Notes under the pieces: generated by a model
What the model saw: the letters and a program-made list of their open reading frames with translations, nothing else
What the model was told of the DNA's origin: nothing
Databases searched by the model: none
Made by a program: the position numbers and the translations under genes
Shown here: positions 1 to 64,000 of the stretch, one piece after another
How the letters are laid out: each line of letters begins with the position of its first letter
How positions within the stretch are numbered: position 1 is the stretch's first letter
Virus record (IMG/VR): IMGVR_UViG_3300021431_000081
Span: 64,001-128,000 of that record
Reading direction: 5' to 3' (one strand)
Source of the DNA: a virus
Lineage: Duplodnaviria; Caudoviricetes
DNA: 64,000 nucleotides

Positions 1-2970
1 TTCACCTAAAATAAGCTGACCGACAACGGTCTTGGCTATGACTCCATAGTCATCTATATAATGTTTACTGAACGGATCGTAATATGTGAATGCACCAATA
101 GCTGCATCAATGGTATTCCATGAATCACTGGTAGTATACAGACCAGAATTAAGTATTCTTAACTGACCTGGTTTATATCTGTCTTCCTCATCTACATAAG
201 CTTTTGCCCAGAGTCCTGTTTCATCAAAGGTTACTTCCTGTGTGTATGGATTGTTCAAGTACCGAATCTTAGTAGCATCCAGTCCTTCTTGCACCCAGGA
301 TCTTACATCCTTGGAGATGGCTGAATTCTGTCGTACTTGCTGTGCAAAAGAAGAGTAAGAACCCGCAATACTACCTGCAGCATTAAGGACAGACTGAATA
401 TCAGATGCTCCACTCCATAATTGCTCTACTGTGGAAAATTCCACTGCCAGTTCTGTCTGATCATTAAAATCTATTTCATAGGAAAGTAGTCGCAGATTAT
501 AGATCTTATCCATTGCTTGCATATGTATCCAGTTACCTACTTCGAATTCATCCATAATAGGTTGGAATTCAGGAATGTTTAACAGATTATATAAGTTCCC
601 AGATACTTCATACTGTAAATGAGAGGCTTTAAATAACTCTTTCTGAGCCTGATCTATAAAGTCTTCTGCTCTGGCAATAACTTCTCCATTATCCAGTCCT
701 TCTGCGACATAATGATCATTGGAGTAAGTATCCTCTCTGCGATAGTTGCAGAATACCTTCCAGAGATTTTCACCTAAGTAACTGGCAAAATTAAGAATAG
801 ATTGAGTATCTTCCCGGTATTGTTCCAGAACACGGCGAATAGCTAATATAGCAATATACTGTTGTTCCCTCTGAGCAATAGCATTATCAATAGCAGTTCT
901 GCGTTCCAAATAATACTCACTGTATATTCTCTGGATATCCTGACTGGCTTTTAACAACACACCCTGTACATCTACATAAGCAGGTCGTACAATATTCATC
1001 AGATAGTTTAAAGAATAATGCTCCAGATTCGTCTTGAACTTATTTAAGTTAGCTACTCTGTCGTTATAGTTCAATTTTTCGGGATTATCAAAATCTGAAG
1101 TATCAAACAGAGATACAATTTTTGCATCTTTTCTATCTATTAATTTCTGCACAGACTGCTTTATATAAGTGCATTCATCTCCTGTAACTTTAGTAGTGAC
1201 TACTTCAGTATAAAGAATATGATCTCTTTCATCTATGGTATTTTTATAGCCAATGGTAGCTATAATAAACTTGCCTGTCCAAATACCATAACTGTTCTCA
1301 TCCTCTGCAGGTATCCAAGTATTATCTGATTCTTCATCAATACTAATATCATACACACCAGTATTACATAAACACTTTGCCAATTGAATGATGGCGCTGT
1401 TTACTACTGATATGGATGATGTGGTAGGATCCGTAACTGCAATCTCACCAAAATTCTTTGGATCTGTTAATATAGTAGCTGTGTCTTCCAACGAATCATT
1501 ATTAGTCACTACATCAGGAACCATGGAGTCCAGTACGAACTCCTCTATATCCAATGTGTTATAATAGATTTCTGCCAGAGTTTGGTAACCTACACATGTC
1601 TCATCTAACTTCTTCCAAGCACCAATAGTGTCTTCTTCAAAGTGTCCTGAAATAAAATCTATAAAATCATTGTACTGTGATCTGTAATAGGAAAGAGGTT
1701 TTTTGTTGTTATTGATGATCTCCTCATAATGCGTAGGAGTAGCTGTTCGAACGTATACTTCGAAATTATGATTCAGATTATAGATGCCCTTGTCCTCTTC
1801 AAGATCACCTTTATAATACTTCTGATATTCAGTATTATAATCGTTTAATCTTTCCACCAAGTCTTCGGGCATTTCCATTAATTGTTCATCAGAATATTGA
1901 TAAATGTAAGCACTGCCATTCGGATTCTGGTTGATGATGGCAGCGGTCATCAGATCATCTCCACCTTCCATTCGAAAACAGTTTTTCAGTTCATCCTTGT
2001 TAGTGGATACCGTAGCAGAGGATAGAAGATTATCATGAGAGACCAATATCTTAGTATCCTTGCCATAACCATTAATTACATGAGTGCTTCCACAATAAGG
2101 ACATTTATCCCTAAAGTCTCCACGATATCTGGTAAGAATATTCCGTCTTTTTTTCATATCCAAACGATAATCACATTCATCATTCTGACAAACGCTATAT
2201 AAATCATAAGCGGATACTGTCCGATCTACTGAATCAAATTTGAACCAAACATGATATTGTTCTGCTACATCCCCTGTAAGGACGGAATATATATCTTCAT
2301 CATCAATAGCAAACTGATACCAGTCCGTTAAGTTGTATAATGTCTCATCTACATGTTTTATCTTGTAATTTTCTGCTTTATCTAATAATCTGTGAAGTAA
2401 GGAGACATGCTTCATACGTTTATAATCAGTTAACAAAAAGTTATACTGTGACAGATAACCTGCATAAGCACCTGTATCAATATCATCACGAGCCATTTCC
2501 GCTTTTAATGCCTCCATCTGTCTTTCATACTCAGACAGATCTCTGCAAAACACTGTATGGTATTCTGCGTCCCATTCTGGATCATATTCCATTTCGAAAT
2601 CAGTGTTGATCTCCAGATCATATAACTTAGTATTTGCCAATTCTGTTTCAGCCAAACCAGTGGCAGTAATACTTTTATATGTTCCGTCTTGTCCCTCATC
2701 ATAATTGACTTCAATTTCAAAATATTCGCCACGATCCCCTAATTCAGGAACGAACAGAACATTAAAGTTGTTAATACGATCCCAATAGGTATTGTATGCT
2801 CCATCTTTATATCTATGTACCGTAAAAGATATTTCATCTGGTTCATTAAAACTGTGTTTGTATTTAACATCAGAAGCATGTATAGCACCAATTATGGTAT
2901 AGTCTTTTCTGGCCAGAAAAAATGATAAAGGCTTTACATACTGGTTATCTATAAATGAAAGATTCGCCAT
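1..2970 (-). CDS. Tail tip/spike (Tal-like) protein, partial (runs off window start; >=990 aa)
   Basis: Not in the ORF track because it has no stop in the window. ATG at 2970 follows an AGGAGGGAG RBS and reads MANLSFIDNQYVKPLSFFLARKD...; the same frame at positions 60-1 reads YIDDYGVIAKTVVGQLILGE. It lies directly downstream of the tape measure gene and contains CQNDEC...CPYC. Confidence 0.8.
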   Translation of the reverse strand, partial: MANLSFIDNQYVKPLSFFLARKDYTIIGAIHASDVKYKHSFNEPDEISFTVHRYKDGAYNTYWDRINNFNVLFVPELGDRGEYFEIEVNYDEGQDGTYKSITATGLAETELANTKLYDLEINTDFEMEYDPEWDAEYHTVFCRDLSEYERQMEALKAEMARDDIDTGAYAGYLSQYNFLLTDYKRMKHVSLLHRLLDKAENYKIKHVDETLYNLTDWYQFAIDDEDIYSVLTGDVAEQYHVWFKFDSVDRTVSAYDLYSVCQNDECDYRLDMKKRRNILTRYRGDFRDKCPYCGSTHVINGYGKDTKILVSHDNLLSSATVSTNKDELKNCFRMEGGDDLMTAAIINQNPNGSAYIYQYSDEQLMEMPEDLVERLNDYNTEYQKYYKGDLEEDKGIYNLNHNFEVYVRTATPTHYEEIINNNKKPLSYYRSQYNDFIDFISGHFEEDTIGAWKKLDETCVGYQTLAEIYYNTLDIEEFVLDSMVPDVVTNNDSLEDTATILTDPKNFGEIAVTDPTTSSISVVNSAIIQLAKCLCNTGVYDISIDEESDNTWIPAEDENSYGIWTGKFIIATIGYKNTIDERDHILYTEVVTTKVTGDECTYIKQSVQKLIDRKDAKIVSLFDTSDFDNPEKLNYNDRVANLNKFKTNLEHYSLNYLMNIVRPAYVDVQGVLLKASQDIQRIYSEYYLERRTAIDNAIAQREQQYIAILAIRRVLEQYREDTQSILNFASYLGENLWKVFCNYRREDTYSNDHYVAEGLDNGEVIARAEDFIDQAQKELFKASHLQYEVSGNLYNLLNIPEFQPIMDEFEVGNWIHMQAMDKIYNLRLLSYEIDFNDQTELAVEFSTVEQLWSGASDIQSVLNAAGSIAGSYSSFAQQVRQNSAISKDVRSWVQEGLDATKIRYLNNPYTQEVTFDETGLWAKAYVDEEDRYKPGQLRILNSGLYTTSDSWNTIDAAIGAFTYYDPFSKHYIDDYGVIAKTVVGQLILGE

Positions 2971-3012
2971 TATCTCCCTCCTTTCTATGTGTTATTCAGG
3001 TGTATAAAAAAA

Positions 3013-3112
3013 TACACCCTATAAGGTATAAATATGAGATATAACTCATACTCATACCTTATAAGGTGTAAAACAAATTCAGCCCATGAGAATATCATGG
3101 ACTGAATTTGTT
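3013..3112 (-). terminator. Two tandem long hairpins after the tape measure gene; the second transcribed is followed by a U-tract
   Basis: AACAAATTCAG-C-CCATGA/TCATGG-A-CTGAATTTGTT (3072-3112) and TACACC-C-TATAAGGTAT/ATACCTTATA-A-GGTGTA (3013-3070), then an A-run at 3006-3012 (U-tract on minus). Confidence 0.65.
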
Positions 3113-3121
3113 AATGAAAAA

Positions 3122-6100
3122 TCACGCATACTTATACTTACTCATAGAGTTCTTACCTAATACTGCACCCAGTGTCATATCCTGTACCGCATTCTGGAAG
3201 TTACGATCAGCTACAAGAGCGGACTTGAACTCATCATAATTCTTCACATTAGGAAGTGTGATACTTAACTGAATAGTAGTATTCGGTGAGAGAGTAGTAT
3301 TGGTGGTATTATTGATGACAGGTTGAGATCCGAAAGACTTAGCAAACATATCGGGAATATTCATTTTCGCTAATTTCCAGAGATTATCTGTCATTTCAGC
3401 ATTAAATACCGCATCACCTCTACCAAGAGGAGTAAGGATAGCACCATCAGACTTACGGATAATAGTCTCAAGACCCTTTTCCTGAGTCCAAGCATTCAGA
3501 TCAGTAGGAACTGACTTAATACCTGTGACATAATGCCATCTTGCATGATAAGCATCGGAATTTTCTTTCGCTTTATGATAGGCATCTTGTGCTTCATCAA
3601 ATCTGGTTTTAGCATTTGCAAACTGTACTTCCAATCTGTTTAATTGACGCTCTAACTCTTGTATTTCTCTTTCTTTGTTTTCGTAGTTCTGTTTCGCTTT
3701 TAATGCTTCTTCAGATAATTGTCCTACCCTTGATTGACCTTTATATTTAGTAAATTTACTACGTTCCTCTTGCCGTTCTTTGTTTAACTGAGAAATATTA
3801 CGTTTAGTCTCAGCGATTTGTTCATTTAAAGTATTAAAATTGGAATATGCCTCATCTACTGTTTTCTTTGCTTGTTTAGTTTTACTATCCTTATCAATGG
3901 TATTCATCTTTTTAGATAAATTCTTCACCGTTGTAACAGTAGTATCATCTAAAGCGTCTTTTTCTTCTTGAGACATTCCTTTATACTCTTTAATAATGGA
4001 TCTAACAGCATCGTAATCCTTTGCCTTTAAATCTTTTTCTTTGCCAACATATCCAGAGACTTTTTCTCTAAAAGCTGCTTTTGCCTGTTCTTCAGGCTGA
4101 CGGGCTGCATCATCTATTACAGATTTTACGGCAGCTTCAATACGATTTTGTAAAGAACCGTTTTCTTTTAAAGCACCAACAAGATTATCAGTGATATTTT
4201 TATCTACTTGTTTCAAAGTGTTAACAGTATCTGTTGCGTTACTACTTACACCAAGTGCATCAATTTTATCAGCAAGTAAATCTTGCATCTTTAAAAGAAC
4301 TTTATCACGATTTTTCAGATACCTATCGATCCATTCTTGGAAATTAGCAGACAAATCATCCAACATCTTTTGGGCATCAGATAAGTACTTACTATATTCC
4401 GCATCCCGGAGATCCTGTCTGGCATCCTTAATATCTTTCTGGAGTTTCTGGATCTTGGATACAGACTCCTCAGAGGTATTATTCTGCCAAGCAGCTAACT
4501 GTTTCTCCAGATTGGTAATGTTATTAGCTTTTTCAGTAATCTGCTTCTGATAATCATAGGCTTCTTTCTCGGCGTTCTTTAATTCTTTATACTTACTAAT
4601 TGTATTATTCAGAGCAGTAAGCTGTGCTTCATAACCTTGACGAGCCAAATCAATAACTGCCTGTTTAGCGGCTTCCGCAGCTTCCATAGATCCCCAATAA
4701 GCATCTTGCAATTCATTCATACGATCAATTACTTCTTGATTTGTAGGATCTAGTTCATTTTTAGGATCATTGATCTTTTTGACCAAAAGATTATACTCAT
4801 GTAAATACTGTTGCGCTTCCGCAAGATTCGCTTTATAATCCGTATTCTTCAGATCCAAAGCAGCCATACCATATTGAGTAATATTGCCTTGATTATCTGT
4901 ATCAAAGAACTGTTCATTGGAAATCAGATTATAATAATGATCAATCTCAGAGTTAAGACGCTTCGCACGTTCAATACCATCATCAAATTTCTGCCAGTTA
5001 AGCTTCTCCATAGCCATAGCTTGCTCATGAATATCCAGATTCAATTCTTCAATAGAATCTTCCAATTCAGCTATGATTTGTTTCGCTTCAAACCATTCAT
5101 CAGAACCTACAGTTAAGTCCTTAAGAAGTTTTTGCTGTTTTGCTAATTCTGCATTATATTCAGCAAGCATAGAAACATCTTGACGAATAATGTTCTTATA
5201 ATCATTACGTTGAGCATAATGACCATAAGCCTCTGCTGCATCAATACGTTGCTGTGCTTTTGTTTTACGGCGATCATATTTATAACGATCTTTTTCACCC
5301 TGATTCTGGACATTCTTCATCTTCTGAAGTCTGCGTTGTTCATTCTCTTTTCTAATGGTTTCTTTATTGATTTCTGCTTGTGCTTTGGCCTCACGTCCCT
5401 GTTCAATTGCTTCATTATAACTCAAGCAAGCTTCTAAGAAGGAAGCCTGAATATAACCCGCATTTACCAATTCTGCAATTTCACCAATAGTATCCCCATC
5501 AATAGCCACTTTTGCTTTAATATTCTTTTGAACTTTTGTTAAAGCTTTCTCTACACGAGATTTGACTTTCTTATTTTCATTTGCGTCATATTTCTCTGTA
5601 GTTGCATTACCTTTCTTTAACGTGGTTTTTATTTTTGTGGCGTTCTCTTTCCTAAGCTTTGCAAATTTTTCAACTTTCGCCCGATCATTCTTTTTCTGTG
5701 CTTCCGCAATTTTAATTTGCTCATCAATTAATTTGTTTTGACCATCAGCTGTTGTTTTATTTTCAATTTGTTTATCACGAAGATTGATTTTATTTTGTAA
5801 TCGCTCATTTTTGTTATCATACATTTGAGCGTAATTCTGATAGATCTGTTGAATGTTTTCAGCAACCGCCAACATTTCTTCCATTTTTGCATCTTCGAAA
5901 TTTTGCAACGTCTGATTATAAACAACCAATTGAGCTGCCAATTGAGGATTCTTTTTCTCAATATAGCTAATATCTTTTTCTTTGACGGGTTTATTGTGAT
6001 CCATCGCAGTTTTTATACGTTTTAATACTGTTTGATATTCTTTATGAGACTTTTTAACAGTTCCATTTTTAACCCGTTCTTTTTCTAGTTTAGCTTCTTC

Positions 6101-9100
6101 CTTTGCTAATAAAGGATCAAGTTCAATCGATACTTCTTTTGACGCTTCTTCAAAATCTTGAAGATTCTCTTGAGTGGCTTTTCTATGAATTCTAATTTGC
6201 TTTCTTCTTTGACGATTTTCATAACGAAGTCTGCCGTTAGAGTATTGATAAGCATTATCAGTTCTTGCTTCAAAGTTGCTTTGAGCAATTTGAATGAAGT
6301 TATCAGATAAACTAACTCCCGCATCACGTTGTGCATCATGAACTTCTTTTAATGATTTGGCATATTCACGAGCCTGGGCCTGAAGTTCTTGAAGGGCATT
6401 CTTAGCTTCAATAGCCTTATCAATCCATTCTTGAGTACCTTCAATTACTTTACGGGTATCTTCATCATAGCTATTGATATCAATTTCACCATTAAGAATT
6501 TTATCCCATAATGCATCTTGATTTTCTTTGGTTTTTTTAGGTATGCCCTTTTGGTTCATTCCCTTTTTGAAAACTTCTTCAGCTTGGGCATAGTATTTAT
6601 CATATGCTGCATCTTCATTGCCTATTTGCTCATATATTTTTTCTAAAGCATCTTTGTACTTTTTCTCTGATAAACCATATGCCATACGGTCAAGGAATTC
6701 TTCAGCGAGAGAGGAGAGTTGATCAATCTTAGTTTGAACACGCTCTATGCGGATTTCAATCCAATCAAAAAGTTTATCGAGGTATTTATCAAAGGCATCG
6801 GTCTTATCTTTCTTTTTGGTGGTGGTTGAACGTTTTCCATCGCCGTTACCGCCACTGCCTTTACGCCTTCCACCGTTGCCATTACCGTCACCATCTTTAC
6901 TATCTTTTTTAGGCTTCCGTTTAGTATTTACAGGTTCAATATTAACATCACCATTAATAATAATAGTACCATTATTACCCAATGTCTTATTTAAAGAATC
7001 TAAACCAGTAGAACCACCTGCATAAGCTACTCCACGAGAATTTATAGAACCATATTTAAACAGTTCTTCTGTTTGTTTATGGTTGAAAATAATATCGCCT
7101 TTTTTAACGTCTCTGAATTCAGCACCAGATTCGCCCAGTAAATCCCATTTAGTACCACGTACACGGAGTTCTGGGCCGAGTTCACCTACAAGAGAGGGTT
7201 CTGTTTTCTTAGCACCTATTGTACCTGATGCAAATGCGTTACCTTTAAATAATGAAAAATGAGCATTGCCTTTATATGAACCTGGTCCATCACCATTACC
7301 ATTACTATTTTCACGGTTAATTTTAATTTTAATATTAACAGTACGATTCATTTTATTTAATTCGCTGTTAATATTAGATAAAACTGTTTTGGTTGAATTT
7401 GCTTCACTATGCAAAGATCCTAACACTTTGCTACCACTAACAGAAACACCATTAATACTATTAATAGTATTTTTAGCAGTACGTGCCTCAGAAGAAATAT
7501 TCTTTTCTTTAGAAGCTACCCCTTCAAGATTTCCACTTATAGAACTCAGACTAACATCATTAATTTTTCCAACGTCATTAACACTTGTATTGGCTTCTTC
7601 AGAAATATGTGTTATACCTTCATCAAAATTAGTAGTATCTAAGGTGGCTTTATATTCAATAACTGTTTCTGTAGTTGTAGTTTCTTGTTTTGGTGCTTCT
7701 CCACCATCACCATTCGGACCTTTTTGCTCCCGCTTATGAAGCTTTTTAGTATTGGTATTAACTTGTTGCCCACTTTGGTTTAATGCGGTTGAGGTTGTCA
7801 ATCGCCCCATTGTTTGTTCTATCGTTGTTAAATTAGTGAGAAGTTGGTCAGAACCTAATGTACCTATTGTATAAGAATTAATAGTTGTAATTGCTTCACC
7901 CAAATTTTGTGCTGCAGAAGCAGATTCTTCACTTATAGTCGTATTAAGATCTTTAATTGCTTGTTGAGCCTTTTTCGTATTTAATCTATCAGCTTCTTCT
8001 TGTATTTGCTCAAAGGTTGTTTTTCCGCTTTCCCCTAATGATTTTATTGCTGTAGAAGAAGTAGTAAGATCTATATTATTAAATAGCGCACTTAATTGAC
8101 CATTTGAAAGCTGATTCATTTCTCGTAAATCGCCAACAATACCTTCAATTTGTTCTCGTGCCTTTTGTCCTGCAGTACGATCCCCAGTTGCTTCAGCAAT
8201 TTTATATGCTTGCGCTGCAGCGCTAAGTTCATTAATTTTTGCAGCAAAATCTTTTTCTGCTCCCTCTTCCATACCAGAGATATCAATTACATATGTCTGG
8301 TTGGTCAGGGCAGCTAATTGTGCTTGTGTATTTTTAATTAATTCATTAAGCGCTTCTAAAGACGCCTGACCATTTTCGGTATCAATAAAATCGCCATTTT
8401 CGTCATATAACGCTTTTTTTGCTTCTTCTAACTTATTTAATGCAACGGTAGCATCAACAGCATTATCATACTCAAGATCAAAATCAATTTGATCATCCTT
8501 CTCAAGACCTTTATTTACAGTTTCTTTTAATTCCTCTAACTCTTCAGGAGTCTTAAAACTATCAACTGCAATTTTATATAATTCTATTTGACGGTTAGCA
8601 TCGGCTATTGCGTTAGTGTATTGATTCCATAATTCAGAATTTTCTTCTATCTCTCCACTATTAAGACGCTCATTCATTTCATCAATAGATTTACTAAGCT
8701 CATCTATAGTAGTCGGCGCTCCATCTAAAGGATCAAGAAGATCATAAGTTACTCCTGCATCAAGCATTGATTTCACCAATTCACTCGATACAGAGAATCC
8801 TTCTTTTCCTAATACATTTTGCATATAATCTGATATCGCTGCAGCAATCATTCCTTCGTCTCCAACAGCAAAATTCAAATCACCATTTTCGTCAAAGAAA
8901 CGCTCCATTCCTGCTTGATGTAATGCTTTTTCCGTCATGTCAAGAAAATCATTTACACCTTCGTTATCATTAGTCATGTATTTTTTAATAAAGTCCGCAA
9001 TATTCTTTTTTTGCCCATAGACTTTATCACCATTCATAGACTGACCCGTGATCATTTCCATATATGCAAGGACTTCAGGATCTGCCCAACGTTCATTGTC

Positions 9101-12100
9101 TAATTTACCCTTGATAGTATCCCATCCTCCACGGATGGTATCATACATAGTCGCATCAGATCCCATCTCTTGAGACTGTAACCATTTCTGATAAAGGCTA
9201 TCAGATACTTCAATCTGAGCATTCATTTTTGCCCAAGATGTTAATCTGGTCTGAATTTGACTTTGCTCTTGTGATAAAACACTAAGACGAGTTTTTTCGG
9301 CATCTGTTAATGCTTCACTCTTACTTGTGAGGCTTTCAATTTCTTCTTTATTCTTTTTATATTTAGTGGTTAATGTATCATATTGATCATTTAACTTCTT
9401 ACTAATATCATGTTTTTGAGTATTAATCATTTCCTGCGCAGCTTTTGCATTTAATTGCATGCCATTCGCACCTATAGAAATTGCATCTGCAAAACCTTGA
9501 TATGTTTCAGTTAAAGATTCAAAAGTTTTTTGTGATAAAAAGCCATTCTTGCTTTGTTCTGCCATAGCAGAAGAAAGTGCTGTTGAAGATTCGGCCAATG
9601 TATTGATTGCAGTATTCGTACTATCAGCGAATTCATTCCATTTATCAGCAGCTCTACCTGTAGTTGTTGCTGATACTAATTCAAATTGCTGCATTAAATT
9701 AATTGCGTCTTGAATAAAAGTAGGAGATTGGAAATCTACTAATCCTGCTCGACCAAATACTCTGGCAACATTCATTGCGGATTGTTGGATAGAAGAGTAC
9801 TGATCTTCAGGAATTGTCCAATCAATTTCACTTAATTCTTCAGCACTAATTTCTTTAAGATCCTTTAATGCATCTGTATAATTATCTTTTAATTTTTCTT
9901 TTACTTTATCATTGATAAATTTATCTGGATCAAAAGTCATAATTTCATCGGCCTTTAAAGAGCCAATAATTTTTGACCATGAAGTACCTGCAATATAATG
10001 TGCAATTCGATCATTTTCTGAGCCAGATAACATGCTCATCAATGAAGACTTTCTATTTTTAAATACCTGTTGAGTACTATCAATACCAAAAGCATCAATT
10101 AATTCCTGACGTTTATCTTTTCCAATATGAAGCGCATTCATAGCTGCATCAAGGCGCTGTTTCATAATATCTGCATAATCATTAACATCTATCTTGGATA
10201 AATCAGGAGAGATAAAATCTTTAAGTACTTGAGAAGCCTCGCCTGTAGCATCTGATCGAATAGTATCAACAAATTTTAAATAATCTTCAGCACTAATTAA
10301 TGCTTCTTTTGAAAATTGCTGTAAATATGCAACTCCATCTTGTGTTACTTGACTATCCAAGCTAAGATCGGGCGTAATTTCAGCATATGATTGTTTTAAA
10401 TAATCAACAGCATTTTGATAACTCTCTTGTGCCGATGTTATTTCAGCGTAGTATTGCTTAATTTGATTTTCTAAATCTGTAATAACTTTTGACTTCGATT
10501 CATTCCGATATTTTGCTTCACCCGTAAAGCTATCGTAATCATAAGCTACCTTTACAGTATCGCCCTCTTGTTCTTGAATTTCTTTAATTTGTTGCTTTAA
10601 TTTATCTATTTTTCCTTGATTTTCTGCGGTTTTATCGTCAACCGCTTGCTTTAAAGCAGGTATTCCTGCATTAGAAGAAGGATTCACTAAAGAATCAATA
10701 TTAAAAGAAGTTGCGTCAATTATAGCCCCTTCTTTTGCTTGGGCGAGTTCCCTATATTTATTAATCTGATCTTGAATAATTTCAGTATTTGCGAGAATAG
10801 CATTACCTTCACTATCCCAACCAGTTACTAATTCAGGGAACTGTTCTGCAATTTGTTGACGAATAGCATAATATTCTTCAGATCCTGCTTCAGCTTCTCT
10901 ATATTGATCTAAAAGTTGCTGAAGAGAATTGGCGCTATTATTATATTCATCGTATTCTTGTTTAAGTGTGTCTGTTTTCTCTTTACTGGAATCAATAAGT
11001 TTTTGATTACGTTTAGATACAGCATCAAGTGTATCTGCGTAATTATTATATACCCAAATAGCTGCTCCTACAGTTGCTGCAATACCTGCAAAAATAAGCG
11101 CACCTTTACCGAATAAAGAAAGCTGCGCCCAACCTGCTTTTAACCCATCCCTAAGTTTACCACTTTGAGCGGTTGCTTCTTTCATTGCTTTGGCAACATC
11201 TTTAAATTTTCCTGCAACATGTTGGATTTGTTCTACTCCATCTTCGTCTATAATTTGAATATCTTTACCCTTTGTAAGTCCATCTTGCAAAAAGTCAAAA
11301 ATAGTTGTTTGTTTTTTCGCAGCCTTAAATAAAACACCATAACCACCAAATATTGCTAAAGCTGCTGTTTTTAATAAACCAAATTTATCAACGACTCCCA
11401 TGATCACAGAGCCAAGATCAAGGAAAAAGTTAATAACATCTCTATTTGCTGTTCTTGCCCAGGCTTGTTGCCATTGGTTCTGAAGTTTGGCTAAATGACC
11501 TGAAATAGAATCTTGATATTTTTGTAATTCTTCTTCAGCTGAACCGAATGAATTTTGAGACGAACTATATACATCTCGTAAAAGTTTTCCATTTTGTAAT
11601 ATCGATGCGACAACGTTTGCCCTATTCTTCAAATTATATTTACATATATCGTAACTATATGCTTTTTTATTTTATGCTGTGCATAAAATAAAAAACTCAT
11701 ACTTTCGTATGAGATTAGACTATTTCTTATCCATCACTTTGATGGTCATACTTTTTCGATTACAGGTATTTAACCAACGCCATTAACTTGCGTCCTACTC
11801 CTATTGTTAAAGATATTCAGGATTTCCACCTTTATTCTCAAGTCTTTAACCCGTTCGGGGATAGTCGTTGAACGTTCACCCTCGACTTAACTAACATATG
11901 GTCTATGTGTGACGTTAGGGTGCTTCGCTGCATGAACAGTAATTATTCTTCATAATAGAAGAGCAGTACTTAGGCTTTTAACCATATACCATCCTTACGT
12001 TTTTTCTACTTTCGTACCATCATAATGTGGTTTCCCCATTATTGTGGTGTAAGGCTTTATACATTACCTGCAATTAAATATGATCTATATTGCATATCAC

Positions 12101-15100
12101 TATACAACCCGGTAAGATTACGTTTACCGGCTAACACTTCGAGCAAACCGTTCGCACGGTTCGTGCCATATTGTTTATCTGTTGCAATTATTTCTTCATA
12201 GACATCTGCAATATCCTGAAGAATCTCATAGGTGCTTCTGAAATTACCGTTTTCATCAAGTATATCTACACCTTTAAAGCCATTACTAGCTACAGCAGTG
12301 TAATCTTTAATTATTTGTTGAGATTTCGCTGATGTTTGGACTACGAAGTCATCTACGTCTTCTCCAAGATCAGCAAGTTCGGCCTTTGCTTCCTCTGTGC
12401 CAGTTATTCTCAAAGCAACCGTTCTCATTGCATTGCCGACCTTTTTAGGGTCCTGCACAACTGCATTCCCGGCAGTAATTAAAGCAATTGCTTCATCAAT
12501 GTCATTCGATTTATTATGAGTTTAAAACTCACTTTTTTATTATGCAATGCATAATAAAAACTGCATCTTTCGATGCAGTCCAGACTATTTCTTCATCTTC
12601 AGCTTTACCTGTTAAGAGTACCCTTTTCGATTTAAGAGATTTTCACTCACATATTAAATATATGCCCTACGATTATTGATTTAAGTATTCAGGATTTCCA
12701 CCTTTATTCTCTTGCTTAAATCCCGACATGGATCTAGTCGTTGAACGTTCACCCTCGACTCAAGCACCGTATGTTCTACGGAATACGTTAGGGCGCTTCG
12801 CTGCATGAACAGCCAATCCTTACGTTTTAAAACCATCATAATATAGTTTCCTTATTATTGTGGTGTAAGGCTCTAAGGCATTACCTGCAATTAAGAATAT
12901 TCATATAATACATTTCTGTATTATCAGGCAATTAGACATTTCTTTTTACCTGCTGTTTTTAATGAACTTGCTGACAACTGTAACGCTGTTGCAAGGCCAT
13001 CAGTACTAATTGAAAAGTTATTACCTACATTGTTTAACTTATCAATAATATCCATTTTGCCAAGATTATCATAAGCTTGGCTCATAGCTACTAAACTTTC
13101 AGTAGCTTCATCAATACTTTCAAATTCTGATACATTAAGTAAAACGGAAGCATCTTTTGCAGATTCTTTTGCGTCATCAAGCGTCTCTCCAAGCCTCATC
13201 CAGTCAGCAGTACTTTGCTGAATAACTAATCCAGTAGTACCTGCCTGATTTGCTATATCATAACTTTCAGTTTGAAATTCTTTAAGACGGGAGAGTGGTT
13301 CATCAGATACTTTTGCCATTTCGGTTAAAGCATCATCTAATTGATGAATAATTTCAAAACCCTCACGAGCATAACGAATAAAATCTTGAATAGAAACATA
13401 TGATAAGAAATAAGCACCTAAATCTTTAAATTTTCTTACTAATTTTGTTGAAAAAGTATCTCCTACTTTTCCTGCCTTATTTAATTCTTGTTCAAAACTA
13501 TTAACTTGTGCTATCGCATGCTCTAAAGAAGCTTGATTTACATTTTTTAAGCCATCGCTAATTTCTTGTAAATATTGTTTTCCCTCTTCCCCCATCTTTG
13601 GGTTATTCGTTATTAAATTACTAATTCTTTTTTGTAAAGCGGTAGTATTTTTTTCACTAGCCTTAATATTCTTTTTGTCACCTAATTCATTTTCTAAGTT
13701 TTGTACTTGATGAACTAATTCACCAATCTCTTTTATTTCTTGAGGATTAGTAATATCAATACCGTTCTTTAATTTGTTTTGAAGAGTCGTAATAGTTTGA
13801 TCCAGTTCATCTAATTGAGTTTTATATTGATCAGTATTTATAATTTTATTATTATTAAATAACTCATTAAATGTTTTTTTCTTTCCAATAGTTTTGTCAA
13901 CAATATCAGATACTTTTCCCGCATACCTTTCAGAAGCAGATTCTATCGCTTTTTCCATTTGAGAGTCTAAAATGATATCTGTAGATTTTCTGTCATTTAA
14001 TAATGTTTGTCTTTTATTGTATTTTTCTTGTATTTTACTAATTATATTATCAAAAGATTCATCAGCATTAACTTTTAAACTTTTTTCTGCTAAAGAAGCA
14101 CTTTCCTTAATTAGTTGTTGTTCATCTTTATACGATTGTTTTTTATCCTTTTCTTCTTTTCGTTCTTTCTCTCGTTTTTTTTTACTTTCTTCTTTTTCTT
14201 CTCTTTCAATTTCCTTATCTAATTCTTTTTCTTCTTTTCTTCTTTGCTTTTCCTCTGCCGCTTTCTTTTTCGCAACTTCTGCCTTTAATTCTGCATAATG
14301 TTTTTCTTGATCATCTTGTTTTTTCGATTCTTTTAAAGTGTTTAATTGCTCTTCTTTAGATTGACGTATTTTTTCTAATGCTTCTTTTTCATTATCAGTT
14401 AAATTTAAGATTTGTTTGTTTAATTCATCTTCAACTTCTTGTTCTTCATACATACGTTGTGTTGCAGTTGTGTTATCCTTTGCAGGATTTGTCACATTTC
14501 TTTCTAGCAAAGAATATTTTTTATTCAAAGCCTTTTGTGCTAATTCAAAACTGTTATTTACAGCATCCTCAATTCCAGATACAACGGTTCTTTGTACTGA
14601 CTGACTAATCGGATCATATTTATAATCTGTTCGCCATTTTCTTTTATTACCATGTTCATCAGTGTCTTCATGATCAACGTGATATTTTGAAATGTTGCCA
14701 AACCTGTCTTGGGTATAATATTGATTTTTTCTACTATACTGATCAAAATTACGTTCATCAGCAGCAATAGCTTGTAAAATTGCTTTATGACCTATTTCAC
14801 TAATACGTTCTTCATCAGTTAAATCTTTAGAGTCTCTTTTTTTCTTATTAGTTTCTTTTTCTTCTTCAGCCTTTTTAGTATTTTCAATTTGTTGTTGTAT
14901 TTCCATACTTTTTACTAAAGAAGAAAAATCAATATTACTTAAAGTAGTAAAATCTACATTTAATTGATTTAATAAATCTGTTATTGCAACAAGTTCCTCT
15001 CGAAGCTGCTCAATAAAAGTCACTTCATTATAAATTACTTCTTCAACAGTACTATTTTCTTTTTCAAAAGCTTCGGTTTTATCATTAACGGCTCCAGTTA

Positions 15101-17159
15101 CTTTTATTATTGCATCAAATAAACTACTTATTTGTGTAGATTCATTAGAAAAATCTAGTGCTTCACCAGTACTATCGGTTATTTTTTTTATTTGATTAAT
15201 TGCTTCAGTTAAAGATGGAATTATCTTATTTAATGTTTCCGCAAAATCAGAAAATTGATTATCTTGCATCTCTTTTCCTGAAAATACTTGTTTTATCGTA
15301 TCCAATAAATTATTAATTGGTGTTGCTTCTTTTTCCAATGTTTTTATTTCATTTCTATAATTTTTAAATATTTCGCCAAACTGAGATTCCCAAGCACTAA
15401 TATCAACACCCGCTCCTTTAAGTAGCTGTTGTATTATAGAAATTCCATTTTTAAAATAATCAATTGTATTTTGTAAACTTTTTCCGGGAGACTGTTCATT
15501 GTGCGCTATATATTCATTAAACAAATCTACATTAGAAGAAACAATGTTACCTTTAAAACGACTTTCAACAATTTCACCTTTTTCATTATATATATCTCTA
15601 TATAAATAACGTTCTAAAGAATTATAAGCTTCTTCAATTTGAGGAACGAATCTTCTTTTTATTTCTCCTTCTTTTTGAGCCTGCACAACAGAATTATTCC
15701 CTTTAAAAATTGATTTAAAATCACCTAATTCAGCAATTTTTTCATGTAAAGTAGTTAAGGTTTCATTCAAACCGTCAAAGCCTTTAGAAAAATCAATATT
15801 TTTTATATCATTTGCTAAAGTTTTTATTTCGCCTAAGTTCTCTTTTATGACGTTAAAAGATCCAAAAGTATCTGTTGACGCTAAATATCCTATACCTACT
15901 TCAATTTTATCTAATGTATCAATTAATTCTGTAAAAGGGGTCTTAATATCTAAATGGCTTAAAGCTTCTAATTCAGTCGTAAGTTTTTGAACTAACGCAA
16001 TTAAAACTCCAAACGCTTCAGCATAATCACCACTTATCTTACTAGGATCAAAATTCATTACAGCTTTATCTAATAATTCTTGTATATAATCAACTTGATT
16101 TGCATATTGCTGATAACTATCGAAAGCGTTTTCATATAATATCTGTTCTTGTTTTACTTCATTTGAATCGATACCATATTGTTCAGATTTGTTTGCTGCT
16201 CTTTCTGAACGCCACTCTGCAGAAGACAAATAATCATCTCGTATCTCTTTTAATCGTTTTAATTCTTCTTGTAATTTTTGTATATCATCTAACTCATCAA
16301 AATCTAAGCCCCAATATGAATCACGATCCGCTTGTTCACGTAACTTCCTTTTTTCATCGGCAAGTTTTTTAATTTCTTCTCTAGTTTTTGCAATTATTTT
16401 ATCTGGCGTTGAAGAAGTATTGCCAGAACCATCACCTGGTCCTGTACCATTACCATCACCATTACCATTGCCTGATCCATTTCCATTATTTGAAGATCCT
16501 TTATTGGTCTTTTGAATATTATCCAATGCATCTTTTAAAGAAAGCGCTTCAATTTTAGCTTTATTTAAATCCTCAGTTAATCCTTTGAAACCTGCTTGCT
16601 CTAAAGCTTCTTGGGGTATTTGTTTTAATAAGCCAAATAATTCTTTAAAAGCATCAACTGTTTGTGGTAAACCGCCTTTTGAATTTTTGTCCAATCCTTC
16701 ATATATTTCTCTAATACGAGTAACAAATTCAGCCATTTCAGGATTAATTTTTTGAATATCTCCACCCAAGGCTTCAAAGGCATTAGCTCTTTTCCATAAT
16801 TCAGATACATCTTTAGAACTATCTTTAAAGAAACCCTTATCATCAACTTCCCCATTTTTCCATTTTGATAATAGATCTTGATTTTGAACTAATTTATTCC
16901 ATTGTTCAATTAATGAATTTTGTGCATTACCTATTGATTGAAAATATTTTTTCGGATTTTTTTGATTGTATTGCTTTATACCTGACAATTCCTTATTAAT
17001 ATTTTCAACGTCTTTATTACCTTCTATTTTAAATTCAATTTTATGACTACCTTCTACTGAGCCAATCGAAGACGCTAAACTTTTTACAGCTTCTGTCAAG
17101 GCACGAATTTCATTACTAGCACCAGATCCACCTTTATTACCTGATATTTTTGTAGCCAT
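3122..17159 (-). CDS. Tape measure protein, three exons (17159-12948, 12506-12126, 11629-3122), about 4366 aa after splicing
   Basis: Spliced junctions restore ...SASSLKTAG|NDIDEAIALITAGNAVVQDP... and ...LLEVLAG|KNRANVVASILQNG..., which read as continuous tape-measure core sequence. Long helical/coiled-coil composition; lies between chaperone-like genes and the tail-tip gene. Confidence 0.92.
11630..12125 (-). ncRNA. Group I intron (IA-like, 496 nt, no ORF), tape measure intron 2
   Basis: 5' site after GCCGGU; terminal G at 11630. Core motifs CAUGCAGCGAAG, GUUCAACGACUA (R) and AAGAAAUAGUCU (S). Guide UCUU-ACCGG pairs both exons; removal restores the frame. Confidence 0.9.
12507..12947 (-). 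ncRNA. Group I intron (IA-like, 441 nt, no ORF), tape measure intron 1
   Basis: P1 CAGGU/GCCUG with U.G wobble at the splice site. P10 AAUGUC..AUU pairs exon 2 start AAUGACAUU. Same core motifs as intron 2; terminal G at 12507; removal restores the frame. Confidence 0.93.
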
Positions 17160-17180
17160 TCAACGCCTCCTTTCTTTATT

Positions 17181-17786
17181 CTATAAATAATTATAAATAC
17201 CACTATTTTGAATTAGTTCATTTAGATATTGTGTACTCATGTCATTATAATATTGATTTAATGTATTACGGCCTTTTATATTAAATTCACGCTCTAATCC
17301 TCTTAATCTTCCTGCGAATGGTTCTGTGCTTACAGCACGGCCCCCCTTAGATTCAGGAACCCATGCACCTTTTACACCTGGTACATGATACCAATAAGTT
17401 CCCGGATGTGGATGATTAGGGCCACTTATTGCACCACCATGATAACCTTTCTCAGCGGTTAATGCCCATAATTTAGCTGAACCCAATCTATGAACTTCAG
17501 GAACTAAATGCGCTCCCCAATCAAAGCTTATTGATCCTGATTCCGGATCATATTCAAAAGAATAACTATCTTTTAAGCTTAATGTAGGATCATAAGACTT
17601 TCTAGTATACGCTCCATACCAATTCATAACAATTAATTCATATTTATTTTTGTATTCATTAATTACTTTTTCTGCAGCATTATCATAAGCCTTACTGTCT
17701 AATTCTGGGAATGCGTCAATAATCATATTACCTAACTCAACAATTTTATGTAACTTACCAATTAATCTTTTAGAAACAATTTGCAT
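17181..17786 (-). CDS. Putative tail/neck component (HK97 gp10-like position)
   Basis: 201 aa with RBS; WYGAYTRKSYDPT motif; immediately upstream of tape measure. Confidence 0.5.
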   Translation of the reverse strand: MQIVSKRLIGKLHKIVELGNMIIDAFPELDSKAYDNAAEKVINEYKNKYELIVMNWYGAYTRKSYDPTLSLKDSYSFEYDPESGSISFDWGAHLVPEVHRLGSAKLWALTAEKGYHGGAISGPNHPHPGTYWYHVPGVKGAWVPESKGGRAVSTEPFAGRLRGLEREFNIKGRNTLNQYYNDMSTQYLNELIQNSGIYNYL

Positions 17787-17810
17787 AATATATTGTCTCC
17801 TTAAAATATA

Positions 17811-18242
17811 TTACAGTAATTTTGAATTCAATAATAAATCATTTAACCGCATAGAAAACAATGCGTCAAATGCTTGTTTGTCTTCAGGCAACTTTTCCCA
17901 AATTTTATCTATAATTTTATATTGATTTAAAAAATCAAAAAACAAATCATTATCTTTGTTAATATCAATACTAAATTGAGTATATAAATTTATAACTGTT
18001 AAAATATAATATTTATATTCATTCGGTTTATTATATAATATTTTCCCTTCGGGTTCATAATGTGCCTTTCGAATTATATTATCTATACTATTTATTTTTT
18101 CATTATATGGAATATAAGTAGATTCCGATAATACTAATTTTGAAATATAATTATCTTTAATATTATCTGATTTAACGCATGAATATTCATTCATAAAAGC
18201 ATTAGTATCATTTAATGATTGATTCATTATCTTATCCTCCAT
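17811..18242 (-). CDS. Putative tail assembly chaperone (paralog of upstream gene)
   Basis: 143 aa; YIPYNEK...AHY...NLYT pattern shared with 18242-18802. Confidence 0.5.
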   Translation of the reverse strand: MEDKIMNQSLNDTNAFMNEYSCVKSDNIKDNYISKLVLSESTYIPYNEKINSIDNIIRKAHYEPEGKILYNKPNEYKYYILTVINLYTQFSIDINKDNDLFFDFLNQYKIIDKIWEKLPEDKQAFDALFSMRLNDLLLNSKLL

Positions 18243-18802
18243 TATTCTAATTGTATTCCGTTCACCATTTCCATAATTTCAGGCATTACACCACTAACGG
18301 CATCTAATACTTGCTCCGTTCCTTTGGCAATTCCAATCATAATAGCATCAATAATTTCCTGAGATTGCTTTTGTGAGTTGATATCATCAAAGAAATCTCG
18401 TTTAATGCAATAAAAAACTTTTTTGAATTCTTTAATATCATCTGATGCCAAATCTTCAATCATTTTAAAATCCTTTATTGCACCCATAATTAAATCATAT
18501 TCTTTTGTTGCATCTTCAGTATGCAAATCTAAATTCGTATATAATTCCATAATTGTCCATTGAAATAAGAACAACTCTTTGGATTGATTATGTTTATATT
18601 TATCGTTTTTAAAATGAGCTGTTTGCAATATATAAGTAGCATAGGTCATTTTTTCTGCATAAGGGATATATGCATTTTTATCAATAATTTCACTCATGAT
18701 ACATGCTTTCCTATCATCAGCACTTTCTGCCTCATCATATTTTTTAAGAAAATCAGCAACACTGATTTTTTCAATATTTTCATTATTCATAATTTTACTC
18801 AT
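18242..18802 (-). CDS. Putative tail assembly chaperone
   Basis: 186 aa, acidic and helical; YIPYAEK...AHF...ELYT; lies between tail tube and tape measure. Confidence 0.5.
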   Translation of the reverse strand: MSKIMNNENIEKISVADFLKKYDEAESADDRKACIMSEIIDKNAYIPYAEKMTYATYILQTAHFKNDKYKHNQSKELFLFQWTIMELYTNLDLHTEDATKEYDLIMGAIKDFKMIEDLASDDIKEFKKVFYCIKRDFFDDINSQKQSQEIIDAIMIGIAKGTEQVLDAVSGVMPEIMEMVNGIQLE

Positions 18803-18814
18803 ATCTCGATCCTC

Positions 18815-19381
18815 CTAGTTTTCCTTATATTTAGCACAAACTCCCTCGACTATTTCATCCTGGATCCGGCCTTCCATTGCCTTACGAAGAATTGAACAGT
18901 TTCTATCATACCGTTTACAGGTTTTGCATTTATCTTCAAAATAATCAGCGGAAGCTTGATTATCAAACACTCCTACAAAATCTACAGGATAAATAGTCAA
19001 TTCAATATGTGGATTTTTATTATCGTACATAACCTTTAAAATGCGATTACAAACCATATTATCATCTAACCAAACCACACCAGAATCTGTAATAGCATCA
19101 GAAATGCACTTATCATAATTAGCGCAATCCATATCGGTCCTTGGAAAATAATAAACCGCATCAACATAATAATGCTGATACGGATTTTCACTTTTTATCC
19201 AACCTTGTTTTTTCGCCTCTTGTTTTACATATTCTGTAAATCGTTTCTGGAAGTCTTTCGCTTCTTTTGTCTTATAGGACATTGCCATAGGTTTTCCATT
19301 TTTATACATTACACGATATGCAAGATAGTGATTCACTGAAATGAATTCATTTACGGTGAGTTTTAATACTTGCTTTTCCAT
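18815..19381 (-). CDS. rusA: RusA-family Holliday junction resolvase with C-terminal Cys cluster
   Basis: SVNHY near the N-terminus; DCANYDKCISDA and WLDD match the RusA DxxNxxKxxxD...DD pattern; CKTC...C...C tail. Confidence 0.8.
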   Translation of the reverse strand: MEKQVLKLTVNEFISVNHYLAYRVMYKNGKPMAMSYKTKEAKDFQKRFTEYVKQEAKKQGWIKSENPYQHYYVDAVYYFPRTDMDCANYDKCISDAITDSGVVWLDDNMVCNRILKVMYDNKNPHIELTIYPVDFVGVFDNQASADYFEDKCKTCKRYDRNCSILRKAMEGRIQDEIVEGVCAKYKEN

Positions 19382-19394
19382 AACTCACCACCAA

Positions 19395-19796
19395 TCAATA
19401 AATATATCCTTCAAGAGTAAATACAGATTCTGTATTCGAACTATCTGGATCAAGATTGGCATATACATCAAACGATATCATGGTCATTTCACATGGAAAA
19501 TCCCAAACATAAGACTGTTCATGCCAATCATTGATAGGAATGAACCGTCCTTTCTCTCCAATTATCTTTATATTAATAATTTTACCTTTGGCATTTAATA
19601 ACATTGGTAAAAAACCTATAGATTTAAATTCAATTGTATTAATATCCCGTCTTTGATAATTGATAGTAAAATTATTTACTTCACTTAAAACTATAGATTT
19701 ACCATTTTCATAATTTAATATTACTTTTACACTGGTATCCCCAGTAATAAATGTTTGATTTTTTATAGGCTCAAATGTCATATTTTTCTCCTTCAT
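19395..19796 (-). CDS. Hypothetical protein
   Basis: 133 aa ORF co-oriented with the operon; probable start at the internal MTFEP after an AAGGAG RBS. Confidence 0.6.
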   Translation of the reverse strand: MKEKNMTFEPIKNQTFITGDTSVKVILNYENGKSIVLSEVNNFTINYQRRDINTIEFKSIGFLPMLLNAKGKIINIKIIGEKGRFIPINDWHEQSYVWDFPCEMTMISFDVYANLDPDSSNTESVFTLEGYIY

Positions 19797-19833
19797 ATTC
19801 CGATACTGTAGTTCTAACCCTACTATTCAATTT

Positions 19834-19878
19834 AAAAAAGCCATGATATAATCCCCATTAAGGAGGCATATCATGACA
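19834..19878. promoter_or_regulatory. Dual element: minus-strand terminator overlapping a plus-strand extended -10 promoter and RBS
   Basis: CATGATAT...ATATCATG stem next to an A6 tract; TG-A-TATAAT at 19844-19852; AAGGAGG before ATG 19873. Confidence 0.55.
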
Positions 19879-20082
19879 AAACAACAACTAATTGATATAA
19901 TTTCAGAGGCTAATAATTTAGCTTCGTTACACTTTATCGAATTATATAAACAAAATGCTGATTTTATATTGAGCAAAGAAGATAAATACGCTCAATATTT
20001 TGCGTTAGGTTTTACTACATTTAATGCAGTTCAATTAATACTATTCTTTACTTTATATCAAATTTGCGAAATAGAAGAGTAG
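19873..20082 (+). CDS. Small counter-oriented protein with hydrophobic C-terminus (moron-like)
   Basis: 69 aa; own RBS and promoter; fills a gap between minus-strand genes without overlap; YFALGFTTFNAVQLILFFTLY is hydrophobic. Confidence 0.65.
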   Translation: MTKQQLIDIISEANNLASLHFIELYKQNADFILSKEDKYAQYFALGFTTFNAVQLILFFTLYQICEIEE

Positions 20083-20334
20083 TCATACCTCTTTGACCAG
20101 GTCGTAAGAGATCTGAACAGGTATAACCACTAATTCAATATCATCATTTGTTACATGCTTATATTCATCTAGTAACATTTGCGCTATACTTCGATCTTCG
20201 GTGTATAGCGCTTTATTTATGCGTTTATAAAAACAATATTTATACTCACCAGGTTGTTTATACAAATACATGGTAGGAGATGAAACCGTTGCAATTATAA
20301 ATTTTATTTCTTTTAACGTAGGTATTGTATCCAT
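20083..20334 (-). CDS. Hypothetical protein
   Basis: 83 aa ORF with RBS, in operon. Confidence 0.65.
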   Translation of the reverse strand: MDTIPTLKEIKFIIATVSSPTMYLYKQPGEYKYCFYKRINKALYTEDRSIAQMLLDEYKHVTNDDIELVVIPVQISYDLVKEV

Positions 20335-20348
20335 AATCCTTATTCTCC

Positions 20349-20579
20349 TTATAGCAGCTTACGCTCATTCCATAATTGTGACACCTCTTTTGTGTCTTCT
20401 CTATAAAAAACGTATACCAATATATCATTTCCTTCGCAGTCTGAACTAGCATATAAATCTATAGGGTATACATTATGTTTTATATATTTTTTTGCCTGAA
20501 TAGGATTTATGATTCTAACTACTTCACCTAATTCATAATCGCATCCAGTAATATTAGTCTTAATTAGCATCCTATTCAC
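20349..20579 (-). CDS. Hypothetical phage protein
   Basis: 76 aa (VRIINPIQAKKYIKHNVYPIDLY), in operon. Confidence 0.65.
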   Translation of the reverse strand: MNRMLIKTNITGCDYELGEVVRIINPIQAKKYIKHNVYPIDLYASSDCEGNDILVYVFYREDTKEVSQLWNERKLL

Positions 20580-20585
20580 CTTCTT

Positions 20586-21155
20586 TCAAGGAACCAGTTC
20601 ATTACCAAAACTGTCCCAACCCAGTCGTTCACGTCTTGCATACATTTCTAATTTGTTTAAGTTTGGATATAGATTCTCTATCATCTCATAGCTACATTCA
20701 GGTTTCTGGCTGTGATGTTTTGGTAATTCATGGAATACCGAATGATATTTCCCTCTATACTCTTTAGCTACTGGAATGAATTTACCCTTATAAGCATATA
20801 ATAGATATTCGTGACCAAAACGTATTGTAAATGCAGCGGGAATACCGTTAATCTTATCCCAGATCATACGAGAATGAATTTTATATCCCAAATCCTTTAA
20901 AATTTGTTCTGCTTCAAATAAATATTTATCTATAGTCCATAAAAACATCACACAGTCACCCCCCCCTATACAATTTTCAGAGACATATTTTAAATGCTTC
21001 TTAATATCATCCAGTGAGAGAGTAGGGTAATCCAGATCTGTTCCGCTTGAATTTTTTCGGACTGCTTTTTTGCCACCTTTTGTTTGTTTCCAAGGTGGGT
21101 CTGCCAGTATTAAATTATATTTACCATCAATTTGATGAATGTCCGTATATATCAT
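20586..21155 (-). CDS. MT-A70-family adenine methyltransferase
   Basis: ILADPPW, FLW, WDK, HSQKP, LEMYARR and GWDSFGNE motifs. Confidence 0.9.
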   Translation of the reverse strand: MIYTDIHQIDGKYNLILADPPWKQTKGGKKAVRKNSSGTDLDYPTLSLDDIKKHLKYVSENCIGGGDCVMFLWTIDKYLFEAEQILKDLGYKIHSRMIWDKINGIPAAFTIRFGHEYLLYAYKGKFIPVAKEYRGKYHSVFHELPKHHSQKPECSYEMIENLYPNLNKLEMYARRERLGWDSFGNELVP

Positions 21156-21183
21156 TCCTTGTTCTCCTTTCCCTTTTTAGGGC

Positions 21184-21231
21184 AAAAAAGGGGAGCATAA
21201 CCCCGCACAGTGTGCAAAGCTATACTCCCCT
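21184..21231 (-). terminator. Intrinsic terminator upstream of the methyltransferase
   Basis: AGGGGAGUAUAGC...GUUAUGCUCCCCU followed by a U-tract on the minus strand. Confidence 0.6.
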
Positions 21232-21282
21232 ATCAGAATATTTAAAATAAAAAATCACTGTGCAAAATACTATAATCTCTGA

Positions 21283-21603
21283 TTATTCAGTCTGCTCAGA
21301 GTACGCAGTTTTTTTCTTCTTTTTAGTAAACTTAGGATTTTCGATCTTCATAATTTCATCGATTCTTTCTGCAATCACTTCATTATATTTATCAGTTCTT
21401 GTAAGATCATATTCTTTAAGCTGTTCACGAGCCTGATCAATAGTAATTGCTTTTCCTATATAGTTCGAAGTAATTTTATAAATCATTCTACAATTATTAG
21501 AATCAAAAGTAGTCATCCAAGCAGGTTTATCCTTATCTTCACCACAACCCGGACAATAACTATACATTTTTCCGCAAATTGCACATTTTCTATTATTTGC
21601 CAT
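21283..21603 (-). CDS. Hypothetical protein with Cys cluster (CxxC...CxxC...C)
   Basis: 106 aa; AGGAGG RBS; CAICG and CPGC. Confidence 0.7.
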   Translation of the reverse strand: MANNRKCAICGKMYSYCPGCGEDKDKPAWMTTFDSNNCRMIYKITSNYIGKAITIDQAREQLKEYDLTRTDKYNEVIAERIDEIMKIENPKFTKKKKKTAYSEQTE

Positions 21604-21711
21604 GTTAATAATTCCTCCTTAATTCATAGATTCCTCTATGCCTTTATAGAGGAATAGGATTAAATAAGGGTGGACAGGTATGAGCCATCCACCCCTTGTA
21701 TAGACTAATTA

Positions 21712-22808
21712 TTAGTCTTCATCATCATCATCAGCCCAAGTGATGTAGTACAGCAGTTTTTCAGAACCGCAGTAAGAGGACTGCAGAGAACCGCTGAAGT
21801 CTACGGTAGCATCCGTAGTCAGAGACAGAGAAATCTCAGGGCTGATTTGGAAGGACGGGAAGGTAATATACATTGCCTTGAGCGTATTGACAGAACACGG
21901 ATCGATAGCGAGCGCTTTTACAGTCAATTTAATAGTTCCAGGGAATTTGTCAGACTCATTAACGATCTTTGCACCAGTATTAACGGTACGATCATATTTA
22001 ACAATATACTGTTCAATACCAGTAGTATTAGGAGGTGTAAGCGTTGTTACACCATCGACAGTGGTAATATTATAAGCAGTTAAGTCATAAGTCTGTCCCA
22101 TACCACCAGAGGTATTCATATCAGAAACCTGAATAGTACCTTCAATAAAACCAGTGATATCAAGGGTTTCACCCTTCTTCACAACAGCAATACGAGGCAT
22201 TACAATAGTATGAGATGTGGTAGCCATCTCAGCATCCGTACCAGAAGCAGTAGCCAGAGCGGAGAAATTAATCATTGCTTCTGTAGCGGTAACTTCGCCA
22301 GTTTTTGCCTGCCAAAAGCGTTTTCAATTTCTGTTACTTCTATGACCTATTATGAATATAAAAATGCAAATAATAGGCGAGTAAGTATTTCTACTTACTT
22401 CTCACATTTCATTTTTTTTAGATTATAGTGTGAGTTCAGACTGTATATTCATCCTTATAAAAATAAGGAGAGCCACTTCAATATATATGTCACCATATAT
22501 ATCCTGCAGTCGTTACGGATTCTCTCATATAAAGAGTCTTTCCTCGGTCTTGTCCATCTCTGGAGTTTAACCGATATAGTGGCTTTTTAATTATGTATTA
22601 CTACATAACCTGGCAAAACTTATACCAGAGTGCCTTGGGCATCAACAGCGTCTTTAGATTCAGCAGTAATATCAACAGTAAAATTATTTAACTGAGACAT
22701 CAGCAGTACAGGTACATCAGTATCTACACCATTAACTTTCTTTGTCATTTCACCGTAGGCGAATTGTACTCTGTCCACGATGATGTCACCAAGCATGAAC
22801 TGTGCCAT
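21712..22808 (-). CDS. Major tail (tube) protein, two exons (22808-22624, 22324-21712), 265 aa
   Basis: ATG 22808 with AAAGGAG RBS; splicing gives ...DAQGTLV|KRFWQAKTGEVTATEAMINFS...; beta-rich, Thr-rich; acidic tail; tail-module position. Confidence 0.8.
22325..22623 (-). ncRNA. Group I intron (299 nt, no ORF) in the major tail gene
   Basis: Guide GUUUU-GCCAG pairs 5' exon CUGGU (U.G wobble) and 3' exon AAAAC. P3 GCCACU/AGUGGC; R CCGUAACGACUG; S AUAUACAGUC; terminal G at 22325. Confidence 0.92.
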
Positions 22809-22858
22809 AGTGTACTCCTTTCTATACGAATTTCGTAATTTGTTCAATAAAAAAGAAC

Positions 22859-23755
22859 TTAGTATTCAACATCTAAGTTCCGCATAAAGTTATATTGATC
22901 AGGCTTTATGCCTTTTGTGTCAATGAATCCTGAATACATTCCTTTCATAAGGGCAGTAGAAGACTCATAAATTTGCAAACGTTGCACACTATCCATAAAT
23001 TCAACAATGCCAACGTCCATCAATTCTTTCTTTGAATATTTAAACCCCGGATGATTTAAACAAGAGGAGATAAGAGGAAATAAAACAGATTCATAAGGAT
23101 CATCTTTATGTTTTTCATAATTCTGTCTGTCTTCCCAAATTAAAGCCTCTTTTGTGGCTTTCCCTTTTCCAAATTCTTCTTTTGGAAAAATGTTAAAAAT
23201 TGTACGTATGTACCATATCAACTTATCACAAGTTGCTTCATCAATCGTAAGATCCTGTTCTGGATCGTACATAATAATATATGTTTTTTCTGTATCAGGT
23301 TCTGTTACCTGATACAATTCTAATTTGGAAAAATCCAGATCCCCGAATAAAAATTGTGTATCTTCCTGTTTCAGTGTTGGTGCTAAAAATGTAAACAGTT
23401 GAAAATTGGTCATCTTGCACCAATCATATCCCGCTTCCCATAAAAACATTCTATAAGAAGTTGTGTTAGCAGTAAAAATATGAATTACAGAATAACATTT
23501 CTGCTCACCTATTCTGATAATATCGCCTACAGTAGGTTGATAAATAGTAATTTTATCATTTAATTTATAAGGCTCACCCAAATATAACTGCATTTTATCA
23601 ATTTCATATTTAGGTTTATCCTTCTTTTTATTCTTTTCACGAGACTTCTCTAAAGTCTCTTTCGCAGCTTGCTCCTTTTCTTCTCGTGCTTTGTTTTCTG
23701 CTTCGTGTTTTGCTTTTAATTGCTCAACAGCTTGCTCTTTAAGGGAGTTTGTCAT
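22859..23755 (-). CDS. Conserved phage structural-module protein
   Basis: 298 aa; ITIYQPTVGDI and MKGMYSGFID; overlaps the upstream gene. Confidence 0.7.
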   Translation of the reverse strand: MTNSLKEQAVEQLKAKHEAENKAREEKEQAAKETLEKSREKNKKKDKPKYEIDKMQLYLGEPYKLNDKITIYQPTVGDIIRIGEQKCYSVIHIFTANTTSYRMFLWEAGYDWCKMTNFQLFTFLAPTLKQEDTQFLFGDLDFSKLELYQVTEPDTEKTYIIMYDPEQDLTIDEATCDKLIWYIRTIFNIFPKEEFGKGKATKEALIWEDRQNYEKHKDDPYESVLFPLISSCLNHPGFKYSKKELMDVGIVEFMDSVQRLQIYESSTALMKGMYSGFIDTKGIKPDQYNFMRNLDVEY

Positions 23756-24350
23756 ATTTATTTGTCATCCCCATATGAGTAGGCACGAAATTAGGAGTGT
23801 TCACATTAAACTTTAAAATTCGAGTATAATATTTATCATCAATAATATCAGAATAATCAGATACACATTTTAATTGAAATCCCGTAACATTACTCCAACA
23901 TAATAAATCTTTCACTATATAAGAGAGAAGATCTTGTCGAGTAATATTATATTCTGTATAAACATCATCTTCATGTACCATACAGAATACAACAATCTGT
24001 TGCACTTTCATTGCTTTATTATAATAAGAAGTATCATAATCATGTACATCAAACATAATAAAGTTATTTACCTCTTTCTGTACACCATTTAGCTTAAGAA
24101 AGGGAATAATTTGCGGGGTTTCAACCCTTCTATTGTATTCTTCTATTTCTTTCCTTAGTTTTAACTCCTGTTCTGTAGGAATAGATGGATCTTGGAATTT
24201 ATTGAGAGGACGTTTACTACGGACCCCTAATATTTCTTTCAAGTCAGGATCTTCGTTGAAGACTTTACTTAAAACTGATTTCTTATAAATAATATCGTTA
24301 TTCTGATTGTTCTCCAGATCCCGATCAATTTTATTTAAATCACGTATCAT
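23739..24350 (-). CDS. Putative tail terminator/completion protein
   Basis: 203 aa; position after the head-closure-like gene; RQDLLSYIVKDLLCWS. Confidence 0.55.
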   Translation of the reverse strand: MIRDLNKIDRDLENNQNNDIIYKKSVLSKVFNEDPDLKEILGVRSKRPLNKFQDPSIPTEQELKLRKEIEEYNRRVETPQIIPFLKLNGVQKEVNNFIMFDVHDYDTSYYNKAMKVQQIVVFCMVHEDDVYTEYNITRQDLLSYIVKDLLCWSNVTGFQLKCVSDYSDIIDDKYYTRILKFNVNTPNFVPTHMGMTNKYDKLP

Positions 24351-25543
24351 CCTTTATCCACCTCCCACTCTATATTTGCTTTATGCTGCCCATCTCGATC
24401 AATGGCAGACAAAATAAAATGTTTTCCTATTAATGAAGAAGCTTTTGAGGGTTTTATTTCAATTATGTTATCATCATAAGTAACTAATTTAATAAGTCCC
24501 TCATAATACTTTTTCTCTTCATCTGTATATTCATTTCCATCATCCTTGAGTTTTACATCCCAAGTGGCAATAACATCATCCGTGCCAAGGGATGCTCTAT
24601 AAAAATATCTCTTACCCATTAAAAGGATAGAGTTATAAAAATCCTGAGAGACTAATTCGTCATTCTCATCCAGAGACATCTCAGTGATGCTGAACATTTT
24701 TTCATCGAATTTATATTCAGAAACATCTGATTTCATGTCTCCCATATTGGTATAATAATCACATATTTTAAGATCCACATTATCTCGTTTTGAGTTATAA
24801 TCATCTTGTTTTACATTACATTTAATTAAACCTGAAGGTGATAATTCGATTACCTTCGTAACTTGATATACCTTGGGATCTAATTCATTGTTAGTTAACA
24901 TAAAACGCTGATCATGCATTATGGTTCTAGTATCATCTAAACCTAATTGAGTAAGATTCTCTCCATAAACATAATGCGTATCAGGAACCCAAAAACCAGT
25001 TAAGTTATCAAGTGCTACGGAATATTCAGAGCGCCAGATACCGCTTGTGTAGCTGTTAGCAGCTCTTATTGTTCCATAGCAACTATTAATCTGACCATTA
25101 TATATCCATTGAAAATTCCAGTTACAATGCAGCACATTATATCTCACATATGCATTCTGATTATCCCTGTCAACAATCATCCACCATAAATGTCTATTCT
25201 CAACTGGTTGCAGAAAAGGATTCTTTAATTCTTCCTCAGTTAAGTCCAGATCAGGGCTTACATCATTAGGAATAAGAATATAACTGCCAATGGGATAATG
25301 TACCTTTGGACGAAATTGCAGATAGTAATCCACATCATCCTTGGCAATAGATTGCGCAAAGTGAAATTGATACTTTGCATCTTCCCATTTCCAACCATCT
25401 TTGGTCAATATATATACTCGCTTATAGGTAGGATCATCTGTAAATGTATTATTAATGATCATATCAGATTGATTACGTCTAATTTGAGATAAATTATCAC
25501 CATAAGAAGTTAAGTATGATTTATAAGTATTATAATTTATCAT
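24347..25543 (-). CDS. Putative head-closure/neck protein
   Basis: Start refined to ATG 25543 (AAGGGGGTG RBS), 398 aa; head-tail module position. Confidence 0.55.
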   Translation of the reverse strand: MINYNTYKSYLTSYGDNLSQIRRNQSDMIINNTFTDDPTYKRVYILTKDGWKWEDAKYQFHFAQSIAKDDVDYYLQFRPKVHYPIGSYILIPNDVSPDLDLTEEELKNPFLQPVENRHLWWMIVDRDNQNAYVRYNVLHCNWNFQWIYNGQINSCYGTIRAANSYTSGIWRSEYSVALDNLTGFWVPDTHYVYGENLTQLGLDDTRTIMHDQRFMLTNNELDPKVYQVTKVIELSPSGLIKCNVKQDDYNSKRDNVDLKICDYYTNMGDMKSDVSEYKFDEKMFSITEMSLDENDELVSQDFYNSILLMGKRYFYRASLGTDDVIATWDVKLKDDGNEYTDEEKKYYEGLIKLVTYDDNIIEIKPSKASSLIGKHFILSAIDRDGQHKANIEWEVDKG

Positions 25544-25895
25544 CACTGTCACCCCCTTGGTTTTTAATTTTATCAACCAAAGTATGACTATCTAATATAG
25601 CTTTTCTATAGAATTGAAAATCAAAATTTTCATTTAACGTTGATAAATATGCACTTTGTAATAAGCACATAATGTCGCATATCTGCGTTGGATAAGATAA
25701 TAATGCATTTAGTCCATTAATCTCAAACATTATATTTTCAAAATATTTATCAAACGTTTCTTTCGTCATTTCTGGAAAATTATTTTGTAATTTGGGATCT
25801 TTATAAATAAGCAACCAATGAATTTTTTTGTGTAGTTGTTTTAAATATTCGTTAAATTGCGCATCCTGAAACGCACCATACTTATGTTTTATCAT
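25530..25895 (-). CDS. Hypothetical head-tail module protein
   Basis: 121 aa, overlapping both neighbours. Confidence 0.65.
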   Translation of the reverse strand: MIKHKYGAFQDAQFNEYLKQLHKKIHWLLIYKDPKLQNNFPEMTKETFDKYFENIMFEINGLNALLSYPTQICDIMCLLQSAYLSTLNENFDFQFYRKAILDSHTLVDKIKNQGGDSDDKL

Positions 25896-26359
25896 AAGGC
25901 ATCTCCATTAACATAGGAATTATAGATATAGCCCCTATCACAGATTAAGCGCCGTTGGCGTTTTCGTAAGGAATCTAAAAGATTATTTATTTCAGAAATG
26001 TGCTGAGACTGCGAATAATATTTTTCTTCTTTACTCCCAAACATTTGTTTAATATTATTAAAACTATAAATTTTAGGAGTAAGCCATTGTATACACATTC
26101 CCAATGTTAATAGTTCCACTAAAAAATCTTCATCTTCAGATTCATCAACAGGCGCTTTAAATTCATAAGTTAAGCGCATCACATCATCATCAAAAACGAT
26201 AGTAGCAAACAATCTACGAATATAAGTTGGACGTAAAGCAGCATGTAACCAACTACACTGAAATTCATACGCTTCGTTGTCATCCAATTGAAAAAAATCA
26301 AAGGCTTCTGCCTGTAAGTAGAAGCCTTGATATATCTTGTTATAATCAATAGAGGCCAT
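25892..26359 (-). CDS. Putative head-tail adaptor
   Basis: 155 aa; GMCIQWL..KI..FGSKEEKYYSQ; two genes downstream of the capsid gene. Confidence 0.6.
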   Translation of the reverse strand: MASIDYNKIYQGFYLQAEAFDFFQLDDNEAYEFQCSWLHAALRPTYIRRLFATIVFDDDVMRLTYEFKAPVDESEDEDFLVELLTLGMCIQWLTPKIYSFNNIKQMFGSKEEKYYSQSQHISEINNLLDSLRKRQRRLICDRGYIYNSYVNGDAL

Positions 26360-26381
26360 TGGTATTTACCTCCATTTTGGG

Positions 26382-26918
26382 TTAATTTAAGAATGAAGAT
26401 AATAAATTTAATTCCGTTCCAAAGAAATCATCCAACGCCTTAATTTTTCTTACACTGTCAAGCTGACCATTAGCGATTTGTGTTGACGCAATATTTTTTA
26501 AAGAATTTAAAGCGTTAGGAGGAAGAGTCTTCATAGTAGCAATCATATCATTATCTTTTAATTCTAAAACCTGTTGTAAATCTTCAACAGTATACTGTTC
26601 ATCATAGAATTTTCTTAATTGAGGAAATTCATTAATGAAATCTTCATCTTCAATAACAAATAACGGTCCAAAAATATAGGAAGACTTACTGCGAACTGAA
26701 GAGACTAAATCTCTATATTCGACTTCAGTTTCATCGCCGTAGTCTACCCAATTATAAGTAATATTCGACTTTGCACCAGTATACCAAAGACCACCAACAG
26801 TAATGGATCGACACATGATTCCATCTTCCTGTGCAAACTTCTTTTTCACAATATTATCTTCTTTTTCTTCTTTTATTTTTTCTACTCGTCTAGGAGTAGA
26901 AGTAATCTTTCCAGTCAT
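26382..26918 (-). CDS. Hypothetical protein (post-capsid gene)
   Basis: 178 aa with RBS. Confidence 0.7.
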   Translation of the reverse strand: MTGKITSTPRRVEKIKEEKEDNIVKKKFAQEDGIMCRSITVGGLWYTGAKSNITYNWVDYGDETEVEYRDLVSSVRSKSSYIFGPLFVIEDEDFINEFPQLRKFYDEQYTVEDLQQVLELKDNDMIATMKTLPPNALNSLKNIASTQIANGQLDSVRKIKALDDFFGTELNLLSSFLN

Positions 26919-26950
26919 ATCTTTTCTCCTTGTAATCCTAAATAGTATTA

Positions 26951-28096
26951 TTAATTACCGTTAGTAAGAGTCCACTGACCAAACATTCTCTTAACACGAA
27001 CAGCCATACCCCAAGACATCTGGATCTCATATTTTCCAAGATCGTCATAACGACCATGCTCTTCGCCCTTTTCAGAGATTTCATTAATTTCAGTCTCACC
27101 ATAGGTGAACATATCAATTAACTTATTATCAACACCCTTGGCAAGGAACAGAATTTTGGTATCATCAAAGAGTTTAGTGGTAAGAGTTTTATCAGCAAAA
27201 CGCTGTTCAACTACTACTAAATCAGTTCCTTCATAATCACCAAGCAGACCAGTATGAGCAACGGATTCTTTCTGAGAAGGTGCGATCCAGTTTACGTCAC
27301 CAAGTTTAGCAAAGTTCTTCAGAGCGGTACGAGTACCAATGGCAACAACTTCCGCACCATCATTTGCAGCACTTACATTTTCAATAATTGCATCTACAGC
27401 AGCTTTAGTAGCGGCACCAAAAGCGCCAGTATCAACAAAACCAGTCTGTACTGGTAATTTAGTAGCAGCGTTCATAGCCAGATTATAGATCTCTACTTGC
27501 TGTTTCATAATGAAAGAACGAGCCAGAGTAGAGGTCAGTTTAGGCCAATCTTCCTGACCTGCCATAAACTTATTCAGTTCCATACCAACAGCAGCACCAT
27601 AACGTGCTACAGGAATAGTGTAGGATTCTCCCTGACCAAGTCTTTGCAGAATATAATCATGATGTGATGTCCCGACTTTAGCAATACTCAGAATGATGTC
27701 ATCCTCATCAACCCAGAACAGGTTATCCTGACCGAGCGCACGAGAACGTACATTAACCAACTGATTAAACAGTTCATTCTCACGCATACCATATGCGATA
27801 TATTCATCAACAGTTTCCTCAATAATCTCAAACCATTCCTGACCATGACGCTTCATTGCACGATTAAAATCACGCTCAGTCCAACCAGACTCAGGAAGTT
27901 CGAACATTTCACGAGTCATATCACGCAGTTTTGCGTTCGCATCCTGATTAGATACCTTGTTACCATCAGCATCAAATACTTCTCTGTGGAGAGCAAGGTC
28001 AACCATCAAGTTCTTAATACCATCATAATCAACGTCAAATTTCTCAAATAACTGTGTCATATGAGAAGTAAAAACTAATTTACGATTCTTATTCAT
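26951..28096 (-). CDS. Major capsid protein
   Basis: 381 aa; strong RBS; follows the protease/scaffold and decoration genes, as in the SPbeta yonD-yonC-yonB order. Confidence 0.8.
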   Translation of the reverse strand: MNKNRKLVFTSHMTQLFEKFDVDYDGIKNLMVDLALHREVFDADGNKVSNQDANAKLRDMTREMFELPESGWTERDFNRAMKRHGQEWFEIIEETVDEYIAYGMRENELFNQLVNVRSRALGQDNLFWVDEDDIILSIAKVGTSHHDYILQRLGQGESYTIPVARYGAAVGMELNKFMAGQEDWPKLTSTLARSFIMKQQVEIYNLAMNAATKLPVQTGFVDTGAFGAATKAAVDAIIENVSAANDGAEVVAIGTRTALKNFAKLGDVNWIAPSQKESVAHTGLLGDYEGTDLVVVEQRFADKTLTTKLFDDTKILFLAKGVDNKLIDMFTYGETEINEISEKGEEHGRYDDLGKYEIQMSWGMAVRVKRMFGQWTLTNGN

Positions 28097-28121
28097 TATT
28101 GTTTACCTCCTTTCCACAAGA

Positions 28122-28586
28122 TTAAGCACCAACAACATATTTACCGTTGGAGAACGTAACAGCTTTCCCCTTTACGGGAGTACCAGAGAATCCTGCTAAA
28201 GAAACTTCGATAATATCCCCCTTGGTCAGACTATACGCCTTAACCGTTTTGCCAGATTCATTATAGAAATTTTCCTCTTTAGTAAATTCCTTATTATAAT
28301 CTTCCGCAATAATAGGAGAATCATATACAAACAGTGCTTCAGCGGGAGTGGTTACTTCAATGTACCAATTGCCATTAGCTGCTTGTTCCTGAATTACACC
28401 TGCAAAATTTGCAGGAGCAGCTGCCTGGGCATACTCATCAAAAGCAACCCAAGAACCACGACCAACAATTGCAGTATTATCTGTATCAGCAGTTAATCGA
28501 ATATTATAAATGTGTCCACCACCATAGGCAGAAAGTACCTTTGATGGAAAACCAAATGCATGCTTTGCGATTTGATAACTAATCAT
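28122..28586 (-). CDS. Putative capsid decoration/stabilising protein
   Basis: 154 aa, beta-rich; between scaffold and capsid. Confidence 0.6.
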   Translation of the reverse strand: MISYQIAKHAFGFPSKVLSAYGGGHIYNIRLTADTDNTAIVGRGSWVAFDEYAQAAAPANFAGVIQEQAANGNWYIEVTTPAEALFVYDSPIIAEDYNKEFTKEENFYNESGKTVKAYSLTKGDIIEVSLAGFSGTPVKGKAVTFSNGKYVVGA

Positions 28587-28690
28587 GTGCTTTTCGCTCC
28601 TTTCATAAAATAAAAAAGAAGAATCAAATTACTGATTCTTCAGATTGTTTTTGTAAATATTCATCGTAATACATAAAGTATCTAGGATTA

Positions 28691-30370
28691 TTATTTCTTA
28701 AACAGATTTCCGTATCTGCTCTTTTTAGGATTTCCCTTTGCACCACTAGGTACTAATCCCATACGAGTAACTTTCTTCTTTTTTTCACCTTCATTAGCTT
28801 CGAAATTTAAAGAACCACTCTTAGCATAATTCAGAAGCATACCATCGACTTTTTCCTTTAACTCTTCAAAAGTCATTTCATTCTTACCATTATTAACCTC
28901 ATTAACAATGGCTGTGAAATCTTCCTTATTAGCAATTGCAGAATAATCATCTGATGCTACTAATTCTTTCTTCTGATACTGTGCTAGATCCTTAGAAATT
29001 TGCTCATAATTCTGTCTCATGTTTTCGACTTGCATCTTTTCAGATTCTGTCAGTAACATAGCAAATAACTGTATTCTTTCCCCAGAAAGACTAATGGTAT
29101 CGCCGTCTTTGGTGTAACTTTGTTTCCAGAATTTATCAGAATCCCAATCTTCCATAATGAAGTAATCTTCATAAATATCCGCTACATAGCACCATTCATT
29201 CTCATTACGATAAACAGCACATAATGCATTAAGACTCTGACGGATTTCATTAAAGCTTAACTCAAACAACTGATTAAATAACTCCTCTTTGGTAAGAGAA
29301 TTATTCTGTTTCTTCTTTTTGCCAGTAGTCGCAGAATCATCATCATTTACTGCACCGTCATCTGGATCATCTTCCGTATTATCATTACCAGTAGGTTCTG
29401 TAACAGGATCTGTAACAGGATCAGCAGTGGGTTCAGGATCAGTCCCACCTTCAGTTCCCTCACCCGTATCATCAGGATCATCAAATGCTGTCTTAAAGGC
29501 GGTTTCTAATTCCTCATCAGATAATCCTTCATAGCTGAACGTAATATCTTCCTCAGTCTTGCCATATTTCTCTAAAAGTTCAGTAAACTTATCCATTGGC
29601 GTTTCCTCCTTTCTTTCAGCATTATTTATATTTAAACTCTCAAGCGTTTTGTTAAGTGTCTCAAGAGTCTCAATCAATTTATCATTTCGCTCATAGTTCA
29701 TTTCCTGTGCTGCGAAATCTTCAATCTGTAAATGCGCATTTTGCATTCCCGGTCTACGATCCTCTCCCAGAAGTGTAATTCCACCTAATTCAATATCCTC
29801 TAATAACAATTCTTTCTTCTTAGCATCATAGGACATCTTATTGACATACAGTTCTGCGGATACATCTGTACCACCTCTGCGTTCAATAATTTCCGCAGCA
29901 GGAGTATACTCTCTTGGAATAGCAGCTTTAGCATAAACGTAATATCGTTTATCTTTCTTATCATATTTCATTACAGGATCATCAGATGTAATGCATCCTA
30001 CCTGTTTTTCCAAATAAACAATATTTCCATTATCATCTATTTCCATATCATGAGCGGTAAAATCCAATACTTCGGTTCCATCATCTAATGTAACAGTTTG
30101 GTAATTACAAAGAATTGGTTTATATTTAAATCCGTTTAAACTATTTTCCATGGCTTTCTTTGTAACATTTGATCCGTTATTATTCTTATTGGTATGGAAT
30201 GCTCTGATATTGGCGAATAACATAGACTCATCATCAGATTCTTCCTGCTCAAAAGTCGCAGGAACACTCACGCATAACTTATAACCATTTTTATTTGAAT
30301 CAAACTCTGTAAAATTTTGCTCTTCACAGAATTTAACTAACTGATCAATAGTCATTATTGTCTTACGCAT
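28691..30370 (-). CDS. Prohead protease/scaffold fusion
   Basis: 559 aa; HTNKNNNGS, H, VSAEL and ITLLG..PGM protease-like N-terminus; acidic Pro/Thr/Asp linker; coiled C-terminus. Confidence 0.75.
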   Translation of the reverse strand: MRKTIMTIDQLVKFCEEQNFTEFDSNKNGYKLCVSVPATFEQEESDDESMLFANIRAFHTNKNNNGSNVTKKAMENSLNGFKYKPILCNYQTVTLDDGTEVLDFTAHDMEIDDNGNIVYLEKQVGCITSDDPVMKYDKKDKRYYVYAKAAIPREYTPAAEIIERRGGTDVSAELYVNKMSYDAKKKELLLEDIELGGITLLGEDRRPGMQNAHLQIEDFAAQEMNYERNDKLIETLETLNKTLESLNINNAERKEETPMDKFTELLEKYGKTEEDITFSYEGLSDEELETAFKTAFDDPDDTGEGTEGGTDPEPTADPVTDPVTEPTGNDNTEDDPDDGAVNDDDSATTGKKKKQNNSLTKEELFNQLFELSFNEIRQSLNALCAVYRNENEWCYVADIYEDYFIMEDWDSDKFWKQSYTKDGDTISLSGERIQLFAMLLTESEKMQVENMRQNYEQISKDLAQYQKKELVASDDYSAIANKEDFTAIVNEVNNGKNEMTFEELKEKVDGMLLNYAKSGSLNFEANEGEKKKKVTRMGLVPSGAKGNPKKSRYGNLFKK

Positions 30371-30425
30371 CTTTAACCTCCTTTCCTTTAAAATAAAAAC
30401 TCCTCATCTTAAATAGGAGAGGAGA

Positions 30426-30596
30426 TCAAACGAACAATTTATTCGTATATATAGTATTCTCATTTAATGAGAATATAATCTTATCATTATTTATGAAAGT
30501 CCATCCAGAAGAACTCTGATAAACTTCTTTTAATCCCAGTTTTCTTAAGGTCTCAGCAGTTTCTTTGGATGTTGTATATATAAACTTTTTATCCAT
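30426..30596 (-). CDS. Small hypothetical protein (56 aa, below track cutoff)
   Basis: AAGGAG RBS; MDKKFIYTTSKETAETLRKLGLKEVYQSSSGWTFINN... Confidence 0.65.
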   Translation of the reverse strand: MDKKFIYTTSKETAETLRKLGLKEVYQSSSGWTFINNDKIIFSLNENTIYTNKLFV

Positions 30597-30605
30597 AATT
30601 ACTCC

Positions 30606-32162
30606 TTAAGATTTCGCTTTATCTCTTTTTTCTGCAGATTCATCTCCAGTATCTGTTGGCGTATCAGACTTAGGTCTACCACCAGTCACAGGATCTGTTC
30701 CATCTGTAACTGTACCAGAATTAGTAAATGAAGAATTAAGAGGATAGATCATTACATCCTGCAGTTTAAGAACTTCGTTCTCCAAGAAAAGCATAGCCAG
30801 ACTATCTTTTTCGGAGAATCCATTAAGCGTCATATACGCTAACTTAGTAGGTAATGAATATTGTCCCGCTTTCAGCATATCTTCCTTAAACTGCTCTCTG
30901 GTATATACGGATATGGGGAAGAATTTAACTATACACGGATTGCTACACAGATACCCCAATTGTCTGTTCACGAACGCCTGTGTCTGGGGAAGAAGAGAGG
31001 AGATAGCAAATTCGGTATTTGCAACCTGTGAATATCTAAATGCCTCTGCACCAGATATGGTTTCTCCATTTAAAATCTCTGCACCACCAGTAGTATTTAA
31101 TACTGTTTTAGTAGCATTAGAGACTTTCGTAGTATCACCTGCGGCCTGATCATCAAATGATATAGAATCAAGTTTACCCGGTACTAATGCAGCACTAATA
31201 TAATCAGGTAATGCTTCATTGATCATTCTCTGGAAATAAGCTAATACTAAATCAGGATTAACTTTCCAATCATCTACATCTTCGCCAATGGTTTCCATCT
31301 GCAACCAGATCATTTTATAAATTTCCTGTTCATCCGCAATGGCCTGAATGTCTTCCAGATCAGCTAAGTTAATTAAAGCGTTAAAAGCTGCTAAAAACGG
31401 AGGAAGAACAGTTTCATAATCTTCATAACGGTATTTTAAACAAATCGCATACTCATCTGGTACTGGTTGCCATTTTTCACCTGAACTCTGATACGCTTTA
31501 TACATCTCATCAAAGGGTTCGGGAATATATTCAATTAACTCCTGACGAGATCTCAAATACGTCATATCCATACTGATTGCAAAATCACCTGTAGTATATT
31601 TACCATCAATTCGTGCATAATTGGCAGGAATTTGCCAAATAAATACACCAGTTTCATCTATAAGATAAATTCCATAAAATACATCCTGTATAAAACATGT
31701 AAGGTATATAGTATAGAATTCTTGTTGTAAATGCATTAATTCAATCCAATCGAGTGTTTCCTGATAAGATTTAAGTGTTTTATTTACATCCGCTCCCTTA
31801 ATTAAATCGTATTGAGGAATAACCGATCTTCCATTTAAATAAAACATATTCGCATAAAAATGACATAATCTCATATATGTCATAGAACGATAAAATAAGT
31901 ACCAAGATAAGTTTCTTAGATTTTGTTCATTACTGCCCAAATTACGCATGTATGTACGTAATTGTTCTTTGTTAAAAACACGAATAGCTTTTGTTTGAGT
32001 CTTAGTTACATCTCTCAAACGAATAGCGTTTCTTTGATCTTCTTCATATTTTTGTAATTTTTCTTGGGCTTTCTCGTAATCTTGCACTAATTGTTTTTGC
32101 TGTGCTACAGTTAATCTCGAAGATGCCGAAGCACTCTTCGGAGAAGATTTTACTTGTGCCAT
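30606..32162 (-). CDS. Portal protein
   Basis: About 518 aa from ATG 32162 (AAGGAGGTG RBS); directly after terminase; C-terminal GGRP motif. Confidence 0.8.
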   Translation of the reverse strand: MAQVKSSPKSASASSRLTVAQQKQLVQDYEKAQEKLQKYEEDQRNAIRLRDVTKTQTKAIRVFNKEQLRTYMRNLGSNEQNLRNLSWYLFYRSMTYMRLCHFYANMFYLNGRSVIPQYDLIKGADVNKTLKSYQETLDWIELMHLQQEFYTIYLTCFIQDVFYGIYLIDETGVFIWQIPANYARIDGKYTTGDFAISMDMTYLRSRQELIEYIPEPFDEMYKAYQSSGEKWQPVPDEYAICLKYRYEDYETVLPPFLAAFNALINLADLEDIQAIADEQEIYKMIWLQMETIGEDVDDWKVNPDLVLAYFQRMINEALPDYISAALVPGKLDSISFDDQAAGDTTKVSNATKTVLNTTGGAEILNGETISGAEAFRYSQVANTEFAISSLLPQTQAFVNRQLGYLCSNPCIVKFFPISVYTREQFKEDMLKAGQYSLPTKLAYMTLNGFSEKDSLAMLFLENEVLKLQDVMIYPLNSSFTNSGTVTDGTDPVTGGRPKSDTPTDTGDESAEKRDKAKS

Positions 32163-32252
32163 AGACACCTCCTTGACTTTAAAATTTTAATGGTCTAAAT
32201 AAAAGTGATGGGAGAGTAGCGTAGTGCTACCCCGTATTATTAGAAGTGTATT

Positions 32253-34579
32253 TTAATCCCAACTATTTGGTCGTTTAGCAGGACGAATAATTAATTTATC
32301 TAATAAAGATTGGTTATTGGTCGTAGTACGTTTTTGTGTTAAATGCTTACGTCTCTCTTGTTGTAAAGCATAAGCAAGCATGATAAGGGTATAAAAGCGA
32401 TCGTCCCCTGTGTTAATTTTTATTGCTTCCTTAAAGCAATAAAAATACCGTGGTACTTCCAAGAGTGTCTTTACACTCGACCACGGTTCTCATATTTCAT
32501 TATTAAGTTATAGTATGAAGTTCAGACTGTCGTATCCTCATTTAATCCCTATGAGGTTTGATCACTCAGTCGTTCACGCTGTATTAAAACTTGCGCCTTG
32601 TTGTCCACTTCTGGATTTCCAAGTCAATTAGATCAAATTTTATTTATGTAGTTTATGGATTATACTACATTTGCACAACGTTTTTTATGCAATTTTCCCG
32701 CTTTTTCTGGTGCAAGATCGAATGAATCTCTACCAGATTCCCTTTTCTTACGTACTATGTTAACCGTTTCTTCTTTCATAGCGTCAATATTGGCTAAAGC
32801 CAATTCTTCTTGCCAATCCAGTTTAATTGTCTTAGTATTTACAGATTGTACTTTTGATAATGCTTCATTATATTGCTCTTCATAGTCTTCTTTATTTAAC
32901 TTTTTCTTCTTAAGTTGTTTAGCAATATCCGCTTTCGCATTTTTGAGCTTTTCCTCATCTATATCAAAGACAGTCAAATACCCCTTATTATCATAAGGAG
33001 CGGTAAAGGATATTTTATTCTGATTTACTAACTCGATTAATGCCTCTGCCATTTCAGATTTATACGCTGTCGGTGACATAAGATGAAGTTTATCAACAGC
33101 ATTCGGGAAGCGTTTTACATATTCTGCTGAATACTCTTTATCAATCAGTCCTCTATGCTTTTTACCCGACTTATCTTCCCAGTCTTCCATTAAGAAGTCG
33201 GCAATGTTTACACCACCACCGCCAGAACCTGCATCAATATAGATGCCAATAATATTTCCATAAGCATCTACACCTGCGTTATATCCAAGTATCAATTCCT
33301 TTAAATATTTAATCTGATCAGGAGTTTGCATGGGTGATTTAATCTTTTTTCCTATATCCATAAGATTAAGACAATTACATACCCTCATCTTAATATCATC
33401 ATCACCATTTATATCCTTTTCATGGTATATTTCTCCCACACTAACTACACTGTTATCTCTGGTACGAGCAGGATCATATGCTATAACAAATTTTTTCTCA
33501 CCAGTATCATTGTCTAATAATGGTTTACGGGTCTCCTCATTACGAGTAATTACTCCTCTGCGAATAATGGCATCCGCACCTACATCTGTTGTGAATATGC
33601 AGTAATATTCCCTTCTTGCTTTCTCTGGATTTCTACGCATCTCAGATTCGACCGTAGAACGAGAAAGAAGAGGAGTGATTAATTCTCCACGAAGAGTGGG
33701 CTTAAATGCCTGTTCACAATCTATATGTAAAACTGCAAAATCAGGATTTCCCATGATTTGCTGTTTAGCAAAATCTCTGTATAACTTATAAAATTCAGTA
33801 TCCGTACTGGAAGCAGAAGATATATAAAATTTCTGATATGGAAGATTAGTAGCGAATGTTCTTTGTCTGATTGGATCAATAGATTTGCCAGAGGTGTCTT
33901 TTCCTGTCTTTAAGCTTTTATTGGTTACAGCAAAAGCACCATATACGGCAATCATTTCAGATGATAAAAAACCACACTCATCAAATATAACTGTTCCTCG
34001 CGCTCCCCTGCGAGCGTCTATATTGCTATTGAGAGTTATAGTCTGACTGCCATTATATAGATTATATGAAAATCCATTAGATGAATGACTAAAACCATCA
34101 CCTGCAGCATTTTTGACTTCTACTTCCGCTTTAAAAATATAACCTGTTGAACCACTAAAAGTATCTATATTATCATTAGCAATTTTTTCCAACGTAGTAA
34201 AAGTTTGTTCTGCTTGTCCACCAGTGCCACTGGCAATATAAGTCCAAACGTTACTAAAAGCCATATCCTTTGCCATAGTCTCTAAATCTATTACGGTAGA
34301 TTTACCATAGCTTCGGGTACATACATAAAGTACATTCGGGCAAAACCAAGAACGCTGCACCATCAATGCCTGTCCATCCAATAACTCAATATTAAAAAAC
34401 AAATCTATCATTTGAACAGGATTGCATTGAAAATACTTTTGCATTTTTGCTATCTCTAAAAGCCCATCAATTTTTCTTTGCGAGAGGGGATAATTAATTG
34501 GCTTCACAAAAATGCCGTAATCTTTATAAAAATCTTTATCATAATCATCAGGAACCCATATATTATTCTGAGTTAGCAT
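32253..34579 (-). CDS. terL: Terminase large subunit, two exons (34579-32687, 32405-32253), 681 aa
   Basis: Walker A TRSYGKS, Walker B VIFDE, YISSA, AYDPA (RNase H). Splicing restores LH|DDR, the C-terminal nuclease acidic motif. Confidence 0.92.
32406..32686 (-). ncRNA. Group I intron (281 nt, no ORF) in terminase large subunit
   Basis: P1 UUGCAU/GUGCAA with U.G wobble; P10 CGUU/GACG; P3 UUGAUC/GAUCAA; R GUGAACGACUG; S AUACGACAGUC; terminal G at 32406. Confidence 0.92.
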
Positions 34580-35882
34580 TATCTGACACCTCCTCAGAAT
34601 TTTCTTCAGTTTCTTCTTCTAACGAAGAGAATGGAGCATATAGTTCCTTTAGGTCTTTTAAATGTATTTGTATATCAATATTTTTTTCTTCAAGATAATC
34701 TTTTAAGTCCAAATTTTCTTGAAGCAATATTCTGTTGATTTCTTTATACTGGGCAAGCTGCTTTCTTAAATCAACAATGACTTGTCTCATTTCTGCAACC
34801 ATGTCTGACCATTCAGATTCATCTAATTGCAATTGTTTCATAATAGAAGCGTCACTGGCTTCCTGCACCTGTTGCATACCACGACAGGTTTGAATATCAA
34901 AACCATTGACATTCGCAGCACGAAGATTAAGATCCTTGATCTGTTTAATCTTTCCCGTCCAAGTTCCTGCACCTTTAGTACGTCCTTTGTTATTCTTAAG
35001 ACTGATGCAGCTTTCTGCAGCCAGATCCTTGATCATTCCAGTAATTTTTCCTTTACTTTCTTGTAAACTCTTTATAGTGGCAGAGTTGTTCTGGACCTGT
35101 GTTATGTCAGCCATTAGTTTTGATATTGCATCATCAATCTTGCTCACTTGCAAGAAGTTACGTACAATATCAATACAACTGGAAGTACGAAGCATATCAT
35201 CACTATTATCTTCACCAGTATCTAATAATCCTAATAATTGTGAGTACAAGAACGGCTGATCAGAAATTGCTTCTTTTTCAAAAGGATCATAAGAGAGCAG
35301 TCTTTTTACATCTGCCTTATTTTTTAAGAAATCGGCATATGTATCTTGATCTTCTCTACCACGCATGACATCTTCAGCTGTCTTTTCATCTTCATATAAC
35401 TGTTTTACTTTAAACATATCCGAATCCTGAAAAGTCATGCCATAATAATTAACCATAGCGATATTTTTAATATACGCTGTCCAAGCATTATTTTTTTTGT
35501 TGCCGCTTGTTTCGTCAGTAGATTCAGCTATACTGGAATCCCATACATTATCCAACATAGGCTTATTTAACGCCATACATGCTTTAGTAACGCTATCCTT
35601 AGTAGGTTCATGCTCAAAACCCTGATCATCAACTCTTAAGGCGATCTTACGAGCGCATTCTCTGCATATAGGAGTTAATCCACTCTTAGATAACGGATCT
35701 GTAGACATATAAAAATAGTCTCTGCGTTTTTTCTTATTACACATATAACACCAGACTTTGTCTTTTTCGTCTTCCAGTTCTGCCTCTGCTTCCAATAATC
35801 TTTCCTTTGCCTCTGCAGCGGTCATTTTTTTTACCTTTAATTCCAGATCAGTAGAGGCATTTTTGGATTTTCTGGTAGCCAA
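34563..35882 (-). CDS. Zn-finger protein upstream of terminase (YonG-like; candidate small terminase)
   Basis: 439 aa; CYMC...CREC; TTG start with AGGAGGTG RBS; overlaps the terL start. Confidence 0.6.
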   Translation of the reverse strand: MATRKSKNASTDLELKVKKMTAAEAKERLLEAEAELEDEKDKVWCYMCNKKKRRDYFYMSTDPLSKSGLTPICRECARKIALRVDDQGFEHEPTKDSVTKACMALNKPMLDNVWDSSIAESTDETSGNKKNNAWTAYIKNIAMVNYYGMTFQDSDMFKVKQLYEDEKTAEDVMRGREDQDTYADFLKNKADVKRLLSYDPFEKEAISDQPFLYSQLLGLLDTGEDNSDDMLRTSSCIDIVRNFLQVSKIDDAISKLMADITQVQNNSATIKSLQESKGKITGMIKDLAAESCISLKNNKGRTKGAGTWTGKIKQIKDLNLRAANVNGFDIQTCRGMQQVQEASDASIMKQLQLDESEWSDMVAEMRQVIVDLRKQLAQYKEINRILLQENLDLKDYLEEKNIDIQIHLKDLKELYAPFSSLEEETEENSEEVSDNANSE

Positions 35883-35916
35883 ATGACCACCTCCTTTATT
35901 CCTTTTTTATCATTAG

Positions 35917-35990
35917 CTGCTCCAGTAGGATTTGAACCTACGACACCCTGATTAACAGTCAGGTGTTCTGCCGAACTGAACTATAGAGCA
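35917..35990 (-). tRNA. tRNA-Asn (GUU), CCA not encoded
   Basis: Acceptor UGCUCUA/UGGAGCA; anticodon arm CCUGA-CUGUUAA-UCAGG; T-loop UUCAAAU; discriminator G. Confidence 0.92.
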
Positions 35991-36092
35991 ATAAAAAAGA
36001 GGCCAGTTGCCTGACCTCTAACAATCATTATTCAAAAACGACCATTTCAAGTAATATATAAAAATATTTACATATGGTTTCAAATGGTCGTT

Positions 36093-37280
36093 TTATCCCA
36101 GTACAACGGGATAAATTGCTTCAATTCCTTTTTGATTACAAACTAATACAGTTTGTGACGGATCTGACGTCAGGCGATTCTTAACACAAAATTCATCACA
36201 AGAACCGTTAAGACTGCCACACTGTATTACTTTTATACCAGATACTTCATTCATTGCAATATGATGCTTGTGTCCCATAATAATTGCATATGGAAACCTT
36301 CCTATATAAGCACATAATTTTTGAACAGAAGATTCAGATATACCATCAAAATCTCCGTGTACATTAATATATTCTTTTCCATCAATAATAAATGACGAAT
36401 AAGTATCTGTCATCTTTTCAAAACCAACATATACTCCTTTATCATGAGAATGTATTTTACTAATAAACCAAGGAATTATATTATCTAATTTTTCTCCTAA
36501 TAAAGAATCGTCTTTATTTTTTTCTAATCTGCTATGATTACCGGGAACGCTATATACTTCAACAAGATTAAATATCTGTCTCAATTCATATATAAAATCA
36601 CTAATTAATTCACAGGCCAATATAACTTGATCGACTGTATTTTCTCTATTTGATATTTGAACCGATACATGAATATTTCCTGAAATAAGATCCCCCAACA
36701 AATTTACAATACATCTTGAAGAATTATGTCTGACTGCAATTGTGCCAATTTCAAGAATATAATTAGACAAACGGCGTTTAATATCTTCAACATCAAGTAC
36801 GCCTATATGAAGATCCGATAAATTTACAATTATTGTATTGTTTTTTGATACAAAACCATCATCATCCAAAAATGGATAACGCTCTTTTCCAATATCTTGA
36901 ATTCTTGTTTCTAATAATTGAAGGTTCTCTTCGTATCTTGCTTCTTCACGTAATAATCTATTTAATTCAGTACGTTCATCCTGTAATTTGCGCTTTGCTT
37001 TATATATATCTTGTTCCTTGTTAACCAAAGCCTCCATATTTATATCTGCATTGTTACAGTATTTTTCTCTGCAATATTCTCTTACAAAACTACTCCCTAA
37101 AATACTTCTACTCATAGATTCTGACACACGCCTATAATTATATGGCAAATGATATTTATCAATTATATCTTGCCAGTCATCATCTATAAGTCCATTTACT
37201 TTATCTGAGCAATCTTCTAAAAAACTTTCATATTCATCAGTAGTAAGTCCTACTAATTTTAATTCATTTTCAATATTCAA
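36093..37280 (-). CDS. Calcineurin-like metallophosphoesterase (YonJ-like)
   Basis: SDLH, LGD, GNH, HGD and GHKH motifs. Confidence 0.85.
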   Translation of the reverse strand: MNIENELKLVGLTTDEYESFLEDCSDKVNGLIDDDWQDIIDKYHLPYNYRRVSESMSRSILGSSFVREYCREKYCNNADINMEALVNKEQDIYKAKRKLQDERTELNRLLREEARYEENLQLLETRIQDIGKERYPFLDDDGFVSKNNTIIVNLSDLHIGVLDVEDIKRRLSNYILEIGTIAVRHNSSRCIVNLLGDLISGNIHVSVQISNRENTVDQVILACELISDFIYELRQIFNLVEVYSVPGNHSRLEKNKDDSLLGEKLDNIIPWFISKIHSHDKGVYVGFEKMTDTYSSFIIDGKEYINVHGDFDGISESSVQKLCAYIGRFPYAIIMGHKHHIAMNEVSGIKVIQCGSLNGSCDEFCVKNRLTSDPSQTVLVCNQKGIEAIYPVVLG

Positions 37281-37311
37281 AACCTTATACTCCTTACTAC
37301 CTTATAATCTT

Positions 37312-37503
37312 TTATACTTCTAATTCAATAACTTCTTCTGTTTTTGTTGTACATGAAATGGTAAAAGTTTCATCCTTATATACTTCCTCTAAACAAGAAA
37401 GAAGATTAACAGGGGCTCCGGTTTCAAATTCCACCAGTTCGCCATCTTTAAACATCAGATCTTTTAATTTAACATCGGTTTTAATTGTACGCTTTGCATC
37501 CAT
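37312..37503 (-). CDS. Small acidic protein (YonK-like by size and position)
   Basis: 63 aa with RBS; just upstream of the phosphoesterase. Confidence 0.55.
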   Translation of the reverse strand: MDAKRTIKTDVKLKDLMFKDGELVEFETGAPVNLLSCLEEVYKDETFTISCTTKTEEVIELEV

Positions 37504-37537
37504 AATTATTTACTCCTTTTATTCATTATTTATAAAA

Positions 37538-37570
37538 AATAAAGGCTGTGAAATATCACAGCCTTTATTA
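37538..37570 (-). terminator. Intrinsic terminator ending the six-gene cassette
   Basis: AATAAAGGCTGTGA-aata-TCACAGCCTTTATT flanked by A/T tracts. Confidence 0.7.
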
Positions 37571-37579
37571 TTCATACAA

Positions 37580-38002
37580 TTATTTATTCTTTTTGATATG
37601 AGCCATAGTCTTTTTGATAGCTTCTTTTACTTCAGTATCATTTGTGCTTTCAAGCATTTCTTCCAACTCTTCTGTCATCTTTTGCATTCCATCATCTCTA
37701 CTTCTTCCTCTTTCATAAGAATCATTATAGGAACGATCATCATAGTATCTGCTATCATCATATCTACGGTTATAGCTACGTCCATCGTCATATCTATCCA
37801 TACGGTATGAACGATTTCCTCTATAACTCCGTGTATCTTCAAAACCATTTTCTTCCATTTCCAAGTACTTCATAAGACTCTTAATGGAATGAGTGATTTT
37901 ATCAATTAATTCTATATCCCTATCTGACCACTGCTTTTTCTCGGCAAATTCAGATAATTCATCACATAATCTATATTTAATTTCATCAACTGCTCTTGTC
38001 AT
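37580..38002 (-). CDS. Cassette gene 6: helical protein with R/Y/D/S-rich low-complexity middle
   Basis: 140 aa; RSYRGNRSYRMDRYDDGRSYNRRYDDSRYYDDRSY. Confidence 0.8.
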   Translation of the reverse strand: MTRAVDEIKYRLCDELSEFAEKKQWSDRDIELIDKITHSIKSLMKYLEMEENGFEDTRSYRGNRSYRMDRYDDGRSYNRRYDDSRYYDDRSYNDSYERGRSRDDGMQKMTEELEEMLESTNDTEVKEAIKKTMAHIKKNK

Positions 38003-38014
38003 ATGCTCCTCCTA

Positions 38015-38485
38015 TTATCGAGTTACAAACAAATCAGGACGTAAGAACGTAATTGATACATTCTGTACTTCGACCGTTTGTGCGCTGATATTTTCTATTG
38101 CAATATTCTCACAACATCCACGAGGAACAGGGACACTAATGGTTCGACTTACATTTTGCAATTGCTGAACTGCTGCAGGAGTTATTGTTACCGTACTTTC
38201 TGGTAGCACTTCCCCATCAATGGCTATTGCTAAACTAATTGATTCTACTGTACCACCAGTAGGAATTTGTACGTTCGCTCCAAAATTAACTAAATACCTT
38301 GCTACATTTTCTTGATTGCAACAACAACGGCTATAAGTATTGGGGACGAACCCTTTTAAAGTGAAGATGCCTGATCCATCTCGATGTATAATCAACCCTC
38401 TTTCACACGGATCTGGAGCATTCGTAAATAAAATGTTTTGTCCAGAAGGAATGGACTGGAGGGCATTTGCACTATATTCTGCCAT
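38015..38485 (-). CDS. Cassette gene 5: beta-rich Cys-containing protein (possibly BclA-CTD/C1q-like)
   Basis: Start refined to ATG 38485 (AAGGAGG), 156 aa; alternating beta pattern; RCCC and GCC. Confidence 0.75.
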   Translation of the reverse strand: MAEYSANALQSIPSGQNILFTNAPDPCERGLIIHRDGSGIFTLKGFVPNTYSRCCCNQENVARYLVNFGANVQIPTGGTVESISLAIAIDGEVLPESTVTITPAAVQQLQNVSRTISVPVPRGCCENIAIENISAQTVEVQNVSITFLRPDLFVTR

Positions 38486-38499
38486 ACGCCAATCCTCCT

Positions 38500-39270
38500 T
38501 TAGGCTCCACATCCACAATTATAATAACCCTGATTGCAATTGCATCCATTATAATTTGGAACTATATAAGCAGGAACAGCAGTAGGATTTAAAATACGAG
38601 TCTGTGCAGCATTATCCGCTAAAATAGCACCAGTCTGAGCATTTTGAGAAGCATCAAAACGTGCATTTGCAATGTCATTACGCAATCCATCAATAGTATT
38701 CTGCATACCAGAAATACGATTCTCATAATTCTGACGAATACCATCTAATTCAAGCTGACACAGTTTATCCATTACCATTTGTACTTTGGCATCAGTATTA
38801 GATCTTATTAAGGCCCCTTCATTTGCTACAGCATATTTAACGTCAGCTACGGCTGCTCTATTTTCACAACAACATGTCTGTTGTGTAGTTGCCATATTAT
38901 TAAGTTGAGTTATTAACCCCATCTGATTATTATTTAAAGCCTGTAAAACATTTGCCTGTCCGTTGCAACGACTTACTTCAGCATTAGCAAATCCAGTAGA
39001 CATACCAGAATTAATAGTGCTTAATCCATTCATAATAGCAGCCTGATCAAAGCCACTCTGTACCGCCGAAGTATTTCCCATCATAGGATAAGGATAAGGA
39101 TATCCATTATAGCCACCATTATTACCATTATTATTCCATCCACCCATTAAAGCGAATAAGAATAAAACCCAAATCCAAATTGATCCATCATTACCCCAAC
39201 CATTATTACCATTATTACCAGTAATTGCTGCGATATCTGCAGGCCCCATAGAATCAGAAACAATAGACAT
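38500..39270 (-). CDS. Cassette gene 4: Gly/Asn-rich, single hydrophobic segment, coiled coil, Cys-rich
   Basis: Start refined to ATG 39270 (GAAAGGAG), 256 aa; IWIWVLFLFALMGGW; CCCENR; C-terminal GCNC...CGCGA. Confidence 0.8.
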   Translation of the reverse strand: MSIVSDSMGPADIAAITGNNGNNGWGNDGSIWIWVLFLFALMGGWNNNGNNGGYNGYPYPYPMMGNTSAVQSGFDQAAIMNGLSTINSGMSTGFANAEVSRCNGQANVLQALNNNQMGLITQLNNMATTQQTCCCENRAAVADVKYAVANEGALIRSNTDAKVQMVMDKLCQLELDGIRQNYENRISGMQNTIDGLRNDIANARFDASQNAQTGAILADNAAQTRILNPTAVPAYIVPNYNGCNCNQGYYNCGCGA

Positions 39271-39427
39271 AACGTCTCCTTTCAAGAATAAGTGAAATAG
39301 TTACTTAACCTTGCGCTTGGTTAATGTCCATTTATTCCTTGATTCCTGTTCATCCTCAATATAATATTAAAATTCATCCATTTGAGATAATACTATATAT
39401 CTATACATTATTAAAAACAAATAATTT

Positions 39428-39655
39428 TTATCTTGGCATCATCTGACTTAATTGTTGCGCCAGTTGAAAAACCTGTTGAAACTGATTTTGATTCATTTGT
39501 CCTGAATTAAGCATATTTTGAACCTGTTGCTGACATTGTTGATTATAAGTACTTGGATTACCGGGTAACCCATTTTTAAAAGAATTAAACTGTTGCATTA
39601 AAGACGCCATACCACCAAAAGTATTTAAAAAATTATTCATAGATGGATTAACCAT
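39428..39655 (-). CDS. Cassette gene 3: small Q/N/M-rich protein
   Basis: 75 aa; QQQVQNMLNSGQMNQNQFQQ; overlaps gene 2. Confidence 0.75.
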   Translation of the reverse strand: MVNPSMNNFLNTFGGMASLMQQFNSFKNGLPGNPSTYNQQCQQQVQNMLNSGQMNQNQFQQVFQLAQQLSQMMPR

Positions 39656-40199
39656 TGTTTGACCGTTCCTTTCTAGGACGAGACTGATTTTGTCCTACTT
39701 TTTGACTTTGTAAAAAATCAGACAATTGATTCTTTAATTCATTAAATTCCTCACGAGTAATTGTTGAATTATCCGTTTCATTAATTGCTGTAGAAGTAGA
39801 AGAATCAGTTATTACTTGTGTGGGCGCAGGAATAGTATTAATTTGATTCTGATATTGAACAAATACTTCCTGATAGGTAAATTCTCTTAATGGTAATGCC
39901 ATACCAAATGCATCAGTGGCTTTAATATAAAATTTTGATTGATCTTGAGTATCAAATAAATACACTGTTGTATTTGATGACATTACTGGATATACACTCG
40001 CCCCCATTCTTCCTTGAACAAAACCAATACTAATAGGCATAGAATTATTCATAGAAGAAGAAATAATATTGTTTACAGGTGTATAAGCATTATTATAATT
40101 ATTTCTATTCGCCTGTGTTACGTTATTTTGTGAGATATTCATATAACGATTTTGATTATTAAAATCATTAAAGCCCATATCCATAACTATTTCCTCCAA
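39648..40199 (-). CDS. Cassette gene 2: N-rich N-terminus, beta core, short C-terminal coil
   Basis: About 180 aa; FVQG...FD...FYIKATDAFG...ITREEFNELK. Confidence 0.75.
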   Translation of the reverse strand: MEEIVMDMGFNDFNNQNRYMNISQNNVTQANRNNYNNAYTPVNNIISSSMNNSMPISIGFVQGRMGASVYPVMSSNTTVYLFDTQDQSKFYIKATDAFGMALPLREFTYQEVFVQYQNQINTIPAPTQVITDSSTSTAINETDNSTITREEFNELKNQLSDFLQSQKVGQNQSRPRKERSNNG

Positions 40200-40558
40200 T
40201 AAAAAATCACGGGTTCATCACCTGAATCCCACGAATCATAATAATTTCCATCAATTATTGTAATTGCATGTGATTCGCTCCCTACAACATAAGTCCCATA
40301 AGGATGATCATAACAGAAATCTATTACTGAATAACAATTAGGACATGAATTTGATATAATATATCTATCATATCCTTTATTTCGTAAATATGCTCCCCAT
40401 ACTTCACTTTCTGAAGGCATCGCTCCCATTAAATATCCTTCTATAGCTAATTCAACATAAGTCTTATCCCAACTTTGATGTAATGCTTTTGATAACGCTC
40501 TAACAACACAATCACCAGTCCTCTGATGATATGGATTTGGATTATACTTTTTAAACAT
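40187..40558 (-). CDS. Cassette gene 1: putative papain-like (C39-like) cysteine peptidase
   Basis: 123 aa; NPNP..GDCVVRA (Cys), SHAITI (His) and YYDSWD (Asp) in catalytic-triad order. Activity is inferred. Confidence 0.55.
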   Translation of the reverse strand: MFKKYNPNPYHQRTGDCVVRALSKALHQSWDKTYVELAIEGYLMGAMPSESEVWGAYLRNKGYDRYIISNSCPNCYSVIDFCYDHPYGTYVVGSESHAITIIDGNYYDSWDSGDEPVIFYWRK

Positions 40559-40575
40559 ATTGTTTACCCTAAATA

Positions 40576-40758
40576 TTAAGTGTATGTATAAGTGACTTCA
40601 TTTTCCTTATATTCCTTTAATACACGTAAAACTTTAGGATCTTCAGTTAAATAATACCTTTTTGCTCGACCTTTATGAGTAATACTAGAAATATGGATTA
40701 AATATCCAAATTTTTTACTTCGCAAATAATTTGCTTCGTTTTGTGTAATTTGAATCAA
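40576..40758 (-). CDS. Small basic hypothetical protein (60 aa)
   Basis: TTG 40758 with AAGGA RBS; the longer track ORF overlaps tRNA-Pro. Confidence 0.6.
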   Translation of the reverse strand: MIQITQNEANYLRSKKFGYLIHISSITHKGRAKRYYLTEDPKVLRVLKEYKENEVTYTYT

Positions 40759-40808
40759 ATTGAATTCCTTCTTTTCATTATATTTCTTCCTATTAATAAG
40801 AAAGATAG

Positions 40809-40882
40809 TTGGAGTAACAGGATTTGAACCTGCGATTTCCAGATCCCAAATCTGGCGCTTTACCAAACTAAGCCATACCCCA
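40809..40882 (-). tRNA. tRNA-Pro (UGG), CCA not encoded
   Basis: Acceptor UGGGGUA/UACUCCA; anticodon arm CCAGA-UUUGGGA-UCUGG; T-loop UUCAAAU; discriminator A. Confidence 0.9.
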
Positions 40883-40887
40883 TAAAT

Positions 40888-40920
40888 AAAAAGGGTAGCC
40901 TACTCGAAAGTAGACTACCC
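40888..40920 (-). terminator. Terminator-like hairpin after HU
   Basis: GGGUAGUCUACU-UUCG-AGUAGGCUACCC followed by a U-tract. Confidence 0.7.
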
Positions 40921-40932
40921 ATAAAATTCTAT

Positions 40933-41205
40933 TTACTGCACACCATCTTTAAACTTCTTACCAAATTTTACCTTCGGTACATATTTTGCAGGAACTGCTA
41001 CAGATTCGCCCGTGCGAGGATTTCTAGCTACACCCGCTTCTTTATATTTTCTTGTGAAAGTTACACCATCAAATACATGAACTTCATTACCTGCCTTAAG
41101 ATCATCAATAATAACCTTCTCAGCAGATTCAAATACAACCTTGGTATCCTTAATAGTCATTCCTGTTTCGGCAGCTACTGCCTTATAAAAATCAATCTTT
41201 AACAT
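40933..41205 (-). CDS. hup: HU-family DNA-binding protein (YonN-like)
   Basis: 90 aa; ARNPRTGE...VPA...PKVKFGK arm motif. Confidence 0.92.
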   Translation of the reverse strand: MLKIDFYKAVAAETGMTIKDTKVVFESAEKVIIDDLKAGNEVHVFDGVTFTRKYKEAGVARNPRTGESVAVPAKYVPKVKFGKKFKDGVQ

Positions 41206-41386
41206 AATAATGTCTCCTTTTTTTCTATATTCTTTTTTGTTCAGAATTGTTCTCGCCTACAATTCTTTAAAGGCATAAAAACCGTGATGTTTGCTGAAGA
41301 AACTGTAAAAAATAGTTCCTTCATATATGGACTTTTCAAAAAACTTATAAACCATTAAAAAACAAGGGCTTTGTTGAGGTTATTTT

Positions 41387-43963
41387 TTAATGATCCGCCA
41401 TTTTAAAACACTGTAAAAAGCATCGTTTATTAACGTTATACAAAGCTTTTAATAATACAGATCGATTTTTTTCTAATCTTGTTTGCAATTTAGCATGAGC
41501 AATTTTATCTTTAAAGAACGCTCTTGTTATTAAATGTGACATTAGTCCTAAATAATTCTTAGAAATATAAATTTGATGAATATCATCTATTAACTGGTCA
41601 AAATTATTCTTGAAAATATAATAGTCTTCATTATCATCATCGTCATCTTGAACAAATAATAATTGTTTTAAAGAATATTTTTCAATTAACTTTTCAACTC
41701 TTCTAGACAATCTATGATGTTCAGTTAATTCATGTTTCACAAAGAAATAACTCATAGGAAGTGTATCATTAACTGGTTTGTAGGAATCTACTTTCATCTT
41801 ATATATATAATTCATGGGACAACGTAGTGACTTGTTGATTTTATTTTTATCAAACCCCGGCCTTATAGCACACCAGAATTTGGGATATCCTCTTTTATCT
41901 ACTTGTAACAAGTTTTTTAAACGTTGGATTTCGTTTGTAATATCTATATCATATTTACGTTTGGAATTATCTATAGCACATTGCGCTAAAACAGATAATA
42001 TACAAACACTGTCATAACAAATTGGATCTTTAAAATTATAAGTATAGGATAAAGCAATTTGAGCAAGGTTACTGGACTCCCCTATCGCTCTCTGGGATGC
42101 TGCCAGATTATTATCAATTCTAGCAAAATCTGATGGAGTGTTATTATAATGATTGGCTTCTTTAGGAATATTGTTAACTATAGTAGGATATTCTTTATAA
42201 AATTTCTTCGCTGCTTTTACAATAGATGACTGATTGGTTACGTAAAGTGAGTCACTGTCCTGATCACTTCCATTATTTCTATCTTGTGCATCTGTACCAA
42301 TCATATTTATTGCAATTATTTGTTTACCAAAAGTAAAATACTTTTTTAGCCTGTCATCATAATGATTATGCAGATGATCCATATTATTCCTACTATTAAA
42401 CGGACTTCGGAATCCTGCTAAGTACTCCCCGTCCTTAAACCTTTCTGTATAACATTGTATTGCTCCATCTTCAGGTAGAAGAGTAGTATCTTTATTCACA
42501 TCTTCTCCCACAGATGCCAGTAACATAGCGTAAGGCGAACCCACTATTACTAAATTATCTGCATCTTGTATTAACTTACCATTCTTTATCTCTTTTAAAT
42601 AATTATATATAATTCTTTTCTTTCTCTCTCTAAAATAATCACATCTAACAAATTCAGGATTATGCTCTACTAATGCTACCAATACTTCAAAGTCATTCGA
42701 AAAATTCTCATTTTTAATCAAATACTCCATAAAAGTATGATCATCTTTTTTTAACTTCATTATATAATCAACTGTACATTTACAGGTTTCTTCCATTGTA
42801 TCTATATCCAAAGCATTGATCATTTGATAACTCATACGTTGTACGTCACCAAATTTACTTTTATGTGCGGTTTTAACTATTCCAAATTTACAACCATTCG
42901 CTCTTACCCATTTAGACCAATAATTAAAGTCAACTTTGAATTTAATCCATTTCATGGCGTTATCCGTTGTAATTAACTTTATTTTGCTAACTTTTACATC
43001 TCTACCCCACATATCTTTTATAATGGCAGTTTCATATTCATCTCCGAAATATTCTTGCATAAATAGCTGAATATTAGATCTAAAAGCAGCCATTTTAGTA
43101 AAATGATGACGTAAAAGAATATATCCTTTACCCCATTCTGGGAAGATACTTTCATCAATTAATGCCTGACCATCAAATAAAGTATTTTTTACTTTATAAT
43201 TATCTTTTTTTATAGCCTGACAATGTTTGTTCTCGTCCAACTCTACACTTATTACTTGAGTATTAAAGAAGGAATCAATATCTTTTATAACCAATATCTG
43301 ATCAGGATCAATCACAATATGATCAACAATAGTACTGGTTGATAACGAAGAATACGCCCCTATTTCAACAATAGGAGCGTTCGTATCTGGCAGCTGTAAT
43401 CCCATCCGAAGAAAATTAATTGCTTTGTCATACAATTTATCTCGTATAAACATACAAGATCCTTTCTTCGCTTTTCCCGGTGTTCTATATGCCATTTTAT
43501 AGTGTATTACATCGTATCCTGTAATTTCTTTTTTTCTATTAAATTTAGGATATTCAATATTTAAGCCATCCTGATAAAATATTTCTCTAATTTCCTGCCT
43601 GGTTTTTCTTTTGAATTTATCTTTATTATCTTTGACTTTTTCTTTAACTAGATTTAATGTTTCAAGCCTTTTTTGCTTATCTTCATCACTCAGATTTTTA
43701 TCTTTCTTAGCTTTTTTAATACGCTCATCTATTGCTTTTATTTCTTCTTTGTAAGTATGTGTGCCATAATCAAATTGAACACATATTACATCCCGTGTTG
43801 ATTCATCTTTCCAAACTTCCAAACCATTCTCTTTTAGAAAATCAAGGAATAAACTATTGGTTAACATAGCTTCAGTGGCATCATACTGATCACGTATTCC
43901 AAGATCATATCCATATATAGAACCTGCTTGGTAGTTGTTTATTTTATAACCATATTGGCCCGT
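41387..43963 (-). CDS. YonO-like single-subunit (two-barrel) DNA-dependent RNA polymerase; probable ACG start at 43963 (858 aa), first ATG at 43867
   Basis: DGQ, FRSPFN and NGSDQDSD (DxDxD) motifs; next to HU and the late genes, as yonO-yonN in SPbeta. Confidence 0.85.
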   Translation of the reverse strand, partial: TGQYGYKINNYQAGSIYGYDLGIRDQYDATEAMLTNSLFLDFLKENGLEVWKDESTRDVICVQFDYGTHTYKEEIKAIDERIKKAKKDKNLSDEDKQKRLETLNLVKEKVKDNKDKFKRKTRQEIREIFYQDGLNIEYPKFNRKKEITGYDVIHYKMAYRTPGKAKKGSCMFIRDKLYDKAINFLRMGLQLPDTNAPIVEIGAYSSLSTSTIVDHIVIDPDQILVIKDIDSFFNTQVISVELDENKHCQAIKKDNYKVKNTLFDGQALIDESIFPEWGKGYILLRHHFTKMAAFRSNIQLFMQEYFGDEYETAIIKDMWGRDVKVSKIKLITTDNAMKWIKFKVDFNYWSKWVRANGCKFGIVKTAHKSKFGDVQRMSYQMINALDIDTMEETCKCTVDYIMKLKKDDHTFMEYLIKNENFSNDFEVLVALVEHNPEFVRCDYFRERKKRIIYNYLKEIKNGKLIQDADNLVIVGSPYAMLLASVGEDVNKDTTLLPEDGAIQCYTERFKDGEYLAGFRSPFNSRNNMDHLHNHYDDRLKKYFTFGKQIIAINMIGTDAQDRNNGSDQDSDSLYVTNQSSIVKAAKKFYKEYPTIVNNIPKEANHYNNTPSDFARIDNNLAASQRAIGESSNLAQIALSYTYNFKDPICYDSVCILSVLAQCAIDNSKRKYDIDITNEIQRLKNLLQVDKRGYPKFWCAIRPGFDKNKINKSLRCPMNYIYKMKVDSYKPVNDTLPMSYFFVKHELTEHHRLSRRVEKLIEKYSLKQLLFVQDDDDDNEDYYIFKNNFDQLIDDIHQIYISKNYLGLMSHLITRAFFKDKIAHAKLQTRLEKNRSVLLKALYNVNKRCFLQCFKMADH

Positions 43964-43976
43964 AACGCATCACTCC

Positions 43977-44351
43977 TTAATCCCATAAATCTCTAAAATA
44001 CTTAGCAAATAAATTAATACCTTCCTGCACCTGATCATTCCATTTTTGTGTTTCAGAAATAAAATTCAATCCATATTCCTTACACCAATTAGGATCAGGC
44101 GAACTATCATTAACAATCTGCTCAAAAGACCAGATCATCTTTTTCAATGTTTCGTGCCATATAATATTTGCTTCTTCTGTTGGTATCATCTCACCATTAT
44201 CATCAAACAATATAGGGCAACTAATAGTCTTTTCTTCGAATTTCCGAAGTCTGGGGAGAATAAATTTGGCTACTGTGTAATCCAGGTTATACCATTCACT
44301 ATCCTTAAAGGTAGTATAAATACCTTTTTTCTTACGAATCCTTTTGTTCAT
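43977..44351 (-). CDS. Hypothetical phage protein
   Basis: 124 aa; WYNLDYT..FILPRL..F...GINLFAKYFRDLWD. Confidence 0.75.
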   Translation of the reverse strand: MNKRIRKKKGIYTTFKDSEWYNLDYTVAKFILPRLRKFEEKTISCPILFDDNGEMIPTEEANIIWHETLKKMIWSFEQIVNDSSPDPNWCKEYGLNFISETQKWNDQVQEGINLFAKYFRDLWD

Positions 44352-45015
44352 TTAACGCACTCCAATCAATATCATCTAAGTTACTTTTACGCTTTCTATT
44401 CTTATACCTTATCTTCTGAACATAAGAGGAAATATCATGTACTTCTCGTGTGTCCTTACCCTGAGAAAAAGACATAATTATGTATTCCTCTGGAAGTTTT
44501 ATTTGTTCGGGGGAATAAATTTTATGATCAGCCAGTAACTCTTCATAACTTAACCTTGTGCGTCCCTTGTTATAGTAGTACTTGTTATAGCATTCCTTAC
44601 ACAGAGGAGCATACCAACCAAATATACTTATATTAGGAGAATCCAGTTTCCCGCAATCACAGCATACAAACTCTGAGATATGAGAGTAAGCATCAATTAC
44701 ATTCTCAACATCATGATCATAAATATTACTATATAACCTTAAGCTTCCGAATTTCTCTTTTAATTCAACAATATGAAGCTTGTTAACCAGATTCTTTTTT
44801 CTCAATACATCATCCAGATCCTTAAGGAACAAATCACCGAATGCTTTTCTCCAACCGTTTGACAATGCGTCCCATTCTGTCCATTCATATTTTTCATCCC
44901 AACAGATTTTTCCATCCCATGATCTGGGTATAAGCCAGGGATACATCTTACACAGCTTTTTATTTCTTATACGTCTACGCTTCATCTCTGTAAATAATTC
45001 CTTATTAAACCCCAT
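44332..45015 (-). CDS. Hypothetical protein with KEKFGSLR motif and CxxC...CxxC
   Basis: 227 aa, overlapping the downstream gene. Confidence 0.75.
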   Translation of the reverse strand: MGFNKELFTEMKRRRIRNKKLCKMYPWLIPRSWDGKICWDEKYEWTEWDALSNGWRKAFGDLFLKDLDDVLRKKNLVNKLHIVELKEKFGSLRLYSNIYDHDVENVIDAYSHISEFVCCDCGKLDSPNISIFGWYAPLCKECYNKYYYNKGRTRLSYEELLADHKIYSPEQIKLPEEYIIMSFSQGKDTREVHDISSYVQKIRYKNRKRKSNLDDIDWSALNEQKDS

Positions 45016-45017
45016 AA

Positions 45018-45767
45018 CTACCCCCTGTCAATTGTATGCCACCGTTTATTCTTCCAGTACTTCCACTCAATACGACCGCCAAACAATCTAACCTCAAGAT
45101 CTGCTATATTGTCCATACCAAGTAACATATCCCGCACATAATCATAATCAATATCACTAATGCCATATATTGACTTCCACCTTTTCAGAGTACTCTCAAT
45201 TAACTCAATAGACCATTCCTCATCCGTTACTTCTGCCTGACGCTTCAATTCTGCCAAGTAATCCTCTTTGGCTTTTCTAGCATCCTCACAGGTAGTATAT
45301 ATTTCCCGCCATGAAAGAGTAGTATAACAATGATACGAAGGATCATATTTCTTAACTAATTTATACCCTTCTTTTGTAATTTCTGATTCTACGGTATAAC
45401 ACTTGGTATTATTCCTTGCTAATACCAATTTACCTAATTCCAATCCCTCTTTAACAGCATCAGGATCTTCAACAGTATGTGTGCGTAGCCAGTCATCACC
45501 AGTGTCATGCCAATGCATATTCACCAGATCTGTATTGTATGTCCATCCTTTGGGCAGCTTCCTGTATTTTTCATCAGACTCAAAATCCTTAATGGGAATA
45601 TTCTTTTCAGTCACAGTTCTTGTATCAGGAAGTTCTACATAATCCACATATACAACATCATGAAAAGGCTCATCTACCACACCATAATCCACATACGGTA
45701 AATGGTTCTTATTCCATTTTAAGAAATAAACTACATCACCTGATTTAAGATCTAATGTACGTTCCAT
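45018..45767 (-). CDS. Hypothetical protein
   Basis: 249 aa ORF, tightly packed in operon. Confidence 0.75.
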   Translation of the reverse strand: MERTLDLKSGDVVYFLKWNKNHLPYVDYGVVDEPFHDVVYVDYVELPDTRTVTEKNIPIKDFESDEKYRKLPKGWTYNTDLVNMHWHDTGDDWLRTHTVEDPDAVKEGLELGKLVLARNNTKCYTVESEITKEGYKLVKKYDPSYHCYTTLSWREIYTTCEDARKAKEDYLAELKRQAEVTDEEWSIELIESTLKRWKSIYGISDIDYDYVRDMLLGMDNIADLEVRLFGGRIEWKYWKNKRWHTIDRG

Positions 45768-45769
45768 AT

Positions 45770-45997
45770 TTATTCCTCTTCGAAATATTTCTCACAGTCA
45801 CTCTCAGTACAGCCTACACAGTTAATATCCAGATTATCATCCCAATCAAATTGGGCTACCTCATATTTAATAGGTACAGGACAATATAGATCACTACGTT
45901 CAATGGCAGTAGTAAACCATTCTTCTGGATTTTCATAACAATCATTAGGATCAACCAAGTAACAACTCATTTTATATATCTTCGCCATAATTATCAC
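45770..45997 (-). CDS. Small acidic Cys-containing hypothetical protein
   Basis: About 72-75 aa; GAGGTG RBS. Confidence 0.65.
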   Translation of the reverse strand: MIIMAKIYKMSCYLVDPNDCYENPEEWFTTAIERSDLYCPVPIKYEVAQFDWDDNLDINCVGCTESDCEKYFEEE

Positions 45998-46434
45998 CTC
46001 ACAGGCTGCAATCTGGTAAATAACTCACCCATTGTCATTCCGTTATACTTCGCTAAATCCTTTGCTACTGCACATACATTCTTCTCTGTGCTTACACCAA
46101 TCTCATTACATAAATAGGAGAGCAGATCAGGGTATTCTGGAACCTCATTTGGGTCAAGAGAGTGTTTCCAACCAACAATCTCTTCCTTATTAATAATAAC
46201 CTTCTCATCAGGGGGAGATAGTACCGATCCCTCACAATACCGCCACCATGGAGATTCTTCATCACCGTTGGGGAACAGGGCATAAAATTCCTCATCATTC
46301 ATTTTCTTCATATAAGTAAGAATGAAATCCTCAACTTCCCATACCTCATAGTTAGGAGAGAAGTAAGTACATTTAGGTGACATTAAACGCTTAAAGTAAG
46401 GTTTCAGTCCATGCCCCAATATCTCAAATACCAT
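45994..46434 (-). CDS. Hypothetical protein
   Basis: 146 aa with RBS. Confidence 0.7.
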   Translation of the reverse strand: MVFEILGHGLKPYFKRLMSPKCTYFSPNYEVWEVEDFILTYMKKMNDEEFYALFPNGDEESPWWRYCEGSVLSPPDEKVIINKEEIVGWKHSLDPNEVPEYPDLLSYLCNEIGVSTEKNVCAVAKDLAKYNGMTMGELFTRLQPVR

Positions 46435-46574
46435 TCTCGCTCCTTCTCCTTCCTCTCATTCTCAGCTTCTTTTACATTTTTCCCAAGACCGACAACACCA
46501 GGTATATGACTTCTGCTGATCCAAGTGGGCTTAACAGTAGAGTTACAACGGTAGGTAATGTAATTATTCTTCAT
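46404..46574 (-). CDS. Small hypothetical protein (56 aa)
   Basis: Start refined to ATG 46574 (GAGGAG RBS). Confidence 0.5.
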   Translation of the reverse strand: MKNNYITYRCNSTVKPTWISRSHIPGVVGLGKNVKEAENERKEKEREWYLRYWGMD

Positions 46575-47133
46575 TGCGCTTCTCCTCATAATACTCAGCG
46601 AATAATTTATTGTATTGTTCATCATATCTCTTATATACCCAAGAATACGCTTTATAAGGCTCGTAGCCCGCTGCGACCATTTCCTCATATAATTTATTAC
46701 GGTAATACTCAGCCATCCATGTGTGTAAACCCTCAATAGTGGCTTTTTCACCATCTGCTTTAATTCTTGAACCCATTTCTTTTATGACCGTATCTGCGAA
46801 CGAAGAGCAGGTGTAATATTTGGTATAATCAAATTCCTGTTTTTTACGCTTACATGACCGCCACGTTCTTTTTAAACACTCTAAGTAAAGAGTTAAAGTT
46901 TCCCGCTCTTCTGTATCAACCCATGACTCTTTAGTGAGCCGTATTATTCCACCGTCCTCATCTGAAGCTTGAATGGCAACTAAATAAGGGTAATAGGGGA
47001 TGAGATCCTTCGGGGTCTCAAACTTCATAGGAATAATCTCATCACCCATATATATTTTGGAGTGAAGAACATGCTCCGCTCCCCGACTGTCAATCGCATC
47101 CTTAAAGTCATACTTGCCTGAGAATTTACTCAT
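46564..47133 (-). CDS. Hypothetical protein
   Basis: 189 aa; MSKFSGKYDF...DLIPYYPYLV. Confidence 0.75.
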   Translation of the reverse strand: MSKFSGKYDFKDAIDSRGAEHVLHSKIYMGDEIIPMKFETPKDLIPYYPYLVAIQASDEDGGIIRLTKESWVDTEERETLTLYLECLKRTWRSCKRKKQEFDYTKYYTCSSFADTVIKEMGSRIKADGEKATIEGLHTWMAEYYRNKLYEEMVAAGYEPYKAYSWVYKRYDEQYNKLFAEYYEEKRNEE

Positions 47134-47142
47134 ATATGCTCC

Positions 47143-47676
47143 TTAACCATTAAACATATAATCTAAGTACTTCATAAAATCCTGTGCTGTTTTTTTCTCT
47201 TCAGGGGTAAGCTGCGCATAGGCTTCTATAAGTTCATTAGCTCCAAATGTTGCTTCTTCCGTCTCTTCTGGTTTTTTATTCGAAGCAGCCTTCATATTCT
47301 CATCCTTCTTTGATTTGTTAATAACGACTTTCACTTCCCGAAGTTCCTCATCATCATTTAAAAAGCAATCATCTTCCTCATCCTTTAAGAGATCAGGTTC
47401 GCCATAACACTCACCATAATCAGGACAGTCTTTGCATCCTTCTTCATCAAACCCTTCTTTAAATTTTTTGTAGCTTTCTTTCAATTTTTTGTAGTTTTCA
47501 ACTACATCCTCACTACCACATAATGCATTAACTTCATCCACTTCATTCAGAAAATTCTCTGCCGTCTGAATCTGTCTTACCTCCAGATCAATATCGTCCT
47601 CAAATTCCTCTTTCAAAAAAGTGGTGTAAAACTCCGCATCATCCCAATTCAGATTCTTAATAACTACCTCGTACAT
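47143..47676 (-). CDS. Acidic hypothetical protein
   Basis: 177 aa; CKDCPDYGEC. Confidence 0.7.
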   Translation of the reverse strand: MYEVVIKNLNWDDAEFYTTFLKEEFEDDIDLEVRQIQTAENFLNEVDEVNALCGSEDVVENYKKLKESYKKFKEGFDEEGCKDCPDYGECYGEPDLLKDEEDDCFLNDDEELREVKVVINKSKKDENMKAASNKKPEETEEATFGANELIEAYAQLTPEEKKTAQDFMKYLDYMFNG

Positions 47677-47701
47677 AAAATACCCTCCGTGTTTAATTTG
47701 T

Positions 47702-48049
47702 TTATTTGTGTTTATTAATTATATTCCCCACCATCTCAAACTTAATAGTAGGTGAGGAATAAAATTTCTGTATAGTTGTACCAGAACAATCAACTATATC
47801 CGTTGTATTGTATTCTACTTCAATATTCTCTGGTTTCCCAAATAATGGAACTATAAATACTGTTCCATCATTAGATTTAAACTTAAGTTCCATCTCTGTT
47901 GGTTCTACATTAAATATGCCACCATGATCAAAAAGAGTATTGAACTCTAACTCATTCGCATACCGTACCTTCGTATTACAGTAAGGACAGTAACCGTCCT
48001 CCTGTAACGGCGCTCCACAGTTAGGACAGTTCGTAATTAATTTTTTCAT
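47702..48049 (-). CDS. Zinc-ribbon protein
   Basis: NCPNCGAPL...CPYC; 115 aa. Confidence 0.75.
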   Translation of the reverse strand: MKKLITNCPNCGAPLQEDGYCPYCNTKVRYANELEFNTLFDHGGIFNVEPTEMELKFKSNDGTVFIVPLFGKPENIEVEYNTTDIVDCSGTTIQKFYSSPTIKFEMVGNIINKHK

Positions 48050-48137
48050 GTTATACCCAGTTATACCCTCCTTTCTGAGTATAATAGTTAGTGGGTTTTA
48101 ACATACCCCCCCCTACCCTTATTAAATAGTTATTATA

Positions 48138-48166
48138 AGTTTAACATAACTTATATCATTTGTCAA
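48138..48166 (-). promoter_or_regulatory. Sigma-A-type promoter for the 48049-41387 operon, including the RNA polymerase
   Basis: TTGACA-17 nt-TAAACT with extended TG. Confidence 0.75.
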
Positions 48167-48177
48167 TAGTTGTTAAT

Positions 48178-49167
48178 TTATCTAGTTATAATAGGTATTA
48201 ACTTATTTATTATTTTATTTTGATTAATTAACCAATTTCCATGCTTCGGATTCTTTGTAAATTGACGATCTGCCTGTAGTTGTAAAAAATCATATATCAT
48301 TTGATTGATATTGTATTGTGAAGCAAGCTTCTCAGATTCTTCCGTAAGTATAGACATAGGTGCGTATATTTTATAGCAGGTATAAATATAAACCCAAGAA
48401 GGATGCTTTTTATGCATAATATGTTCCAGAGTATCATAGAAATCATCAATTTTATAAGAATAAATAAATAATTCATTCGTAGAATTCAGATTTAGCTGTT
48501 TTAAGGCTTCATGCTTCATTTCAATAATATCCAGTTTTTGTTCTTTATTGGCATCCATAGTAATAGTAGTACCATCATTCTGTCTTATTTCTATTCTTTC
48601 CACTTCTTCATAGTCTAAAATACAATGAGTCTTAAGTGATCGAAGAGCAGAGACAATAATATCCTTATAATAACCATAGCTCCTGCTATACAGATCATCT
48701 ATATCCATTGAAAATACATTTAACTTTTCTGCCAGTTCCTTTTTCTTCTTTTTGTACTTTAAATAATTCTTATTATAAAACCCCAGTAAAGAGAATAATT
48801 GATTACGTGTAATATAGTTTAATTCCTGCCCCGTTGAAAAGAAGTAAATCAATAATACATTGGCGATGTCTTTTATATATTTTGATTTTTGAGAAAAAGA
48901 AAAATTCGGATGAAACTGATCATAAATAGAAATAACTCTATATTTTCTCCCTACCTTTTCTAATTCGACATATTGTTGAATAACGTCCAACTGACGATCT
49001 TTCTGATTGCCCTTTGCATAATAAGGTATACACAGTGCTATCGTTAACTCTTTGTAAGTATATAAATTATCAATTGTAAGATTATGATGAATATTATGGA
49101 TAAAGTTCTTTAACTTCATATTTATCAACTTATTGTCAATCTCAGGAATAATTGCTACTTCATTCAT
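48178..49167 (-). CDS. Hypothetical protein (possible DNA-binding/replication protein)
   Basis: Start refined to ATG 49167 (AAGGAGTG), 329 aa; YKEL...KGNQK..QL..EKVGRKY; borders the strand-switch region. Function unproven. Confidence 0.6.
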   Translation of the reverse strand: MNEVAIIPEIDNKLINMKLKNFIHNIHHNLTIDNLYTYKELTIALCIPYYAKGNQKDRQLDVIQQYVELEKVGRKYRVISIYDQFHPNFSFSQKSKYIKDIANVLLIYFFSTGQELNYITRNQLFSLLGFYNKNYLKYKKKKKELAEKLNVFSMDIDDLYSRSYGYYKDIIVSALRSLKTHCILDYEEVERIEIRQNDGTTITMDANKEQKLDIIEMKHEALKQLNLNSTNELFIYSYKIDDFYDTLEHIMHKKHPSWVYIYTCYKIYAPMSILTEESEKLASQYNINQMIYDFLQLQADRQFTKNPKHGNWLINQNKIINKLIPIITR

Positions 49168-49378
49168 TAAAACACTCCTTTTTACCAATATTTGATAATA
49201 CCCATTAGATTATGGACCATGATACGTGATATAAATCATGGGCTGCGAGTTAATTATAAAATGTTTATAAACTAAATATAATATAAAAATAAAAAATGTA
49301 AATCAAATATAAATATTATAAACATAAAATAATGTCAGACAACTTAGAAAACCCTTAGTTCATAAGGGAAAAAGTACA

Positions 49379-49434
49379 AATTACACCTATATTACCTACT
49401 TAGGGATTATATAGTGGGTCATATAGGTGTAATT
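49379..49434. repeat. Inverted repeat with 14-bp perfect outer arms
   Basis: AATTACACCTATAT...ATATAGGTGTAATT. Confidence 0.8.
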
Positions 49435-49498
49435 CACAAAATGGACACAAATTAGCATATGAGTGGGGAGATAGGGTGGAATTATGAAGTTTTGAGAA

Positions 49499-49527
49499 AT
49501 TATAGCATATAAGATGAATAATGTCAA
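49499..49527 (-). promoter_or_regulatory. Consensus sigma-A promoter
   Basis: TTGACA-17 nt-TATAAT with extended TG; perfect consensus. Confidence 0.88.
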
Positions 49528-50069
49528 TGATCAAGGCATGGTGTTTAATTTATTGAGTTGGGGGATGGGAGATGGTGGGAAAATAAAAGGATAATTGGTT
49601 ATCTTACGATTAAATAAACGAATAAATTAAAACAAATAATAAAAACTAATGACTAAAGAAAATAGGAATTTATAGAAATACAAAATTGATGATAAAAAAT
49701 AAGAAATGATGAAAATTTAAGTCAGTGTAAAAATGGATTAGCTTACGGGCTTGGGCCAAAGTTGGGTAATTTGGTGGTTCAAACCGGCCCGGTTTTCACA
49801 AAAAAATCCCGATTTTTTTTGAAAAATTATAGATATAGTCTTAATTATCTGTTATCCTTGACATAGCCTCGAAGGGGGCAGGGGGATAACCCCCGGGGGG
49901 TGGTCCTCCCGAAACATAATCGAACATTGAAAAACAATATCCAACATTATCACGTTTCGTTATGCGATGTTTACCGCCTCCCATGGGGGTTAATACCATG
50001 AAATGATATGGTTAGAGTAAAGTGAATAATAAGTAGATATTAATATTAAATCTAGTCCATAGGACTAAA

Positions 50070-50151
50070 GGCCTCCTTCCTCTTTTTGAGTCCCCGATTT
50101 ATAATCGGGGATTGAAAAAGGGGATACCCCCCAAATTTATTAAAAGGAGGC
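50070..50151 (+). promoter_or_regulatory. Structured leader sequestering the RBS of the first rightward gene
   Basis: GGCCTCCTT (50070-50078) is the exact complement of AAGGAGGCC (50143-50151) and encloses the hairpin TCCCCGATT-TAT-AATCGGGGA. Confidence 0.55.
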
Positions 50152-50158
50152 CACGATT

Positions 50159-51100
50159 ATGGCAAGCAACAAAAAGCAGGAAAAGCAGGGTGTAAGTATC
50201 AATATTATCAAATTTGATAAGCGGTATAATGTTACCGTTGATACAATTCAGTGTCCAGTTCCTAAACCTGTATTGAATGATGGTTATTTCTATATGATGG
50301 TACAGTATCATAGCTATCATATTGATGCCGAAAAAATCATCATCAAACGTAATGGATTGCAGAAATCCATTGATAAACTGGTATCACAAGAAGAACCACT
50401 CACCGATGCACAAGAGGCGGAATTAGTAGCTTTACAGAATGAAATTCTTCTAGCAGATAATGCAGTAGAAATCATTACTCAAGCAGTAAAGATTAAAGTT
50501 GCTGATTTAGTGTCTAGTTTTCCGGAAATCCATAGCTTTGCAGAGATTGACAATTTTGCCTTCGCCGTTGCTATTTTCCTTCGCAACGTCAAAACCTATG
50601 GTTTTGACAGTGACAATAACCCTCGAAAAGTTGTGTTTTCCTATGAAAACGCAATGACGGTTAATGACTTTGCTGAATATGTCAAAATGATGTATTCCAA
50701 TGCAGGGACAAAAGAGTTCAAGTCTAATGCAGAATCCAAAATCAAAGATTTCTGCAAGCGTGCTTTTGGAACGCATGGAGGCGAAAATAGTCCCTATAAA
50801 GAGTTTGGTTATGGAAAGTTAACATGGGACTATGTGAAAAAGAACATAGTTCCTAGATGTAAGAAAAAACTTTCCTTCGATACCAAAAATGGGAAGGGCA
50901 TCAATGATAGCTTTATTTCACCGGAGGAAATGATTAGTCAATTATTCTTTACTTGTATGCTTCTTTCCGGTATGAATGCTATTGACAATAGTAAGAATAA
51001 AACCATTGCTATTGTAAAGGCACCGGAAAATACAGGCTTTTCCCTTCCTGTAAAGAAGCAGGAACCGGAAGGCGGACTTGAACCGGACACTGAAAAGTAA
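50159..51100 (+). CDS. Hypothetical protein, first gene of the rightward cluster
   Basis: 313 aa; strong RBS; followed by a terminator. Confidence 0.8.
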   Translation: MASNKKQEKQGVSINIIKFDKRYNVTVDTIQCPVPKPVLNDGYFYMMVQYHSYHIDAEKIIIKRNGLQKSIDKLVSQEEPLTDAQEAELVALQNEILLADNAVEIITQAVKIKVADLVSSFPEIHSFAEIDNFAFAVAIFLRNVKTYGFDSDNNPRKVVFSYENAMTVNDFAEYVKMMYSNAGTKEFKSNAESKIKDFCKRAFGTHGGENSPYKEFGYGKLTWDYVKKNIVPRCKKKLSFDTKNGKGINDSFISPEEMISQLFFTCMLLSGMNAIDNSKNKTIAIVKAPENTGFSLPVKKQEPEGGLEPDTEK

Positions 51101-51111
51101 TAAGAGGAAGG

Positions 51112-51147
51112 AAAAAAGAGAACCGGAGTTTTCCGGTTCTCTTTTTT
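51112..51147 (+). terminator. Intrinsic (bidirectional) terminator
   Basis: AAAAAAGAGAACCGGA...TCCGGTTCTCTTTTTT. Confidence 0.85.
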
Positions 51148-51202
51148 GTATAAAAATAAGTACTAAAATTCATTATTTTAGTACTTATTTTTATACAAAA
51201 AA
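51142..51202. repeat. Perfect 28-bp-arm inverted repeat with 5-nt spacer
   Basis: TTTTTTGTATAAAAATAAGTACTAAAAT-tcatt-ATTTTAGTACTTATTTTTATACAAAAAA. Confidence 0.85.
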
Positions 51203-51222
51203 AATAAGGAGGCCATGATACA

Positions 51223-51843
51223 ATGATTATGATGAAAATAGCCAAAAACTTTGGTGTTTCCATTGATTGTATTTTTGGAAAACGTATGATTCCCAAAAAT
51301 GCGGTATATGGGCGTATTAACCCATATACATATTTCTACTGTGAGGATTTTTCGCAATTTACAGAAAAACGCCCAGACAGAGAACAGGATAACCATCAAA
51401 ACGTGGTAATTGAATCTAGTATTTGGAAGACTTCCCAAAAATCCGCTAAAGATTTTCGGGAAGAAATGCGGAAACAACACTATTTCTGCGTCTATGTATT
51501 AGACGTGAAAAAAGATGGTGATTGGCATTATTGTACAATTTCCCGTAATGGGAAAATGGGGAAGGAACTATTAGATTTTGTATCAAAAAATTATCTGTTT
51601 GATACAAAATGTATCTATAATTATTGTCTAAAAGGCGATACATATATTGCCACGAATGGCAAGCATTCCGGCGCTATTCGCAGACATAAAAGCGGTAGTG
51701 GAGGCCGACTTCCCGCCACTAATACAATCACAGACTATGATTGTGTTGGATCGGCGCAAATGAGGGCCGGGCATGTGGAAGGATACCCGGCATATATGCC
51801 ATATGGGGATGGTAAGCAGAGAACAAAAAGAGTGAAGGAGTAA
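51223..51843 (+). CDS. Hypothetical protein
   Basis: 206 aa; AAGGAGG RBS; followed by a terminator. Confidence 0.75.
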   Translation: MIMMKIAKNFGVSIDCIFGKRMIPKNAVYGRINPYTYFYCEDFSQFTEKRPDREQDNHQNVVIESSIWKTSQKSAKDFREEMRKQHYFCVYVLDVKKDGDWHYCTISRNGKMGKELLDFVSKNYLFDTKCIYNYCLKGDTYIATNGKHSGAIRRHKSGSGGRLPATNTITDYDCVGSAQMRAGHVEGYPAYMPYGDGKQRTKRVKE

Positions 51844-51867
51844 GAGCGGTTTATCCGCTCTTTTTTT
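51842..51867 (+). terminator. Intrinsic terminator
   Basis: AAGAGCGG-ttta-TCCGCTC followed by a T-tract. Confidence 0.8.
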
Positions 51868-51933
51868 ATGCCATTTTTAGGAGGTGATATTATGGATTTT
51901 TCGTAATCCAAATATAAGAAGGGGGTAATAAAT

Positions 51934-52155
51934 ATGACGTATTATTATATTTATTACGAACATCGTGTAAATCCTGCAGCCTTTTTTGAACAACCTGCTT
52001 ATTTACACGAATGGTTTGACTCTATAGAGTCACGAGATGCACATATTAACAAATTCAATGACGGTTTATTTAATACTGTCATTGAAATAGGGGAGGGGTA
52101 TTTTAATAAAGGTAGACTAATACCTAATAAGAATACCGCAATAAAATATTCTTAA
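51934..52155 (+). CDS. Hypothetical protein
   Basis: 73 aa with RBS. Confidence 0.6.
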   Translation: MTYYYIYYEHRVNPAAFFEQPAYLHEWFDSIESRDAHINKFNDGLFNTVIEIGEGYFNKGRLIPNKNTAIKYS

Positions 52156-52256
52156 TATCCCTCTGTATTCAGACGGTCTGAATACTAATCTTAAGAATAA
52201 GCTATTAACCCGGTCAGGTTTTGACGTTTTTATTATTTGAATAGCTTTATTCTTTT

Positions 52257-52288
52257 TGCCGTGATACGGTTCGACTCCGTACACGGTA
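52257..52288 (+). ncRNA. tRNA minihelix-like element (acceptor stem plus T-arm only)
   Basis: UGCCGUG-A-UACGG-UUCGACU-CCGUA-CACGGUA: 7-bp plus 5-bp stems with a canonical T-loop. Confidence 0.5.
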
Positions 52289-52400
52289 TTTGGGTTGCCA
52301 CAAAAAACGCAAGTAAACCTTCGTTTTTTGTGGCGTAAAAGTCCCGTGAAAAGCAAAGCAAATAAGGCAAACGAAATTATAAATTACAAGGAGAATACAA

Positions 52401-52634
52401 ATGGATAAAAACACTTTTGAAAGAAATTGGAATATTAAAGTGGAAGATCTCCACTTTAAACAGGCAATCTCTGACCAGTACGGTGTAGAAATTCCCGGCA
52501 CCGAGATTGCGAAAGTAGGACCGTTTGAGGTCTGGAGGGAAAACGGATCTACTTACAGAGTAAGTAAAAACCGTGTTGTATGCCGTTGGCGTACTAACCT
52601 TAGTGTTTATCAGGCAAAGGAGGTCTGGGCATAA
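52401..52634 (+). CDS. Hypothetical protein
   Basis: 77 aa; AAGGAG RBS. Confidence 0.7.
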   Translation: MDKNTFERNWNIKVEDLHFKQAISDQYGVEIPGTEIAKVGPFEVWRENGSTYRVSKNRVVCRWRTNLSVYQAKEVWA

Positions 52635-53128
52635 TGGAAACTACTATTTATGTACCTTATGAATCCCGTAAGGAAACTGTTTGTGTGTATTTCATAAACG
52701 GAGCGTGTATGAGAATCGTTCCTGCCACTTCTACTTTTGTGATAGCAGAATTATTGATTAATGGAAAAAGTGTAGCGGTCGAAACGTCCGAACATTTCCA
52801 TGGACAATGGAAACTGGAATATAACGGTGAAAAATACGTTGCTCATGTTTGGTACACAGAAAATGAAGAAGAGGAGGAAGAGATCGTGGAAGAATGGAAG
52901 GAAAAGGAAATCATTGTTTCTTACTGGAAGAAGGAAGGTGTGCCGGGATGCAAGGTAACCCGTACACGTTGCATCTCTAATGTTACAGGAGAACAGAAAG
53001 ATTTCTTTGAATTGGGAGGGTGGCAACCATTCCCGATCAAAGGCAAATTCGAATCAACCTATGGCTATATTGCTAGTTGGCTGATTCGTAACGGCTACAA
53101 ACAGATAAGGGAGGTGAGATACATTTAA
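52634..53128 (+). CDS. Hypothetical protein
   Basis: 164 aa; coupled TAATG start. Confidence 0.7.
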   Translation: METTIYVPYESRKETVCVYFINGACMRIVPATSTFVIAELLINGKSVAVETSEHFHGQWKLEYNGEKYVAHVWYTENEEEEEEIVEEWKEKEIIVSYWKKEGVPGCKVTRTRCISNVTGEQKDFFELGGWQPFPIKGKFESTYGYIASWLIRNGYKQIREVRYI

Positions 53129-53232
53129 CAAATCAAATGTCCGCATGTTCTCAAGGCAACTGAACGTTTGCTCTAAAAAAAGAAACGCTTTTTCCTATTA
53201 GCCACGAGAACAGAAACTGTATACAATTTACA

Positions 53233-53307
53233 GGCTCATGTGTAATTGGTACACCGTAGTGAAACGGATGACGGAATAGCTATGCAGGTTCGAATCCTGA
53301 TGAGTCA
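53233..53307 (+). ncRNA. Degenerate tRNA-like element
   Basis: GGCUCAU/AUGAGUC stem, D-like arm with AAUUGG, and T-arm CAGG-UUCGAAU-CCUG; no canonical anticodon arm. Confidence 0.45.
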
Positions 53308-53341
53308 TTTCTTGAAAAAAGAAATTACAAGGAGGTAACAA

Positions 53342-53488
53342 ATGGTTTATCTGACTAAAGAAAGCACTTACGAAATAACCCGGGAAGCGGTACTTGACAT
53401 GTGGGATCTGATGTGGACTGCTTATGGAACGGAAAAGGAAGAAAAAGAGGAAGAAAAGGAGGTAACAAATGGCAAAAGAAGCAACTAA
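53342..53488 (+). CDS. Small acidic hypothetical protein (48 aa, below track cutoff)
   Basis: AAGGAGGT RBS; MVYLTKESTYEITREAVLDMWDLMW... Confidence 0.55.
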   Translation: MVYLTKESTYEITREAVLDMWDLMWTAYGTEKEEKEEEKEVTNGKRSN

Positions 53489-53729
53489 CTGGTTTGAGAT
53501 CTGGTTTCAAGATAAGGAAAGCATGCTTGAAACCATGGTCAGAAACATGACTGCTGATTTGGATGCAGGTTATAACTATTTCGGTAACTGCATTAAACAG
53601 CAGAGAAAAACTATTGACGAGTACAGAAATCAGTTTAACCGCCAGATGGATGAATTCAAACTGATGGATGACGCCAAAGTAAACCGTTGGTGTTATTACG
53701 ACATGAAAAAGAGAGGAGTTATAGCATGA
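53469..53729 (+). CDS. Hypothetical protein
   Basis: 86 aa with RBS. Confidence 0.75.
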   Translation: MAKEATNWFEIWFQDKESMLETMVRNMTADLDAGYNYFGNCIKQQRKTIDEYRNQFNRQMDEFKLMDDAKVNRWCYYDMKKRGVIA

Positions 53730-53965
53730 CTACAAGAGAACTGAAGCCTGTAGATGGAAGAAAAAGCTTTTACAACAAGGCTATTGTTTGCACTGAAGAT
53801 GATGGAACAGAAACGCTTTTGAGTTATGGAACGCCTGTTATTAAACGGGACAGAAACGGAAATCTAATTCGTCTGTGGAATGGTTACAGTGTTACTACAA
53901 TGCGTCATGTTAATGCATTCTGTGGTATCAACAAATCCATCTGGATGAAGATGGAAGTTAAATAA
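53726..53965 (+). CDS. Conserved phage hypothetical protein (KSFYNKA...LLSYGT...YSVTTMRHVNAF)
   Basis: Start refined to ATG 53726; 79 aa. Confidence 0.7.
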   Translation: MTTRELKPVDGRKSFYNKAIVCTEDDGTETLLSYGTPVIKRDRNGNLIRLWNGYSVTTMRHVNAFCGINKSIWMKMEVK

Positions 53966-53975
53966 GGAGGCAAAT

Positions 53976-54467
53976 ATGACAGTAAAAGAGAGAAATCGTT
54001 GCATGAAAACCGCAAGGGAATGCGGTTATGGAAACGGCGTTATTGACGCTATCTTCAAGGCAGAAACAGATGCAGAAGTTTACCGTATTCTGGCAACTGC
54101 CAGGGAGAAAAAGGCAAAGGAATATGATGTAACGTATCTGAACCTGTATCACTGGAAACAGGTACGGAAAGCGGTTGCAATGGGTGTTCTGGCGCTCGCA
54201 GCTGTCACACTTCCTACTGGTAAAGCGAAAGCAGATATTTACCCGGAGTGCGGAAAAGTGGTTGAAGTGGTCGACATTACGGAAACTAATCCAATGGATC
54301 TGGTGACCGTGGAAACATTCAATGGAAACCAGTTTATGTTTGCTGTTGATCAGGGAGATTACGAGATTAATGATGTAATCGCCATGATTATGAGTGACCG
54401 AAATACGGAAACGGTCACTGATGATGAAGTAATTACCGCAAAGTATTGCGGATGGATGGAGGAGTGA
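53976..54467 (+). CDS. Hypothetical protein with internal hydrophobic segment
   Basis: 163 aa; AVAMGVLALAAVTL. Confidence 0.7.
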   Translation: MTVKERNRCMKTARECGYGNGVIDAIFKAETDAEVYRILATAREKKAKEYDVTYLNLYHWKQVRKAVAMGVLALAAVTLPTGKAKADIYPECGKVVEVVDITETNPMDLVTVETFNGNQFMFAVDQGDYEINDVIAMIMSDRNTETVTDDEVITAKYCGWMEE

Positions 54468-54468
54468 T

Positions 54469-54684
54469 ATGAATATTGTACCAATCTATCAAGGTAAATG
54501 GAACGAGACGTATAAAGAGTCTGTCACAAGGCAGACTCTTTTACGTAGCAGAAAATGCTCTGGAAGGAGGGATGGAAACGAGATCCTGTTATATAAGGCA
54601 ATAGCTAATATTGTAGGAAGTATTGTGTTTGGTACAGGACTGGTATCGGTCTTGTACGTAATGGTTGTTTATTTAGGTTGCTAA
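54469..54684 (+). CDS. Small membrane protein
   Basis: 71 aa; C-terminal hydrophobic helix. Confidence 0.6.
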   Translation: MNIVPIYQGKWNETYKESVTRQTLLRSRKCSGRRDGNEILLYKAIANIVGSIVFGTGLVSVLYVMVVYLGC

Positions 54685-54712
54685 TCAAGGAAAACAAAAA
54701 GGAGGATTTATT

Positions 54713-55351
54713 ATGACTATTAAAGAAAGAATTGCTACTTTTACATCTGCTTATCCTTACACGTCCATGCGTCTTGTCTCCGAAGATAAAGTGGGGATGA
54801 TCCCTAAAGTAACTACAGATTATCTGGATATGAAGATCGTGTACACGATTAACGTAACTGACTGCGAAGAAGGGAAAAATCTGCCCCACGGAAACAAGAT
54901 CGTATATGTAACTCCCATGTTACTTGAACAGTGGGGAATCACAGAGGGAATTCTCTATAGAGAAATCACGGCAAAAATGGAAAAGGATAATGATTTGCTT
55001 CTCATGAATCTTATGGAGATGATGAATAAATTCATGGGATCTCCTGTATCAACAGATATTAATCCTGACGATCCCATTGTAGTTACCAATTCAGAAGGTG
55101 TGTTTGGTGCGGTTAATATTATCCTGCCAGAAGTACAGAAACGGATTTTCCATATTCTGGGGAGTGGATATTTCATTCTTCCATCATCTGTACATGAGGT
55201 GATTATTCTTAGGGATGATATTATGCATGTACATGATATGCTGTCGATGGTGAGGGAAATCAATGCAGAGATTGTAGATGAATATGATAAGCTGAGCGAT
55301 AATATCTATCACTACAATCCTATCACTAATATGATTACTATTTACAATTAA
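54713..55351 (+). CDS. DUF5688-like protein
   Basis: VTN..FGA..I, YFILPSSVHEVII, MVREIN and LSDNIYHY motifs. Confidence 0.75.
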   Translation: MTIKERIATFTSAYPYTSMRLVSEDKVGMIPKVTTDYLDMKIVYTINVTDCEEGKNLPHGNKIVYVTPMLLEQWGITEGILYREITAKMEKDNDLLLMNLMEMMNKFMGSPVSTDINPDDPIVVTNSEGVFGAVNIILPEVQKRIFHILGSGYFILPSSVHEVIILRDDIMHVHDMLSMVREINAEIVDEYDKLSDNIYHYNPITNMITIYN

Positions 55352-55380
55352 ATATATTAAAAGCAAAGGAGAGCAAAATT

Positions 55381-55782
55381 ATGATGAAGTATGCAAAGAT
55401 TAAAATCGAAAAGGCCCAGGTTAACTCTTGCATGATTTGCGATCTGTACGGGGCGCTGAGAGAAAAGGCAGACGAAACATTCCAGAAAGCAAAGGAACTG
55501 TATCCTGATGCAAATTATAAAGATGTCTGGAATGCCATGGAAGGCCATGGTGTAAATGGTTACAAGATTAAATATGCACGTCCCAGAAGGGAAAACGAGG
55601 ATGACTGGAAAGGTGATGTGATTGAGAACAATGTTGGAGAGATCTGTGAAGAGTGTTTCAACAAACTGGTGAAATGTTATACCAGAATTGATGATGCAGA
55701 GGAGATTGCATTCAGTGCGAAGGAAAGTTATAAGAGCGCACCGGGATTCACGGCAGAAGAGTTTGTAATTGAGGGAGATTGA
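55381..55782 (+). CDS. Hypothetical protein
   Basis: 133 aa; CxxC twice. Confidence 0.7.
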   Translation: MMKYAKIKIEKAQVNSCMICDLYGALREKADETFQKAKELYPDANYKDVWNAMEGHGVNGYKIKYARPRRENEDDWKGDVIENNVGEICEECFNKLVKCYTRIDDAEEIAFSAKESYKSAPGFTAEEFVIEGD

Positions 55783-55800
55783 TTCTCCCTCTTTTCTTTT
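55771..55800 (+). terminator. Intrinsic terminator
   Basis: GAGGGAGA-ttgat-TCTCCCTC followed by a T-tract. Confidence 0.75.
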
Positions 55801-55863
55801 GATCTAAGGAAACTACTTTACACTACAATTGAATAAAAAATAATAAGAAATGAGGTCATAATT

Positions 55864-56856
55864 ATGTTAGAGAAACTGAAAAAGAACCTGTTTGTTGTTA
55901 ACAAAGAGAAAAAGGAAGAAATCGCAACTAAGATTGTTATTAATGAGGGCATCAAGGAAATCGATCCTCTGAGAAAACGTCTGTTTGATATTACCGAGGC
56001 AAATAAACAGGTGATTGGAACTAAGACAAATGCATACATCCCTATGGAATGCTTGGAAGTTCCCGATTTTCAAAGGGAAGATACTCTCGATCCTAAAAAG
56101 GTACAATGGTTAATTGACCATTGGGATTCTATGATGCAGGAACCGCTGTTAGTATCTGTGCATAAGGAAACTTGCACTTATATTATCTTAAATGGTCTGC
56201 ACAGATATCTGGCAATGCTTGCTCTGGGATTCACATCTGTTGAGTGTGTCATCGTAGATATTGAAGAAGACAGGGAAAGAAAAGAAATTGAACTGTTCAT
56301 TGGACAGCAGGACGGTATTGATCGTATGAAACCGCAAGACAAACACAAAGGTCTGGTAAAGCTTGGGGATCCAGCAGCTGTCGCACTTGATAATGCTGTG
56401 AATAATACTAAGGGAGTAGATTTCAAGCACAATAAGAGTAGAGGGAAAGGGAAAGCCGGTGAACTGACCAACTATGATAAAGCATATTTTGTAGCTAAAA
56501 ATGGAATGATTCAGGATGTATTGGATGTTTTAGTTGCAGCAAAATGGAACGAAACGTCTGGTGGTTTGGGTGGTCGTGCTTTAATGATGGTATATGATGT
56601 ACTGTCTACATATAATACACCAGAAGTGAAAGCAGAAATTGCAAAAGTTCTGGTAAAATATAAGCCCAACAAGTTCTATGGATATGCTCGTTTTGCTTAT
56701 CATCTTAGAACAGAAAGCGTTGCATATGATCTGTATCTTGAAGACTGGATCTGTTACAAACTGGGAATCAAACGTTTGATTGATGATGATAACAGAATTG
56801 TAGATCCTATAAAGATAGAAGAAGAATATAATAGAACTCATAAAAAGACCGCATAA
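55864..56856 (+). CDS. ParB/Srx-like N-terminal domain protein
   Basis: FQRE...PLLVS...ILNGLHRYLA (DGxHR-like); 330 aa. Confidence 0.7.
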   Translation: MLEKLKKNLFVVNKEKKEEIATKIVINEGIKEIDPLRKRLFDITEANKQVIGTKTNAYIPMECLEVPDFQREDTLDPKKVQWLIDHWDSMMQEPLLVSVHKETCTYIILNGLHRYLAMLALGFTSVECVIVDIEEDRERKEIELFIGQQDGIDRMKPQDKHKGLVKLGDPAAVALDNAVNNTKGVDFKHNKSRGKGKAGELTNYDKAYFVAKNGMIQDVLDVLVAAKWNETSGGLGGRALMMVYDVLSTYNTPEVKAEIAKVLVKYKPNKFYGYARFAYHLRTESVAYDLYLEDWICYKLGIKRLIDDDNRIVDPIKIEEEYNRTHKKTA

Positions 56857-56884
56857 CTAAAGAAATTAAAAACTATATACAATC

Positions 56885-56929
56885 AAGAGAACGTGTGTTA
56901 TACTGCAAAGCAAACACACGTTCTCTTTT
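56885..56929 (+). terminator. Intrinsic terminator
   Basis: AAGAGAACGTGTGTT...AACACACGTTCTCTTTTT. Confidence 0.75.
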
Positions 56930-57040
56930 ATGGGTGATATACATGATTACTTGTCAAATGACAAGTGATGATTTGTGTTACTCATAGGCAAAGCAAACTA
57001 GAATGTACAGATTGTACAAACAAATTAAGGAGTGAATATT

Positions 57041-57283
57041 ATGAAAAAAGTAGCGAAATGTTTTATCAAAAAATTCGGAGTAAATAGTTATGCGGAAGTA
57101 AGAAAAATGGCAGATACTTACTGCGTACAGACAATCGAAGATAATGAAATCTTAGCTATAGGAAAGGAATTAAAGGGATACGTTGGAGATATTATTACCA
57201 CAATGTATACAGGCGAGAAATTTGGAACTGGTGATTTCGTACTTATGTCTGATAGACACGGTATGATTTGTAAATTTAAATAA
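57041..57283 (+). CDS. Hypothetical protein
   Basis: About 80 aa; AAGGAG RBS. Confidence 0.65.
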   Translation: MKKVAKCFIKKFGVNSYAEVRKMADTYCVQTIEDNEILAIGKELKGYVGDIITTMYTGEKFGTGDFVLMSDRHGMICKFK

Positions 57284-57316
57284 ACAAAATAAATTAAACC
57301 ACAGGAGGTAAACATT

Positions 57317-57697
57317 ATGGCAGCAACTATCACGATTGACAACAAACTGGGACTTACCACGAAAGAAAGACTGGCAATGGATCACCACGTTTACTATCAG
57401 ATGATCATCAATTATCTGGGATATGACAAGGTAAAAGAGTGTGTACCGTTCGATCTGGAAACGCTTATCAAGGCGTATAAGGAAGACGATGCATTCAATA
57501 ATCTGAAACTGAATACATGGGATTATGCAGGTGGATTCAGTGTATTTCAGACTAGATACGAAGAGAAAGTGATTCCTACGCATTCTAGACTGAGAAGTCT
57601 GCTGAAGGACAGCGGTATTAACTGCTACAGCTGTTCTGAAGGTGTATGTATTCTGAAAGAATGCGCAAGAATGATGGTTGAGGAGGCTACGAGATGA
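57317..57697 (+). CDS. Hypothetical protein
   Basis: 126 aa; AGGAGGT RBS. Confidence 0.75.
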   Translation: MAATITIDNKLGLTTKERLAMDHHVYYQMIINYLGYDKVKECVPFDLETLIKAYKEDDAFNNLKLNTWDYAGGFSVFQTRYEEKVIPTHSRLRSLLKDSGINCYSCSEGVCILKECARMMVEEATR

Positions 57698-57933
57698 ATA
57701 GAAAAGAAAATATGGAAAAGATTATGAAATATCTGTTGGACCAGATCCTTTTTGAGAAGCAGATGTTAAGAGATTCCAAACATAAAATGGAAGATGCGAT
57801 TGAAGACAAAGAAGACGAGGTACATATTAACTTCTACAAAAGGTGTGTAGAAAAAAGAGAAAATAATCTTACTAACCTGAGAGAAATGTTGCAGTTTATG
57901 CAGGAACTGCACTATGAGGAGGCTACGAAATGA
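57694..57933 (+). CDS. Hypothetical coiled-coil protein
   Basis: 79 aa; ATGA coupling. Confidence 0.7.
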   Translation: MNRKENMEKIMKYLLDQILFEKQMLRDSKHKMEDAIEDKEDEVHINFYKRCVEKRENNLTNLREMLQFMQELHYEEATK

Positions 57934-58400
57934 GAATCACAAAATATGATACCAGATTGAACGAAGACAAACTTCCTATGCTTGTCAAAGAAGATTCGTT
58001 CAACTACGGAAAGCGAAAGATACAAGTCACTAATCCCAATGATATATACTGGTTCTTTCAGGATGTGGAGAATGCAGAATATTTAGATAGAGAATTTGTA
58101 TTTCTCATCTGTATAGATGTGAAATACAAAATTCTGGGGTATTTCAAGGTAAGTGAAGGGACGATTAATACTTCTCTGGTATCTCCTAGGGAAATATTTA
58201 TTAAGGCTCTGGCAGTAGGTGCAACAAGTATTATTCTTGTACATAATCATCCTACTGGAGATCCTACTCCTTCAAATGAGGATATAAATATAACAAAACA
58301 AATTAAAAATGCAGGAGAAATTTTGCGGGTGGATTTATTAGATCATATTATTCTGGGCGAAAGAAAATATTATTCATTCAATGAATGGGGGCTTTTATAA
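57930..58400 (+). CDS. radC: RadC-like JAB/MPN domain protein
   Basis: E...PREIF..AL..GA..IILVHNHPTGDPTPSNED...LLDHIILG. Confidence 0.9.
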   Translation: MRITKYDTRLNEDKLPMLVKEDSFNYGKRKIQVTNPNDIYWFFQDVENAEYLDREFVFLICIDVKYKILGYFKVSEGTINTSLVSPREIFIKALAVGATSIILVHNHPTGDPTPSNEDINITKQIKNAGEILRVDLLDHIILGERKYYSFNEWGLL

Positions 58401-58609
58401 TGGCATACGCAGTACCTAAACCGAATGGTAACGGAGATTATTTTACCGTAGAAAAAGCAAGTGATGGTTATTATCACATTTACAGATTCGATGCAAACGC
58501 AAAAGCAAGTTACGAAGCATTGATTGGTGAGTTATGGGACAAGGTAAAGTTCGCTGATTTTGACAAGGCAGTTCAATTTTTGGAAAAACATCTGGAAGAG
58601 GTGCATTGA
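58400..58609 (+). CDS. Hypothetical protein
   Basis: 69 aa from coupled ATG 58400. Confidence 0.65.
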   Translation: MAYAVPKPNGNGDYFTVEKASDGYYHIYRFDANAKASYEALIGELWDKVKFADFDKAVQFLEKHLEEVH

Positions 58610-58816
58610 ATGAAAGACGAAAGGAGGTATGAAATCTGGATGCGAAATTATCCGCAGCCTGATGTGAACATTAGTGAAGAATGGGAAATTCCACCTTGTA
58701 AATCATTGAAAAAAGCAAAGGAATTATGTGAAGAATTGGAAGCAAATTATGCTGACGAGGGTTGGAAGGGTCACAGATTGTACAAGGCAAAGTTCTATGC
58801 AGAGGAGGTTCAGTAA
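58610..58816 (+). CDS. Hypothetical protein
   Basis: 68 aa with RBS. Confidence 0.65.
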   Translation: MKDERRYEIWMRNYPQPDVNISEEWEIPPCKSLKKAKELCEELEANYADEGWKGHRLYKAKFYAEEVQ

Positions 58817-59526
58817 TGTACTATAGAGTAAAAAATATTTCAGTAAAAGGAAATAAATTGTTTGTGACAGCAGCAGCAAATAATGTTCGGCCTATCACAT
58901 ATTCTAAAGAAGAATATGACGCAAAGGAAGAAGATCTTCGAGAGAAGGTAAGATCGTTTGCAATCAGTGCTTTGGAAGGGAATTTCCAAGCAACTGGAAG
59001 ATGCAACAAAGAGTCTTTCTGGGAATATGCAGAAACGATTAAGGTTAAGTACCAACTTTTAGAATCCAATTTTAGTTGTGACAGATGGTATGATTTGAAT
59101 AGAGAATCGGAACTAGAGGAACTAATTGCAGATCTTGTTCTTGTTCCGCTATTCTTCGATGAACCTGTTGACTTTGATGAAGCTAAACGAATCTTGACTA
59201 ACTTTGATCGGGATTCGAAATTCATGTATGAAGTAATGGAAAAACGATTTAAAGAAGAAGGAAAGATAATTGTTACATCTGCATGGAGATGTGACATTAT
59301 TCCCGGTACTGATGTAGTGTATACCAAAGATAACAAATGGTATCTTTGTAAGGCAGACCATTATAACAATCATGGAATATTGGATAATGCAGATAATTCT
59401 GCGATTGAATTGGATGATAATAATTACGAATTAAGAAGAGTCTTACTTGGATACGATATAAGTAAGGAAACCTTTGATGAAATTAATAAATTAAAAGGAA
59501 TGATGGAAGAACATAAATATCTATAG
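58816..59526 (+). CDS. Hypothetical protein
   Basis: 236 aa from coupled ATG 58816. Confidence 0.7.
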   Translation: MYYRVKNISVKGNKLFVTAAANNVRPITYSKEEYDAKEEDLREKVRSFAISALEGNFQATGRCNKESFWEYAETIKVKYQLLESNFSCDRWYDLNRESELEELIADLVLVPLFFDEPVDFDEAKRILTNFDRDSKFMYEVMEKRFKEEGKIIVTSAWRCDIIPGTDVVYTKDNKWYLCKADHYNNHGILDNADNSAIELDDNNYELRRVLLGYDISKETFDEINKLKGMMEEHKYL

Positions 59527-59537
59527 GAGATTTAAAA

Positions 59538-60095
59538 ATGAGTGATAATGAATTTCCAATCACGTTTGATTACATGGGCGAAGAAAAGAAAGTGTATTCT
59601 ACGCTTACCGCAAAGGAACTGAAAGAAATCCGTACATCTAAAAAGTTGACGAAAGCAAACATTGAAAGTCTGGCAAAAGATATTAAGTTATGGGCCAGAA
59701 AGAACAGAGATGTTGGCAGTGATTTCTCTCTGCTTTACAACGGAAAACATGAATACAATGAGTATAAGCGTGTACAGAAACCGTGTGGAAAGTATGAATG
59801 GAAAACAATTCACAGAGTGGATAAGAACCAGGATCCGCATAAGTGGTCTGAATGGTTCAGTGAAAATTTTATTCTGGGATTTACCGTGGATGGTAAAATG
59901 TACAGAATGCTGAATTATGGTGATCATCATTTAGCAAAAGCAAAATTAGAAGTGTTGTTAAATATGTACAATTTGTATCTGAAATGTTGCGAGTTCTGTT
60001 ATTGGGAAGTAGCACCGTTAGAAGATATGGAGATTGAATATACCGTCTGGAAGAAAGAGAAAATAGTAAAGAATGTTGAGAGATATTGGTTGTGA
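59538..60095 (+). CDS. Hypothetical protein
   Basis: 185 aa with RBS. Confidence 0.7.
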   Translation: MSDNEFPITFDYMGEEKKVYSTLTAKELKEIRTSKKLTKANIESLAKDIKLWARKNRDVGSDFSLLYNGKHEYNEYKRVQKPCGKYEWKTIHRVDKNQDPHKWSEWFSENFILGFTVDGKMYRMLNYGDHHLAKAKLEVLLNMYNLYLKCCEFCYWEVAPLEDMEIEYTVWKKEKIVKNVERYWL

Positions 60096-60152
60096 AAATA
60101 TTCATATGAACTATGGACGATTAGATTAATTAAAAGAACAGGAGGTAATAAA

Positions 60153-60455
60153 ATGACACTCGAGGAAATGTTGGAAGTTGTAAATGATAGCACGATGATG
60201 GAGATTGTGGATGCAGATACTGGAGAGTTATATTTACATGGCGATGCTTATGAACTGAAAAGCAATGCAATGCCTGGATTTGATGAGGCAGAGGTGATGG
60301 ATGTAAATTGTTACGGAAATCGCCTTACAATCTGCATTGATATGGATAACGATGATTGGGACAGTGATTTGGAGGAAGATTTATTTAATGATCCAGATAC
60401 TGTCGATGGATGGATTCAGCAGGATGTGATTGATATGTATAGGAGGGAAAGATAA
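60153..60455 (+). CDS. Highly acidic small protein (possible nucleic-acid mimic)
   Basis: 100 aa, very D/E-rich; ends QQDVIDMYRRER. Confidence 0.65.
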   Translation: MTLEEMLEVVNDSTMMEIVDADTGELYLHGDAYELKSNAMPGFDEAEVMDVNCYGNRLTICIDMDNDDWDSDLEEDLFNDPDTVDGWIQQDVIDMYRRER

Positions 60456-60640
60456 TGTACAGAATTCATATTGAATTCGCCAACGGAAGTAATTCCTATT
60501 ATAGTTTTGCAATGCCCAAAAAAGAGTATGACAAAGAGTTAAAAAAATGGAAGAAAAACTATAATCTAGAACTGAAATGGACATCAGCTTTAGGTACGTA
60601 TAGTTATTATGCGACAGAAAAGGAGGGCGTTACATGTTAA
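60455..60640 (+). CDS. Hypothetical protein
   Basis: 61 aa, coupled start. Confidence 0.65.
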   Translation: MYRIHIEFANGSNSYYSFAMPKKEYDKELKKWKKNYNLELKWTSALGTYSYYATEKEGVTC

Positions 60641-61050
60641 TGAGTGGTGACTTAAGAAGGGATTTTGAAATTCTGTACACACTTGAAAAAGAACATAAAG
60701 AGATGGGAAGATCTGATCAGGAAATTGCAATGCGAAGAATTGTCAAACAGTTAAAGGAAGGAATCCGAAATACTCTTCATGAGAGAGAAAGATATGATAG
60801 AGAATATCCTTACAAATGGAAAGCATACAAGGATTATTATGACAGTAGATACTGCAAGATTGTGTATGATGAGGTATTTACCGAAGAGGAAGTTAAAGAA
60901 TATATAGAAGAGGAATGGCAGCATTGGTACAATCCATGGGATGATGGAAGGGATTGTACTGGTGTATGGTTTACAAGTGGAATTCATGTATTCCCTATTC
61001 CTGCGATAGGTAAAACAATTGTATATCATATGCAGGATTGTGATGTGTAA
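60634..61050 (+). CDS. Hypothetical protein (DCTGxWFT motif)
   Basis: 138 aa. Confidence 0.7.
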   Translation: MLMSGDLRRDFEILYTLEKEHKEMGRSDQEIAMRRIVKQLKEGIRNTLHERERYDREYPYKWKAYKDYYDSRYCKIVYDEVFTEEEVKEYIEEEWQHWYNPWDDGRDCTGVWFTSGIHVFPIPAIGKTIVYHMQDCDV

Positions 61051-61066
61051 AGCGAAAGGAGAAAAA

Positions 61067-61426
61067 ATGGAACTGAATAATTATAGAGATAGTATTGAAT
61101 TCATTGGAACGCTTATTGATACCGTAGATACCTACATCTTGAATCATGATACAGATGATGGAGTAACAGAAGAAGGTTACGATCATCTGGCAGCGGAACT
61201 GATTTCAACTCTGGAACAGTGGAATATTAATTTAAATAGCAGTCACAAAAAGGAAATCGCTTATAGATTGTGGCATGAGTTTGGCGATGTTCCCATGAAT
61301 CTTGATACAGAATGTATTGAAGAAGAATGGCATGGATTCCCTGTAGGAACACATAGGGAAGATATTTGGGAATGGTTTGAAAATACTCTTGGTGTAAGTG
61401 TTGGTGCTGATTTAATGTACAATTAA
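61067..61426 (+). CDS. Hypothetical protein (FGDVPM...FPVGTHREDIWEWF)
   Basis: Start refined to ATG 61067 (AAGGAG); 119 aa. Confidence 0.7.
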   Translation: MELNNYRDSIEFIGTLIDTVDTYILNHDTDDGVTEEGYDHLAAELISTLEQWNINLNSSHKKEIAYRLWHEFGDVPMNLDTECIEEEWHGFPVGTHREDIWEWFENTLGVSVGADLMYN

Positions 61427-61460
61427 AGAAGCAAAAAAATATAGAACAAGGAGGTAGCCT

Positions 61461-61616
61461 ATGTATTACTACTACAGATATATCATCATTGATGGAACTG
61501 GTGCAGAGATATCCAGGGACTACGCAAAACGAAAGGACGCTGAGTTTGATTTACCGCAGTATGCAAAGTATTTCGGTGGGTGCAAGATCAAGAAAAGAAG
61601 ATATTGCTATTACTAA
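61461..61616 (+). CDS. Small hypothetical protein (51 aa, below track cutoff)
   Basis: AAGGAGGT RBS; MYYYYRYIIIDGTGAEISRDYAKRKDAE... Confidence 0.6.
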   Translation: MYYYYRYIIIDGTGAEISRDYAKRKDAEFDLPQYAKYFGGCKIKKRRYCYY

Positions 61617-61664
61617 TACAATTGAATAAGCAAAACAAAATAAATTAAAATGGAGGACATAATA

Positions 61665-61850
61665 ATGACGAAGAAGGTAGAATTCACCATGGAAAAGGCA
61701 ACTAAGAATACCATTAAGTTCACGGAAGTTCTGGAAAATGAACTGGCAGCACCCATTGTTGGTACTATCTATGTGCCGAAGATGACGCTTGGTATGATGG
61801 GATGGAATAGTGATAAGAAGTTGATCGTTACTTTGGAAGTAGAAAAGTAA
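61665..61850 (+). CDS. Small hypothetical protein (EKATKNTIKF...GTIYVPK)
   Basis: 61 aa; GGAGG RBS. Confidence 0.7.
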   Translation: MTKKVEFTMEKATKNTIKFTEVLENELAAPIVGTIYVPKMTLGMMGWNSDKKLIVTLEVEK

Positions 61851-61922
61851 ATCATTGTCCACATATACGGACAGTGAATATAGTATAACATGTATAAAAA
61901 GAACGCATGTTCGATTTTGCGG

Positions 61923-61951
61923 TTGATTTTCACTGCTGTTTGTGATATAAC
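61923..61951 (+). promoter_or_regulatory. Possible sigma-A promoter
   Basis: TTGATT-17 nt-TATAAC with extended TG. Confidence 0.45.
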
Positions 61952-61993
61952 AAGAGTAAGCAGTAGAATGTATGTTCAATTCAAGGAGGACAT

Positions 61994-62221
61994 ATGAAAG
62001 GAATCAGTATTGTAAATAGCTTACAGGAAAAAGGGAAAATTATTCTTCTTAAGGATGGTGATGCAAAAGAAGCGATGAAAGAAGAATATCGAAAGGCAAT
62101 TCATAGTACTCCAAATTGGAGTAAAAATAATAGTTACTTAGATCCTTATGGAATTTTTGCACAGGTAGCTGATGGAAGTATGACAAACGTTACAGAACTT
62201 AGACTTTGTGATGTGTGTTAA
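61994..62221 (+). CDS. Hypothetical protein
   Basis: 75 aa with RBS. Confidence 0.65.
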   Translation: MKGISIVNSLQEKGKIILLKDGDAKEAMKEEYRKAIHSTPNWSKNNSYLDPYGIFAQVADGSMTNVTELRLCDVC

Positions 62222-62247
62222 GGCAAAAGAGAATACTAAGAAGAGAT

Positions 62248-62279
62248 AAGGAGTTAACCAAAAGGTTGACTCCTTTTTT
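62248..62279 (+). terminator. Intrinsic terminator
   Basis: AAGGAGTTAACC-aaaa-GGTTGACTCC followed by a T-tract. Confidence 0.8.
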
Positions 62280-62322
62280 AATTACAACTAAATAAAAACA
62301 AAATTATAGAGAGGTGCTTATC

Positions 62323-63072
62323 ATGACAAAGAAAAAACAGAAAAACTACAAACTGACCAACGGTGTTGTTTACGATCTGCATATTACTGGTAACACTCAT
62401 ATTCATGTATCTAAAGGGAATGAGAAATTGGGTGAAGGTGTTTATAATATCAGTCTTCTTCCCGGTGACGCACCACTGAAAAGAAAGGATGGATTGCAGT
62501 TAACGAATATTGCAGGAACTTGTGGTGGCTGCTGTGAAGGATGCAAGAAAGCCTGCTATGCAATCAAATCTGCAAAGGTACATCATAATAAAGTTATCCC
62601 TGCATGGGGTGAGAATACCATGCTTGCAAGAGAAGATATGAAAACGTTCTTTGCAGAACTGCAGACGTTTCTTGATAGAACAGAAGTAAGTACCATGAGA
62701 ATCCATGTTGGCGGTGAGTTTTTCTCATTTGAATACATGGCTGCTATGGTACAGTTTGCACAGAGAAACGAAGAGGTACAGTTCTACTTCTACACCAAAC
62801 GGTTTGAATGGTTGGAAGCAACGGAAGATGTTTTCGGTGGAGAACTTCCTAAGAATGTTCATCCGCTTGTTTCGATTTGGCATAAGAACTATAGCAATCC
62901 CAGGGGATTTGCGGAGTTCATTTATGATGACGGAACAGAACCTGAACTGAAACATGTTCATCATTGTCCTGCAGTGGATAAGAACGGACATGAAACTGGT
63001 GTAACTTGTGCAAAATGCAGAAGATGCCGTAATGCCAAGAAGGGAGATAAGATTGCGGTATATGCACATTGA
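62323..63072 (+). CDS. Gp88-like Cys-rich (radical-SAM-related) protein
   Basis: GNEKLG, TC..C..C...CYA, RIHVGGEFFS, FYFYTK and CP...C..C..C. Confidence 0.7.
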   Translation: MTKKKQKNYKLTNGVVYDLHITGNTHIHVSKGNEKLGEGVYNISLLPGDAPLKRKDGLQLTNIAGTCGGCCEGCKKACYAIKSAKVHHNKVIPAWGENTMLAREDMKTFFAELQTFLDRTEVSTMRIHVGGEFFSFEYMAAMVQFAQRNEEVQFYFYTKRFEWLEATEDVFGGELPKNVHPLVSIWHKNYSNPRGFAEFIYDDGTEPELKHVHHCPAVDKNGHETGVTCAKCRRCRNAKKGDKIAVYAH

Positions 63073-63139
63073 TAAATAAATAAATTAAAAGTTAGTACAT
63101 ATTGTAGCATTGAAAATCACAAAGAAAAGGAGTATATTT

Positions 63140-63535
63140 ATGATGAATAAAGAAATTAAAAAGAACGGTAACGAGTGGATGACAGCTTACAAACTGATGC
63201 GGTTGGGTAAAGATGGAGGTGTGTATCCACTCTTTATTAATAAGAAGGAAGAGACACAGTTTGGTGTGCCACTCAAGGCAGAGTGTTTTCCGACAAAGGG
63301 TTTCGCTATACGGACTGGATGGCACTGTTGCTTTAAGCCAATTGCTCCTCATCTTAAAGAGGAACTTGCATCTGGAGAGAAGAGAGTGTGGGTGGAAGTA
63401 AAGGTAAAGGACTGGGAAAGTTATAATCGCCCTGAAAGTCAGGGTGGTGCATGGATACTGGCACAGATGATGGAAGCTGTCAGATGTTTGACGAGTGATG
63501 AAGTGAAAGCAATTAGAAAGGAAGTGATGGCATGA
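63140..63535 (+). CDS. Conserved phage hypothetical protein
   Basis: AYKLMR...YPLFI...RTGWHC...APHL...QGGAW; about 131 aa. Confidence 0.7.
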   Translation: MMNKEIKKNGNEWMTAYKLMRLGKDGGVYPLFINKKEETQFGVPLKAECFPTKGFAIRTGWHCCFKPIAPHLKEELASGEKRVWVEVKVKDWESYNRPESQGGAWILAQMMEAVRCLTSDEVKAIRKEVMA

Positions 63536-63921
63536 GTATGGAATTAACTCGTGAACAGGCAATCAACACATTATTGAGCAATCTGGTGTTTGATGAATCC
63601 AGTATTCAGGAAAATTCACATGCAAGCGAATTTTATATCAAACATCTGATGAATGGATATCATGTATTTGATATTGATCGTGCAGCATGGTTAAATACAT
63701 TACTTCAGTATGATGTAGATATAGAGAAAGCATTAAAGATTGATGATTATCTCTTTAATATGACAGATGAAGTTGACATAATGGATTTGACCATCAAAGA
63801 TAAAGAACTTGTCGAAAAGGCAAATGAAGAGTTAAATCTTGGATTGAATTTCAGTAAGTGGTTAACCGAAGAAGTACCTGTATACCAGTACTTTAATGAG
63901 AAAGGAGAGCGGATAGCATGA
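63532..63921 (+). CDS. Hypothetical protein
   Basis: 129 aa; ATGA coupling. Confidence 0.7.
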   Translation: MSMELTREQAINTLLSNLVFDESSIQENSHASEFYIKHLMNGYHVFDIDRAAWLNTLLQYDVDIEKALKIDDYLFNMTDEVDIMDLTIKDKELVEKANEELNLGLNFSKWLTEEVPVYQYFNEKGERIA

Positions 63922-64000
63922 CCAATGACGTCACCTATAAATTTATCACAGTTAAAGAACTGGTAGATTATTTATTTGCGCATCCTGAAAAGGAAGTCGG
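63918..64000 (+). CDS. Partial ORF running off the window end
   Basis: ATGA overlap at 63918 with AAGGAG RBS; MTNDVTYKFITVKELVDYL... Confidence 0.5.
   Translation, partial: MTNDVTYKFITVKELVDYLFAHPEKEV

Follow-up and report, generated by a model that had tools for sequence, protein, structure and literature searches.

The window, a 64,000-nt stretch of viral DNA, comes from an uncultured rumen-type siphophage of 156 kb and holds its late operon. Megablast and tblastn searches against 50,697 isolated phage genomes returned no match, so the phage is without a cultured reference; the terminase of one relative was found in a Eubacterium ruminantium genome contig. Three late genes on the minus strand, coding for the tape measure protein, the tail tube protein and the large terminase (TerL), are interrupted by four predicted group I introns, two of which lie in the tape measure gene (Table 1). 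These are all the introns of the genome. With the introns removed, the open frames encode a tape measure of 4366 aa, a YomU-type tail tube of 265 aa and a TerL of 681 aa. At gathering level, Rfam detected only two tRNAs in the window. Another interrupted gene was sought between those for the tube and the tape measure, but the MT-A70 methyltransferase encoded there is complete (profile positions 1-172 of 172).

Table 1. Exons and predicted group I introns of the three interrupted late genes, by position in the window
Feature	Position	Strand	Extent and support
Large terminase exon 1	32687..34579	-	631 codons; phrog_2, E 1.9e-27; 32 related loci
TerL intron (group I)	32406..32686	-	281 nt, no ORF; exact insertion when set against 30 relatives that are uninterrupted, L004 among them; fold z -4.4
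Large terminase exon 2	32253..32405	-	50 codons + stop; first residues are DD from the conserved motif H-D-D
Tail tube protein exon 1	22624..22808	-	61 codons + 2 nt; tblastn: directly before exon 2 in the uninterrupted L037-L039
Tube-gene intron (group I)	22325..22623	-	299 nt, no ORF; RF00028 31.5 bits; fold z -5.1
Tail tube protein exon 2	21712..22324	-	phrog_2729 56-222
Tape measure protein exon 1	12948..17159	-	1404 codons; ORF ends in frame at GGT; phrog_4211 479-746, PF10145 8-111
Tape-measure intron 1 (group I)	12507..12947	-	441 nt, no ORF; RF00028 49.7 bits, E 4.4e-10; fold z -5.1
Tape measure protein exon 2	12126..12506	-	127 codons; phrog_4211 749-832, PF10145 114-189, continuing from those of exon 1
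Tape-measure intron 2 (group I)	11630..12125	-	496 nt, no ORF; RF00028 32.4 bits, E 6.7e-5; fold z -5.5
Tape measure protein exon 3	3122..11629	-	2835 codons + stop; phrog_4211 841-1581

Reading frames, cores and splice sites

An earlier reading of the sequence without database searches (the sequence-only reading) had placed four introns in these genes, and its coordinates and lengths proved exact to the base. As it had claimed, removal of the introns leaves single open frames with one terminal stop each, and every unspliced frame meets a stop within 23 codons of the 5' splice site (after 8, 23, 2 and 9 codons). The longest stop-free stretch within any intron, on either strand, is 62 codons; likewise in agreement with that reading, we found no homing endonuclease in the introns or in the window. 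Comparison with intron-less relatives supported the same boundaries, since uninterrupted homologues in related viral contigs place all four junctions exactly and the spliced frames are colinear with them at all four introns. In the tape measure gene, phrog and PF10145 profile positions continue across the exon boundaries, and both the intron 1 junction and site 2, that of intron 2, are uninterrupted in L041, L043 and L046. In 30 relatives, TerL exons 1 and 2 are joined in frame with nothing between them; the closest of these (L004; 93.5% nucleotide identity) shows five differences no more than 14 nt from the junction. The uninterrupted tube homologue L037:2339-3148 reads ...GTLVKRFWQ... across the tube junction and matches YomU_Tube clusters in a protein atlas (feature score 0.98, TM 0.86); the tube protein itself gave no Pfam match and no sequence match among solved structures.

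The Rfam group I model RF00028 matched the two tape-measure introns and the tube intron with E-values of 4e-10 to 7e-5, but none of the four introns reached its gathering threshold of 50 bits, and the TerL intron gave no match, even when it was searched alone with lax filters. For both tape-measure introns, the alignment spans the full 253 positions of the model. Each of the four introns folded better than every shuffle, with z-scores between -4.4 and -5.5, and covariation in P7, P8 and P9 was present in 17 and 24 further introns (alignments A1 and A2). For the TerL type, a five-sequence alignment gave a structure from P1 to P9.1, with the P3/P7 pseudoknot, of 63 pairs in which 95.5% of cells were paired, against 35-45% in a slid control; 28 of the 63 pairs, and 5 of the 7 in P3, were compensatory. 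Models R1 and R2, from whose training sets the tube and TerL introns, respectively, were kept out, scored these two introns at 51.7 and 42.9 bits. The R/S (P7) core elements recognized earlier were found in all four introns, and so was the terminal G: the last base of each is G (omega G), and the 5' exons all end in U.

A P1 helix had also been claimed for each intron. We could predict one at all four 5' splice sites, but the U·G pair at the cleavage site, which is nearly universal in group I introns, was present in only three of them. This wobble occurs in CAGGU/GCCUG of tape-measure intron 1 (P1 CAGGUAA/UUGCCUG), in CUGGU/GCCAG of the tube intron (P1 CUGGUA/UGCCAG) and in UUGCAU/GUGCAA of the TerL intron (P1 UUGCAUAA/UUGUGCAA), whose P10 covaries with L012. 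In tape-measure intron 2 (P1 CCGGUAA/UUACCGG), U(-1) stands opposite A, and no alternative P1 register gives U·G. The relatives' introns in L042, L044 and L045 have U·G at the splice site; this comparison left out the more distant tape-measure-type introns L138, L145 and L175, whose splice sites were not confidently placed. From established ribozyme work, a U-A pair at the cleavage site is expected to slow the first splicing step.

The proposed division into two structural families, with the tape-measure introns in one and the tube and TerL introns in the other, held roughly. The tape-measure introns are alike at 73-87%, and the tube and TerL introns have a P7'-P9 block in common and are each matched by the other's covariation model, but an extra P7.1/7.2-like hairpin is found in the tube intron and not in the TerL intron. 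Core motifs of the two intron types occurred at 77 and more than 102 loci in viral contigs. We consider it very probable, from the sequence data and jointly with the history proposed below, that the interruptions are four genuine group I introns belonging to two related IA-like families and placed at conserved sites of the three genes.

Related introns and possible routes of spread

At the TerL site, 30 of the 31 relatives are uninterrupted, and L012 carries, at the identical position, a 1321-nt intron that is 88% identical over 261 nt and contains a GIY-YIG + NUMOD1 ORF; L012 and the 30 empty sites thus represent alleles of a homing cycle. Rfam returned no match for an insertion of 1.6 kb in the TerL of Eubacterium ruminantium. 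Homing-cycle alleles were also found at tape-measure site 2, namely three empty sites and a 1647-nt intron in L045 with a 312-aa ORF, a motif of which we read as Vsr-like. Tape-measure-type introns occupy three sites altogether: site 1 of the window, a position 13 codons downstream of it (L042 and L044), and site 2 (the window and L045). Introns L044_i1 and L042_i are 93% identical and amount to one intron without and with a 383-aa zinc-finger ORF, so the family has undergone gain or loss of an endonuclease gene. At tape-measure site 1, none of 6 loci had an endonuclease-bearing version, and 3 of the 6 tape measure relatives lack any intron at the window's sites or the other observed ones. In the tube gene, the independent contig L036 has a 99.7% identical intron copy at the identical site, and L040 has an 83% identical ORF-less intron at codon 6, compared with codon 62 in the window; 3 of the 5 tube relatives have no intron at the window's or other observed sites, and no endonuclease-bearing version was found at the window's site among these 5 loci.

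The sequence-only reading had suggested that the introns spread by a trans-acting nuclease or by reverse splicing. At both the TerL site and tape-measure site 2, relatives do have endonuclease-bearing versions of the same intron, and ordinary homing is therefore enough: homing followed by loss of the endonuclease, or mobilization during mixed infection, suffices. In all likelihood the introns are endonuclease-less members of mobile lineages that circulate among related phages. We infer that, at least at these two sites, they would have been acquired by endonuclease-driven homing in mixed infection, and they may persist because splicing would make them nearly neutral.

An alternative is that the present sites were reached by reverse splicing, in which the excised RNA would enter a transcript at a short stretch with complementarity to its internal guide, after which reverse transcription and recombination would follow. 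The differing sites of related introns have indeed little in common beyond the bases that pair with the internal guide sequence. The three tape-measure sites agree in 5-7 of the final 7 exon bases (GC[AC]GGU) and in the AA that follows but are near random farther out; what they have in common is only GC[AC]GGU^AA, which pairs with the guide. The tube introns at codon 6 in L040 and codon 62 in the window have guides one base apart (GCCCAG versus GCCAG), and both sites fit the guide. However, the same pattern could arise from a nuclease that recognizes the shared GCAGGTAA with relaxed specificity, and the C-terminal parts of the L042 and L045 endonuclease ORFs are related. We thus regard reverse splicing into the present sites as unlikely, and slightly more doubtful still the general proposition that ORF-less introns of this phage group reach new sites by guide-directed reverse splicing. 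If true, the latter would amount to comparative evidence that group I introns in protein-coding genes of phages transpose through RNA.

A nuclease acting in trans could also come from the same genome. A genome-wide search found no match to GIY-YIG, HNH or LAGLIDADG_3 or to the endonucleases of the related introns, but it detected one HNH_3 gene outside the window (G000 144006-145058), a free-standing ORF of 350 aa with HNH_3 and zinc-ribbon. T4-like phages are known to have endonucleases that mobilize ORF-less introns in trans (PMC3984707). Mobilization of the introns by this HNH_3 protein nevertheless seems improbable, as ~48 to 69 kb separate its gene from the introns, none of ~220 related loci has a homologue in or near an intron, and the endonucleases inside the related introns are of other families.

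Predicted splicing and late gene products

Since ORF-less introns with in-frame stops interrupt the three late genes, full-length tape measure, tube and TerL proteins should need four splicing events, and this part of the sequence-only reading stands, as judged from the stop codons. After transcription, each intron would fold into a group I core, and a guanosine-initiated two-step transesterification would excise it and join the exons, yielding the full proteins. The in-frame stops just past the 5' splice sites would bar ribosomes from the ribozyme core.

We did not retain the further suggestion of a metabolic checkpoint, according to which the four introns would throttle virion production at low GTP, Mg or translation capacity. 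All four do lie in late genes that have no full-length product unless spliced, and Sandegren and Sjoberg (2007; reference 50 in PMC3073962) reportedly observed that splicing of T4 introns tracks the host growth state. Dependence on GTP and Mg is, however, a property of all group I introns. A metabolite-gated group I intron combines an aptamer with the ribozyme, as in the c-di-GMP system of C. difficile, and no aptamer, riboswitch or sensor adjoins or lies near any of the four introns; Rfam yielded no riboswitch between positions 11000 and 33500 with E-values up to 10. Furthermore, most relatives are intron-less (30/31 for TerL, 3/5 for tube, 3/6 for tape measure), which indicates that the introns are dispensable, and the pattern of presence and absence, together with the endonuclease-bearing versions, fits selfish elements. 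The checkpoint is accordingly very unlikely, and the introns resemble the usual remnants of mobile introns rather than a novel means of control.

Although the contig comes from a metagenome, it is scarcely credible that the interruptions reflect pseudogenization, faulty assembly or insertions of another kind (inteins or insertion sequences, for instance), given that they are precise and frame-restoring, have group I cores with covariation, recur as a near-identical copy in the independent contig L036 and, being out of frame, are not inteins.

Precedents and phage annotation

Group I introns in late phage genes are already established biology, with published precedents (PMC3984707, PMC11878797, PMC3706429). 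The TerL genes of Bastillevirinae phages of Bacillus contain one to three group I introns, some with VSR-type or GIY-YIG endonucleases and others with none, and splicing of several was demonstrated in vitro and in vivo (PMC11878797). In contrast, the phage described here is an uncultured siphophage, the TerL of which had no tblastn match in 50,697 isolated phage records; its TerL intron is located at the nuclease motif, between H and DD, and RF00028, the screen used in PMC11878797, is blind to it. The cluster J mycobacteriophages BAKA and Optimus have a small ORF-less group I intron in a minor tail gene, which was recognized by comparison with intron-less relatives and is related to the endonuclease-bearing intron in the capsid gene of LittleE (PMC3706429). 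A small endonuclease-less intron in a tail gene is thus common to both systems, but there is one intron per genome in the mycobacteriophages and there are four in three genes here, where related introns also occupy different sites of one gene in different phages.

Our introns resemble those of T4 td, nrdB and nrdD (sunY) in their IA-like subgroup and in the in-frame stops near the 5' splice site, whereas the T4 introns lie in nucleotide-metabolism genes and ours in virion and packaging genes. In T4, homing depends on GIY-YIG or HNH endonucleases, and ORF-less or defective copies are mobilized in trans (PMC3984707). There is a further likeness to Staphylococcus phage Twort, in which one gene likewise contains several small introns, all of them group I, ORF-less and members of one family. 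Landthaler and Shub are said to have described in 1999 three such introns in Twort orf142, with exon skipping. Both splicing and a crystal structure exist for Twort introns, whereas the introns reported here are predicted from sequence, and the multiply interrupted gene encodes a 4366-aa tape measure. Twort introns are also mentioned in PMC3984707 and PMC3073962.

In this phage group, gene callers will fragment the genes for terminase, tube and tape measure, and the TerL-type intron is wholly missed by the Rfam group I model. Because the core motifs recur in many viral contigs, a dedicated model would improve metagenomic phage annotation. Among the relatives are sites that are empty, introns that are ORF-less or bear an endonuclease, and one intron placed at different sites of a single gene, a mix that makes them a compact natural data set for the homing cycle and for ectopic intron movement. 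A lesser and improbable possibility is skipping of the middle tape measure exon, which is 381 nt long and in frame; this would generate a second tape measure isoform.

Three interrupted late genes and their predicted splice junctions

The window (bases 64001-128000) belongs to a viral contig of 155,845 bp that CheckV rates as complete, and from about position 1 to 49,000 every gene lies on the minus strand. The sequence-only reading had placed four group I introns here, in the tape measure, tail and large terminase (TerL) genes, with exact restoration of the frames; their positions are collected in the table together with neighboring features. Joining the exons produced single open frames of 4366 (tape measure), 265 (tube) and 681 (TerL) residues, and the unspliced frames ran into a stop after 8, 23, 2 and 9 codons. 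All four introns end in G, and the preceding 5' exon closes on U.

Introns and associated features (window positions unless marked)
Feature	Position	Strand	Remarks
Tape-measure intron 1	12507-12947	-	441 nt
Tape-measure intron 2	11630-12125	-	496 nt
Tube-gene intron	22325-22623	-	299 nt
TerL intron	32406-32686	-	281 nt
Terminal hairpins, tape-measure introns	11660-11710; 12520-12560	-	long, nearly perfect, A/U rich
Spliced tape measure gene	3122-17159	-
Small genes, tube to tape measure	17181-21603	-	about ten
RusA-like resolvase	18815-19381	-	among the small genes
MT-A70 DNA methyltransferase	20586-21155	-	among the small genes; complete
tRNA genes	35917-35990; 40809-40882	-	two, upstream of packaging genes
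HNH_3 endonuclease gene	144006-145058 of the whole record (G000)	+	outside window; 350 aa, with zinc ribbon

The three tape measure pieces matched positions 479-746, 749-832 and 841-1581 of phrog_4211, and the first two matched positions 8-111 and 114-189 of PF10145; since the profile positions run on between pieces, these are contiguous parts of one gene. TerL exon 1 matched phrog_2 (large terminase), and a portal gene comes after the terminase. Exon 2 of the tail gene matched a PHROG annotated "virion structural protein," and its uninterrupted 269-aa homologue in the related viral contig L037 was assigned to clusters of YomU/Tube major tail proteins (feature score, 0.98; structural TM, 0.86). 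Thus, the interrupted tail gene encodes the tail tube protein. The spliced tape measure is very long for a siphophage; by the customary rule of about 1.5 Å per residue, it would correspond to a tail of roughly 650 nm. The interval between the tube and tape measure genes, with its small genes, is the place in which one would normally expect tail chaperones.

Comparison with intron-less relatives placed all four junctions where they had been proposed. Of 32 related loci from viral contigs compared at TerL, 31 extend to the junction, and in 30 of these, including L004 (93.5% DNA identity), exon 2 directly follows exon 1, in frame at H631|D. The tube gene is uninterrupted in L037, L038, and L039, where the junction reads ...GTLVKRFWQ..., and L036 carries an intron 99.7% identical to that of the window at the identical site. 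In L041, L043, and L046, the tape measure gene lacks an interruption at either site. No splice positions other than the proposed ones satisfy the U/G rule as well as these junctions.

Group I architecture

The Rfam group I model RF00028 aligned over its full length to tape-measure introns 1 (49.7 bits) and 2 (32.4 bits) and matched the tube intron (31.5 bits), all below the gathering score of 50; the TerL intron was missed by this model, even when searched alone. We therefore aligned the latter with four homologues, namely, those at the same TerL site in L012, L079, and L070 and the second L098 intron, which sits 13 nt further on, and derived a structure for P1-P9.1 that includes the P3/P7 pseudoknot. 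Across the five sequences, 95.5% of cells pair, versus 35 to 45% with one strand slid; derivation from the first sequence biases the result somewhat in favor of this structure. Compensatory changes occur in 28 of 63 pairs, including 5 of the 7 in P3, and P10 covaries (exon GACG/intron CGUU in the window, GAUG/CAUU in L012). In core alignments of 17 TerL-type and 24 tube-type introns, P7 is invariant and P8 and P9 covary. The two core models each matched the other, untrained type (51.7 and 42.9 bits), supporting the kinship of tube and TerL introns claimed earlier; only the tube type has an additional hairpin between P7 and P3'. Upon folding, all four introns beat every shuffle (z, -4.4 to -5.5), and a P1 hairpin is predicted at each 5' splice site.

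In tape-measure intron 2, P1 is CCGGUAA/UUACCGG, which sets the U of the cleavage site against A; in tape-measure intron 1 and in L042, L044, and L045, its partner is G. The exon reads GCC there versus GCA at the others, with a matching change in the guide. According to established ribozyme work, the U·G wobble in P1 matters for the first splicing step, which its absence here may slow. The A/U-rich hairpin on which both tape-measure introns close lies near the position of the endonuclease ORF in the related L042 intron; it may mark the loss of an ORF or represent a peripheral P9 element.

Endonuclease genes, probable homing and possible movement

As had been claimed, none of the four introns encodes an endonuclease, the longest stop-free stretches on either strand not exceeding 62 codons. 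Related introns do. The L012 intron at the TerL site is 1321 nt long, matches the window copy with 88% identity over 261 nt, and has a GIY-YIG plus NUMOD1 ORF in a 3' peripheral loop; the L079 intron appears to resemble it, with an ORF that begins with what reads as a GIY-YIG motif. The intron of L045 at tape-measure site 2 measures 1647 nt and includes an ORF of 312 aa, the C-terminal motif of which looks Vsr-like but is not confirmed by Pfam. One and the same intron (93% identical) occurs in L042, where it holds a 383-aa zinc-finger ORF, and in L044, where it holds none. This phage group thus combines empty sites with introns that lack an ORF and others that bear an endonuclease gene, the mix that homing and subsequent endonuclease gene loss would be expected to leave (PMC3984707). 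Around the TerL junction, the window and intron-less L004 are otherwise similar but differ at -6, -4, +5, +11, and +14; at three of these five positions the window agrees with L012, as would fit either adaptation of P1 and P10 or co-conversion over a short tract.

Extending the endonuclease search to the whole genome, which contains these four introns only, gave no match to GIY-YIG, HNH, LAGLIDADG_3 or the related introns' endonucleases. It did reveal one free-standing HNH_3 gene, ∼48 kb from the nearest intron, the sole homing-type nuclease gene among the four Pfam families searched; its protein has no counterpart in the related loci.

The sequence-only reading proposed spread by reverse splicing or by a trans-acting nuclease; the latter is partly supported by the endonuclease-bearing introns at the TerL site and tape-measure site 2. 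Reverse splicing to new sites has circumstantial evidence of a kind quoted in its favor (PMC3984707), namely, related introns at differing sites. An ORF-less intron 83% identical to the tube intron follows codon 6 of the L040 tube gene, and the window copy interrupts codon 62; their guides are one base apart (GCCCAG versus GCCAG), each fitting its own site. Tape-measure-type introns occupy three sites that have GC[AC]GGU^AA and little else in common, and in L044 yet another tape-measure site holds a tube-type intron, which includes a 429-aa ORF. A relaxed-specificity nuclease would yield the identical pattern; the L042 ORF is related to that of L045.

The introns had also been read as a possible metabolic checkpoint on virion production: as deduced from the sequence, the three full-length proteins need four splicing events, but nothing suggests regulation, as no aptamer lies near the introns, most relatives lack them and GTP/Mg dependence is common to all group I introns. 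Nor is the idea new, since growth state-dependent splicing in T4 was reported by Sandegren and Sjoberg 2007, as cited in PMC3073962.

Relation to known introns

Phage terminase, capsid and tail genes are published hosts of group I introns, as many as three in one gene, some of them with an endonuclease gene and others with none (PMC11878797, PMC3706429, PMC3984707). To this known kind, the present introns add an uncultured lineage, a host gene that codes for a tape measure, and a type missed by Rfam. No isolated phage gave a match to the window TerL; one at 69% identity occurs in a genome contig of Eubacterium ruminantium ATCC 17233 (NZ_FUXA01000016.1; L230, 1417-3000). There, TerL is split near residue 195, as in L029 and L030, by an insert of ∼1.57 kb in which Rfam found no intron and whose 435-aa ORF has motifs that read as LAGLIDADG-like. 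In the terminase gene of a related phage, L098 (∼4245-4660, minus strand), a 13-nt mini-exon (GATGATAGAGCCT) lies between two TerL-type introns, of which the first occupies the same H|DD site as the window intron.

Follow-up and report, generated by a model that had tools for sequence, protein, structure and literature searches.

The tape measure gene of lambda01-like prophages of the Bacillus cereus group carries the group I introns TMP-IVS1 and TMP-IVS2, which are of subgroup IA2 and are 80% identical overall and 90-92% identical in the core (Tourasse and Kolsto 2008, PMC2504315). In E33L, TMP-IVS1 occurs in the tape measure gene together with an IA1 intron, TMP-IVS3a, and some of the B. cereus-group TMP introns are without a complete endonuclease gene (PMC2504315). 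Moreover, three group I introns occur in the tail tube gene orf142 of Staphylococcus phage Twort (Landthaler and Shub 1999, as cited in PMC11878797), where exon skipping was reported. Related introns are also present in capsid and tail genes of Cluster J mycobacteriophages, one with and one without a homing endonuclease, and RT-PCR confirmed that they splice (Pope et al. 2013, PMC3706429). Related tape measure introns with re-adapted guides, and tail genes with multiple introns, are already published for B. cereus prophages and for Twort, respectively.

We analysed a window of 64,000 nucleotides (positions 64,001 to 128,000 of the IMG/VR record IMGVR_UViG_3300021431_000081) from an uncultured 156-kb gut phage, in which a tape measure gene on the minus strand is interrupted by two introns, A and B (Table 1). 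The tape measure protein is the setter of tail length. From the sequence comparisons set out below we consider it likely that A and B are self-splicing group I introns without an ORF, members of one family but of different sub-lineages, and that they entered the gene independently rather than by duplication within this genome. The initial annotation had placed twin introns 381 nt apart in this gene and its coordinates proved exact, with 12947 as the first base of A and 11630 as the last base of B.

Removal of both introns in silico yields exactly the sequence of the intron-less homologues (TAG↓NDIDEA and LAG↓KNRANVV; arrows mark splice sites) and a spliced product of 4366 aa whose only stop is at the end. 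In these homologues the end of exon 1 runs on directly into NDIDEA (gap 0 at site A), and the sequence around site B is LAGKNR(A/S)N. Both introns are absent from the closest tape measure relatives that we found (L009-L011, 81-85% amino acid identity; L-numbers label related loci or introns in other phages). The vacant site A in L011 reads CAGCAGGT↓AATGAT, and exon 2 shares up to 85% identity with its continuous counterpart in L009-L011. Scored exon by exon, the PhageMin_Tail profile (PF10145) matches the C-terminal part of exon 1 with 23.2 bits (profile 7-111) and exon 2 alone with 27.4 bits (profile 114-189), neither of which reaches the gathering score of 33.2 bits; the uninterrupted homologues L009 and L011 reach 68.5 and 57.7 bits over profile 14-190, across both sites. 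Since two splicing events are needed for the tape measure protein, virion assembly would depend on ribozyme activity. A megablast search with 17 kb around the tape measure gene gave no match in the phage records, and the phage is therefore without a close sequenced relative in that collection. For the gene holding a third intron, scans of Pfam and PHROG returned no family.

Table 1. Exons, introns and ribozyme elements of the interrupted tape measure gene, in positions of the window.
Feature	Position	Strand	Remarks
Exon 1	12948..17159	-	1404 codons; frame open from ATG 17159; ends ...SSLKTAG
Intron A	12507..12947	-	441 nt; group I, short-P5 form
Internal guide of intron A	12925..12932	-	AUU = P10 part, GCCUG = P1 part
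P6 3' strand + J6/7 + P7 5' strand, intron A	12735..12759	-	25-nt conserved block
P7.1/P7.2 peripheral block, intron A	12686..12711	-	26 nt, same in B
J8/7 + P7 3' strand, intron A	12582..12589	-	pairing partner of P7 5' strand
Exon 2	12126..12506	-	381 nt, 127 codons; NDIDEA...LLEVLAG; separates introns A and B
Intron B	11630..12125	-	496 nt; ORF-less group I, long-P5 form
Internal guide of intron B, UCUUACCGG	12109..12117	-	P10 + P1
P5-region extension (part), intron B	11966..11990	-	absent in A; alignment columns ~165-245
P6 3' strand + J6/7 + P7 5' strand, intron B	11862..11886	-	same 25-nt block as A
P7 3' strand, intron B	11717..11724	-	
Exon 3	3122..11629	-	2835 codons + stop codon; starts KNRANVVASIL

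Against the Rfam model RF00028, intron A scores 49.7 bits (E 3.9e-11) and intron B 32.4 bits (E 5.9e-6), both over model positions 1-253, the first just below and the second clearly below the gathering score of 50 bits; these scores are lowered by long peripheral insertions in both introns. MFE z-scores are -5.2 for A and -5.35 for B. A common fold of 76 pairs in 17 helices, including the P3/P7 pseudoknot, was tested on 25 family members and 96.7% of the cells pair, against 82% in shuffles and 31-40% when the partners were slid. Moreover, 50 of the 76 pairs have changed on both sides, a number that was reached by none of 500 shuffles; in P7, for instance, GACUA/UAGUC is replaced by GAUCA/UGAUC within the family. 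The peripheral block of intron A lies between the 5' strand of P7 and the 3' strand of P3, and the P7.1/P7.2 hairpins covary (alignment columns 338-408, between P7 at 321-325 and P3' at 467-471). By these predicted P7.1/P7.2 hairpins between P7 and P3', introns A and B are assigned to subgroup IA as a whole. As judged from this anatomy, each intron would fold on the pre-mRNA, with its guide pairing to the end of the upstream exon (P1) and the start of the downstream exon (P10), and guanosine-initiated transesterification would then excise it and restore a single reading frame.

As the initial annotation had read them, the two guides are different and match their respective flanks. In intron A, whose 5' splice site follows U12948 and whose omega-G is 12507, GCCUG pairs with exon CAGGU (12952..12948) to form P1, with U.G at the cleavage site (U12948 to G12929), and AUU pairs with AAU, the first bases of exon 2, to form P10. 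In intron B the 5' splice site follows U12126 and omega-G is 11630, the sole junction that gives LAG↓KNRANVV as in the homologues. All nine nucleotides of its guide, UCUUACCGG, can form Watson-Crick pairs with the ligated junction CCGGU↓AAGA, and P10 is formed by AAGA/UCUU.

A U.G pair at the cleavage site of group I introns is regarded as near-universal; in intron B the splice-site U12126 faces A12113, not G. Other junctions and P1 registers were searched for a U.G pair, and none of them would preserve both LAG↓KNRANVV and a terminal G. As the U.G pair is described as critical for 5' splice-site choice (PMC2504315), the activity of intron B might be impaired, and its RF00028 score is only 32.4 bits. 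On this basis intron B could be a decayed insertion that no longer splices, leaving the tape measure gene broken in the assembled genome. We find this highly improbable: the core helices, omega-G, P7 and J8/7 of B are intact, the guide is perfectly complementary to the ligated junction and no stop codon interrupts the three exon frames over 4366 codons. Furthermore, an intron of another phage (L120) occupies the same site as B. The two agree in the 3' tail AAUAUAAUU(U)G and in the U-A pair, and P1 of L120 shows a compensatory change, with ACCAG opposite CUGGU; the U-A pair is kept even though the tape measure region of L120 is only 38% identical. The U-A pair is also found at the cleavage site of L015. 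A C-G pair at the cleavage site of site-1433 relatives (L112b) was read by hand at a single junction and is not asserted here. The conserved U-A pair of these introns offers a natural variant with which the strictness of the U.G requirement can be tested.

The family to which A and B belong comprises at least 110 unique sequences, and 103 of those listed have a PhageMin_Tail tape measure match next to them on the same strand; in gut Bacillota phages, the family resides almost exclusively in tape measure genes. At least eight sites are occupied (at about amino acids 1379, 1404, 1417, 1430-33, 1437-40, 1510, 1531 and 1578), all in a stretch of about 200 codons in the PhageMin_Tail domain, and at least 14 phages carry two to three copies per gene. 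The 25-mer of intron A at 12735..12759 has exact copies in 52 IMG/VR contigs. Site A has no other occupant among the matches listed. An exact scan of IMG/VR for the exon-intron junctions of A and B returned nothing, and so no near-identical copies by which to date the insertions. No endonuclease ORF was found inside A or B, where the sole sense ORF is 52 aa long (12839..12681) and has no Pfam match. Four relatives (L015, L019, L076 and L133) contain endonuclease-like ORFs of 308-523 aa, in which CapR (35 bits) and DUF723 (26-28 bits) pass the Pfam cut-offs, and the treble-clef finger DUF4379 and DUF2726 stay below them. Since these Pfam matches are weak, the ORFs have a putative role in homing only.

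Lastly, we sought to establish how the two introns are related to each other. The initial annotation had proposed that one intron transposed locally and that its guide was then re-adapted, pointing to five long shared blocks. Each block is indeed found once per intron (plus-strand starts, B/A: 11862/12735, 11814/12686, 11922/12795, 12038/12854 and 12062/12879), and the pairwise alignment it had suggested gives 344/415 aligned positions identical, far above chance (77% identity over MAFFT columns). If one intron had been copied to another position in the gene, for instance by reverse splicing, this would account for two introns of the same family with long identical blocks only 381 nt apart. 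The step would be small: GCAGGU↓AAU and GCCGGU↓AAG are similar targets, and a change at two P1 guide positions would suffice. However, exact copies of the shared blocks are present in between 4 and 25 of 37 further family members. They represent a core that is conserved family-wide and are therefore uninformative on recent duplication. Introns A and B are 70.8% identical, and among the 109 matches listed the twin ranks only 60th and 94th in core identity, with dozens of closer relatives in other phages for each intron. Among the matches listed, those nearest to A are L129, L096, L092, L109 and L091 (81-82% in trimmed alignments, 85-88% in pairwise core comparisons), which are inserted towards the end of the PhageMin_Tail domain, in tape measure genes that are very divergent; those nearest to B are introns at the site equivalent to amino acid 1433 (L090, L099 and L112) and L120 at its own site.

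In three maximum likelihood trees A and B are never sisters, and each groups with other lineages and not with its twin, the pattern that the initial annotation had itself named as speaking against its proposal. AU tests of an A+B clade gave p values of 0.00057 (39 rows), 0.038 (110 rows, hmmalign) and 0.066 (110 rows, MAFFT); the last does not reject the clade, and the 110-row tree is unrooted, with a poorly resolved backbone and unsettled bootstrap. Moreover, states shared by A and B that are rare elsewhere occupy just 2 of 364 columns, and 25 diagnostic columns follow the split between the A and B lineages, with 3 reversed. The P5 extension motif is present in B and in 45 of the 110 family members listed, and is not in A. 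Taken together, these data make local transposition in this genome improbable. The portion of the initial proposal that holds is that A and B belong to one family, with guides adapted to different sites; local copying is not supported.

Co-resident introns elsewhere show a similar picture. At 13 other loci with two to three family introns in one gene, the co-residents are mostly not nearest kin, and among the matches listed only one locus, a Coprobacillaceae prophage (L144), keeps close co-resident introns. The two introns of L112 were considered as local duplicates, being sisters in the 39-row tree (92/92), but in the 110-row set they rank only 99th and 83rd for each other. This suggests that the same gene is usually colonised by several independent invasions.

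Because A and B come from different sub-lineages, and each is closer to introns of other phages than to its neighbour, separate arrival in the gene is the most likely history. Homing or recombination from co-infecting phages would be a likely route, and the endonuclease ORF, which some relatives still carry, may then have been lost. The exchange between sites may also be older than this genome. An intragenic switch between GCNGGU↓AA tape measure sites, from which the lineages of A and B both descend, could have taken place in an ancestral phage. Several of the at least eight sites share codons of the (T/L/I)AG type, GCNGGU followed by AA, the clade nearest to A lies a few codons from the equivalent of site B in divergent tape measure genes, and IVS1 and IVS2 of B. 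cereus prophages show the same pattern (Tourasse and Kolsto, PMC2504315). However, neither its direction nor its genome can be inferred from an unrooted and poorly resolved tree, and many relatives were placed without an exact 5' splice site; we therefore judge such an ancient switch to be as doubtful as a local one. More broadly, we tentatively hypothesise that A and B belong to an uncharted group I family specific to tape measure genes in gut Bacillota phages, which may change sites by a guide-directed process resembling reverse splicing on GCNGGU↓AA targets and which may include a U-A lineage (B and L120, also L015). If true, that lineage would be a natural relaxation of the near-universal U.G rule for group I ribozymes.

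The arrangement of A and B can be set beside the described systems. In 119 Staphylococcus phage records, the lysK intron region matches the 3' portion of intron B (P3', P8, P7' and P9; 11696-11806) along about 110 nt with 74.6% identity, which points to shared IA-type ribozyme ancestry. Only this 3' core of the endolysin gene intron of Staphylococcus phage K and its relatives aligns with B, and host gene and host genus differ. The introns of Cluster J likewise are related introns in virion genes; however, their hosts are high-GC actinophages and the genes are different ones, whereas here two sites of one gene are occupied. In Twort, several self-splicing group I introns also reside in one virion tail gene with short exons between them, although the gene there encodes the tail tube and here the tape measure protein. 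Automatic annotation will fragment such tape measure genes.

A close parallel in arrangement is that of TMP-IVS1 and TMP-IVS2, where homologous introns also occupy different sites of a tape measure gene and combine a conserved P3-P7 core with a P1 and guide fitted to the site. A blastn comparison with Bacillus phage records showed no DNA similarity. Unlike the B. cereus introns, those described here reside in gut Clostridia-type phages, one lineage has U-A at the cleavage site and the family is far larger, with at least 110 sequences at no fewer than eight sites. What the present analysis adds to the published cases is scale: one intron family has spread through a single protein domain in many gut phages.

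Intron boundaries were set by comparing all three exon ends with 80 IMG/VR loci coding for proteins related to the middle exon. The end of exon 1 is directly joined to the start of exon 2 in intron-less relatives (gap 0, ...TAG|NDIDE...), and past exon 2 these continue as ...LAGKNR(A/S)N.... Because they show joined exon ends at both sites, they fix the coordinates of introns A and B, which coincide, together with the 381-nt spacing, with those of the initial annotation. For intron B, a single junction combines U at −1, a terminal intron G and homologous protein sequence. When joined by script, the spliced gene is open for 4366 codons. Exon 1 covers positions 7-111 of the PhageMin_Tail profile (PF10145) and exon 2 covers 114-189, so the domain is split; in L009 and L011, two close homologues, it is unbroken and scores above cut-off (L-numbers denote fetched loci with tape measure relatives or related introns). 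Neither intron holds a notable ORF, the sole sense ORF being 52 aa and without Pfam match.

Features of the window (bases 64001-128000 of a 155,845-bp IMG/VR record) and of related loci
Feature	Location	Strand	Remark
Open frame	17159..12924	minus	first of three in series
Open frame	~12509..12057	minus	second of three in series
Open frame	11632..3122	minus	third of three in series
Intron A	12947..12507	minus	441 nt; ends set by intron-less relatives
Exon between A and B	12506..12126	minus	381 nt = 127 codons
Intron B	12125..11630	minus	496 nt; ends set by intron-less relatives
Third group I intron	22325-22623	minus	ORF-less, unrelated to A/B; RF00028 31.5 bits, E 1.1e-5
Intron ORF	L015:1953-2945		downstream of P9
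Intron ORF	L019:1406-2974		downstream of P9
Intron ORF	L076:3823-4746		downstream of P9
Intron ORF	L133:12638-13591		downstream of P9

At 4366 aa the spliced tape measure protein (window 3122-17159, minus strand) is exceptionally long; the rule of thumb of ~0.15 nm per residue gives a tail of roughly 650 nm. The middle exon being exactly 127 codons, exon 1 joined straight to exon 3 would keep the frame, at the cost of half the PhageMin_Tail domain. For Twort and SIOphi, exon skipping by group I introns has been reported (PMC11878797).

Both introns matched the group I model RF00028 at full length in E-value mode of cmscan, at 12957..12561 (49.7 bits, E 3.9e-11) and 12126..11696 (32.4 bits, E 5.9e-6), with long insertions where IA introns bear peripheral helices; gathering mode returned no match at threshold (gathering score 50 bits). 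Their minimum free energy folds (z-scores −5.2 and −5.35 for A and B) contain P1 hairpins for both introns, together with P2 and hairpins P9 and P9.1. An RNAalifold consensus of 25 family sequences (alignment A2) has 72 pairs, 46 of them with compensatory changes. With P3 added as a pseudoknot there are 76 pairs, in which 96.7% of cells can pair (82% in shuffles, 31-40% with slid partners), and both sides change in 50 of the 76, a count reached by 0/500 shuffles. In three members of the alignment, P7 reads GAUCA/UGAUC in place of GACUA/UAGUC. Moreover, covarying hairpins between the 5′ strand of P7 and P3′ represent P7.1/P7.2, the mark of subgroup IA.

Relatives were gathered from tape measure loci, from two exact core motifs in IMG/VR and from one motif in prokaryote genomes. 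The nhmmer search gave 80 instances (39 unique), and the larger sample at least 110 unique sequences; among the matches listed, a PhageMin_Tail-type tape measure match adjoins 103/110 unique members on the same strand. Projected onto the window's protein, the introns are inserted at about aa 1379, 1404 (A), 1417, 1430-33, 1437-40, 1510, 1531 (B) and 1578. Contigs with the core motif are assigned to Clostridia, Ruminococcus and Lachnoclostridium, and one hit is a Coprobacillaceae chromosome. The nearest public phage record is MT835469, an unannotated human-faecal phage, and over ~110 nt the 3′ core of B is 74.6% identical to the intron region of lysK in Staphylococcus phage K and relatives.

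The initial annotation had read A and B as products of local transposition followed by guide re-adaptation, citing five identical blocks. Each block is indeed present once in A and once in B (column identity 77%), yet the blocks are family-wide, with exact copies in between 4 and 25 of the 37 other members compared, and are uninformative about a recent duplication. In the 39-row maximum likelihood tree, A falls in a clade (support 95/89) with L110, L096, L129, L092 and L109, which lie a few codons from the site-B equivalent, at the domain end in very divergent tape measure genes, whilst B groups (99/97) with L090, L099 and L112 at the site-1433 equivalent. Forcing an A+B clade costs 50.9 lnL (AU p 0.00057). 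A and B are never sisters in the 110-row trees, whose backbone has low resolution and whose bootstrap did not settle, and the AU p for their clade is 0.066 (MAFFT) or 0.038 (hmmalign). At 70.8% identity (trimmed alignment), they rank 60th/109 from A and 94th/109 from B among the matches listed. In pairwise core comparisons identity is as high as 88% both for A (with L091 and L129) and for B (with L099 and L090); A versus B gives 85% at aligned positions and 67% with gaps included. A P5-region extension is found in B and in 45/110 members among the matches listed, and is lacking in A. In just 2/364 columns do A and B agree on a state that is rare elsewhere; 25 diagnostic columns agree with the two clades and 3 are reversed. 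Therefore, trees, two of the three AU tests, identity ranks, P5 extension and column states place A and B with other lineages rather than with each other. This is the outcome that the initial annotation itself had named as counting against local transposition, which is not supported; what stands of the earlier reading is that these are homologous introns with site-specific guides.

Both introns are missing from the nearest tape measure relatives among the fetched loci, L009-L011, whose exon 2 is 81-85% identical at the aa level; site A is intact and empty in L011. Two or three family introns per gene occur in at least 13 other loci, the co-residents mostly far apart in the tree. Taken together with L120, a same-site counterpart of B, this context supports independent arrival of A and B; an intragenic switch at some remote point in the family's history we consider improbable. 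As a separate observation, an IMG/VR phage (L216:1216-2892) carries three family introns in 1.7 kb, with intervening exons of ~235 and ~300 nt. A Coprobacillaceae chromosome, CP139560 (L144:2116-3032, presumably prophage), has two introns ~170 nt apart, the only close-kin co-resident pair among the matches listed (ranks 6 and 1 of 109).

The guides differ, and each fits its own flanks, as first proposed. In A, guide GCCUG pairs with exon CAGGU, including the canonical U.G pair, which PMC2504315 describes as critical to the choice of the 5′ splice site, and AUU is complementary to the AAU that opens exon 2. The guide of B, UCUUACCGG, is complementary without mismatch to the ligated junction CCGGU|AAGA, and the splice-site U therefore lies opposite A. 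This U-A pair occurs in B (12109-12130, minus strand), L120:590-625 and L015:1270-1300, whose junctions were all set by protein homology; L092/L109 and L113a/L108a, among other relatives, seem by eye to share it at provisional 3′ junctions. The tape measure regions of L120 and the window are 38% identical (L120 junction LAG|KQRGN), and both introns end in a common AAUAUAAUUG tail. P1 is CUGGU/ACCAG in L120 and CCGGU/ACCGG in B, a compensatory change. Retention across very divergent hosts, with this change beside it, makes it probable that the U-A pair is tolerated.

The third intron has a P1 of CUGGU/GCCAG with a U.G pair, and neither the family HMM nor BLAST with intron A matched it. Its host gene, without family in Pfam or PHROGs, starts at ATG 22805, and removal of the intron gives ...QGTLV|KRFWQAK in frame. 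All three introns share NGGU|AA (12948/12506 CAGGU|AAU, 12126/11629 CCGGU|AAG, 22624/22324 CUGGU|AAA), and GCNGGU also precedes several tape-measure-family introns (L015, L019, L076, L120, L095). Guide-directed site choice, or a common endonuclease preference, may underlie this shared context.

ORFs of 308-523 aa lie 3′ of the ribozyme core in some relatives. Only weak Pfam hits were obtained: CapR (35 bits, L133) and DUF723 (28.5 and 26.4 bits) passed the cut-offs, and treble-clef finger DUF4379 and DUF2726 fell below them. These may be homing endonucleases, perhaps of uncharacterised type, in which case A and B would have descended from endonuclease-bearing introns and lost the ORF. Separately, the tape measure genes at L014:2940-3480 and L018:2940-3480 have in-frame TAG where other homologues have Q (for example KT*G, RA*ALVE, SIL*NG), which suggests that these phages read TAG as glutamine.

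The family-level pattern is modestly interesting and the U-A pair unusual; the twin arrangement itself is ordinary for group I introns and of a kind already known. Tourasse and Kolsto 2008 (PMC2504315) described group I introns at three tape measure sites in B. cereus-group prophages, two of them in one prophage; IVS1 and IVS2 are IA2 introns, 80% identical, whose P1/guide differs per site. In Twort, a single tail gene contains three group I introns and shows exon skipping, as cited in PMC11878797, and cluster J mycobacteriophages carry related introns in genes for the capsid and the tail (PMC3706429).

Follow-up and report, generated by a model that had tools for sequence, protein, structure and literature searches.

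A conserved six-gene string in gut and rumen Bacillota phages, best explained as a portable accessory cassette

What do six genes do together when none of their products has a Pfam family or a paper? The genes in question lie in a 156-kb SPbeta-like phage, where they are co-directional on the minus strand (37580-40558) between HU/tRNA-Pro and the packaging genes and are co-oriented with the late region surrounding them. Positions refer to the window, that is, the whole stretch of 64,000 nucleotides that was analysed. An earlier note on this DNA had described six packed genes closed by their own terminator; all ORFs were confirmed, and so was the terminator, whose 14-bp stem (37569-37538, minus strand) starts 10 nt past the g6 stop.

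The locus

The features of the locus are as follows.

40920-40893: second terminator, after HU
40808-40882: tRNA-Pro(TGG)
40576-40755, minus strand: possible extra small gene (~60 aa) in the tRNA-Pro/g1 interval; corresponds to the C-terminal part of ORF 40576-40866
40187-40558, minus strand: g1, 123 aa, phrog_3754; predicted minimal papain-fold cysteine peptidase
39648-40199, minus strand: g2, 183 aa, phrog_21718; likely start M6 (40184)
39428-39655, minus strand: g3, 75 aa, phrog_22984; Q/N/M-rich, helical
38500-39285, minus strand: g4, "rod", 261 aa, phrog_16490; likely start M6 (39270)
38015-38485, minus strand: g5, "knob", 156 aa, phrog_20016; ORF as called 38015-38518, start set to M12
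37580-38002, minus strand: g6, 140 aa; helical pair, low-complexity middle, C-terminal helix
37538-37569, minus strand: intrinsic terminator closing the cassette; 14-bp stem, 4-nt loop, T run

Neighbouring genes overlap or are separated by at most 14 nt throughout, with the exception of the 142 nt between g3 and g4. The start of g5 was set to M12 because its homologues open with MAEYSANA. L003 and L004, two SPbeta-like relatives, keep the ~60-aa gene in this position; it is missing from the small-phage versions of the cassette, and its membership is uncertain. The tail genes occupy 3122-22275 of the window, head and packaging genes stand between them and the six genes, and the nearest recognised lysis gene is far away; no ABC transporter was found in or near the cassette. 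Five of the six proteins matched PHROG families, and scans of all six against Pfam, NCBIfam and PADLOC gave no significant match. With blastn of the region against phage records, the sole match was the tRNA-Pro.

Spread and variants of the gene string

The earlier note had mentioned similar gene strings in other gut phages, and this was borne out by a synteny search over 111 independent, well-flanked loci drawn from viral contigs and gut/rumen Bacillota genomes. All six families were present in the same order on one strand in 83 of the 111, and g4 stood immediately before g5 in all but one (110/111). The first gene of the string was invariably g1, overlapping or abutting g2, and g6 directly followed g5 in most loci. 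The same string is carried by the cultured lytic phage Ceridwen, isolated on Butyrivibrio fibrisolvens DSM 3071. Because five of the six proteins match PHROG families and the string is collinear in 83/111 loci, a chance clustering of unrelated ORFs was ruled out. We explain the string best as a portable accessory cassette that passes among phages infecting gut and rumen Bacillota, of which this locus is one copy.

The phage backbones carrying the cassette are unrelated and range from 40 kb to 156 kb or more. This speaks for a target that all hosts share, for example the membrane, rather than for a docking site on one type of virion. The host families include Lachnospiraceae and Oscillospiraceae, among which there are spore-formers, and some contigs were assigned to Selenomonadaceae; B. 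fibrisolvens is non-sporulating. Most of the hosts are monoderm. In small temperate phages, the cassette lies between a lysis module (endolysin, amidase and holin upstream) and a lysogeny module (XRE repressors and integrases downstream), with XhlA-type "hemolysin" families among the neighbours. A small gene of the sigma-70 region 4/LuxR-type HTH kind often stands just upstream. Phages that recode TAG carry in-frame TAG codons inside the cassette genes, mostly aligned to Q of relatives, and have a giant fibre-like ORF two or three genes upstream of the cassette. Since genes on the other strand are recoded too, TAG marks translation in the lytic cycle and not specifically late timing.

Two variants bear on how the parts belong together. 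In the first, g1 is lost while g2, g4 and g5 persist, and a ~105-aa HExxH protein with weak Peptidase_M78/SprT-like matches is found just after g6' in 17 of the 24 loci without g1 as against 0/72 loci, both being raw counts of loci uncorrected for shared ancestry. This replacement by an unrelated peptidase suggests that a protease is integral to the cassette, in agreement with the dedicated protease that the earlier note had proposed. A true Peptidase_C39 directly before g4 was seen in one locus only (E 3.9e-27). In the second variant, residues 1-224 of g4 are joined in frame to g5, with a loss that covers the tail of g4 and the N-terminus of g5 exactly; the deletion behind the fusion measures 248 nt and lies at a microhomology of 5-6 nt. 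Its closest relatives (L173, L175, L169 and L203) have separate g4 and g5 genes with stops between them. We considered this fusion as a "Rosetta stone" for the two proteins but downgraded it, because the four protein clusters concerned (P0391-P0394) are at least 99% identical and thus represent a single recent lineage, which may be defective.

A predicted peptidase, a proposed rod and knob, and three low-complexity partners

The Cys-His-Asp series that had been noticed in g1 was sustained: Cys17, His97 and Asp108 are invariant in 33 homologues, as are D16, N6 and N8, and the AF2 model (pLDDT 93.8) has a papain-like fold. The structural matches at the head of the list were clan-CA cysteine peptidases, among them C39 PCAT1, Josephin, ComA, LahT and staphopain (Z up to 7.0), which share with g1 the fold, the Cys...His...Asp order and a similar spacing. 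From the model, we take g1 to be a minimal papain-fold cysteine peptidase; its small size (123 aa, against about 130-150) is a further feature in common with C39 and other minimal clan-CA enzymes. The suggested comparison with C39 peptidases held for the fold and failed for sequence kinship. The peptidase domains of PCAT1, ComA and LahT scored Z 6.5-7.0 and the Josephin deubiquitinases matched equally well (Z 7.0 each), a level of only ~7 that is also tied with YopQ and AvrPphB; hhalign of g1 against the true C39 of one locus (the L011 ORF, PF03412 E 3.9e-27) gave a probability of 0.07. Moreover, g1 found no Pfam family at E<=1 and, unlike C39 enzymes, has no ABC transporter nearby. Solitary g1 homologues were found in GBK2 (Geobacillus) and Lak phages and in the early regions of Tsamsa-like Bacillus phages, where an Ocr-like gene and a Ser/Thr kinase are neighbours; g1 may therefore target a host protein.

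The g4 protein begins with a leader-like N-terminal peptide (PADIAAITGNN), followed by Gly/Asn-rich flanks round a single hydrophobic segment at residues 34-48, a VQSGFDQ motif, CCC(E)NR and DKLC. A heptad coil then spans residues 150-240 or so, and the protein ends in a Pro/Cys tail (PAYIVPNYNGCNC..CGCGA). Its Cys clusters are the CCC at 138-140 and the CxC...CxC tail at 248-259. Among the six cassette proteins g4 alone has a membrane-type hydrophobic segment, and no signal peptide was found in the other five. About 800 cluster representatives (50% identity) match g4 at E<=1e-3, and the tail carries 2-6 Cys in 138/138 non-redundant relatives. Lys and Arg are mildly biased around the anchor (0.37 before vs 1.29 after), and the topology considered below is based on this bias. 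Searches of the ESM Atlas with g4 returned unnamed viral clusters only, NCBIfam gave neither an exosporium leader (TIGR03720) nor a bacteriocin-leader model, the Pfam and NCBIfam lysis families (holin, XhlA, spanin) did not match, and there are no collagen GXY repeats.

The g5 protein gave the clearest structural result. Its AF2 monomer model (pLDDT 88.7) was closest to the F-BclA C-terminal domain (9h38; VIA Z 16.8, rmsd 1.7 A over 123 residues), BclA (1wck, Z 15.7) and ExsFA (7r1m, Z 14.0), so that the BclA-type beta head anticipated for g5 was indeed among the top structural matches; EDA (Z 14.5) and C1q (Z 13.2) were also found. Foldseek gave an E of 2.4e-7 and 165 matches at E<=1e-3, of the TNF/C1q fold throughout among the matches listed. 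Several were phage proteins: the short-fibre CBD of cyanophage A-1(L) (Z 12.9), the A4 portal-tail complex (13.2), the TM4 gp23 RBD (9.6), PRD1 P5 (9.4) and the Sf6 knob (9.2). As modelled, g5 is a stand-alone TNF/C1q (BclA-C-like) jelly roll. This likeness is structural: g5 had no match to Pfam BclA_C (PF18573) or C1q at E<=1, and its profile found nothing at E<=10 among all PDB sequences. Numbered from M12, g5 has CCC at 54-56 and CC at 124-125; the GCC at 124-125 is invariant and C27 nearly so. The Cys counts of the g4 tail and g5 did not co-vary (rho 0.04). At 90% identity, more than 1295 clusters match g5, and one pattern scan placed a g5 relative on at least 567 IMG/VR contigs.

The compositions given earlier for g2-g6 (N/Q/M, CCC, CC, heptad coil, R/Y/D/S repeats) hold. 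The label "prion-like" for g2 and g3 is not supported, as the cores of both proteins are conserved and either folded or helical, and the N/Q bias tracks genome AT content. In g2 (N 14%, S 10%, Q 9%), an N/Q/Y-rich N-terminus precedes a conserved central domain, with the motif WVQGE..A..Y.V..N..V.LWDS....Y.K..D.SG.P in relatives, and a C-terminal helix; the protein is present in both cassette variants, and Pfam, PDB and ESM Atlas searches gave nothing identifiable, the Atlas only unnamed viral clusters. The g3 family (Q 23%, N 16%, M 11% in this copy) has a common N-terminus, NPLFNALGG, and the core G.DP...V..LL.SG.ISQ.QLNQ. D/E/R/K/S/Y-rich g6 has RSY-type repeats; between its N-terminal helical pair and its C-terminal helix stands a low-complexity stretch of R/S/Y/D/G. 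Its sole row against PADLOC was Cas11a (E 0.0049), a helical low-complexity match that is not significant, and its sole row against lysis models was spanin2 (E 0.088), short of any cut-off. Profiles of g2, g4, g5 and g6 searched against all PDB sequences gave nothing or weak coiled-coil noise.

What the cassette may build

Apart from the peptidases, three kinds of known structures resemble parts of this set. The C-terminal domains of BclA and F-BclA and ExsFA (9h38, 1wck, 7r1m, 8d02, 9h3d) have the same jelly roll as g5 (Z 14-16.8, rmsd 1.7-3.3 A); ExsFA (BxpB, ExsF) is, like g5, a stand-alone domain of about 150 aa, and exosporium and cassette proteins are both made without signal peptides. 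In the exosporium and F-type appendages of the Bacillus cereus group, a Pro-rich peptide of the partner docks in clefts of the trimer, and BclA loses an N-terminal piece by cleavage (PMC12357932). Unlike in these proteins, the g4 stalk is formed by a coiled coil, carries a hydrophobic anchor and has neither collagen nor the exosporium leader motif, while g5 has no detectable sequence similarity to them and is phage-encoded, also in phages of non-sporeformers; docking and cleavage in the cassette are our extrapolation. Trimeric phage fibres (PRD1 P5, cyanophage A-1(L), TM4 gp23, Sf6) likewise combine a stalk with a C-terminal TNF-type knob and assemble in the cytoplasm. In the cassette, by contrast, stalk and knob are separate polypeptides, and it differs further in the membrane-type segment and Cys clusters of its stalk and in being self-contained, outside the tail module and equipped with its own protease. 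Finally, type II membrane ligands of the TNF family (EDA-A1, 1rj7) share the short N-tail, single anchor, stalk and TNF-homology head; this is an analogy of layout only, as the cassette has two proteins, likely of opposite topology with the head in the cytoplasm, and is bacterial/viral with no sequence relation.

It is reasonable to read g4 and g5 as a stalk with a head, much like a fibre. Our tentatively preferred reading is that the portable cassette builds a membrane-held rod and knob during lytic growth, which is trimmed by the protease and exposed at lysis. The parts would be made during lytic growth and put together in the cytoplasm, where g4 would trimerise into a rod with its greasy N-terminal segment in the cell membrane, the acidic N-tail outside and the rod inside. 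Through its Pro/Cys-rich C-terminus, g4 might dock on a g5 trimer as the BclA and F-Anchor peptides do on ExsF, and the Cys clusters could staple this joint, either by binding metal or, once the cell has lysed, through disulfides. The small peptidase (g1 here, the HExxH enzyme in the variant) would trim one partner, with g2, g3 and g6 as putative assembly helpers, and the knob would be a binding module uncovered by lysis that works on membrane debris as a decoy or an adhesin. The best candidate substrate is the conserved leader-like g4 N-terminus. Class-A N-termini (LSxxDIxxVxGN) recall the LSxxELxxIxGG leader of the C39 systems. The substrate assignment is weak because the leader-like motif also occurs in loci without g1 and a second N-terminal motif class also occurs alongside g1; comparing motif class with g1 presence gave no link favouring g1 as the enzyme that cuts the class-A leader.

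Could g4 and g5 instead form an accessory fibre of the virion, a non-essential whisker, head or side fibre with g5 as its glycan-binding tip, g2, g3 and g6 as chaperones and g1 as maturation protease? TNF/C1q knobs are common as tips of phage fibres and spikes, several of which g5 matches, and the parts are cytoplasmic and without signal peptides, as for virions. However, the cassette is not part of the tail module (small phages have it behind the lysis genes, and here it falls in the HU-packaging interval), the conserved 16-residue W/I/L/F segment of g4 with its aromatic belts is unusual for a soluble fibre, and the same cassette goes with unrelated virion types, so that a conserved docking site is unlikely. 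We thus regard a virion fibre as unlikely.

A membrane-anchored complex that blocks or senses incoming phages to the benefit of the lysogen or infected cell, that is, moron-type superinfection exclusion or defence, would suit the classic moron position in temperate relatives between lysis genes and repressors or integrases, the cassette's own terminator and often own HTH gene, and the pairing of a membrane protein with a protease. We find it rather improbable: none of the six proteins has a significant match in PADLOC-DB 2.0, given the in-frame TAG of recoded phages, an uninfected cell that uses the standard code cannot make the proteins, the cassette is found in lytic Ceridwen and in the late region here, and six genes with low-complexity partners look structural rather than like a sensor-effector pair.

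Two further possibilities deserve little credence. The membrane rod could aid holin and endolysin, as XhlA/BhlA-type proteins and spanins do, by timing or completing envelope disruption; the cassette adjoins lysis genes in most small phages, with XhlA-type neighbours, and g4 has the layout of a TM segment plus coiled coil. Yet the recognised lysis genes are far away here, HMMs show no kinship to holins, spanins or XhlA, and the mostly monoderm hosts also speak against it; to our knowledge, a TNF-type knob with three low-complexity partners is without precedent in lysis systems. Alternatively, the six genes might not be one system, g1 being an independent host-directed enzyme (e.g., deconjugating or deubiquitinase-like) that travels with an unrelated structural set, g2-g6. 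The solitary g1 homologues of Tsamsa-like, GBK2 and Lak phages, the persistence of g2-g4-g5 without g1 and the equal match to Josephin deubiquitinases and C39 would agree with this, but g1-less cassettes gain another small peptidase and g1, where present, is always first and overlaps or abuts g2.

Spore-surface decoration, in which the phage would add a BclA/ExsF-like nap or appendage to host spores and to which the earlier note had linked the genes, is very improbable because hosts include non-sporeformers (Ceridwen's host and the Selenomonadaceae-assigned contigs): the best g5 matches are exosporium and endospore-appendage proteins (F-BclA, BclA, ExsFA/BxpB), the parts are Cys-rich and lack signal peptides like coat proteins and many host families include spore-formers, but nothing sporulation-specific was found, there is no sequence match to BclA_C, an exosporium leader or a PDB chain and no collagen repeat, and the same fold is equally common in phage fibres. 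The virion-protecting inclusion that the earlier note had also named found no support.

Returning to the membrane-held rod and knob, a more specific version, which we hold only as speculative, is that a mobile device builds a TNF-ligand-like trimer anchored in the membrane inside the infected cell, with an interchangeable small protease, and acts at or after lysis; this would be new for phages. If true, its roles might include tethering or aggregating progeny and membrane debris, serving as a receptor decoy, or late superinfection control.

Among the multi-gene modules of gut and rumen phages that have no known function, this cassette belongs to the more common ones. It offers several handles: the catalytic Cys of the protease is named, the fold of the knob is known, the rod has a single anchor, and there is a cultured phage, Ceridwen, on B. 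fibrisolvens DSM 3071. Its role, once found, would annotate thousands of "hypothetical" genes together, and could bring to light either an accessory fibre of a new class or a new way in which phages exploit the membrane of the dying cell.

Layout and recurrence of the cassette

Positions 37580-40558 of the window are occupied by six minus-strand ORFs, g1-g6, numbered in gene order. The virus record that holds the cassette and its flanks is 156 kb, and the flanking genes listed here share the strand of the cassette.

Features of the cassette and its surroundings (window positions)
41387-43867, minus: YonO-like RNA polymerase (phrog_8308)
40933-41205, minus: HU gene (phrog_379)
40920-40893, minus: second terminator, closing the HU gene
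40808-40882: tRNA-Pro
40187-40558, minus: g1, ORF
39648-40199, minus: g2, ORF; Atlas records begin at the sixth codon
39428-39655, minus: g3, ORF
38500-39285, minus: g4, ORF; Atlas records begin at the sixth codon
38015-38518, minus: g5, as ORF; start at M12 (38485) by homologues, 156 aa
37580-38002, minus: g6, ORF
37569-37538, minus: strong terminator, 3′ of g6
36093-37280, minus: exonuclease-like gene
32660-34579, minus: large terminase
30606-32168, minus: portal gene

With the revised starts the genes abut, the sole exception being a 142-nt gap ahead of g4. When the sequence was re-checked, the composition and motifs that the earlier note described for the six genes proved accurate.

The cassette is conserved and very common in phages. 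Five of the six proteins matched PHROG families, all of unknown function, none of the six matched Pfam, NCBIfam or PADLOC, and we found no paper describing the cassette. In a synteny survey of three collections anchored on g5, relatives of this gene were present in 16 deposited phage records, among them the cultured Butyrivibrio phage Ceridwen, in 73 species genomes, most of them MAGs from gut and rumen (Lachnospiraceae, Oscillospiraceae, Acutalibacteraceae, Ruminococcus, Blautia and Selenomonadaceae), and on at least 567 IMG/VR contigs. Genes were counted with family HMMs that had been built up from the loci in successive rounds. Among the 111 loci with enough flank, all six genes were present in 83 and were collinear and on one strand in every one, which bears out the statement in the earlier note that similar gene strings occur in other gut phages. 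g4 lay immediately 5′ of g5 in 110/111 loci, and a variant lacking g1 was seen in 16/111. Ceridwen carries g1-g5 in this order, and its g6 lies one gene further along.

In small temperate phages, endolysins, amidases and holin-like proteins are encoded upstream of the cassette, a 67-82-aa sigma-70 region 4/LuxR-type HTH protein is usually found 120-260 nt 5′ of g1, and XRE-type regulators and repressors, integrases and invertases lie downstream. The slot between lysis genes and regulators or integrases is the usual site of accessory cargo; therefore the cassette is portable across unrelated backbones, which range from 40-kb siphoviruses to the SPbeta-like phage of the window and large recoded phages. 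A conserved 109-aa gene carrying 'MITEQDLQEAIAEC..NANTC..' often follows g6 at a spacing of ~16 nt in small-phage versions, that of Ceridwen included (22 loci, among them L009:6969-7298 (+)); it had no Pfam match and no copy in the window.

The closest relatives of the window, L003 and L004, hold the cassette in the same SPbeta-like setting. An ORF at 40576-40866 (−) overlaps tRNA-Pro, and its conserved C-terminal ~60 aa, which contain '..ITQNEANYLRSKKFGYLIHISS..', recur in L003 (3189-3371) and L004 as a small gene of their own, placed between the tRNA and g1; it may count as a seventh cassette member in this version, or else belong to the backbone. Immediately past the cassette terminator, a 63-aa ORF (37312-37503, −) is kept in L003 (6979-7200) and L004 (7019-7237); it had no PHROG match and was not found in the small-phage versions of the cassette.

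The putative rod and knob

About 800 representatives of 50%-identity clusters matched the putative rod, g4, and all of them share one plan. Its N-terminal peptide is conserved as class A, 'LSAADIAAVTGNN', or class B, 'MTMPVAP..GG', and the family has a ~16-residue W/I/L/F segment between Gly/Asn-rich flanks, the motifs VQRGFDQ, CCCENR and DKLC, and a tail, 'PAYxVxNP', with 2-6 Cys in 138/138 non-redundant relatives. Over residues 150-240, 17/26 a/d positions of the coiled coil are hydrophobic. g4 alone among the cassette proteins has a membrane-type segment. Because K/R are rarer before this anchor than after it (0.37 vs 1.29) and the partner proteins have no signal peptides, a topology with the N-terminus outside and the rod inside is mildly favoured.

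A Lachnospiraceae-assigned relative has a group I intron within g4 (L023:6263-6564 (+); RF00028, 70.5 bits, E 2.7e-16), and in L016 an insert of about 1.3 kb divides the gene; this insert carries a GIY-YIG-like ORF (4863-5858) and had no Rfam match at the gathering score. In a Clostridia-assigned contig (L068:6126-6965 (+)), two in-frame TGA codons of g4 stand where relatives have W and R and may reflect TGA recoding, or errors.

The model of g5 (pLDDT 88.7) is a TNF/C1q jelly roll, which superposed on the C-terminal domain of F-BclA with Z 16.8 and an rmsd of 1.7 Å over 123 residues. Z scores were 15.7 for BclA, 14.5 for EDA, 14.0 for ExsFA and 9-13 for phage fibre and spike knobs. A BclA-type beta head in g5 is supported at the structure level only, as is the likeness to ExsFA, and no sequence-level match was found in Pfam or by profile search of PDB sequences. 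Relatives all keep GCC at 124-125 and nearly all keep C27, and the 'CCC' lies in a loop that varies in length and Cys content.

Four 'fused' g4-g5 proteins are suggestive of a coupling between rod and knob, for whose joint an analogy is the ExsF/F-Anchor docking in the F-ENA paper (PMC12357932). The four are at least 99% identical, and in their nearest relatives g4 and g5 are separate. The fusion arose by one 248-nt in-frame deletion at a 5-6 nt microhomology that takes out precisely the tail of g4 and the N-terminus of g5; as a single event, it is weaker evidence than it first appeared.

The peptidase and the putative helpers

In the structure comparison with the AlphaFold model of g1 (pLDDT 93.8, 33-sequence alignment), papain-like (clan CA) cysteine peptidases headed the ranking, the closest being the C39 domains of PCAT1, ComA and LahT together with Josephins (Z 6.5-7.0). 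D16-C17, H97, D108, N6 and N8 are invariant in the alignment. Of the proposed comparison with C39 peptidases, the papain-like fold stands, with C39 domains among the closest structures, and kinship with C39 at the sequence level was not found. The remaining low-complexity proteins, the putative helpers g2, g3 and g6, have conserved cores under their biased composition and matched no known protein, the Atlas having been searched with g2 and PDB sequences with profiles of g2 and g6.

Lone g1 homologues occur in Tsamsa-like Bacillus phages, where they lie in early regions, as well as in Geobacillus phage GBK2 and in Lak megaphages. The homologue of Bacillus phage Izhevsk (9583-9978), annotated 'putative peptidase', lies in the early region with a Ser/Thr kinase gene and an Ocr-like one as its neighbours, and that of GBK2 (26471-26860) stands alone in the early region; therefore the g1 family is wider than the cassette.

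In the variant lacking g1, a ~105-aa HExxH protein with weak Peptidase_M78, SprT-like and DUF6782 matches is encoded directly 3′ of the g6-like gene. It was present in 17/24 g1-less loci vs 0/72 loci with g1 (Fisher p about 1e-13, shared ancestry ignored), a distribution that is evidence for a protease as a probable part of the cassette system. One cassette copy (L011) contains a genuine stand-alone Peptidase_C39 (4615-5031 (+); PF03412, E 3.9e-27) directly 5′ of g4, along with three other inserted ORFs; no cassette-internal C39 peptidase was found in other loci. The class-A N-terminus of g4 matches the spacing of a double-glycine leader (hydrophobic at -4, -7 and -12, acidic at -8, Gly at -2). 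That this N-terminus might be the protease substrate is a guess, because class A also occurs in loci without g1 and class B in loci with it.

Timing, location and role

Five TAG-recoded phages (L048, L049, L071, L137 and L073) have in-frame TAGs within cassette genes, mostly aligning to Q of relatives. Phages may use an altered code during lytic growth (bioRxiv 10.1101/2021.08.26.457843), and because of these TAGs the cassette proteins of the recoded phages must, judging from their codons, be made under that code, that is, in lytic growth. TAGs are found in opposite-strand genes too, and therefore recoding sets no finer timing.

A serious alternative is that the cassette builds a virion fibre, as the knob fold of g5 is typical of fibre tips. 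However, the cassette is portable across virion types and the g4 anchor is conserved, and we therefore favour a location in the cell membrane over attachment to the virion. A role in defence or exclusion fits the moron position of the cassette but conflicts with TAG recoding. The spore decoration suggested in the earlier note is unlikely, given that Ceridwen infects a non-sporeformer, Butyrivibrio fibrisolvens DSM 3071, that some cassette contigs are assigned to Selenomonadaceae and that the likeness to BclA and ExsFA goes no further than structure.

On the best-supported reading, the cassette encodes a portable device that is produced during the lytic cycle. Going past the folds, the motifs and the synteny, we infer that this device would be assembled in the cytoplasm from a Cys-stapled coiled-coil rod anchored in the membrane (g4), a knob of the TNF/C1q type (g5), a small peptidase for processing and three helper proteins.
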